From: a virus
Lineage: Duplodnaviria; Caudoviricetes
Direction: 5' to 3' (one strand)
IMG/VR virus record: IMGVR_UViG_3300033516_000067
Location: 1-27,174 of that record
DNA: 27,174 nucleotides
The notes beneath the pieces are model-generated. The model worked only from the letters and a program-made list of their open reading frames with translations, did no database searches and had not been told where the DNA came from. This document shows, in pieces, positions 1 to 27,174 of the stretch (the stretch's first letter is position 1; every line of letters begins with the position of its first letter). Made by a program: the position numbers and the translations under genes.

Positions 1-135
1 ACCTTCATGATGAAGGCAAACGCTGCGTACAACGCTGGCCGCATCTCTGGCAAAGACCTGACGGTGTGCGACGTGTCCCTGCGTCACAACGAGGCAATTG
101 ACGCAGCCCTGATCAACAAGATTTTTGCCGAATAA
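1..135 (+). CDS. 3' end of gene upstream of the major capsid protein (possible scaffold/prohead protein), partial
   Basis: Frame 1 is open from base 1 (TFMMKANAAYNAGRISGKDL...INKIFAE) to TAA at 133-135; codon usage resembles the capsid gene; function inferred from position only. Confidence 0.6.
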   Translation, partial: TFMMKANAAYNAGRISGKDLTVCDVSLRHNEAIDAALINKIFAE

Positions 136-169
136 CCGGCGCAACAGTTTCAAAACTTAGGAGTATTCC

Positions 170-1675
170 ATGAACCCTCAAGAACTTATGGCCCAATTTG
201 CCGGCATGCAAGCTGGCGGCGCACCGATGCTGGGCGGATCAAAAGGTGGCGCGCTTGGCGATGTCCAGGAACTGCAGAAGGCCTTGACTGCCAGCAACTA
301 CCAGACTGACGTTTCCACCTTGACAGGCGGCGGCGCCATGGGTGTGCAGTCGCTCGACACGGCCATGAAAACCGTGGTGCAGGAAGAGGAGCACTTTGTG
401 CTGTTCAAAAAGCTGCAGCAAACCAACGCGACCAACATCGTTGATGAATACACCCGCCAGAATTCGATTGGTGGCGTGCTGGGCGGCTCGACCAATTCCC
501 AGATGGGTGTTGTCCGCTCTGCCTCTGGTGACTACAGCCGTGAGATCGGCATGGTCAAGTTCCTGATGACCCTGCGTCAAGTCGGCTATGTGCTCAACAT
601 CGGCAAGAACTTGGCCGAGCCCATGGCGGTGGAAGAGCGCAACGGCGCATTGCAGTTGCTGACTGACGCTGAGTACCTGCTGTTCAACGGCAATGCCGCC
701 GCTTGCCCGACGCAGTTCGATGGCATCTTCACCCAGATCGACGCTGCTGTCGCTGCTGGCAAGTGCTCGTCTGATCATGTGGTGAACATGAATGGCGCTG
801 CACTGACATCGGTGGAGCCCTTTACCCAACTGCAGGCGGCCATTCAAGACTACGGCAACTGGGGCCGCATCACCGAGACGTTCTTGCCGACTGCCGTCCA
901 GACTGACTTGAACCTGGGTCTGGACCCTGCATTCCGCTGGAGCACTCAGCAAAACACGACATTGACCGTTGGCGGCCATGTTGAGGGCATCCGTCTGACC
1001 GAGGGTGTTTTGAAGACCAACATCGACACGTTCCTGCACCATGGCGACTTCCCGATGGCCAAACCCATCGAAGTGACCTGGCCTGCTACTGCTGTTGCCA
1101 ATGCGGCGTTTAAGCCTGCAGCCGTGTCAGCCGTAGCTGCCGCTGACGCCACCAGCACCAGCACCTTCAACACTGCCCGCGCCGGCAACTACATTTACGC
1201 CGTGGCTGGTGTCGGCCCGACAGGTGAAGGTAACTCTGCGATCACCATTGCTGCCCAGGTGGCGGTGGCTTCTGGTCAAAAGGTCACGCTGACGATTACG
1301 CCGTCCGCTGGTGGCGCCGAGTCCGGCTACGCCATCTACCGCTCCAAACAGAACGGTGCCGGCACTGTGGCCGCTGACTTCCGTCTGGTGAAGGTGATTC
1401 CCAAGGCTGCCACGTTTGTCGATTACAACCTCGATATTCCTGGCACCGTGTCCGTCCCATGCTTGAACATGAACGCCTCGAGTGATGCAATCGGCTGGCG
1501 TCAATTCCAGCCGATGACCAAGATTCCGCTGCCTTTCGGTATCGGCGGAGTTCCTGTGAATTCGTGGTTCCAGTTCCTGTTTGGTTACCTGCGCGTGACC
1601 AAGCCGAAGCACCACGGGTACATCAAGAATGTTCTTCCGTCAAAGGCTGTGTGGCGCCCTCACGCCACGGTATAA
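170..1675 (+). CDS. Major capsid protein, SPO1/Twort (Herelleviridae)-like
   Basis: 501 aa; RBS AGGAG at 159-163; strongly biased codons. ELQKALTASNYQTDVSTLTGGGAMGVQSLD and AEYLLFNGN..CPTQFDGI resemble the KSF..GYG....Q..AGALRRE.LD and EW..F.GD..EFDGL segments recalled for phage K/A511 capsids. Confidence 0.88.
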   Translation: MNPQELMAQFAGMQAGGAPMLGGSKGGALGDVQELQKALTASNYQTDVSTLTGGGAMGVQSLDTAMKTVVQEEEHFVLFKKLQQTNATNIVDEYTRQNSIGGVLGGSTNSQMGVVRSASGDYSREIGMVKFLMTLRQVGYVLNIGKNLAEPMAVEERNGALQLLTDAEYLLFNGNAAACPTQFDGIFTQIDAAVAAGKCSSDHVVNMNGAALTSVEPFTQLQAAIQDYGNWGRITETFLPTAVQTDLNLGLDPAFRWSTQQNTTLTVGGHVEGIRLTEGVLKTNIDTFLHHGDFPMAKPIEVTWPATAVANAAFKPAAVSAVAAADATSTSTFNTARAGNYIYAVAGVGPTGEGNSAITIAAQVAVASGQKVTLTITPSAGGAESGYAIYRSKQNGAGTVAADFRLVKVIPKAATFVDYNLDIPGTVSVPCLNMNASSDAIGWRQFQPMTKIPLPFGIGGVPVNSWFQFLFGYLRVTKPKHHGYIKNVLPSKAVWRPHATV

Positions 1676-1681
1676 AAGCGC

Positions 1682-1703
1682 AGCAGCCTCTTGAGAGGCT
1701 GCT
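1682..1703 (+). other. Perfect 9-bp stem-loop after the capsid gene, no U-tract (mRNA 3' stabiliser or attenuator)
   Basis: AGCAGCCTC-TTGA-GAGGCTGCT, followed by CACCATCC rather than a T run. Confidence 0.6.
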
Positions 1704-1724
1704 CACCATCCATAAAGGGTACTT

Positions 1725-1940
1725 ATGAAAGTCACTTGTTCACTCCCCAATGCCAGCGAGCTAATCAGTGGCGTTACTTTTGCGCGTCAAGACGACGGTA
1801 CTGTTATCGCTACTGGTGTTCCGGCAGATGCGGCTGCGCAGTTCTCTGGGATTCCTGGATATGTGGTTGAGGATGGGCCTGAGAACGAAGAATCGGCCAA
1901 GCCCGCCAAGCATGGCAAGGCAAAGACTGATCCTTCCTGA
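1725..1940 (+). CDS. Small protein downstream of the capsid gene (possible head-associated protein)
   Basis: 71 aa; AAGGG upstream; DDGTV..FSGIPGY plus a Lys/Glu-rich tail resembles the small post-capsid gene recalled in Twort-like phages. Confidence 0.7.
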   Translation: MKVTCSLPNASELISGVTFARQDDGTVIATGVPADAAAQFSGIPGYVVEDGPENEESAKPAKHGKAKTDPS

Positions 1941-1956
1941 TCGCAAACAGCCAAAC

Positions 1957-1986
1957 AAGAGCCCGCCACTGTGCGGGCTTTTTCTT
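1957..1986 (+). terminator. Rho-independent terminator
   Basis: AGCCCGC-CACTGT-GCGGGCT followed by TTTTCTT. Confidence 0.85.
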
Positions 1987-1987
1987 G

Positions 1988-2010
1988 GTCGTGACACCAA
2001 GATAACGACA
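1988..2010 (+). promoter_or_regulatory. Putative late promoter 1 (GTCGTGAC-N2-CAAGAT-N6-ATG), leaderless
   Basis: Octamer 1988-1995, -10-like hexamer 1998-2003, predicted +1 = A of ATG 2010; directly follows a terminator; no SD. Confidence 0.75.
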
Positions 2011-2903
2011 TGAAATTCAATTCTCTGCAAGCACTCAGTTGCGGTAATGCGATCCGCATCATCGTCGAGCCGACTGCGGGCGAGTCTCGGTGGCGCATTC
2101 TGCGCAAAGAAACCAATGACTTTGCTGGGGCGGATGACCCGGGCGCATTTCGTGTTCATGATGGGGCGGACAGATTCCTGACTGATGCGCGTTTGCTGGC
2201 AAATGGCGTGACTTACTTTTACGCAGTTTTCGGGCGCATCGGTGATGTTTGGGCGGAGCCTGTTGTCTTGTCGGCTGTCCCGGCCGCAACCTTTGACGAC
2301 CTCAGTGTTGACGTTCAGGAGCTGGTGCGGGAACGGCTGGACCTGACGCTCAACGCCATGATCGCTCGCGGGAAGTTGGCTCTGACCAAGACGTCGCTTC
2401 CGGTCATGTCAATCCCTTTTTACACCCAAGGGGCAGAGTTTCCTGTGGTGACGGTGCTCTTTGGCGGCAGCTCTCCTTCTGTGCATGCACTGGGGGACGT
2501 AATGGGCAGCGATGTGCTGATTGAAGATGGGGTTGCCGAGATGCAGGGCTGGCTGTCTGCTGTGACCCTGGAGGTGTCAGCCTGGTCGCTGAATGCCGAA
2601 GAGAGAAACGTCCTTCGACAAGGGTTGGCCTCTGCTGTGGCGGCCAACCTGCATGTGTTTGACGATCTTGGGCTGCAGATGTTTGAGGTGCAGTCGGTGC
2701 AGGACACTGAAGACACGCAATCCATGAACGTCCCGGTCTATCAGACCATGATGCGATTGGGTTGCACGGCGGCGACCGTGGCTACCGACGAGTCCGGGCT
2801 TGTTGGCGATGTTGTGTTTTCCCGTCCGGGAACGTCTGGAGGCACGTCTGGCGGCGCAACGGTCGGCAGCATCGTGCTGGACAACGATTGTTTATGTTGC
2901 TAA
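2010..2903 (+). CDS. Putative tail terminator/completion protein with N-terminal FN3-like beta domain
   Basis: 297 aa just upstream of the sheath; N-terminal WRILRK..FLTD..L.NGVTYFYAVF is FN3-like; C-terminal FPVVTV..LEVSAWSLNAEERNVL fits tail-terminator-type proteins (inference). Confidence 0.55.
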   Translation: MKFNSLQALSCGNAIRIIVEPTAGESRWRILRKETNDFAGADDPGAFRVHDGADRFLTDARLLANGVTYFYAVFGRIGDVWAEPVVLSAVPAATFDDLSVDVQELVRERLDLTLNAMIARGKLALTKTSLPVMSIPFYTQGAEFPVVTVLFGGSSPSVHALGDVMGSDVLIEDGVAEMQGWLSAVTLEVSAWSLNAEERNVLRQGLASAVAANLHVFDDLGLQMFEVQSVQDTEDTQSMNVPVYQTMMRLGCTAATVATDESGLVGDVVFSRPGTSGGTSGGATVGSIVLDNDCLCC

Positions 2904-2925
2904 GTTTATTTTTTAAGGGGTTTTT

Positions 2926-3153
2926 ATGAGTAATGAACAAGTGGCCAAGGCTGCCAGCAAAGCAAACCAGGCGCCCGCGCCGACGAGTTTTGACTTGTCG
3001 CTCGATGAGTTCTGTGCCCGCCTGTCTGCATCAAAAGTCGGACCCGAAATGATCGGAGGCTTTTACCAAGCTCAGAAAGCAGCAGAAAAGACAAACGGCA
3101 GCGATGCGGATTTTTCCGCAGCCTTTGCCATTTTTGAAAAACAACCCGCATAA
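2926..3153 (+). CDS. Small hypothetical protein preceding the tail sheath
   Basis: 75 aa; AAGGGG RBS; fills the gap between neighbours; LSLDEF..MIGGF recalls the small pre-sheath gene of Herelleviridae. Confidence 0.7.
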   Translation: MSNEQVAKAASKANQAPAPTSFDLSLDEFCARLSASKVGPEMIGGFYQAQKAAEKTNGSDADFSAAFAIFEKQPA

Positions 3154-3165
3154 AGGAGCAGGGAC

Positions 3166-4878
3166 ATGGCTTTATTTTTCAATGGTCGTCAGTGGATTTC
3201 TCCCGCCGTCATGTCGGTTGTGGATGACAGCCGGATGTATGGACGCAAGCCGTCCGATGGCAACAACTTGGCCCTGATCGGCCGGTCTGACGGTGGCGCG
3301 CCAAACAAAGCGCTGGTATTTGGCTCTACTTCCGAGGCCAAGGCGATCCTGCGCGGCGGCGATTTGCTCCGGGCCGTTGAGCGCGCCTTTAATGCGTCCG
3401 CGCAAAGCAATGGACCCGCCAAGATCACGGTTGTCCGGGTTAACCCGGCAACACAGGCATCCTTGACGCTGAAGGACGCTTCTGCTGGGGACGCCATTGA
3501 TCTAAAGTCAACGAATTACGGGTTGCTGGAAAACCAGATTAAGGTCAAAGTCGAGGCTGGTACCAATACCGGGCTGAAGTTGACAACGCAATTTGGCACA
3601 TCGTACACATCCAAAGACGATGTGGCGCGGTCTGCATTTTCGGTTCAATATTCCGGCACGGGAACTGGCACCATCACGGTTGGCAACACCGCAGTCAGCT
3701 TGCTGCTGGACACCGTCACCACGACGATTGACCTGAATACCTACTTCACGGTGCAGATGCTTGTTGATCGACTGAATGCAGTTACCGGAATTGCGGCGGC
3801 TGTTCTTGACGGCAATGGCGATAAGCCGTCTGTCAATGGATTGGACGGTTTGACCAGCCAGGACATTAAAACTGCCCCGGTGAATGTCTCAGCAAACCTG
3901 CAGGCTGTCGTTGACTGGTTTAACTCACTGGGCGAGGAATTTGTCACGGCCACTCGGTCTGCAACAGCCACCAAAGTGCCAGCGCCCCTGGCTTTTACCT
4001 ATCTTTCTGGCGGCTCGGACGGTCTGGTGACAAATGCCGAATGGGCAGCAGCCTTTGACGTCCTGCAGTCAGAAGATGTTCAATGGGTGGTGCCGCTATC
4101 TGGCCTGGCTGCCATCCACTCGATGGCGGACGCGCATGCGGCTTATATGTCAAACATTGGGCGCAGAGAGCGGCGCTGCATCTGCGGAACGACATCAGGA
4201 ACCACTGACGCGAACGCAATCCTAGCCGCCAAGACGTTGAACAGCGACCGCACATCTCTCACGCATCTTGGCATCTATGACTATGACCAGTACGGGAAAC
4301 TGGTTTTGTTTGAGCCCTACATTGCGGCGGCCATGATTGCAGCAGCGTTTTCCGGCTTGAACCCCGGCACCCCGCTGACCAACAAGAGCATCAAGATTGC
4401 CGGGCTTGAGCGCAAACTGCGCAACCCGTCGGATACCGACAGTCTGCTCTTGGGCGGGGTGTTGTGCATTGAAGACACACCAGAAGGCTTCAAAGTCCTG
4501 CAGTCCATTTCCACCTGGATGATCAATGACAACTACAACCGCCGTGAAGTGTCGGTTGGCGTTGCATGCGACTTCATGATGCGCAAGGTCCGGGGCTCAG
4601 TAGAGCAGCTACGCGGCTCGAAAAACAACCCGCAATCTCTGGCGTTGGCTTTGGAGATGGTCAAGGCGGCGCTGCTGGAACTGTCCCGGCCAGAGCCAAG
4701 CGGGCCAGGCGTGCTGGCTGGAGATACGGTCAACCCGCCATTCAAGAACTTGAGCGCATCACAGGAAGGCGATGTGATGCGTATCGAGTTCCAGGCCAGC
4801 CCGGTGTTGCCCATCAATTACATCCCGATCACGGTGTATGCGGTGCCTTACGCTGGTAGCTCGCTGGCAGCGACCTAG
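3166..4878 (+). CDS. Contractile tail sheath protein
   Basis: 570 aa; RBS AAGGAG; LALIGRSDGGAPNK..EAKAILRGGDLLRAVERAF, LSGGSDG, and C-terminal REVSV..IEFQASPVLPINYIPITV sheath signatures; N-terminus resembles the phage K/A511 sheath. Confidence 0.92.
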   Translation: MALFFNGRQWISPAVMSVVDDSRMYGRKPSDGNNLALIGRSDGGAPNKALVFGSTSEAKAILRGGDLLRAVERAFNASAQSNGPAKITVVRVNPATQASLTLKDASAGDAIDLKSTNYGLLENQIKVKVEAGTNTGLKLTTQFGTSYTSKDDVARSAFSVQYSGTGTGTITVGNTAVSLLLDTVTTTIDLNTYFTVQMLVDRLNAVTGIAAAVLDGNGDKPSVNGLDGLTSQDIKTAPVNVSANLQAVVDWFNSLGEEFVTATRSATATKVPAPLAFTYLSGGSDGLVTNAEWAAAFDVLQSEDVQWVVPLSGLAAIHSMADAHAAYMSNIGRRERRCICGTTSGTTDANAILAAKTLNSDRTSLTHLGIYDYDQYGKLVLFEPYIAAAMIAAAFSGLNPGTPLTNKSIKIAGLERKLRNPSDTDSLLLGGVLCIEDTPEGFKVLQSISTWMINDNYNRREVSVGVACDFMMRKVRGSVEQLRGSKNNPQSLALALEMVKAALLELSRPEPSGPGVLAGDTVNPPFKNLSASQEGDVMRIEFQASPVLPINYIPITVYAVPYAGSSLAAT

Positions 4879-4896
4879 TCGGTAATGCCGAAACAA

Positions 4897-4925
4897 GGAA
4901 CCCGGTTTTCCGGGTTTTTTTATTT
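4897..4925 (+). terminator. Rho-independent terminator after the sheath gene
   Basis: AACCCGG-TTTT-CCGGGTT followed by TTTTTATTT. Confidence 0.85.
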
Positions 4926-4947
4926 GGCAGTCCGGCCTGCTAATTCG

Positions 4948-4970
4948 GTCGTGACACAAGTATTGGAAGC
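4948..4970 (+). promoter_or_regulatory. Putative late promoter 2 (GTCGTGAC-N2-AAGTAT), leadered transcript for the tube operon
   Basis: Octamer 4948-4955, hexamer 4958-4963, predicted +1 near 4970; lies just downstream of a terminator; ATG at 4997. Confidence 0.72.
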
Positions 4971-4996
4971 CATAGCAACTCTTTGAGTAGTACAAA

Positions 4997-5416
4997 ATGG
5001 CAACCAATCTACAAGTCCGCACTGGCAACAAAATCACCGTGAAAATTGGTGGCAAAGACGTGGGCCTAATCGGCTCAATCCGCGCCTCAGACAACTACGG
5101 TTTAGAGCAGGCATCTGGCATTGGTGACATTCATGTCATCGAGTATGTGCCAACCACCGCCGTGCATTCGCTATCGGTACAGTCGATGGTGCTTTACACA
5201 AAGTCGCTGCTGCAGGCCGGGGTGACCCCTGAAAATGGCGCCATCACTCTCAATGGTGTGGTGGTCGATATTGTCATCACTGACAAAGACAAGGGCGTGC
5301 TGCGCACCTACTTGAACTGCAGCTATGACTCCGGTGACCTCGAAATCAGTGCCCACAAGATTGTCAGCGCCAACTGCCAATTTAAGGCGCTTGATGTGAC
5401 TGGGCAGCCGGCATGA
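4997..5416 (+). CDS. Tail tube protein
   Basis: 139 aa after the sheath; VRTGNKITVKIGGKDVG..NYGLEQASGIGDIHVIEYVP matches the recalled Twort-like tube pattern VHTGNTV...I.GK.VG..YG...V.EIG.I.P.E.V. Confidence 0.85.
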   Translation: MATNLQVRTGNKITVKIGGKDVGLIGSIRASDNYGLEQASGIGDIHVIEYVPTTAVHSLSVQSMVLYTKSLLQAGVTPENGAITLNGVVVDIVITDKDKGVLRTYLNCSYDSGDLEISAHKIVSANCQFKALDVTGQPA

Positions 5417-5736
5417 GGCGCGCAGCCCCTAACGACTTCCAGGTGCAGGTGGAAGGCCTGGGGTCGTTTACGATTGGTCGGCGCACCATGCGCGACGAGT
5501 TTGCGGTGGCGGCAGAGTACTCACGCTTGACTGAAGGCGTGCAAACACCAACCGACTTTTTGCATTACTACGCCCGTGCTTTTGCAACCGCAAAGGTTCT
5601 TGTCGTGTCGGCTCCGTCCGGCTGGGACATCGAAAAACTTGACCCACAAGAGGATGCTTCCTACGCGCAGATGATAGACGTCTTTGACGCTATCCGCGCG
5701 AAGGAAGCCGATTTTCGAGAGAAGCCGGGATCGTGA
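5413..5736 (+). CDS. Tail assembly chaperone (G-like)
   Basis: 107 aa between tube and tape measure genes; ATGA overlap with the tube stop; ends ..ADFREKPGS. Confidence 0.75.
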   Translation: MRRAAPNDFQVQVEGLGSFTIGRRTMRDEFAVAAEYSRLTEGVQTPTDFLHYYARAFATAKVLVVSAPSGWDIEKLDPQEDASYAQMIDVFDAIRAKEADFREKPGS

Positions 5737-5998
5737 TTGCAAAGAGGACGCCAAAGAAGTAGCTAAGACCGTCCGGTTCTGGTTTCGACGAAAGTATTCA
5801 CTCCCGCCCGCTGATCCGCGCTATCTGGATATGACAGAAGAGGGGATGCTGACTGAGTATTGGGCGCATTACTACTACGACAAACCGGACAGCGAATGGG
5901 AAGAGGACACCGACAACTTCGACGAAGAGGTAGCCGCCATGGATGCCGAGATGGGCATTCCTCCTGATGATGATTTTGAGGACATAAGCAATGGCTGA
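5717..5998 (+). CDS. Tail assembly chaperone extension (T-like), probably reached by +1 frameshift
   Basis: Overlapping +1 frame ORF (open from 5684) with no convincing own start; FWFRRKYSLPPADPRYLDMTEE and acidic tail; slippery GAT TTT CGA at 5710-5718. Confidence 0.7.
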   Translation, partial: ERSRDRDCKEDAKEVAKTVRFWFRRKYSLPPADPRYLDMTEEGMLTEYWAHYYYDKPDSEWEEDTDNFDEEVAAMDAEMGIPPDDDFEDISNG

Positions 5999-8900
5999 GT
6001 CGATACCCATTAAAGTCGAAACAAACGAGGCCGCTGCTGCCATCAACGAGCTGGGGAGATCGGCGGCAGATGCTGCTGAAGATTTCTCTGGTCTGACCAG
6101 CATGCTTAACGAGTTCCTGAAGCGCAGGAGCACGGAGCTTGGCAAGCCGGTTACTCTTTTCAGCCAAGATGATGTTGAGACGTTAAAGGCCATTCGGGCC
6201 GAATTCCAGTTATTGGTGCGAGACACCAAGGGCAGCGGCATCGGCAAGCAATTGAGCACGCAGCCTGGCGGGGCTGGCGCGGTGCGATCACCCGAGCAGA
6301 TCAATGGCAGGCTGCTGGAAAGTGACAGCCAGAAGCTGCAGGCAACATTGGACAAAGTCCTGATGTCTGTGTTGCGCAGACTCAGTGCGCGCACTGGCGC
6401 TTCAGTCACCGGGCTGACGGCAAATGATCTTGGCGCCGGAGGGCGACAGCACCCTCCGGTTAACCCGCCAAATCCGAACCAACCAAATCCTGACCCGGTT
6501 CCTCCAAGAAGGCCAAAAAGGCCAGATACACCGCAATCAAAAAGCGCCAAAGTGCTCGGTTATGCCGCGCAGCAACTGTCCCCACTGGGGGGTGGCGCAA
6601 TCAATCAAGCGGCATCTATGGGTGCCGAGGGCATGGCCGGGCGCGGCATGGGCGGCATGCTTGCAGGAGGCGGCATGGCAGGGCTGGCGGCAGGCGCCGG
6701 GATCGGCCTTGTCGCGGCAGGAATCTACAAGGCGGCCAGCGCGGTCAATGAAGGCATTGACCGCGAGAAAGTGCTGGCCACTGACATCGACAAATTCCGG
6801 CGCTCGCTCGGGACTACGGCTGACAGCTTCAGCGAGCTGCGGGACCAGAGCCGCATGGTTGGCGATCAGTTCAACCTGAATTACGAAACATCCAGAAAAA
6901 TCACCACCGAATTCGCCAACATTGCCAAGACCAACAAAGGCGCAGTAGATCAGGCGTCCGAAGGGGTTGGTCTGGCACAGGCGGTTGGCGTTGATGAAGC
7001 GCAAGGCGCCGGATTCATTGCGAGCTTGCGAAGAGACCAGAGCATTGGTGATAAAAAGTCGGATGCTCGCATCATGGGCATTCAGTTCGCTGAGGCACTA
7101 AAGCGCACCGGGTCCACTCTAAACGCCGGCGAGCTGATGTCCGCCATCCAGGGGTTTAGCAGCGACACAGCGCACCGTAGCCTCACGGCTGGCAACCTGG
7201 ACGGTTACGCTGGCATGCTGTCCGCGATGGTTGGGTCCAAGACGCCAGGTCTGGATATTGGCAATTCGCGCAGTCTGATGGCGCGTGCAGATGCATCGTT
7301 TCAGTCTGGCGGTGGCGCAGGAGAGGCCTCTAAAACTCTGCAGTTCATGGCGCTTGGCGGCGATCGTCTTGGCCTGATGGGCGTCAAGATGCGAGAGGCT
7401 GCAGGCATGATGGCCACCAACGATCAGGTTTTTGGTGACCCGAACAACCCCGTCAACAAGTACACAGGCGGGCAGATGCTTGGCCACAAAGGCAGCAGCA
7501 CCGGGCTGGAAGATTTGATCAAGATGATCAAGGACAATTCTGGCGGGAACAAAGAGCTTGAGATTAACACCCTCTCAAACCACCTGAATCTGAATCCCAA
7601 TGAAGCGGCCACTTTCCTCAACATGGAAAAAGAGGGCAAGCTGGGTGACACGCTGGCCATGGCGCGCCAGTACAAAGGTGTTGACCTCAATAAAATGTCC
7701 AGCGATGGCTACACCATGCTGGCCGACGTTGCGCACGCAAAAGGGGACAAAGGTGAACTGGAGTCCATCCGGGCCGGCCTTAATAAGCGAGCCGACTTGA
7801 GTGACGACCAGAAGTCTCAATTGGCGTCAATGGTTGGAATGGACGGCGCCAAGCTGCAGGACGCTCTGGTGAAATTCAGCACCACTTTAGAGCGCGAGAA
7901 AACGGAAGGCCAGAAGATACAGGAAAGCGCCACCAAGACAGCCAATGCAACCGACCGGTTGGCCGCGTTGTTAATTCCTGCCTCTGTAAAAAGCAATGAG
8001 CTGCTTTCCGCACTGGTGGAAAAAATGGCTCCTGACTCTGAAGCGGCAAAAAGAATCGCTGCAGCCAAAGAGGACGACCAACTGCGCGAGAAACGTCAAA
8101 TGGTCGAGTCTGGCGAGATTGATCCTGATCAGGTGGAGGCCAGAAACAGGAGATACAACCAGATAGCTTTTGAGATGCGCACCACCAACAGTACGCGCGA
8201 AAGCAAGGTCCGCAACGCGACAAAGCAAATCCAGGAGCTTGGCGACAAGGCCGTGCCCTACAGCGAGGTCGAAACAGCAAACCGACAATCCAGAAAACCA
8301 GATGAGGCCAAAATCAAAGAGGATGCGGCCATTTGGAACGAGGCGCAAGCGGCGGCAAAAAAGAAAGACGCAGAATCGTTGATTCGTAGTGGGGTTGACC
8401 CGTCCGAGCAAAAACCAAAATCTTCGACATCGCCATCGCAGCCAGTTGTGCCTGATGAAGTCCGGCGCAAGACTGCTGCAGAGTTGGCGGCTGAGACGGC
8501 CGCAGCAAAGCCGGCGGCTGTTGCTGGGGCAGATGGCACAGGCAAGCTGAGAATCAAAAATCGGGATGAGAATCTTGGAGGCGGCGAAACCAAGCCAGGT
8601 GTTTTCGACTTTGCGAATGCAATGCAGTCATCTCTTGGAGACGACTTCAAACAGTTGACGGCGGCGAACGACCGCTACCATCAGAAAAACTCGCCAAATT
8701 CCAAGCACACAAAGGGTCTGGCGTTTGATTTCACTGTGAATGACGCCAAGAAAAGCGCTGCTGCTGCAGCGTCAGCCAGGGCAGAGTTAGAGGCCGCAGG
8801 CGTCAAAGGGCGCGTTATTGACGAATACAAAAAGCCATCCTCAAAAAGCACAGGGGGGCACATCCACGTCGAGTTCGCCAACGAGAGGGAAGCCGCGAAC

Positions 8901-9149
8901 TATGAGAAATATAAAAAACGCTCCGACAGTCCATTGCAAGTTCCGAAGCCGGCAGGTATCCCTGATGGCAACCCCCAGGCCAGCGAGCAGGCCAAGGTTG
9001 AACGACAGATGGTCCAGGTGGCGTTTTCGAACCAGAAGCACTCCATCGACGTCAATGTCAATTCTGGCAATGGTGCGGATCGGCAGCAACAATCGCACCA
9101 GGTTGGGTGGGTTTCCAAGCCAAAAGCCGCAGGCACATTAGCAGCATGA
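5991..9149 (+). CDS. Tape measure protein with C-terminal M15/LAS-type Zn peptidase motif
   Basis: 1052 aa, Ala/Gly-rich helical, with a hydrophobic Gly/Ala stretch; follows the chaperones; GAGG RBS; C-terminal SKHTKGLAFDF..GGHIHVEF. Confidence 0.85.
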   Translation: MAESIPIKVETNEAAAAINELGRSAADAAEDFSGLTSMLNEFLKRRSTELGKPVTLFSQDDVETLKAIRAEFQLLVRDTKGSGIGKQLSTQPGGAGAVRSPEQINGRLLESDSQKLQATLDKVLMSVLRRLSARTGASVTGLTANDLGAGGRQHPPVNPPNPNQPNPDPVPPRRPKRPDTPQSKSAKVLGYAAQQLSPLGGGAINQAASMGAEGMAGRGMGGMLAGGGMAGLAAGAGIGLVAAGIYKAASAVNEGIDREKVLATDIDKFRRSLGTTADSFSELRDQSRMVGDQFNLNYETSRKITTEFANIAKTNKGAVDQASEGVGLAQAVGVDEAQGAGFIASLRRDQSIGDKKSDARIMGIQFAEALKRTGSTLNAGELMSAIQGFSSDTAHRSLTAGNLDGYAGMLSAMVGSKTPGLDIGNSRSLMARADASFQSGGGAGEASKTLQFMALGGDRLGLMGVKMREAAGMMATNDQVFGDPNNPVNKYTGGQMLGHKGSSTGLEDLIKMIKDNSGGNKELEINTLSNHLNLNPNEAATFLNMEKEGKLGDTLAMARQYKGVDLNKMSSDGYTMLADVAHAKGDKGELESIRAGLNKRADLSDDQKSQLASMVGMDGAKLQDALVKFSTTLEREKTEGQKIQESATKTANATDRLAALLIPASVKSNELLSALVEKMAPDSEAAKRIAAAKEDDQLREKRQMVESGEIDPDQVEARNRRYNQIAFEMRTTNSTRESKVRNATKQIQELGDKAVPYSEVETANRQSRKPDEAKIKEDAAIWNEAQAAAKKKDAESLIRSGVDPSEQKPKSSTSPSQPVVPDEVRRKTAAELAAETAAAKPAAVAGADGTGKLRIKNRDENLGGGETKPGVFDFANAMQSSLGDDFKQLTAANDRYHQKNSPNSKHTKGLAFDFTVNDAKKSAAAAASARAELEAAGVKGRVIDEYKKPSSKSTGGHIHVEFANEREAANYEKYKKRSDSPLQVPKPAGIPDGNPQASEQAKVERQMVQVAFSNQKHSIDVNVNSGNGADRQQQSHQVGWVSKPKAAGTLAA

Positions 9150-10561
9150 TTTCAGTACATACCCCTGGGATTGACATTGTTCTGATCAAGACTGTCAATC
9201 GTATCAATGTCTCCAGTTCAGACGGGTCCAATGCGAAAAACGCACGAATCAGTCTGACACCGTATCTCAACGAAGGCAGCTCTGTCACCGTCACGAAAGC
9301 CATCAACACGCCCAGCAACAGTTTCGCCATCAGAATGGGTGATCAGCTAGTACAGGGTTATGGCGACTCCATCTACAGCGTAGTGGAGCCCATGGACGTT
9401 GTATTGATTTACATGAGTCAAGTTGGCAAACCGAAGATTGTCATGCGGGGCGTGGTGACCGACACCAGTCTGGACGAGAGCATCAGTGCCGACGGCAAAC
9501 CAAGCCGGATTGTCACCATCACTGGCGGTGATTACGGCAGCGTGCTGCGCATGATTCAGATTTACTATTTGCGCGGCAGCAATGTCAAAGAGCTGATGGC
9601 CGGAATGTCAGGTCAATACCTGAAGGATATGTTTGGGATTCCTTATGTCTCCATGCCGGCGCCGACATTTTTGGCACTGTTGGTCATTTGCGTCATCAAT
9701 GTGTTTATTGACCTCATTGACAACCCCGATCTTCCACCGTTGTTGGTGAGCCTTGTCGGTGCCGATGATGAAGACATCGTTTACCCGCAAGGAATGCAGG
9801 CCAACCCCGAGGGTACTATGTGGAGCCATCTGCAAAAGCACGGGAACCTCGGACCGTTCTATGAGATTTTGTTCGATGACGGGGAGGATGCCACGACGTT
9901 GCACTACCGCAAGCCGCCATTCAAGCACCTGGATACGGGAGAGTACATTTTCCCTACTGGGCAAGCCGAATCTTTCAGCATCGGGGTTCACGAAATCGTG
10001 TCGATTCGGCATTCCAGGTCCGAGCGTGATGTAGCCAACTATTACTACGTCAAGGTGGCAGGTAGCGACTTCAAAACAGCAATGGACATCATCATGCTGT
10101 CAATCGTTGGAGACGGGTCTAAGCTGACCACAAAAGATTACCCGAACACGCTGGAGACGCTTTACGGTTTCAGAAAAATGGAGGTCAGCACTGAGCACGG
10201 TAGCCTCAAGACCCAGATGGTACGCGGGCAGTCGGAGTCTGACTATCAGCAAGGCGGAACAGCACACGCCGAGTACATAAAAAAGCAGATCAAGTATCTG
10301 CAAGACTGCAATGTTGACAATGTGGTTTTTGAGTCTGGAACAATCCGTTGCAATGGGCGGCCAGATTTCAAACCGGGGCAATATGCAGAAATTGATTGGG
10401 AAAATGGAAGCAGCGCATCTTGCTACGTCACCAGCGTGACACATAATTTTGAGCCTTACCACGGATACACCTGCACGCTACAGTATTTGCGCGGCACCGG
10501 ATTTGTCAACCGTACCGGCTCGCCGCACCCGTATGTTTATGGAAAAGGGGTTTATCAGTGA
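9146..10561 (+). CDS. Baseplate hub / tail-tip protein (T4 gp27/P2 gpD-like)
   Basis: Start placed at ATG 9146 (ATGA overlap with the TMP stop) rather than 9107; ITGGDYGSVL, SGTIRCNGRPDFKPGQ and YVTSVTHNF..YTCTL are hub-type motifs; lies between TMP and spike. Confidence 0.75.
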   Translation: MISVHTPGIDIVLIKTVNRINVSSSDGSNAKNARISLTPYLNEGSSVTVTKAINTPSNSFAIRMGDQLVQGYGDSIYSVVEPMDVVLIYMSQVGKPKIVMRGVVTDTSLDESISADGKPSRIVTITGGDYGSVLRMIQIYYLRGSNVKELMAGMSGQYLKDMFGIPYVSMPAPTFLALLVICVINVFIDLIDNPDLPPLLVSLVGADDEDIVYPQGMQANPEGTMWSHLQKHGNLGPFYEILFDDGEDATTLHYRKPPFKHLDTGEYIFPTGQAESFSIGVHEIVSIRHSRSERDVANYYYVKVAGSDFKTAMDIIMLSIVGDGSKLTTKDYPNTLETLYGFRKMEVSTEHGSLKTQMVRGQSESDYQQGGTAHAEYIKKQIKYLQDCNVDNVVFESGTIRCNGRPDFKPGQYAEIDWENGSSASCYVTSVTHNFEPYHGYTCTLQYLRGTGFVNRTGSPHPYVYGKGVYQ

Positions 10562-11325
10562 GCGACATTTACGTTGGTCGTGTCATCAAGGTTCACCAGC
10601 ATGACAATTCTCTCGACATCCAGCTTTCTTATGATGGCTCTATGCTGACTGCTGTCCCGTTGATTGGCCCGATGATGACGTCGTCATCTGGCGTAGTCAA
10701 CATGCATCACGCCGAAGGAAACGCGCAAGATGGCCCAGGCAGTGCAACCCGGGACATTTGCGTTATTGTGGCGCGCACCAGTGGCGGGTTTGTGGCACTC
10801 GGATTCCTGTCGCTGCAAGTCAACCAGATGGCTTTCAATCGAGACAACTTCAAAATTGATCGGCACGCATCGGACGTTTATCACACGATTGACAATTCTG
10901 GCAATGTGGAGTTTTCACACCCAAGCGGGACTTTTGTCCGTGTGGCAACCTCCCCGGAGCATGAGAACCTGAGCGGCCAAGACACCGACAAAATATGGAG
11001 CATCACGCGCAACAAATCGGCGGCGGTGTGGCTCTCTGTGGTGGTGGCAAACGCCGGTGGAGTTAAGGCCGACATCCGGATTGACCCGAGTGGCAACGTG
11101 ACCCTTTCCAATGTCGGTGACCTGACGCTCACGACTACCGGGAACACCAGCATTTCGGCGGCATCCGTGACCATTAACGGGCCGACCACCATCAATGGGA
11201 CAACTGCCATCAACGGTGCAGGGCTTACGCATAACGGCGTAAATGTTGGGTTTGATCATGTCCACGGCGGTATCGTGCCTGGGGATGGGTTCACGCTTGG
11301 TCCTGGTGATCCACCAGAAGAGTAA
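10558..11325 (+). CDS. Baseplate central spike (P2 gpV/Mu gp45-like)
   Basis: 255 aa; GTG start overlapping the previous TGA; N-terminal VGRVIKVH OB-fold-like segment, beta-helix repeats (GNVTL, GDLTL, GNTSI, INGPTTING) and apex HVHGGI motif. Confidence 0.85.
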   Translation: MSDIYVGRVIKVHQHDNSLDIQLSYDGSMLTAVPLIGPMMTSSSGVVNMHHAEGNAQDGPGSATRDICVIVARTSGGFVALGFLSLQVNQMAFNRDNFKIDRHASDVYHTIDNSGNVEFSHPSGTFVRVATSPEHENLSGQDTDKIWSITRNKSAAVWLSVVVANAGGVKADIRIDPSGNVTLSNVGDLTLTTTGNTSISAASVTINGPTTINGTTAINGAGLTHNGVNVGFDHVHGGIVPGDGFTLGPGDPPEE

Positions 11326-11335
11326 TCTGGCGGCT

Positions 11336-11358
11336 GTCGTGACGGTACGCTGACCTCA
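11336..11358 (+). promoter_or_regulatory. Putative late promoter 3 (GTCGTGAC-N2-TACGCT-N6-ATG), leaderless
   Basis: Octamer 11336-11343, hexamer 11346-11351, ATG 11358 exactly 14 nt after the octamer; no SD. Confidence 0.78.
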
Positions 11359-12107
11359 TGCCATCCCTATTCAATCAAGACCAGTTTCTGGAGTCGTTCC
11401 GGGCCGACAGGTTGCCTGCTGTGCAGCGCTACTTGTCAGGCTCGGTAAGTGACGATTACCTTCTGGCAAAACTGTTTGCTGCTGAATCGACCGTACAGCG
11501 CGAGTTGCACGTTTACTTGACGCCTACCGTGTTGTTTCCAAATGACCCAACACAGGCCGAAATTGACGCCTTGGCGGGGGCTTCTTGGGACGTTGACCCT
11601 GGTTACGACTACACCGAGGACATGATCCAGCCTGGCGGTTGGACGTTCATCCCGCTGCGGCAGCGCCCGGTGATCGCGCTGGAGTCCATCAAGTTCATCT
11701 ACCCGTTTGGCGGCACGGTACTCACAGTTCCACCCGAGTGGATCAAGCTCGACAAGAAATACGGCCACATCCGGTTTCTGCCGACCAACGCCTTTCTGGG
11801 TGCCTTGGGCGGCATGTTGATCGGGGGCATGGGGCTGCAGGGGTCACCGCAGTTCATTGAAGTGCGCTACACGGCTGGGCTAAAAAATGCGGCTGCTGAC
11901 TACCCTGATCTGCTTGATCTGGTCCAGCGCATCATCATGCGCAGCCTCATGTCAGACGCCATCGTTTCGGCGTCTGAGTCGATCAGTGCCGACGGCCTGA
12001 GCCAAAGCAAAAGCGCTCCCGATCTGGACAAGATGCAAGACGGCATTGACAAGTCCATGGAACTGCTGCGCCAGCGCATTCACGGCGTGCCATTGATGGT
12101 GATGTGA
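11358..12107 (+). CDS. Head-tail adaptor/neck protein
   Basis: 249 aa; AESTVQRELHVYL, LRQRPVIALESIKF, IEVRYTAG, SESISADGLSQS are typical of head-tail connector (adaptor) proteins. Confidence 0.7.
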   Translation: MPSLFNQDQFLESFRADRLPAVQRYLSGSVSDDYLLAKLFAAESTVQRELHVYLTPTVLFPNDPTQAEIDALAGASWDVDPGYDYTEDMIQPGGWTFIPLRQRPVIALESIKFIYPFGGTVLTVPPEWIKLDKKYGHIRFLPTNAFLGALGGMLIGGMGLQGSPQFIEVRYTAGLKNAAADYPDLLDLVQRIIMRSLMSDAIVSASESISADGLSQSKSAPDLDKMQDGIDKSMELLRQRIHGVPLMVM

Positions 12108-12736
12108 TGCAACTTGACCCGAACGCCTTCAATGGGCTCTTAAACTTTCTGGGCCAGACGTTTTCGTGGCGCAAATCCTACGCATGCCCATGCGTCAACC
12201 CTGCAACCAATGCGCCACAATTAAACTGCCCGCACTGTCACGGCAAAGGGTTTCTCTGGGCAACTGCGGTCACTGGCGTGGCTGGCGTCCCTAGCCAAAA
12301 GGTGCAGCGCGAGTTTGCAAAGTTTGGGCAATGGGAAAGCGGAGACATGATGATTTCCGTGGGCAGCGATTCGCCTCTGTACGGCATGGGAGAGCGCGAC
12401 CGGGTGGTTCAATTGAATGGCGATGACCCGTTTTCTATCAACCTGCGCAAAGGCCACAACGACAAGCTGCCTTGGACGGCAAAGAAGATTGACCGGGTGT
12501 TTTGGCTGTCCGGTGCCGACATTGTTGAAGGCGGCATTCCAACACAAGACGCCACGGGGGCGCTGGTGTTCGCCTTCGGCGCGCCACCAACCGGCGTGAC
12601 TTACTCGGTCACCGGCACCAAGTACAGCGAGTACTTCGTGTTCCAGGAGTTCCCGACGGATAGAGGCCACCACTTCGGGGCCAAGTTGCCGCTGCGGGTT
12701 CAGCTCAGGCGGTTTGACCTATTTGGCAGGTCGTGA
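12107..12736 (+). CDS. Head closure/stopper-type neck protein with CPC..CxxC Zn motif
   Basis: TGATG overlap gives ATG 12107 (ORF track uses GTG 12104); WRKSYACPCVNP...CPHCHGKGF resembles the Cys-containing neck protein recalled in Herelleviridae. Confidence 0.7.
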   Translation: MQLDPNAFNGLLNFLGQTFSWRKSYACPCVNPATNAPQLNCPHCHGKGFLWATAVTGVAGVPSQKVQREFAKFGQWESGDMMISVGSDSPLYGMGERDRVVQLNGDDPFSINLRKGHNDKLPWTAKKIDRVFWLSGADIVEGGIPTQDATGALVFAFGAPPTGVTYSVTGTKYSEYFVFQEFPTDRGHHFGAKLPLRVQLRRFDLFGRS

Positions 12737-12752
12737 CAGGACTATGAGGATG
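12730..12752 (+). promoter_or_regulatory. Putative late promoter 4 (GTCGTGAC-N2-GACTAT), overlapping the upstream stop codon
   Basis: Octamer 12730-12737 contains the stop TGA 12734-12736; hexamer 12740-12745; predicted +1 at G12752. Confidence 0.72.
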
Positions 12753-12815
12753 CGCTCGGGATACGGTAGCTCCGGACAAGGCTGACGGCATAGCAGCTTT
12801 CCTTTGCGCATTCTT
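12746..12815 (+). ncRNA. Putative structured RNA leader upstream of rha (outer stem enclosing two hairpins)
   Basis: GAGGATGCGC (12746-55) pairs with GCGCATTCTT (12806-15); inner hairpins TCGGGA/TCCGGA (loop TACGGTAGC) and AAGGCTG/CAGCTTT (loop ACGGCATAG). Folded by hand only. Confidence 0.5.
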
Positions 12816-12837
12816 CTCTATGCGCCCAAGGAAAATT

Positions 12838-13416
12838 ATGCCTACTGTTCAATTCCCAGTTCTTAACTTTCAAGACTTCATTGCTGCCGATGGTGGCGGC
12901 AGATTGATTACAAGCTCGCATCAAGTTTGCTCTGTGTTTGGAAAGCGTCACGCCGATGTTCTGCGTGCAACCGAGAACATTATTGCAAACTGCCCTCCTG
13001 AATATGCCCAACGCAATTTTGCGTTAGTAATGGAATCAATGACTTACGTCGATTCTTTCGGCGATTCTGTGACAAAGGAAACGGGTCGCGTTGGTCATAT
13101 TGAAATGACAAAGAATGGTTTCATTTTGCTTGCCATGGGGTTCACTGGCAAAAAAGCCATGAGCTTCAAAATCGCATACATCAATGCGTTTGATGCGATG
13201 GCGGACTTTATTCTGAACAAGGCGATTGGGATTCGCTTCAAACTTGATCGCAATGAGCTTGAAGAAAAAGACAGCTTTCGACGTGGATCAATTCATGGTC
13301 GTGGTTTGCGCGAGCGCAGGATTGAAAAACCTTTACTCAAGGCAGAGCACGAAGTGTTGAGCGCAAAACTCCAGCCGTTTCTGCCGATGTTTGAAGAGCA
13401 CCCAACGGTCCAGTAA
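12838..13416 (+). CDS. rha: Rha family phage regulatory protein
   Basis: TSSHQVCSVFGKRHADVLRA..NFA..MTKNGFILLAMGFTGKKAMSFKIAYINAFDAM is the Rha signature; start chosen at ATG 12838 behind AAGGA (alternative ATG 12820); more AT-rich than neighbours. Confidence 0.9.
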   Translation: MPTVQFPVLNFQDFIAADGGGRLITSSHQVCSVFGKRHADVLRATENIIANCPPEYAQRNFALVMESMTYVDSFGDSVTKETGRVGHIEMTKNGFILLAMGFTGKKAMSFKIAYINAFDAMADFILNKAIGIRFKLDRNELEEKDSFRRGSIHGRGLRERRIEKPLLKAEHEVLSAKLQPFLPMFEEHPTVQ

Positions 13417-14201
13417 TGGCCTACACCGTTTCATTCGATGCTGCCAGCTTGATCGCTGGCATGAACTTGCAGCTTGAGAAGGCCATAGCCCAAGCCGTGC
13501 AAAACACGGCATTGACGACACAAGCCGCCTGGCAGCAGACTGTGCTGCAAACACCCGGAATTTGGCAGCCAACCAAAGACCGGTACGCGGGTTCCATAAA
13601 AGTGGAATTCGACACAAATGGCATGGGCGCACGGATTTACTCCGATGACCCGATGGCCACTCCGATTGAGCGTGGTATGCCAGCGCGCGACCTGAAGCAA
13701 ATGCTCAATACGTCCCTGAAGACAAGGGTTGCAAAAGGTGGAAAGCACGCCGGGCAGCGGTATCTCATAATTCCTTTCAGACATTCGACCCCAGGCTACA
13801 CCGCACACGGCAACGATATGCCGGCCGATGTCTATGCCAAAGCCAAGGAACTGACCAAGTCAAGCGTCACCAAGATGAGTTTCAGGAAAAACCAGATTGG
13901 GGTGTATGGCTTTACTGGCGCACGGGCTGGGTCAAAGTTGCTTGTCCGCTCGCGGACATACAACTGGGGCGGACGACTCGGGCCTGATGTTCCCAAGCGG
14001 TTTCAGGGCATGGTTCGGTTCAACACCAGCAGCGGGGGACAGCAATCCAGTTCGTACATCACATTCAGGTGCATGTTTGAGGACTCTACTGGCTGGATCA
14101 TCCCGGCCAAGCCTGGGCGCTACATAGCCAAATCAATATCAGAACAAGCCCAGCAAATGCTCAAGACCGAGGTCACGGCTGCCATCGCCAGTGTGTCGTG
14201 A
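13416..14201 (+). CDS. Putative neck/tail-completion protein
   Basis: 261 aa, basic; YAGSI, IERG..RDLK, RYLIIPFRH, YITFR, GWIIPA motifs resemble myovirus neck proteins; TAATG coupling to rha. Confidence 0.6.
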   Translation: MAYTVSFDAASLIAGMNLQLEKAIAQAVQNTALTTQAAWQQTVLQTPGIWQPTKDRYAGSIKVEFDTNGMGARIYSDDPMATPIERGMPARDLKQMLNTSLKTRVAKGGKHAGQRYLIIPFRHSTPGYTAHGNDMPADVYAKAKELTKSSVTKMSFRKNQIGVYGFTGARAGSKLLVRSRTYNWGGRLGPDVPKRFQGMVRFNTSSGGQQSSSYITFRCMFEDSTGWIIPAKPGRYIAKSISEQAQQMLKTEVTAAIASVS

Positions 14202-14217
14202 CTCTATCCTGCCCTGA
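14195..14217 (+). promoter_or_regulatory. Putative late promoter 5 (GTCGTGAC-N2-TATCCT-N6-ATG), leaderless
   Basis: Octamer 14195-14202 contains the stop TGA 14199-14201; hexamer 14205-14210; ATG 14217; no SD. Confidence 0.78.
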
Positions 14218-15356
14218 TGATTGACCAAGGCACCTATCTCGGCAAAGCCATCAAGCCCAGCCACGAACACGACATCTGGGCGCCGTTTGATTCGCCCTAT
14301 CTTGCCGATCTGGTCGAAGCCTTCACCCACACCGGCCAGGCCCACATCCAGTCCTTCAAGGACGCGCTTTCGTGGTGGCTGGCTACCCACGGTCAACCCC
14401 ACCAGAAAAATGCGTCACTGTCCCCACTGATGCCCGACATGCCTGTGCATTGGACCCAGACTGAGCTTGACGCCTGGAGCGCCTACTTCCACTCCAAACC
14501 CCGCGCACTGTGGCAGCCCGAGGACTGGTCCATGCTGGTCGAGTGGCTGCTGCAGCAATACTGGAGCCCGCAGTGGGCCGACAGCATGGCAAGCTGGCTA
14601 TCGGTCAAGTCCACGTTGCTTGGGCAAATCGAGGCCGGTCTGGCGGCCAACCCGCCAAGTGCGACAGTGGCCGCTGGCGTTGCTGCGGCGCTTCCGGTAA
14701 GCATCCCGTCTGTCATTGAGTTGGGACTGCCTGTGTCAAAGATCACCGAGGCCATGATCGCCTTTGCCCGGGTGCGCTGCGCTACAGCCATCGTTGACAT
14801 GGGTGAGAGCATGAAATCAGGCATCAGGTCTATCGTGCTGGAGCATCAAAAAGCGGTCATGCTTGGGGGCAAGCTGGAAAACATCCAGACCCTGCTTTTT
14901 GACAAGTACGCCACGGCAAACCGCGACTGGCGGCGCATCGCGGTCACAGAGGTGTCTGAAAACGCCGCGCAGGGCGTGGTGGCGGCCAGTGCCACTGGCG
15001 ACAAGCTCAAGCGCATTGAACAGTACAAGGGCGTGTGCGCTTGGTGCCACAGCATCAACGGCAAGATCGTCACCGTGGTGGACCCGGCCAAGCCAAACAA
15101 AGACGGCATGAACGAGGTTTGGGTTGGCAAGACCAACATCGGGCGGTCATCAGCGCCAAAAAAGCGGGTTGACGGCAGACTCTACGACCGCGAGCCAGAC
15201 GAGCTGTGGTGGCTGGCAGCCGGCGCACAGCACCCGCACTGCCGGGGTCGGTTCATTCTGTTTACCGGCATTGACCCTGCCAAGTACGATGCTTTCATGG
15301 CTGGCGTCAAAGCAAAAATGGCCCAACACCAGAAAGACGCTGCTGCCGGGTCGTGA
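14217..15356 (+). CDS. Head morphogenesis protein, SPP1 gp7/Mu gpF-like
   Basis: 379 aa; RDWRRIAVTE, CAWCHSINGK and QHPHCRG match the R...IA.TE / C..C / HPxCRC signature. Confidence 0.78.
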   Translation: MIDQGTYLGKAIKPSHEHDIWAPFDSPYLADLVEAFTHTGQAHIQSFKDALSWWLATHGQPHQKNASLSPLMPDMPVHWTQTELDAWSAYFHSKPRALWQPEDWSMLVEWLLQQYWSPQWADSMASWLSVKSTLLGQIEAGLAANPPSATVAAGVAAALPVSIPSVIELGLPVSKITEAMIAFARVRCATAIVDMGESMKSGIRSIVLEHQKAVMLGGKLENIQTLLFDKYATANRDWRRIAVTEVSENAAQGVVAASATGDKLKRIEQYKGVCAWCHSINGKIVTVVDPAKPNKDGMNEVWVGKTNIGRSSAPKKRVDGRLYDREPDELWWLAAGAQHPHCRGRFILFTGIDPAKYDAFMAGVKAKMAQHQKDAAAGS

Positions 15357-15372
15357 CATGACTATGCGCACA
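15350..15372 (+). promoter_or_regulatory. Putative late promoter 6 (GTCGTGAC-N2-GACTAT-N6-ATG), leaderless
   Basis: Octamer 15350-15357 contains the stop TGA 15354-15356; hexamer 15360-15365; ATG 15372; no SD. Confidence 0.78.
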
Positions 15373-17474
15373 TGGCAGCACCACCACCGACAAGTCAGAG
15401 ATTCCTGCACATTTCGTTTGCCCTTGTATTTGATGGCAACGCGATAGGCTATATCACTCTGCCAATAAACCCCGAGGAATTGACACGATCTGAGCCATCC
15501 AGGATGTCGGTCGTGAACACAATTGGCGGGGCGTGGGTGGATTCGTTTGGGCGCGGTCTGTCCACGTTGACAATCGCCGGGAACACCGGCTGGGGGTCTA
15601 ATGGCCGCCCAGATGGAGTGCAGCAGTTTATCCGCCTCAGAGACCACTTTATTCACAAGTGGCATGAGATTCGTCAAGACCGAATAAACAACGGTCTGAA
15701 TCCTGACGATGTGCGTCTGATGCTTATTGACCCATTGAACGGGCAGTATGTGGCTGACGTTGTGCCAATGGTGTTCACGTTAAAAAGAAGCAAATCGCAA
15801 CCGTTGCTGTTGGTTTACAACATCGTTTTGACTGTGGTGAACGAATCAGCAGAGAACAAATACCCGGAGCTATTAGAGGCAATAAACCCGGCTGACAAGG
15901 CGGCCACATCGATTGCATCGATGACGGACTCTGTTGTCAGCCTGACAGGCAGCGCGAGCCCTGCGTCAGTGGGCGGCGGGTTAATTGGTAAGCTAAACGG
16001 ATTCGCCGCTGATATTGGATCGCTCGGGACGTCAGCTTTGGATGCGACAAAGAATGCCTTTGCGCCGATCATGTCCACGGCGTCAGACATTATTGCCACG
16101 GCGAATGCTGCAAAACGTGTTTTGACTGAGGCAGAGAAAGCCGTTGTCGGGGTTGCCAGAGAGTTATCCGCAACGGCCACAAAAGTTTGGGATGCTGCTG
16201 GGGCTGTGGCCGGCATTCCAAATGCCGCAAAGGCGGCCATCATGCAGGTCAAGAGGGAGTTTTCCAATTTGGGATGTGTTTTGAGCAATGGATTCACCGA
16301 TGCCATTGAAGCCGCGACAGCCCCATTGCTCCCATATGGGTCATCCAATTGCTCCAGCACGGCTGGTGGTAGCGCCCCGTCAGACGGGGCCAATCCATTT
16401 GCTGGCACCACAACGCCTGGTCCTGTTGGCACGACGCCTGATGCTGTTGCGGCGATCAATGAAATCAACAATCTTGACTTGACGCAGCCAGTTGATCAGA
16501 CCTCTTTATCTGCGCTGATCGCGCGGGTGAGTGCAGGCGTTACCGTTGCTGGGACAGCGCCACCTGCCGCGACAGTGCCTGCACCAACGGTGACGGCGAT
16601 CAGCCCATCAACAGGGCCAAGGGGCGCTAGGACGACTGTCACGATTACCGGTACGAATCTCAGCGGGGTCACGCGCGTCAAGATAAACGGAGTCCTGTGC
16701 TCTGCCTTGAGTGCTAGCACCGATACATCAATCACCTGCGTCACCCCGGCTTCGGGGGTAATTGGCGCAGTCAGTGTGGTGGTGACAACGGCTGGGGGAG
16801 ATAGCGCAGGCAACAATCTGTTTACTTACTTCGAGCCAACGCCAACGCCTGAGCCGACACCGACACCAACGCCGACACCAACGCCGACACCAACGCCAAC
16901 GCCTGAGCCGACACCAACGCCAACGCCAACGCCTGAGCCGACACCGACACCGACACCAACGCCAACGCCAACGCCAACGCCAACGCCAACGCCAAGTTCG
17001 ATACCGGCCATTACATGGCAAGAGGCTATGGATCGCTGGGTGTCAGAGCACCCCACAGCAACACTTCAGAAATTCCTTGACGTCCTTGAGCAATCTCATG
17101 TTGATGGGTACGATGTAGAAACTGGCCTTGCTATAAATAATGGTGTTACATATTACATAGCAAAGTATCACAAGCCAACAGCACAGCCTCCGAAAGAAAT
17201 AACATATTACTTGAGCACCCTTGGGTATGTTGTGCCAGGACAAATTATTAAGGTGTATTTCAGCGTCACAAATCCAACAGAAGAAGCGATAAAACTTTCT
17301 TATACATATTTTAACGGAACGTCACATTCTTCTGAAATAGATATAGAAACGGTGAATGTATCTGAGACAAACAGGATATTCAAGCCGACAATAAATCCAA
17401 TCTCTGATATATCAGTAATCCATCTATATGCAAAAGGTACTGATGGCAGCGTGAAAGCATCGTTCGTACAATGA
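15372..17474 (+). CDS. Tail-tube-initiator-like baseplate protein extended by an IPT/TIG domain, Pro-Thr linker and AT-rich C-terminal domain
   Basis: 700 aa; [35 protein letters not shown] is tube-initiator-like; [29 protein letters not shown] is IPT/TIG; long (PT)n tract. Confidence 0.7.
16833..16994 (+). repeat. Hexamer tandem repeat (CCRACR, with interspersed CCTGAG) encoding a (PT/PE)n linker
   Basis: About 160 bp of CCAACG/CCGACA units seen directly. Confidence 0.95.
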
Positions 17475-18079
17475 CAATTTCTTGGCGACTGGTCACCACC
17501 AGACACAATGACACCCTTCAGAAGCTCGCTCACCGCGAGTTGCAGAATGCTGCGCGTTGGCCAGAGATTGTCCAGCTTAACGGGTTGCGTCCGCCTTATC
17601 TCACCGGCGTGCCTCTGCACCCTGGCGTAATCAATGGCCAGGTATTGCTGTACGGAAATCCAATCAAAGTCCCTTCATCCAATTCCGATTTATCAACAGG
17701 GGTATCTTCGCTGCAGGCCTTTGGGGCTGATATTGCGCTAGAAGAAGGGAATTTAACAGTTGATGTTTTTGGCGACTTGAATCTGGCGCGCGGCATTCCA
17801 AATTTGAAGCAGGCGCTTGAATTGCGCTTGAACAACGCCATAGGATGCTTGCCATTCCATCCCCGCTATGGCAATGCTGCCGGCCGTCTTAAAGGGCACA
17901 AGCAAGACGGCAACATCCATCTTTTGATATTGCGCTTTTGCGAAGAGACATTGATGGCCGATCCGCGTGTGGCAGGCGTGTCGGACAGTACCGCGACACC
18001 CAAGGACGATGCTGTTCTGATCAAGATTACAGCGTTGGCCACTGACGGCACGGCGCTGCAACTTCAACTTGAAATTTAG
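17471..18079 (+). CDS. LysM-like (P2 gpX-type) domain fused to gp25/gpW-like baseplate wedge/sheath initiator
   Basis: N-terminal [30 protein letters not shown]; C-terminal [35 protein letters not shown]. Confidence 0.8.
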
Positions 18080-18086
18080 GGCCAGC

Positions 18087-19193
18087 ATGAGTTTTCAAAT
18101 CAAAAACTTCCAGTCCATCGTGGCCTCGCTGATCAACGTGTCACGGGCCTCTCAGACAAGAATCACAGACTTTTCTGTTGGCGCGGTAGCTCGCACCTTA
18201 ATGGAGTCTCCTGCGGTAGAGATTGAAGAGCTGTATTTGCAAATGTACCTCGGGCTGCAGGACGCCATCCCTGTTGCCATTTACAAGGCGTTTGACTTTG
18301 ACATTGTTGAAGCGCTGCCTGCTGCTGGTGTGCTGACTGTCAGTTTTCCGGCCGCAGTCTCTGCTGTGTCTATCCCTGAAGGGGCGTCCTTTGAAGTGTC
18401 ACAAAAAGGGCTTGTTTTCCAGTCACTCATGTCGCTATCGATTGCGGTTGGCGATACGCAGGTCGTGATTCCTGTGGCTTGCACCACTGCTGGTACAGCC
18501 GGAAACATTGCCGCCAACGAGATCACAGACAGCGAGTCTCTATTGCCACCCGGCGCCACTCTCACAAATTTGCCTTTTGTCAGCGGGAAAGACGCAGAGA
18601 GCGAAGTCGAAAGAAAGACAAGATTCAACAGCTTCATTCTGTCGATTTCTCGCGGCACGGTCGATGCCATCCGGTTTGCGGCTGAGTCTGTTCAGGTTTT
18701 TTCTTCCGCAGGGGCTGTTCAGGAGTATGTGACCCGTATCGGCATTGATGAACACGCCGGGCGACTTGAGGTTTATGTTTCAAGCTCGGTCGGGGCGCCT
18801 ACATTGACTTTGTTGTCAAAGGTGCAAGGTGCAATTGATGGCTATGTTGACCCAGCAACGGGGAGACGAGTTAACGGCTACCGTCCTGCCGGTGTGTCAG
18901 TCACTGTTCTGCCGATGCAGGAACGAGTTGTTCCGATTGGGTTGTCAGTTTCCACCAGGAGTGTTGCTCAAAACACAGCCGAAATGATCAGCAATATCAC
19001 GACAGTGCTGGCGCGGGTTGTTGCAGGCGTTTCCCCAGGGTCCGTGTTGCGGGTTGATGCCATCACCAGCGCGGTTTTGTCGCTACCAGACGTCATGACT
19101 TGTAACGTGACCAATACAAACAATTCAGTTTGCGGTCAGTTTGAGCGCCTCATGCTTGGCGCTGTCACAGTGACATGGGTGTCAAATGCGTAA
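18087..19193 (+). CDS. Baseplate J-like wedge protein
   Basis: Start at ATG 18087 (MSFQIKNF); ITDFSVGAVARTLME, CTTAGTAGNIAANEI, SGKDAESE.ERKTRF, SRGT, YRPAGV. Confidence 0.88.
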   Translation: MSFQIKNFQSIVASLINVSRASQTRITDFSVGAVARTLMESPAVEIEELYLQMYLGLQDAIPVAIYKAFDFDIVEALPAAGVLTVSFPAAVSAVSIPEGASFEVSQKGLVFQSLMSLSIAVGDTQVVIPVACTTAGTAGNIAANEITDSESLLPPGATLTNLPFVSGKDAESEVERKTRFNSFILSISRGTVDAIRFAAESVQVFSSAGAVQEYVTRIGIDEHAGRLEVYVSSSVGAPTLTLLSKVQGAIDGYVDPATGRRVNGYRPAGVSVTVLPMQERVVPIGLSVSTRSVAQNTAEMISNITTVLARVVAGVSPGSVLRVDAITSAVLSLPDVMTCNVTNTNNSVCGQFERLMLGAVTVTWVSNA

Positions 19194-20565
19194 CAAGCTG
19201 CTGAGTCATCTCTACAGCGGGTTCAATCAAGACCCCGATCCGATACTGGCGTTCGAGATTTGGCATCCTGACGGCGCGGCCTGGAATGTCAAAAATCGGC
19301 AGCTTGTTGTCAGCACTGATGCTGGATCGGTATTGACCAGCATAAACCTGGAGAGCGTCGGTACGGTGTGGGATGTTGTGTGCCGGTTGATGGATGTAGG
19401 AGTCCGAGTAAGCCGAATCAATGCCGACACCGTAGATTCCAGCGCGCTGATTCTTATGGACGGCGCCGGCAGAGAAAGTCAGTACACAAACTCCATTTAT
19501 GGATACAGGTCCGCACTTTGGGGTCTTTTAGAAGGATATGCCACCGAGGTCCAGAGCGCTTGGTACGCTGTTCCGCAAGCGCTCGAACAGGCCAGGCTAC
19601 ACAGTGCAGATGACGATTGGCTTGACTTGTGGGGGAGCTACTTCGGAGTAACGCGCCGATCTGGGCAGGCGGATGCCTCGTATCTGGCCACCATCGTGGC
19701 TGAGACGCTGAGAGCAAAATCCAATCGCTACGCCATTGAGAATGCCGTTCTGGACGTCACAGGCAGCCAGGTGCAAATTACCGAGCCGTGGCAGAGCATC
19801 TTTCGTCTGGATGCTTCGGCGCTGTCAGGGGCTCATGCATTGCATGATGGTGTTGTCGTCGGCCACCACTTGATTCGACCGTTGATTCCAAGTGGCAGCG
19901 ATTGGGATGCCGTGATGGCAGTTATTGAGCGCACGCGGGCCGCAGGTGTGCTGATTTCCAATCCGGTCCGCATTGTGCCAGCCAGTTTAGTCCCGGCAGC
20001 CATGCCAATCACACCGAATGTTTGGGCATCTCGGTTTTTTGATCACACCTTTTTGGTTGGGAAGATCAACGCCAATGCGTTAGGCCGGCTTGTGCTTGAT
20101 GGTGACCGTCCGGCAATAAACCATCTGGTTGCAATGTTCTCGCTTGGCAGTCTTGGTAACGCACAGGGAGTCAACAACGATCAGCACATGACCCCGTGGC
20201 GCAGCGTTGCCAAGGCCTCGGTTGCGTTGTCTGATGGCTTTGCCTTAGGCAACCTCAATGCCGTTCTGGGCCGGGGGCAGCTTGTCCGCAGGATTCTGCC
20301 AGTCCCATCATTGTCTGGCCTGCTTGCGTTGTCTGGTGCCAGTGCTGTGACAACAATTGACCGGGTAACAGAGATCGTTTTTGATGCACACGGTGCGTTG
20401 CTCTTACTTGGGGCGACAGTCAGCCAATGCGGGATGTGGCCAGAGATTTGCATGTCTTACATGGTTCGACTCAATGAGGATACTGGTTGGACGGGCTTTT
20501 GGACTGCTGACCGCGCATGGCACGACCAATCTGTTGTTGGCATGGCCATCAGCCAATCGACCTAG
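19186..20565 (+). CDS. Baseplate wedge protein (P2 gpI-like core)
   Basis: 459 aa after J; HSADDDWLDLWGSYFGVTRRSGQADASY and ERTRAAGV motifs. Confidence 0.72.
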   Translation: MRNKLLSHLYSGFNQDPDPILAFEIWHPDGAAWNVKNRQLVVSTDAGSVLTSINLESVGTVWDVVCRLMDVGVRVSRINADTVDSSALILMDGAGRESQYTNSIYGYRSALWGLLEGYATEVQSAWYAVPQALEQARLHSADDDWLDLWGSYFGVTRRSGQADASYLATIVAETLRAKSNRYAIENAVLDVTGSQVQITEPWQSIFRLDASALSGAHALHDGVVVGHHLIRPLIPSGSDWDAVMAVIERTRAAGVLISNPVRIVPASLVPAAMPITPNVWASRFFDHTFLVGKINANALGRLVLDGDRPAINHLVAMFSLGSLGNAQGVNNDQHMTPWRSVAKASVALSDGFALGNLNAVLGRGQLVRRILPVPSLSGLLALSGASAVTTIDRVTEIVFDAHGALLLLGATVSQCGMWPEICMSYMVRLNEDTGWTGFWTADRAWHDQSVVGMAISQST

Positions 20566-20568
20566 CTG

Positions 20569-20591
20569 GTCGTGACGCTACCTTATGTGGC
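20569..20591 (+). promoter_or_regulatory. Putative late promoter 7 (GTCGTGAC-N2-TACCTT), leadered transcript for the fibre operon
   Basis: Octamer 20569-20576, hexamer 20579-20584, predicted +1 near 20591; SD GAGGT 20601-20605 before ATG 20612. Confidence 0.75.
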
Positions 20592-20611
20592 AACACACAT
20601 GAGGTATTTTC

Positions 20612-21094
20612 ATGGCGATTCTCACAAATTCCGGTCGCGCCGCTTTGGCGGCTGCCATTGTGGCCAAGCCGATTCATATGGCCTGGGGCTCCGGCGATGC
20701 TGCCTGGGACGCTACGCCAGTGGCTGTCACCACTTCAGCCACGGCGCTGGTAAATGAAATTGGGCGGCGCACAGCCACTCAGATCAAATACTGCACACCC
20801 TTGGTCGGCGGAGAGCTTGTGGTTCCTACGGGCGAATTCACCGAATCGCTCACCCCCACCAAATACATCTATCTGCGATTCAATTTTGACTTTGTGGACG
20901 CTCCTGTGGCATCCATCCGGGAGGTAGCTGTGTTTTCAGGCACCGTGTTGCGCAGCGGATTGCCCGAAGGCCAGCGCTATTTCCCTCCCGCTGACGTTTC
21001 CAACCCAGGGATATTGATGGTCATTGAGCGCATTCCAAAGTTTGAACGCTCACCGTCTGTGCGTCAGTCATTTGAATTTGTTATTGAGATTTAA
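20612..21094 (+). CDS. Baseplate/fibre-attachment protein
   Basis: 160 aa; ILTNSGRAALA, MAWGSGDAAW, TALVNEIGRR, IREVAVF resemble stand-alone tail-fibre N-terminal/collar domains. Confidence 0.68.
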   Translation: MAILTNSGRAALAAAIVAKPIHMAWGSGDAAWDATPVAVTTSATALVNEIGRRTATQIKYCTPLVGGELVVPTGEFTESLTPTKYIYLRFNFDFVDAPVASIREVAVFSGTVLRSGLPEGQRYFPPADVSNPGILMVIERIPKFERSPSVRQSFEFVIEI

Positions 21095-21105
21095 GGAGCT
21101 TTGCA

Positions 21106-23049
21106 ATGCCCACCATGCCAGATGGTTACTACAGCCGGTTTGACCCAACAAAAAACTACGATCAGCACCTTTTCCGTGCTGGGTTTGTGTTGCAGTCAGC
21201 AGAGTTGAACGAAATTCAGCAGGCTGCGAAAAGCCATGCAAAAGGCATCGCCGATGCTCTGTTTAAGGACGGCGACATTGTGCGCGATGCTCGCATCATC
21301 GTGGACCCGGTGACTGGGGTGACTGTCTGCGAATCAGGCGCCATTTACATTGATGGAGTGGTGCGTGGGGTCGGTATTCAGAACATCACCCTGCCGGTTG
21401 ATTCGGTGGTGTCGGTCGGGGTTTACTTGACTGAGACGGTCGTCACAGAGTTGACAGACCCGCAACTGCGCGACCCGGCACTTCTCACGCACAACTACGA
21501 AGAAGCCGGGGCGGCACGCTTGCGTGTCACGTTGTCCTGGGGCTTCACGGGGGGTGCTGGAACGGGCAATTTTTACCCGGTCTATGTCGTTGACAACGGC
21601 GTAGTTCGCTCCAAAGAGCCGCCTCCGCAGTTGGACTCTGTTACACAGGCTCTGGCGCGCTATGACCGCGACTCAGCGGGTGGGACATATGTCGTTTCAG
21701 GACTGGCTGTCAAAAAAGAAACAGACGCTGCCGATGGCAGTCAGGTGTACACCGTAGGCGAGGGGCGCGCGCGCGTCAACGGTTACGGCGTGTCCATCGC
21801 TACATCAAAGCGCCTGCGGTATGCAGCAGAGCCGGACTTGCGAGCCATTGACTCGGAGCCGCACGTCAGTACCACGACAGCCGCACAAAGAATTAACCTT
21901 GACCGCACGCCAGTGTCTGGTATCCCGGTTGTTCGCATCACAGCAGAAAAATCAGAAACACTGGTGCATGGCGGCTACACCGGTGCGCAAGACCAAATCA
22001 CAGACACGTCGGTGATCAGTATTGTGTCTGTTGTGCAAGGCGGTACAACCTACATCCAGAACACCGACTACAAGCTCACAGGCGGCAAGGTCGATTGGTC
22101 TTTGGCCGGAGCGGAAGTGGCGACAGGTTCGTCTTACACAGTGACTTACCAATACATCAAGACGGTCACCCCATCGCTAGTCGATAGTACAGGGTTTACC
22201 GTCACCGGCGCTGTAGTCGGCTCACTTGTTTTGTCCAGCTACTCGCAGAAGTTGCCACGGATTGATCGTCTGTCTCTTGATAGCGACGGCGCATTTATTT
22301 GGACCAAGGGCGTATCCGCAGACTGGAACCCACAGCCGCCTGCCGTACCAGATAACCTTTTACCACTGGCGTCGGTGGTGCAGCTCTGGACGGATGACAG
22401 TTACGTTGCCAACAACAGCGTGCGAATGGTTCCCATGAACTACTTGTCGTCGCTCAACAGCAAGTTAGATGTCGTGATGGGCCTCATTGCACAACAACGA
22501 CTCGAGTCAAACATTCACGGGCGTGAAGCCGGTACAAAGAAAGGCATTTTCACTGATGCGTTTTTTGATGAAAGCCAGCGCGATTTCGGGCAGGTTCAAA
22601 CAGCCGCCATCGTTGGCGGCGAGTTGACATTGCCTGTACTAAACGCGAATGCGAAATACGTTAGCTCTGACGTTTCTGCGAGGACCACTATTCCATTCAC
22701 TCCTGTGGTGGCGCTGTCGCAAATGATTAGGACAGGATCAATGCCAGTTAATCCGTACCTGAGTTTTTCGCCTATTCCTGCAACTATTGTTTTAACGCCC
22801 AATGTTGATCGTTGGACTGAAGTACAAGAGGATTTCACGGGGCCGGTGACCAAGCGATTCACTTCAGGAGGTGGAAATATGTCAAGTGTTTCCACCAGCT
22901 CATCTACTGTACTGGTATCGTCGGAAGAGTCAACAATAGAAACCATTAGGCCGATTGAAGTTACTTTTAAAATTTCGGGATTCGGCCCAAATGAGCAATT
23001 ACTTGCTGTTGATTTTGGTGGTGTAGAGGCAGTGCCAGTTGCCGCATAA
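21106..23049 (+). CDS. DUF4815-like tail/baseplate protein, N-terminal part
   Basis: 647 aa; RBS AAGGAG; YYSRFDPTKNY..LFRAGFVLQSAELNEIQ, GRARVNGY, KGIFTDAF, NPY, LTPNVDRW motifs. Confidence 0.8.
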   Translation: MPTMPDGYYSRFDPTKNYDQHLFRAGFVLQSAELNEIQQAAKSHAKGIADALFKDGDIVRDARIIVDPVTGVTVCESGAIYIDGVVRGVGIQNITLPVDSVVSVGVYLTETVVTELTDPQLRDPALLTHNYEEAGAARLRVTLSWGFTGGAGTGNFYPVYVVDNGVVRSKEPPPQLDSVTQALARYDRDSAGGTYVVSGLAVKKETDAADGSQVYTVGEGRARVNGYGVSIATSKRLRYAAEPDLRAIDSEPHVSTTTAAQRINLDRTPVSGIPVVRITAEKSETLVHGGYTGAQDQITDTSVISIVSVVQGGTTYIQNTDYKLTGGKVDWSLAGAEVATGSSYTVTYQYIKTVTPSLVDSTGFTVTGAVVGSLVLSSYSQKLPRIDRLSLDSDGAFIWTKGVSADWNPQPPAVPDNLLPLASVVQLWTDDSYVANNSVRMVPMNYLSSLNSKLDVVMGLIAQQRLESNIHGREAGTKKGIFTDAFFDESQRDFGQVQTAAIVGGELTLPVLNANAKYVSSDVSARTTIPFTPVVALSQMIRTGSMPVNPYLSFSPIPATIVLTPNVDRWTEVQEDFTGPVTKRFTSGGGNMSSVSTSSSTVLVSSEESTIETIRPIEVTFKISGFGPNEQLLAVDFGGVEAVPVAA

Positions 23050-23058
23050 GGATTAAAA

Positions 23059-24615
23059 ATGTCAATTTTATATGCAAATTCAACAGGTCATCTGACCGCA
23101 AAGTTCTCTGTCCCATCAAATGTTGGTACAGGTGAAAAGCTGGTTTCATTCTTCGGTGCAAGCGGATCACAAGGTTCGGCGGTTTTCTCGAGCCAGGGGA
23201 TATTGCAGCGTAAATTGTTGCAAGTTGAGACATTAGTTACTGAGACCCGTTGGCAGTCGCTGCCAGAGCCAGCCCCTGTGTATGAGCCAAGCCCGACGGT
23301 AGAAGTTACAACTGATCCAAGTAGGTTTGCTTTTGGGCTGCAGATGATTCAGGACTCAGTTGATCTTGTAGAGCGCATAGGAAATCCAGTGACGGCTGCA
23401 GCTATTGCAAATTTAATACCTGGGCTAAACACGGCAATGAGCCTGGCCACTGATGCAGCCGGAATTGCTGCTGCAGAAAAGGCGTTTGAGACTGCTCTTG
23501 CATCTACTCAAAATCAGGTGTATCGCTTAGGCAGCATTACCAAAACTGCAGGTTATCAAGAAGAGTGGGGGTATGTCAATATCTACCAGGCGTGTACGAC
23601 CGATCCTTTGGCACAAACATTTAGCTTGCCGTCGGCTGCCCAACTGGCGGCTGTTGATCTCTGGTTCACAGCCAAGGGCGGCGCTAATGTTCGGGTTGAC
23701 ATTAGGTCTGTCAGCAACGGCTATCCAACAACCACAGTGCTGGGCAGCACTACGCTGGCTGCATCAGGAATTTTGACAAATGGAAGCCCTACCCGTATTG
23801 CGTTTGATTCCGCCGTGAATTTGTCTGCCAACACTGAGTACGCATTGGTTGTAATGGCAAACGACCCAACCACTGCGGTTTCCATCGCCGAACTCGGCAA
23901 GTGGGATGCTGCCAGTTCGCAGTGGGTCACCAGTCAGCCGTACACGGTTGGTGTGTTACTTTCGTCGAGTAATGCCATCACCTGGACTGCGCACCAAGAC
24001 CGAGACATGGCATTCCGTCTATTGACGGCGAGCTACACCGCCACGTCGCGCACCATTGATCTTGGTACTGTGGCTGTGTCTGGCGTCACTGACTTGATGC
24101 TGATGAGCTACGCCGAGAAGCCATCGGCTGATGCGTATGTCAGCTACGCACTGACTCTGCCGGACTTGAGCACGGTCACGGTTTCAGATGGCCAGTCTGT
24201 GCGTCTCGCATCTGAAATGACGGGGAATGTGGCAGTTTCTGCAACTTTGCATGGGTCAACAAATTTTAGCCCCGTGCTTACGCCTGGGACACAACTGGCG
24301 TATGGGACGGTGGCAACCACGGCGGACTACATCACCCGGGCCATCCCGGCTGGAACTGCTGCGCGGGTAAAAGTCATCTTTGAGGCCATCATCCCCAGCG
24401 GTGCCAGCGTGGCAGTGTCCGTCAAGGGGATTGATGGTGGTGACACATGGGTTGCTGCAGCTTACCAATCGTCGAGCCAGTTGGGGGACGGATGGATGGA
24501 GGTCACGCATGAGCTTGCATCCATCACTGAGGCCAGCGTGCATGTCAAGCTGGCACTGGCGGGCAACACCAACGCCCGCCCGCGTGTCAGAAATCTGCGC
24601 GTCATCGTCCTTTAA
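23059..24615 (+). CDS. DUF4815-like tail/baseplate protein, C-terminal part
   Basis: 518 aa; own RBS AAGGA; ANSTGHLTAKFSVPSNVGTGEK, DPLAQTF, QPYTVGVLLSSSNAITWTAHQDRDMAF, RPRVRNLRVI. Confidence 0.8.
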   Translation: MSILYANSTGHLTAKFSVPSNVGTGEKLVSFFGASGSQGSAVFSSQGILQRKLLQVETLVTETRWQSLPEPAPVYEPSPTVEVTTDPSRFAFGLQMIQDSVDLVERIGNPVTAAAIANLIPGLNTAMSLATDAAGIAAAEKAFETALASTQNQVYRLGSITKTAGYQEEWGYVNIYQACTTDPLAQTFSLPSAAQLAAVDLWFTAKGGANVRVDIRSVSNGYPTTTVLGSTTLAASGILTNGSPTRIAFDSAVNLSANTEYALVVMANDPTTAVSIAELGKWDAASSQWVTSQPYTVGVLLSSSNAITWTAHQDRDMAFRLLTASYTATSRTIDLGTVAVSGVTDLMLMSYAEKPSADAYVSYALTLPDLSTVTVSDGQSVRLASEMTGNVAVSATLHGSTNFSPVLTPGTQLAYGTVATTADYITRAIPAGTAARVKVIFEAIIPSGASVAVSVKGIDGGDTWVAAAYQSSSQLGDGWMEVTHELASITEASVHVKLALAGNTNARPRVRNLRVIVL

Positions 24616-24625
24616 GGGGTGAGCA

Positions 24626-25717
24626 ATGCCCATTGACAACCGCACCGCAAATCTGGAACTGCCGCTTCCGGACCAGTCGAACAGTTTGATCGATGATGTT
24701 CTTCGGCTCATCACATCGCTGCAGTTGATAGATGCGGCTGTCGCTGGCAAAGTGACGCAGGCCGATGTTGATGCGGCTGTCGCTGCACTGGTTGATTCGT
24801 CGCCTGCTGCTCTAAATACTCTCAAAGAGCTATCGACAGCACTTGGGAATGATGCCAACTTTGCAACAACACTGACAACGGCATTGGCTCTAAAAGCGCC
24901 TATTGCCAGCCCAACATTCACAGGCACGGTGAGCGGCATTACGGCGGCCATGGTCGGAGCGCCTGCGGGCTCTGGTACATCAACAGGCACAAACACTGGC
25001 GACCAGGATTTGTCTGGAAAGCAAGATTTGCTGGTGTCGGGCACCAGCATCAAGACCCTCAATGGGGAAAGTCTGCTTGGCAGCGGCGATATTGGCAGCG
25101 TCACTAGCGTCAACGGCATGACCGGCAACGTCGTACTCCCACCCGTCCAAACCATCGCCTACGACGCCCGCGCCACCCTACGCACCCAAACCCCCGCAGA
25201 CGGCGAGCAAGCCATCGTGGACGGCCTGGGCCTGTTTGTGTGGCAGCCAGGCAGCACCGAGCCCGACGACGACGAAAGTGCTTTTGCAACCGCCACAGGC
25301 GTCTGGCTGCTGGAGGCGGCGCATTGGGATTTGGTGGACAGTTGGCAGGCTCCTGATGATGATGTACGGGATGCGTTTGATGAAGATGAACCACTGCGCT
25401 TTGCCAGCAGCTTTGCCAGCAGCTTTGCCAGCAAGGTACTCACCGGCTCTGCCACTTGCGCCATCACCAGCGTCTCCGTTACCACCAGCACCAGCTTTAC
25501 CGGAACAGTAACAGGCGCAGCCATCGGCGACCGGGTGATTGCCACCCCGCCAAATCAATTAGGCAGCACGGCTGCTGACACCGGGCTCCTGAGCTACCAC
25601 GCATGGGTCAGCGCGGCAGACACCGTGACCATCATGCTCACCAACGCCAGCACAACCTCAGCCAACACCAACACCGCCATACGCACCGCATGGCCTATCA
25701 CCGTCATCAAACCCTAA
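24626..25717 (+). CDS. Tail fibre protein (mosaic)
   Basis: 363 aa; LVDSSPAALNTLKELSTALGNDANFATT..KAPIASPTFTG fibre repeat, GTNTGDQ, KQDLLVSGTSIKTLNGESLLGSGDI and VTSVNGMTGNVVL fibre-shaft modules. Confidence 0.85.
   Translation: MPIDNRTANLELPLPDQSNSLIDDVLRLITSLQLIDAAVAGKVTQADVDAAVAALVDSSPAALNTLKELSTALGNDANFATTLTTALALKAPIASPTFTGTVSGITAAMVGAPAGSGTSTGTNTGDQDLSGKQDLLVSGTSIKTLNGESLLGSGDIGSVTSVNGMTGNVVLPPVQTIAYDARATLRTQTPADGEQAIVDGLGLFVWQPGSTEPDDDESAFATATGVWLLEAAHWDLVDSWQAPDDDVRDAFDEDEPLRFASSFASSFASKVLTGSATCAITSVSVTTSTSFTGTVTGAAIGDRVIATPPNQLGSTAADTGLLSYHAWVSAADTVTIMLTNASTTSANTNTAIRTAWPITVIKP
25398..25433 (+). repeat. 3 perfect copies of 12-bp GCTTTGCCAGCA (FASS repeats)
   Basis: Seen directly; frame-preserving. 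Confidence 0.95.
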
Positions 25718-25729
25718 AGGACACACATC

Positions 25730-26704
25730 ATGCCAATGGTAAGAGCCATGCGTATGCTTAACGCAATCGAAGCCGGGGCACTCTCCGGCGCACAACTAGA
25801 GACACTGATAACCACCGACCCAGGACGGTTGGCGGAATTGAATGTGTTGCTTGGGATGCGGGGGCAGGCGCGGAGACTGGCCGCATCAGATAACGCTACC
25901 AAAGCATTGTGGGAAAGCCCAACCGCCTTAACCCGTGCTCTTATTGTGCCTGTAGCGCACGCTGCGCTGACGGCAGATGAAGAAGCGTTTACACGCACTG
26001 CGCTAACTGCCAACATGACAGCCGTGGCCGCATCCAGCACTGCACGCGCAGCAATCATCGCATCGCCAACGGCAACAGCAGCGGTTGAAGCCAGCCCTAA
26101 CGGATTGGTTGCATGGGTCACAGTACCCGCGGGCTTGACGCCCACTGCTTACGCCAACATGACAGCCGTGATCGCCTCCAGCACCGCAATGGCTGCCGTG
26201 GCCGCCTCCAGCACCGCAATGGCTGCCGTGGCCGCCTCCAGCACAGCAATGGCCGCCGTGATCGCCTCCAGCACAGCAATGGCCGCCGTGATCGCCTCCA
26301 GCACAGCCAAGATGGCGGTTTTCAACTCCGACACGGCGCTCGACGCGATTGCCGCCAGTGAGACCGCGCTGGGCTCGATGCGCGCCGCCGCTCAATACGC
26401 TGTCCTTGCTTCCAACAGCAACCCAGGAAACGAAGGCAGGACGCTGGCTGGCACTGTGCCAACAGCCTCGTACATCGTGCTGGGTGTCAGTACCAGCGAC
26501 GGCAGTACAGGCTCGACGATGACGGTCGCCACTCTGCGCCCCGGAAGCACCCGACAAAATACCAACGTCACCGCTGCGGGCAACGTAAGTTTGGCAACAG
26601 CACTCGGCCCACTGGTGATGCCCATGGTGTCGCCATTCACGATTGTTTCCACTGACGGTGGCACTCAAATTGGCTATGTCGGCGCACTGCGCTGCGACGT
26701 TTAA
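25730..26704 (+). CDS. Tail-associated protein with ASSTAMAAV decapeptide repeats
   Basis: 324 aa; RBS AAGGA; located in the fibre cluster; Ala-rich 10-aa repeats followed by a beta-rich C-terminus. Confidence 0.7.
   Translation: MPMVRAMRMLNAIEAGALSGAQLETLITTDPGRLAELNVLLGMRGQARRLAASDNATKALWESPTALTRALIVPVAHAALTADEEAFTRTALTANMTAVAASSTARAAIIASPTATAAVEASPNGLVAWVTVPAGLTPTAYANMTAVIASSTAMAAVAASSTAMAAVAASSTAMAAVIASSTAMAAVIASSTAKMAVFNSDTALDAIAASETALGSMRAAAQYAVLASNSNPGNEGRTLAGTVPTASYIVLGVSTSDGSTGSTMTVATLRPGSTRQNTNVTAAGNVSLATALGPLVMPMVSPFTIVSTDGGTQIGYVGALRCDV
26159..26308 (+). repeat. 5 x 30-bp tandem repeat encoding M(T/A)AV(I/A)ASSTA
   Basis: Units start at 26159, 26189, 26219, 26249 and 26279; a dispersed copy starts at 26015. 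Confidence 0.95.
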
Positions 26705-26713
26705 AGGACAGCC

Positions 26714-27109
26714 ATGAAACTCATCATCCAGAACAACCGTATCGCCGGTACAGCCACCGACGCTTACACCGGGCCAGATGCCTACATTGACGCGCCCGCT
26801 GACTTTGACCTTGAGCGCATGGGTGACTATGTGGTGGATGGCGGCACGGTCAGCATCCCGTCGCCCGGCGTGCCGCAGTCAGTCACTATGCGCCAAGCCC
26901 GGCTAGCCCTGCACGCTGCTGGCCTGCTGACAAGCGTTGACGCTGCCATTGCAGCCATGGATGAACCCGACAAAACAGCAGCAAGCATCACATGGGAGTT
27001 TGCCCAAACCGTAGATCGTGGCTTTGGAATGGTGCCCCAGCTTGCGGCAGCGCTGGGCATGACCGAGACGCAGATAGACGATCTGTTTATTGCTGCTGCA
27101 AAACTTTAG
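26714..27109 (+). CDS. Tail fibre-associated (assembly/chaperone-like) protein
   Basis: 131 aa; RBS AAGGA; VPQSVTMRQARLAL..ITWEFA..LGMTETQIDDLFIAAA is a pattern typical of genes following phage fibres. Confidence 0.72.
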   Translation: MKLIIQNNRIAGTATDAYTGPDAYIDAPADFDLERMGDYVVDGGTVSIPSPGVPQSVTMRQARLALHAAGLLTSVDAAIAAMDEPDKTAASITWEFAQTVDRGFGMVPQLAAALGMTETQIDDLFIAAAKL

Positions 27110-27119
27110 GAGCACCACC

Positions 27120-27167
27120 ATGAAACGAATCCTTGCCATCACCCTTGCGCTGCTGGCAGTGTCTTAA
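27120..27167 (+). other. 15-codon ORF MKRILAITLALLAVS (signal-peptide-like; truncated gene or sequence-end artefact)
   Basis: RBS AGGAG 27108-27112, ATG 27120, TAA 27165-27167, 7 bp from the window end. Confidence 0.4.
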
Positions 27168-27174
27168 TCATGGA

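Follow-up and report, generated by a model that had tools for sequence, protein, structure and literature searches.

P4 Delta binds zinc and has a late promoter of its own, and the site recognized by P2 Ogr and P4 Delta lies far upstream of the promoter. In this pair a satellite-borne factor turns on the late genes of the helper, as described in the available part of the source (PMC12239096). The late activator C of phage Mu acts at σ70 promoters lacking a −35 element, and its QxDLF clamp-binding motifs are needed for transcription, according to the accessible part of the report (PMC12867686). In T4, as far as the available text of PMC3014915 goes, hairpins in genes e, soc, 49 and I-TevI cover the ribosome site when the RNA comes from read-through, whereas RNA begun at the late promoter lacks them. 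Phage P1 has many dispersed late promoters with a box near −22 and a −10 element but no −35, and the gene of its activator Lpa lies near pac (NC_005856). Finally, the accessible part of a preprint on the Thermus phage Lalka27a (bioRxiv 10.64898/2026.04.20.719267) reports many late promoters used by the host polymerase, whose mapped starts follow a phage-specific −10 box by 6 nt; the RNA is mostly leaderless, and a phage factor is proposed but not named.

The DNA analysed here (27,174 nucleotides, the window) corresponds to the virion module of a PHB04/Dolphis-like myophage whose nearest relative, G003, shares 62% sheath identity with it. An Rfam scan of the window at gathering scores gave no match. 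The window contains seven copies of GTCGTGAC, all on the + strand, whereas 100 shuffles gave a mean of 0.69 and a maximum of 3. A sequence-only reading had placed the octamer at the seven + strand positions listed below; every coordinate was re-found, and on re-reading each of the seven hexamers matched the letters quoted for it, with A and T invariant. The manual scan behind that reading also proved complete: with a matrix built from 163 sites of other genomes the seven copies reached 18.3-20.8 bits against 8.2 for the next window position, and thus no additional copy had been overlooked. Its statement that no −35 element is shared was borne out as well, since TTGACA, sought at 16-18 bp spacing, matched at best 1-2/6 at six sites and 4/6 at 20569. 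The features are as follows.

1960..1986, + strand: terminator-like hairpin with T run just before promoter copy 1 (from sequence and fold; listed on the minus strand too)
1988..2003, + strand: putative promoter copy 1, CAAGAT; leaderless, the A of ATG 2010 being the predicted +1
4899..4925, + strand: terminator-like hairpin with T run behind the tail sheath gene (listed on the minus strand too)
4948..4963, + strand: putative promoter copy 2, AAGTAT; predicted +1 at 4970, leader of 27 nt, gene 4997-5416
11336..11351, + strand: putative promoter copy 3, TACGCT; predicted +1 at ATG 11358, leaderless; the gene matches phrog_772
12730..12745, + strand: putative promoter copy 4, GACTAT; overlaps the stop codon of the gene before it; predicted +1 at 12752
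14195..14210, + strand: putative promoter copy 5, TATCCT; overlaps the stop codon of the gene before it; predicted +1 at ATG 14217, leaderless
15350..15365, + strand: putative promoter copy 6, GACTAT; overlaps the stop codon of the gene before it; predicted +1 at ATG 15372, leaderless
20569..20584, + strand: putative promoter copy 7, TACCTT; predicted +1 at 20591, leader of 21 nt
20579..20606, + strand: 11-pair hairpin at copy 7; the 5' arm is the −10 box plus discriminator, the 3' arm contains a GAGG ribosome site

Copy 1 precedes gene 2010-2903, a core gene of the clade without a family match, which is followed by the sheath gene and whose orthologue carries the motif in 12 records. The gene after copy 2 (phrog_985) is a likely tail tube gene. 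Downstream of copy 4 lie a Rha-family gene (12820-13416) and a phrog_16819 gene, and the ATG 14217 behind copy 5 opens an orthologue of PHB04 gp030 with a weak minor-head match. Copies 6 and 7 stand before a tail tube initiator gene (PF23980) and a baseplate gene (20612-21094, PF25691), respectively. Four of the seven copies are intergenic and two lie directly behind terminator-like hairpins, while at 12730, 14195 and 15350 the preceding gene ends on the TGA contained in the octamer. At 1988, 11336, 14195 and 15350 an ATG begins exactly 22 nt past the first octamer base (0.00 expected), that is, at the predicted +1 and without a Shine-Dalgarno sequence; the sequence-only reading had not mentioned this spacing.

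The same motif was found in nearly all relatives examined, where GTCGTGAY-N2-NANNNT occurs in 7-26 copies per genome with fixed spacing. Eight of the ten named relatives contain 8-16 copies, against 0-1 for a reversed-pattern control. In 11 records A−11 and T−7 were present at 122 of the 164 GTCGTGAY octamers, and shifted spacings gave 1, 2, 15 and 9. These sites combine a −10 box with an upstream site at fixed spacing and have no −35 consensus. The motif is not randomly oriented, with 117 sites on the capsid strand versus 5 on the opposite one (11 records), and it stands in sense orientation before virion, packaging and lysis genes. It is confined to PHB04/Dolphis-like phages and related islands and nearly absent from host chromosomes. 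The geometry put forward in the sequence-only reading (octamer at −22 to −15, A−11 and T−7, no −35, late-gene setting) agrees with this comparative evidence. The GTC-GT-GAC dyad proposed there appears weak: T takes the place of the final C at 39 of 136 sites. Judged from these patterns, GTCGTGAY-N2-NANNNT is very probably a late promoter and quite probably the phage-activated late promoter of the PHB04/Dolphis-like phages, a group of ~90-kb phages, with a putative transcription start 7 nt past the conserved T. We found no published description of the motif in our literature search, and the words 'promoter' and 'motif' occur 0 times in the main text of the Mecenats66 paper; late-gene control in this widespread group is likewise undescribed in the literature searched.

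Mecenats66 and G049 have no exact GTCGTGAY sites but degenerate ones only, and both keep gp072/gp071, the gene pair discussed below. De novo word counts in Mecenats66, G049 and Lalka8 revealed no clear alternative motif. The idea that a serine at position 109 accounts for the degenerate sites of G049 and Mecenats66 was rejected, as G016 and L233 combine the serine with normal sites.

The element shares the layout of the P1 late promoters, with many dispersed sites that pair a box near −22 with a −10 element. However, the P1 box is 9 bp long and separated by 4 nt from the −10 element at LPpac, whereas the element here has 8 bp and 2 nt; a P1-type 9-bp −22 box at P1 spacing is not present here, and the box sequences differ save for GTGAC shared at LPpac. 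Mu C also serves σ70 promoters with a −10 and no −35, yet it binds TTAT-N5-6-ATAA at four promoters, while here 7-26 sites lie right beside the −10 box. In contrast to the P2 Ogr/P4 Delta site, the octamer directly adjoins the −10 box. Lalka27a is a distant relative (Lalka capsids are 33% identical) and its consensus, TAGGGT plus a C at −25 in the available part of the preprint, is unlike the element here; Lalka8 has 0 copies of the motif.

Start codons were surveyed at 157 motif sites in 14 records. The ATG lay at offset 22 at 61 sites and at offset 23 at 16, and altogether 85/157 sites were of leaderless type, so that in about half of the sites the ATG coincides with the predicted +1. A Shine-Dalgarno-like word was present at 5/85 leaderless-type sites versus 52/60 control genes. 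Leaderless late messages are, to our knowledge, unusual among phages of Proteobacteria. Among the leadered sites, 22/72 could form a helix of at least 8 pairs that joins the −10 region to the leader, versus 4.7 expected, and initiation at the predicted +1 would open the ribosome-site hairpins of many of them. At copy 7 the fold energy was −15.9 for −12..+40 versus −4.7 for +1..+40; read-through RNA is thus predicted to fold into the hairpin, and RNA begun at 20591 to lack it.

Which factor reads the promoter was addressed by a screen of 145 family profiles in 14 members, which can overlook genes shorter than 45 codons and those whose sequences diverge too far to give rise to a family. Virion and packaging genes aside, PHB04 gp071 and gp072 alone matched all 14 members, and motif-less Lalka8 matched neither profile. 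The sequence-only reading had ascribed recognition to an activator or sigma factor encoded outside the window. A phage factor from outside the window fits the comparative evidence; the sigma-factor half found no support, because the core beyond virion and packaging genes consists of these two cysteine-rich proteins without a convincing Pfam or PHROG match, and no sigma-family gene was present among the clade core families, the set scanned. The likely candidate, gp072, lies outside the window and was assigned from the relatives. It was present in 10/10 near-complete records selected by the motif, and 19/20 records selected by gp072 contained 5-21 motif copies. An exact octamer lay at most 150 nt upstream of gp072-family genes in 15/85 entries (12/59 clusters at 60% identity), versus 98/8,052 control windows and 3/85 on the other strand. 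Extended −10 promoters supply TGAT themselves, which could explain part of this excess.

The gp072 protein is small, basic and cysteine-rich with nine conserved Cys/His, and in this it differs from Mu C; searches of PHB04 gp072/gp071 against Pfam and PHROG gave no Mor-family match (E up to 0.1) and no Ogr/Delta family match. No similarity of gp072 to Lpa was detected (probability 0.1%). The gp072 model (pLDDT 80) had no PDB match at E 0.001 (best VIA, Z 3.0) and only one match among viral models, unnamed and 41% identical. The gp071 model (pLDDT 89) showed a weak, non-significant zinc-ribbon likeness (Elf1, Z 4.5, rmsd 3.0 over 52; TFIIS, Z 4.2). Across the two proteins the models are mixed or all-β and gave no significant fold match; a small terminase would show a helix-turn-helix and a helical oligomer fold. 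Profile searches of solved structures gave best E values of 0.07 and 0.02, and a protein atlas search yielded unnamed clusters only. The cysteine spacing of gp072, which we take to be WhiB-like, had no Pfam or fold support and was discarded.

A clamp-like C-terminus, resembling the clamp-binding motif of Mu C, was found in 41/77 gp072 proteins versus 5/1,014 other proteins. It is missing from 36/77, those of G004 and Mecenats66 included, and from all 15 gp072 proteins without gp071. The predicted complex of gp072 with the E. coli β clamp scored 0.58 versus 0.00 for the best control, with a partner pLDDT of 71-73, although solved clamp-peptide complexes may have been remembered by the predictor; contacts agreed by at least 85% between runs. 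The mark applied was reached by 116/157 solved and 2/215 mismatched pairs, and at scores up to 0.60 by 18/157 and both mismatches. The model thus weakly suggests that gp072 may grip the host β clamp.

We propose that host σ70 RNA polymerase reads a minimal −10 box and that a phage protein on the octamer would substitute for the −35 box. This protein could be gp072, perhaps together with its neighbour gp071. It would be made earlier from an ordinary promoter and then bind the octamer, and in many members its C-terminal QxxL[F/W] motif would tether it to the host clamp; we lean slightly towards this course of events, as towards gp072 being the late activator at all. Such a tether would couple late transcription to replication, as in Mu C. 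In T4 late transcription is coupled to the clamp too, in the accessible part of the literature, but there the promoter consists of a −10 element only, and the phage supplies both the sigma factor (gp55) and the clamp. If the clamp link is true, gp072 would be the third unrelated family, after T4 gp33/gp55 and Mu C, to tie late transcription to the sliding clamp. Leaderless starts and ribosome-site hairpins may block translation of read-through RNA, and the proteins would therefore appear only after the promoter fires. Naming gp072 makes the question of the motif reader testable in E. coli.

The main rival for gp072 accepts the late promoter but regards gp072/gp071 as packaging-initiation (small-terminase-like) factors at an adjacent pac, with another gene as activator. 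It is the main rival because the pac cut falls at the gp072/gp071 junction, as validated in Mecenats66, whose gp072 gene spans the record ends, and supported in Touem01 by PhageTerm and the record end. Small-terminase genes often contain pac (P22, SPP1), pac is annotated within pacA of P1, and gp072/gp071 do lie at or over the pac site. GCGCA plus an A-tract is common to this junction in five long-terminase members, and the small-terminase-like gp056 family occurs in only 6/17 records. Moreover, gp072/gp071 adjoin terminase genes in plasmid RHOApe and a gp056 homologue in islands L167 and L168, and satellites would benefit from carrying a packaging-initiation gene. However, members with gp056 retain gp072/gp071 as well. 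Unlike most packaging genes, gp072 is preceded by the late promoter in only 3/72 full-phage loci; the full promoter was found at 3/72 loci with gp071 versus 5/15 without it. In addition, the clamp motif has a late-activator precedent, lpa likewise ends ~360 bp before the pac cut of P1, and the core screen yielded no other activator candidate. A packaging role in place of activation seems the less likely of the two.

Fourteen capsid-less islands contained 28 motif sites versus 3.0 expected, with divergent pairs among them, and a site stood directly before gp072 in 8/14. That all carry gp072 is a selection effect, because gp072 was the query by which they were retrieved. The motif marks them as a family of likely satellites. 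No gp072 duplicated in tandem in the manner of P4 Delta was found; the long L185 protein has a single domain. A broader reading, which we offer tentatively as possible, is that gp072 founded a new metal-binding late-activator family without a known fold, which would ride the host β clamp, permit leaderless late transcription by binding GTCGTGAY directly next to the −10 box, control its own gene, and have been captured by undescribed capsid-less satellites that use the helper late promoter as P4 uses Delta.

That unmodified host polymerase or a host factor reads the promoter, while replication, template state or read-through sets the timing, appears improbable. A−11 and T−7 are σ70-type −10 bases, and from alpha- through beta- to gammaproteobacterial hosts the motif hardly varies, as a host reader would have it. 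However, an extended −10 element has its TG at −15/−14, whereas that of the octamer lies 3 nt farther upstream (−18/−17, with C/T at −15). Leaderless-pattern matches in 19 bacterial host genomes (~120 Mb) fell inside prophages or islands in 22/25 cases, leaving 3 elsewhere, and prophages with such promoters before lysis genes would have to hold them silent.

That the octamer is a signal in RNA or for translation, or simply results from TGA stops at gene junctions, is most improbable: the stop codons inside three window copies and the fixed ATG distance in four would fit it, but the intergenic copies, the two behind terminator-like hairpins, the conservation of A and T in leadered sites, the hairpins broken at the predicted +1 and the divergent island pairs do not. 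The motif also corrects start codons.

When the window was searched for the octamer of the sequence-only reading, we found seven copies (first bases at 1988, 4948, 11336, 12730, 14195, 15350 and 20569), all on the + strand, against 0.69 expected and a maximum of three in 100 shuffles. Past a gap of 2 nt, every copy leads into a hexamer whose second base is A and whose sixth is T (7/7), and the copies have no -35 box in common; on all these points the sequence-only reading was borne out. A scoring matrix trained on 163 sites, all from other genomes, gave the seven copies 18.3-20.8 bits and every other window position 8.2 bits or less. Three of the seven octamers take in the stop codon that ends the preceding gene, and four do not. 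The window is a virion module with its genes on one strand, among them those for the capsid, sheath, tape measure, baseplate and fibres. Judged on sequence, the motif is very probably a late promoter.

Since the genome is represented by the window alone, any regulator was sought in relatives. Capsid identity to the window is 59-67% for PHB04, Dolphis, Jeremy, ST4, fHe-Yen8-01, ECML-606-1 and phiT5282EW, 38-43% for Touem01, Mecenats66 and plasmid RHOApe, and 33% for the Thermus Lalka phages. The pattern TCGTGAY-N3-A-N3-T occurred 8-16 times in eight of ten named records (reversed control 0-1), twice in Mecenats66 and not at all in Lalka8. In 11 records, A-11 and T-7 were present after 122 of 164 GTCGTGAY octamers, whereas spacings shifted by -2, -1, +1 and +2 retained A and T in 1, 2, 15 and 9. 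Of the 122 sites, 117 were on the capsid strand and five opposite. The motif is also kept at orthologous genes (the gene 2010 orthologue in 12 records, portal in 10, protease in 10) and is clade-wide. It is not a host signal, because 21 of the 25 leaderless-form matches in 19 bacterial genomes adjoin a clade capsid gene, one precedes an island gene and three lie elsewhere. The highest number among the records examined was found in the relative G008 (26 copies in 89 kb, seven on the opposite strand).

The start site is indicated consistently by three kinds of indirect evidence: the ATG offset, hairpins and terminator-like hairpins. In four window copies the ATG lies precisely 7 nt past the conserved T, and among 157 sites in 14 records its offset from the first octamer base was 22 in 61 and 23 in 16, the predicted +1 being at 22. 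Among 85 leaderless-type ATGs (at about the predicted +1), 72 open a frame of at least 60 codons and five have a Shine-Dalgarno-like word, compared to 52 of 60 control genes. A helix of at least 8 pairs running from the -10 region into the leader was found at 22 of 72 leadered sites (4.7 expected), and one from the -10 region at nine of 85 leaderless sites (4.3 expected). The hairpin at copy 20569 masks the ribosome site, and RNA begun at 20591 would be devoid of its 5' arm; terminator-like hairpins immediately precede copies 1988 and 4948. Both the leaderless and the hairpin design would silence read-through RNA. The hairpin at 20569 resembles the ribosome-site device of T4 genes e, soc, 49 and I-TevI, as PMC3014915 describes it. 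For Lalka27a, a preprint (bioRxiv 10.64898/2026.04.20.719267) reports mapped late starts, mostly leaderless, and proposes a phage factor; these promoters are an experimental parallel to our motif, but with a different consensus.

To screen for the core, 13 records were clustered by BLAST, after which 145 profiles were searched against 15 near-complete records. The only non-virion, non-packaging families in 14 of 14 members were PHB04 gp072 and its neighbour gp071 (antisense frames of virion and packaging genes were also excluded); a methyltransferase was present in 12 of 14. The profile screen found neither protein in Lalka8, and the primase and helicase of other records had no match in RHOApe, though gp072 and gp071 were kept. 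gp072 was present in 10/10 near-complete records chosen by motif, and the motif (5-21 copies) in 19/20 records chosen by gp072. Mecenats66 and the relative G049 keep both proteins and have the motif only in degenerate form, at the usual genes; one residue suspected as the cause failed the test.

The gp072 protein has about 175 residues, is basic (median pI 9.7) and carries nine conserved Cys/His; family and structure searches returned no family or fold match. A clamp-like C-terminal motif was detected in 41 of 77 gp072 sequences, compared to 5 of 1,014 other proteins, and is missing from nearly half of the family. The predicted complex with the E. coli beta clamp reached 0.58, where the highest-scoring of three controls had 0.00, a result graded weak that may echo known clamp-peptide structures. 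According to PMC12867686, the late activator Mu C acts at sigma70 promoters without a -35 box and depends on clamp motifs. The exact octamer occurred within 150 nt upstream of 15 of 85 gp072-family entries (40 near-duplicates dropped; two of the 15 share one locus), or 12 of 59 sequence clusters, compared to 1.2% of control windows. Most of these octamers in full phages overlap, or stand ahead of, a -10 box of ordinary appearance; the arrangement would be consistent with self-regulation, but extended -10 sequence accounts for part of it.

That one or both of gp072 and gp071 are packaging proteins is a real rival, because pac lies at gp072 and a small-terminase-like gene was found in no more than 6 of 17 records. 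In Mecenats66, the validated pac cut is located in the terminal part of the gp072 homologue; the Touem01 record, for which headful packaging with pac was called, stops 12 nt past gp072. However, the P1 activator gene likewise lies just before pac. On sequence evidence, the balance tips slightly towards gp072 being the activator that reads the motif. The proposed parallel with P1 late promoters holds for the probable mode of action and fails for the box, spacing and candidate protein; Mu late promoters probably also work alike, and differ in these three. The literature search, with most subscription journals outside its coverage, found no description of the motif.

The pac cut lies at the gp072/gp071 junction by the record ends of Mecenats66 and Touem01, and would lie there in ST4, fHe-Yen8-01 and ECML-606-1; at this junction the long-terminase members share GCGCA and a downstream A-tract. 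Terminases are of two types: one is about 700 residues long and encoded near a small-terminase-like gene, the other is about 870 residues long with an added N-terminal ATPase-like stretch and no small-terminase-like gene found. Upstream of gp072 in Dolphis, ECML-606-1, fHe-Yen8-01, ST4, G004 and PHB04, an AT-rich, origin-like stretch is bordered by short words that recur in both orientations.

Terminase examples
C1:53660-56260 of G004, a relative's phage record
29033-31654 of Mecenats66

Nineteen bacterial genomes, some of them incomplete, have a gp072 homologue; in 14 of these, no capsid was found with the capsid query used.

Capsid-less islands
L156, L158, L163, L167, L168, L173, L176-L179, L181, L184-L186: chromosomal or plasmid loci of Burkholderiales and alphaproteobacteria

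Ten annotated island loci carry genes for integrases, for primases or replication initiators, for AlpA, Rha and antirepressor proteins and for defence; some also have a homologue of the tape measure or hub. Over 268 kb, the 14 loci hold 28 motif sites, where 3.0 were expected and 274 simulations gave at most 8. A site immediately precedes gp072 in eight of the 14 loci, all of which were picked by gp072 as query, and in several it belongs to a divergent pair. Some of the islands may be phage remnants; as a group they are likely a previously undescribed satellite family. In satellite P4, Delta has its own late promoter. The islands, eight of which have gp072 behind a probable clade late promoter, resemble P4 with Delta as covered in PMC12239096.

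Within the virion module, a non-core Rha-family gene follows promoter copy 4 (window 12752-13416), and the adjacent phrog_16819 gene has the opposite orientation in most relatives. At 700 residues, the tail tube initiator (window 15372-17474) exceeds the clade median of 394; it has an extra IPT/TIG domain as well as a long Pro-Thr repeat. The 99% identical relative L004 aligns to the window in three blocks with short breaks at 4388-4412 (sheath gene) and 14329-14366 (gene at 14217).

Follow-up and report, generated by a model that had tools for sequence, protein, structure and literature searches.

The stretch of viral DNA analyzed here, hereafter called the window, comprises 27,174 nt of IMGVR_UViG_3300033516_000067, a member of the Caudoviricetes. 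An octamer, GTCGTGAC, occurs seven times in the window (positions 1988, 4948, 11336, 12730, 14195, 15350, and 20569), exclusively on the + strand, and all seven copies extend to the longer motif GTCGTGAC-N2-NANNNT, which is equivalent to GTCGTGAC-N3-A-N3-T. These probable promoters and the features surrounding them are listed below, with the basis for each in parentheses.

1960..1986, + strand: terminator-like hairpin with T run, predicted to end the capsid transcript just before promoter copy 1 (read from the sequence; the scan reported this hairpin for the - strand alone)
1988..2003, + strand: probable promoter copy 1, GTCGTGAC-AC-CAAGAT, with predicted +1 at 2010, the A of the ATG (motif search, shuffles)
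2010..2903, + strand: tail terminator gene, 297 aa, predicted leaderless (fold, conserved N-terminus, relatives)
4899..4924, + strand: terminator-like hairpin with T run after the sheath gene (sequence; hairpin listed on the - strand)
4948..4963, + strand: probable promoter copy 2, predicted +1 at ~4970, so that the ATG of the tail tube gene at 4997 has a leader of 27 nt (motif search, shuffles)
11336..11351, + strand: probable promoter copy 3, GTCGTGAC-GG-TACGCT, predicted +1 at 11358 (motif search, shuffles)
11358..12107, + strand: head-tail adaptor gene, 249 aa, predicted leaderless (profile match, relatives)
12730..12745, + strand: probable promoter copy 4, whose TGA stops ORF 12104-12736; predicted +1 at ~12752 (motif search, ORFs)
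14195..14210, + strand: probable promoter copy 5, whose TGA stops ORF 13416-14201; predicted +1 at 14217 (motif search, ORFs, shuffles)
14217..15356, + strand: Mu gpF-like minor head gene, 379 aa, predicted leaderless (weak family match, conserved N-terminus, relatives)
15350..15365, + strand: probable promoter copy 6, whose TGA stops ORF 14217-15356; predicted +1 at 15372 (motif search, ORFs, shuffles)
15372..17474, + strand: tail tube initiator gene, 700 aa, with an IPT/TIG domain and a Pro-Thr repeat, predicted leaderless (PF23980, relatives)
20569..20584, + strand: probable promoter copy 7, predicted +1 at ~20591, giving a 21-nt SD-bearing leader to the baseplate gene at 20612 (BW3TFN) (motif search, shuffles, Pfam, SD energy)
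20569..20616, + strand: hairpin that would mask the translation start of 20612 (SD and ATG) on read-through transcripts, with the predicted +1 in its loop, 20590-20595 (folding)

The full motif is not expected by chance, as 100 shuffles of the window gave a mean of 0.02 matches and a maximum of 1. Its hexamers (CAAGAT, AAGTAT, TACGCT, GACTAT, TATCCT, GACTAT, and TACCTT, in order) all resemble a -10 element in carrying A at -11 and T at -7. A TTGACA-like -35 element is absent at 16-18 nt, there is no enrichment at -34 to -23 across sites, and a sigma-70 scan of positions 1-16000 called none of the six motif copies located there. The motif is common to ~90-kb SPO1-like phages of Proteobacteria, with 7-14 copies per genome, and terminator-like hairpins lie just before 53 of 274 motif sites versus 4 of 600 random positions. 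When octamers were collected without filtering for a -10 element, both A-11 and T-7 were present in 161 of the 166 that have an ATG at offset 14 or 15, whereas only 5 of 105 octamers lacking these nucleotides have such an ATG. The motif is therefore likely to be a phage late promoter, composed of a phage-specific box from -22 to -15 and a minimal -10 element, with no -35. It probably belongs to the late class, given that the genes predicted downstream serve virion formation, packaging, and lysis.

We rejected the idea that the motif is a common host element: of 24 motif-plus-ATG matches in five bacterial genomes, the 15 examined all reside within ~25 kb of the prophage capsid gene. No description of the motif was found in searches of the openly accessible literature, including searches on leaderless late promoters and on cultured relatives. 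The words “promoter” and “leaderless” are both absent from the Mecenats66 paper.

As the initial annotation had pointed out, the ATGs at 2010, 11358, 14217, and 15372 each follow the octamer by exactly 14 nt and the hexamer by 6 nt; they open reading frames encoding 297, 249, 379, and 700 aa, respectively. Given this 6-nt spacing, the four mRNAs are predicted to be leaderless. The same annotation was correct that none of the four has an SD (anti-SD pairing of -0.7, -3.2, +0.6, and +0.6 kcal/mol, in the same order) and that the SDs of the capsid and sheath genes are strong (-6.8 and -7.9 kcal/mol). With the 14-nt spacing, the TGA within the octamer is in frame with the ATG. Because this TGA closes the frame upstream and homologues in all four families align from the Met at +14, these ATGs are the true start codons. 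Among terminator homologues, the first conserved motif lies at residue 11-12 in 98 of 150, and the pattern is absent in 34. At 12730, 14195, and 15350, the TGA also serves as the stop codon of the upstream ORF, a feature that the initial annotation did not mention.

The gene labels proposed at the outset are firm for the terminator, adaptor, and tube initiator. Sequence searches with the protein encoded at 2010 yielded no identity, but fold comparison gave one, with matches to the neck chain of phage 812, lambda gpU, and T5 p142. The adaptor matches the profile of the phage 812 adaptor/neck protein 8q01 (E 1.9e-5), and the tube initiator matches PF23980 (E 8e-14). The gpF-like label is weak, since Phage_Mu_F is matched by two of nine family members and not by the protein from the window.

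SD-bearing leaders had been assigned to the other three copies. This holds for the baseplate gene at 20612 (-6.9 kcal/mol) and for the weak SD of the tube gene (-2.2 kcal/mol), but the AAGGA attributed to the rha-like gene precedes an ATG at 12838 rather than the first ATG at 12820. This gene is predicted to have a long leader from promoter copy 4 (+1 at ~12752) and an SD-led start at 12838. A C4-like or other structured RNA in the rha leader was considered and discarded, as there is no Rfam match and folding is no better than that of shuffles.

The hairpin at 20569..20616 is unusually stable (-25.4 kcal/mol, z -4.8), whereas a transcript that begins at 20591 reaches no more than -4.7 kcal/mol. 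This resembles the translational gating of the T4 e and soc type, in which a hairpin is removed by late transcription start: in read-through RNA, the SD and ATG are paired, and the predicted +1 falls in the loop. We rejected such gating as a general rule for leadered copies, since it is seen in only few relatives. Read-through RNA at 53 sites compared with shuffled upstream RNA gave p 0.25, and a large change occurs at 5 of 53 sites versus 4 of 120 controls (Fisher p 0.13); one further comparison gave p 0.02.

The proposed start-site geometry was examined across 275 non-redundant motif sites of the clade. An in-frame ATG is present at offset 14 in 101 and at offset 15 in 34, or 135 in total, while no other offset from 8 to 60 accounts for more than 13, so the spacing is conserved in relatives. 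A pyrimidine precedes the A in 33 of the 34 offset-15 sites. An SD of -4.5 kcal/mol or better occurs at 3 of 138 leaderless-type starts, compared to 63 of 119 leadered starts and 22% of 600 random windows. Starts at offsets 13-16 comprise 138 ATG codons versus one in-frame GTG or TTG, in agreement with the preference of leaderless initiation for AUG in E. coli and Caulobacter (PMC9031893). The terminator gene is arranged head-to-head with its neighbor in 28 of 33 relatives, 24 of which carry a second, opposite motif copy. Fifteen of these opposite copies are leaderless-type, and 7 of the remaining 9 start with A(A)GG, which places an SD at the predicted +1. Together, the spacing, SD, -10, AUG-only, and back-to-back data make it very likely that +1 coincides with the A of AUG, as originally predicted. 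The upstream terminators, back-to-back copies, and AUG-only starts favor true leaderless mRNAs over translational coupling, and judging from these sequence patterns, the mRNAs of 2010, 11358, 14217, and 15372 likely begin at the start codon itself.

Low 5′ structure was dismissed as a leaderless signature because it is unspecific (-4.6 versus -5.2 kcal/mol for leadered starts over the first 40 nt). In relatives, 25 of 138 leaderless-type genes contain a further in-frame start codon downstream that has an SD-like site. Some leaderless starts open mini-ORFs, and exact stop/start overlap with the main gene occurs in 5 of 13, compared to a background of 32 of 197; coupling of mini-ORFs to the main gene is only suggested by these counts.

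Leader state differs by gene. Among family representatives, leaderless-type starts are found for the terminator in 34 of 39, the gpF-like gene in 8 of 11, the tube initiator in 9 of 10, and the adaptor in 5 of 13, the other 8 adaptors being leadered. The tail tube is leadered in all eight representatives, as are the low-copy baseplate genes with their own promoter (leaderless-type in 0 of 8 for BW3 and in 0 of 4 for baseplate J). Capsid (0 of 72) and sheath (0 of 45) genes, which lack a promoter of their own, are not leaderless either, and an SD is present for 62 of 72 capsid, 45 of 45 sheath, and 38 of 42 tube genes. In phages of enterobacteria, the leaderless layout is kept in only 1 of 9 and 1 of 7.

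We consider it highly probable that a late promoter combined with leaderless mRNAs at 2010, 11358, 14217, and 15372 explains these observations. Host RNA polymerase would open the -10 hexamer through A-11 and T-7, a putative phage factor would recognize the core CGTGAY instead of a -35 element, transcription would start at the A of AUG, and 70S ribosomes would load directly onto the 5′ AUG. The predicted terminator-gene transcript would also include 2926-3153 and the sheath gene.

Candidates for the phage factor are encoded by the relative Dolphis. Its proteins gp82 and gp83 both have conserved counterparts in Mecenats66 and in the six other motif-bearing genomes of the comparison; neither was found in Lalka8. 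The conserved, Cys-rich gp82 has zero matches in Pfam, PHROG, and NCBIfam and no named Atlas cluster, its model (pLDDT 89) gave no Foldseek match, and its PDB sequence matches are weak and of CxxCH type only. For gp83, there is one marginal match to a Q-like PHROG (E 0.04). No homologue of Lpa, the P1 activator, was detected among 10 conserved Dolphis proteins or the 25 proteins of the window, which does not include early genes.

Leaderless late expression has precedents. For the unrelated lytic phage phiYS40, which unlike the window phage infects a leaderless-rich host, no upstream box is known to us. Its middle and late transcripts are described as systematically leaderless (Sevostyanova et al. 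2007, as reviewed in PMC3594737). Similarly, a preprint on Thermus phage Lalka27a reports late starts 6 nt after the -10 element and mostly leaderless transcripts; this phage encodes neither an RNA polymerase nor a sigma factor, and its numerous small late promoters have no -35 (bioRxiv 10.64898/2026.04.20.719267). Hence, the initial view that systematic leaderless initiation of virion genes would be unusual was overstated. Lalka27a is a distant relative of the window phage (the Lalka8 capsid protein is 33% identical). In Lalka8, a start codon lies 6-7 nt after 14 of 24 TAGGGT sites, including those of orthologues of the window's genes: the terminator gp50, adaptor gp53, and, weakly, the tube-initiator-like gp37. 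Its portal, protease, and helicase genes show the same layout. Thus, the start codon follows the -10 by 6-7 nt at the same virion genes, although Lalka27a specificity resides in the -10 itself (TAGGGT) and a C at -25 (bioRxiv 10.64898/2026.04.20.719267), whereas the window phage has a minimal -10 and its information sits in GTCGTGAY. GTCGTGAY has no match in Lalka8, and no TAGGGT exists among the window's seven hexamers. Leaderless mRNAs are common in the Thermus hosts, whereas the motif-bearing phages infect Proteobacteria, and GTG starts (2 of 14 in Lalka8) are almost never used by the latter phages. Because the same genes are leaderless-type behind a different promoter, gene layouts suggest that the arrangement is an inherited design.

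The motif-bearing phages may be similar in kind to P1 in having several copies per genome of a near-palindromic box (GTC-GT-GAC), although the box sequence appears to differ. The P1 late promoter box lies at -22, with no -35, and we know of no record that P1 late mRNAs are leaderless. P1 has ~11 dispersed late promoters, each with a short inverted-repeat box read by the activator Lpa with host SspA (PMC10695390, PMC1891329, PMC8198154). Kayvirus (Herelleviridae), which shares the head-tail gene lineage of the window phage, has late promoters without -35 that start transcription 6 bp after the -10, but there a long -10 (TGTTATATTA) is read by a phage sigma factor, and the word “leaderless” is absent from that paper (PMC7698491).

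Other explanations must be weighed against leaderless initiation. It is very unlikely that ribosomes arrive at the SD-less ATGs on longer polycistronic transcripts, whether by coupling or 70S scanning that sets out from the octamer TGA or by reading through this codon. The TGA does end the upstream gene at three of the seven window copies, two of these 15 nt before an in-frame ATG, and no strong + strand terminator is listed between 4948 and 16000. However, of 134 leaderless-type sites across the clade, just 22 have the TGA as the upstream stop and 89 lack any stop on the same strand in the 30 nt preceding the motif, and the 34 offset-15 sites break frame with the TGA. Moreover, head-to-head layouts leave no upstream cistron, and the copy at 1988 sits behind a terminator. 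Even so, with a stop codon only 15 nt from the ATGs at 14217 and 15372, coupling may add to or replace leaderless initiation at these two genes. Slightly less probable still is that a leaderless start protects late genes when SD-led translation is shut off by the phage or the host. Such protection via IF2/IF3 changes was proposed for phiYS40 (PMC3594737), and Dolphis, a single genome, has an annotated MazEF pair and an ADP-ribosyltransferase. But shut-off would block the capsid, sheath, and tube, since these most-needed proteins depend on SD-led initiation, and the MazF model failed to reproduce (PMC9031893). We found no evidence for the resistance to host shut-off that had been suggested initially. 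Least probable is an RNA-level or processing signal, or a promoter of unusual geometry whose transcripts begin further upstream. Leadered copies do show just a modest initiator signal (81 of 116 have pyrimidine-purine at +1 or +2, versus 45-72 at other adjacent pairs), but the fixed A and T, the outward-facing back-to-back copies, the copies directly behind terminators, and the zero Rfam matches in the window argue against this reading.

A more serious possibility is that the leaderless layout is real but was simply inherited as a compact arrangement that plays no part in dosage, with promoters placed at gene junctions and leaders kept or gained more or less freely. The Lalka8 orthologues fit this reading, as do its leaderless-type tail assembly chaperone gene, the poor retention in enterobacterial phages, and the leader state of the protease gene, which switched six times on a quick tree, with at least five forced switches. 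On the other hand, gene-by-gene retention while promoter sequence changed suggests selection, and all 23 proteobacterial representatives of tube, chaperone, and scaffold-like genes have a leader, compared to about half leaderless overall.

As a consequence of the favored explanation, we consider it slightly less likely than not that leaderless initiation provides low output tied to a gene's own promoter. Terminator and protease would thereby stay scarce although their genes come first on the transcripts that also supply sheath and capsid through SD-led initiation, and leaderless-type genes would stay largely silent on read-through RNA. Among first genes behind a promoter, 0 of 27 putative high-copy genes are leaderless-type versus 106 of 156 putative low-copy genes. 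The stoichiometric role offered in the initial annotation is compatible with the absence of leaderless high-copy genes. Set against it are the leaders of some low-copy genes and the switching of leader state among orthologues. The capsid and sheath counts say little, because genes without their own promoter cannot be leaderless.

We further speculate, while regarding it as unlikely, that an SPO1-like lineage spanning Thermus and Proteobacteria kept the same minor virion genes leaderless because this sets particle stoichiometry. The set would comprise terminator, adaptor, tube initiator, portal, protease, and virion helicase, whose leaderless state would have stayed while promoter sequence and host phylum changed. 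A new activator would have arisen in Proteobacteria, possibly a conserved zinc-binding pair, one member of which ends in a sliding-clamp-like motif that could tie late transcription to replication.

Leaderless mRNAs are considered rare in Proteobacteria; an E. coli study cited in PMC9031893 put their number at 20-30. If leaderless initiation at these virion genes is true, then the phages would supply a natural set of efficient leaderless mRNAs in this phylum, along with a compact phage-specific promoter that is testable in cultured phages of laboratory hosts. Annotations would also be corrected, as GenBank places the start codons of Dolphis gp15 and gp25 too far downstream, 162 and 60 nt after the +14 ATG, respectively. 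It would also become testable whether the parts of phage particles are kept in balance through the way their translation is initiated.

The window contains seven copies of the octamer GTCGTGAC, every one on the + strand. Each of them fits the pattern GTCGTGAC-N3-A-N3-T, for which shuffled sequence gave a mean of 0.02 matches. In agreement with the initial annotation, an ATG lies exactly 14 nt past the octamer at four copies, and the genes that begin there carry the labels originally given to them, although the gpF-like label holds weakly:

2010, + strand: tail terminator gene; fold resembling tail terminators (phage 812 neck chain, E 7e-7; lambda gpU; T5 p142)
11358, + strand: adaptor gene; profile match to the adaptor/neck protein of phage 812 (E 2e-5)
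14217, + strand: gpF-like gene; label supported in 2 of 9 family members
15372, + strand: tube initiator gene; tube-initiator domain (E 8e-14)

None of these starts has a Shine–Dalgarno (SD) sequence. Pairing with the anti-SD motif is −0.7, −3.2, +0.6, and +0.6 kcal/mol, compared with −6.8 for the capsid and −7.9 kcal/mol for the sheath gene. Homologues of all four families align from the +14 methionine, and no longer reading frame is possible because at 14-nt spacing the TGA of the octamer lies in frame 18 nt upstream. For the family of 2010, a profile search collected 150 homologues; the first conserved motif is located at residue 11 or 12 in 98 of them, and the pattern is absent in 34. The three remaining octamers have longer leaders, also as described before; these measure roughly 21, 27, and 86 nt.

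The window is occupied by a myovirus head-tail module whose structural genes (capsid, sheath, tube, neck, baseplate, fibres) are SPO1/Twort-like. By capsid protein, its nearest named relatives are Proteobacteria phages of ~90–95 kb with 41–67% identity: Bordetella PHB04; Pseudomonas Dolphis, Jeremy, and Touem01; Aeromonas ST4; Yersinia fHe-Yen8-01; Escherichia ECML-606-1; and Enterobacter phiT5282EW. Capsid relatives also occur on a Rhodovastum plasmid and in Morganella Mecenats66, and the Thermus Lalka phages are more distant (33% identity). Several local features were recorded. A near-identical contig, L001, which is shorter elsewhere too, lacks 38 nt of gene 14217 (14329–14366), resulting in a frameshift that reflects either an assembly error or a polymorphism. 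The tube initiator has a Pro-Thr/Pro-Glu repeat linker and an appended IPT/TIG domain (16823–17017), giving 700 aa versus ~390 aa in relatives. Amid the structural genes, a rha-family regulator lies behind a late-type promoter (12730–13416; no Rfam match); at a comparable promoter, whose leader is conserved, the relatives L002 and L003 carry different inserted genes. The fibre gene (25730–26704) carries a 30-nt repeat array at 26015–26368 that encodes 10-residue Ala/Ser-rich repeats.

The pattern recurs 7–14 times per record, with nearly all copies on the same strand, in 8 of the 10 records that were searched in full, and a reversed control gave 0. Whole-record searches of Mecenats66 and Lalka8 found no exact copies; Mecenats66 has only degenerate ones, before its protease and terminator genes (39560, 46183). 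A redundant set of 142 loci (2.5 Mb) yielded 376 sites versus 3 for the control, and 275 remain once duplicates and six ORF-less sites are dropped and one site is kept per 85% protein cluster. Of the 275, 101 have an in-frame ATG at the proposed 14-nt spacing and 34 have one at an offset of 15. No other offset between 8 and 60 exceeds 13 sites, and a second, broad group lies at 30–48. A pyrimidine precedes the A in 33 of the 34 offset-15 sites, as expected if the transcription start slips one base onto the A. Leaderless-type starts have an SD at or beyond −4.5 kcal/mol in 3 of 138 cases versus 63 of 119 for leadered ones, and only one in-frame GTG or TTG occurs at offsets 13–16 in the clade set. 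GenBank places the starts of Dolphis gp15 and gp25 further downstream than the +14 ATG (L009:14320, 23688). The Dolphis terminase ATG, which opens the record at position 1, is 14 nt past an octamer (93486) when the record end is read through.

Several features speak for a promoter. Without a −10 filter, A at −11 together with T at −7 is present in 161 of 166 octamers with an ATG at 14 or 15, and such an ATG follows just 5 of 105 octamers lacking the pair. No −35 signal was detected in the clade site set, and Kayvirus late promoters likewise lack one. A terminator-like hairpin lies ahead of 53 of 274 sites versus 4 of 600 random positions, and the window copies at 1988 and 4948 are each placed after one. 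Of 33 relatives, 28 have the terminator gene head-to-head with the homologue of window gene 13416, an arrangement in which it cannot be served by an upstream message. An opposite second promoter copy faces the neighbouring gene in 24 of these 28 (the back-to-back pair loci are L009:14298 and 27 others). These second copies are relaxed at the first two bases, often reading GGCGTGAC, which indicates that the promoter core is CGTGAY. Fifteen of the 24 are leaderless-type; among the remaining 9, 7 start A(A)GG at the predicted +1. The window has this gene pair rearranged, with a stop/start overlap that couples 13416 to rha.

A much less likely reading is that ATGs lacking an SD are reached through reinitiation after an upstream stop. 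The octamer TGA is the upstream gene's stop at three window copies, and 14217 and 15372 begin 15 nt past such a stop, so this coupling may contribute at these two genes. However, across the clade the octamer TGA serves as a stop in only 22 of 134 leaderless-type sites, and 89 of the 134 have no stop in the 30 nt before the motif. There is no good alternative to the leaderless reading of 2010, a gene located behind a terminator. We regard the promoter class as real across the clade, and the mRNAs for 2010, 11358, 14217, and 15372 are very probably leaderless.

One leadered copy has a further feature. Positions 20569–20616 form an 11-bp hairpin with an outer stem (z −4.8), in which the octamer pairs with the ATG of baseplate gene 20612. 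As modelled, this structure would hide the SD and ATG, silencing 20612 on read-through RNA, with the predicted +1 in the loop. Such gating is not general at promoter copies among relatives; in a few of them, hairpins or terminators of this kind overlap the promoter (ECML-606-1 7559, fHe-Yen8-01 30137, Dolphis 28081).

No description of the motif was found in the freely accessible literature searched. The promoter may work in a similar manner to P1 late promoters, which have dispersed copies, a short inverted-repeat box, and a phage activator; membership in one family is not implied. Dolphis gp82 and gp83 (L010:17689–18578), a Cys-rich pair belonging to no known family, are kept in each of the seven proteobacterial genomes with which Dolphis was compared, and were not found in Lalka8. 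A second locus carries it as well:

L152:6001–6908: Cys-rich pair

Family and fold searches gave no match for gp82, which is annotated shorter than its conserved ORF (L010:17689). Its homologues have a Q-x-x-L-F-like C-terminal end in 95 of 120 cases, which resembles a sliding-clamp-binding motif. Our guess is that gp82/gp83 serve as a late activator or a replication factor.

The initial annotation suggested that leaderless starts set stoichiometry or resist translation shut-off. Nothing supports the latter, since abundant proteins depend on SD-led initiation. Regarding stoichiometry, leaderless-type representatives predominate for protease (39/50), terminator (34/39), large virion helicase (21/24), tube initiator (9/10), gpF-like (8/11), and portal (7/12), reach 5/13 for adaptor, and are absent for tube (0/8), tail chaperone (0/9), BW3 (0/8), scaffold-like (0/6), and baseplate J (0/4) genes. 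By copy class, using our own, partly presumed assignments and gene families that are not independent samples, this amounts to 0 of 27 high-copy versus 106 of 156 low-copy representatives. Leaderless genes are low copy, but low-copy genes are not necessarily leaderless. Capsid (0/72) and sheath (0/45) genes never have their own promoter. The transcripts that feed them are headed by protease and terminator, the pair of genes that is leaderless most consistently, and a damping role has its strongest argument here. L066, a contig with an identical capsid protein, shows the protease promoter of this phage with its ATG at 15.

Against a strict need, the protease leader state switches six times on a quick tree (at least five forced; two of its 11 leadered rows have an ATG at 17–18), and leaderless-type starts are kept at only 1 of 9 sites in ECML-606-1 and 1 of 7 in fHe-Yen8-01, versus 3–7 of 8–14 in six others. 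As these two phages belong to a single clade, only one event underlies the link to enterobacterial hosts. A dosage function is plausible, at slightly less than an even chance, and is not distinguished from inheritance. Genes that have become leadered often retain an ATG at +14/15 as a mini-ORF of 2–13 codons, with exact stop/start overlap with the main gene in 5 of 13 (background 32 of 197):

L068:5479, L133:4620, L133:6868, L008:14469, L070:13909, ECML-606-1 34491, fHe-Yen8-01 3726: leftover +14/15 ATG mini-ORFs

Systematic leaderless initiation of structural genes had been called unusual, but leaderless late phage mRNAs are already published: a review describes them for phiYS40, and the Lalka27a report gives sixteen TAGGGT late promoters, with starts mapped 6 nt downstream for half and most late transcripts leaderless. 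In Lalka8, a start codon lies 6–7 nt past TAGGGT at 14 of 24 sites. Its gp50 and gp53, orthologues of window genes 2010 (probability 96%) and 11358 (98%), are leaderless-type behind TAGGGT, as are its portal, protease, helicase, and tail chaperone genes; gp37, probably the orthologue of 15372 (E 0.017 and position), is also leaderless-type. Because these orthologues are leaderless-type at TAGGGT sites, the leaderless state of these virion genes appears to be older than the promoter sequence.
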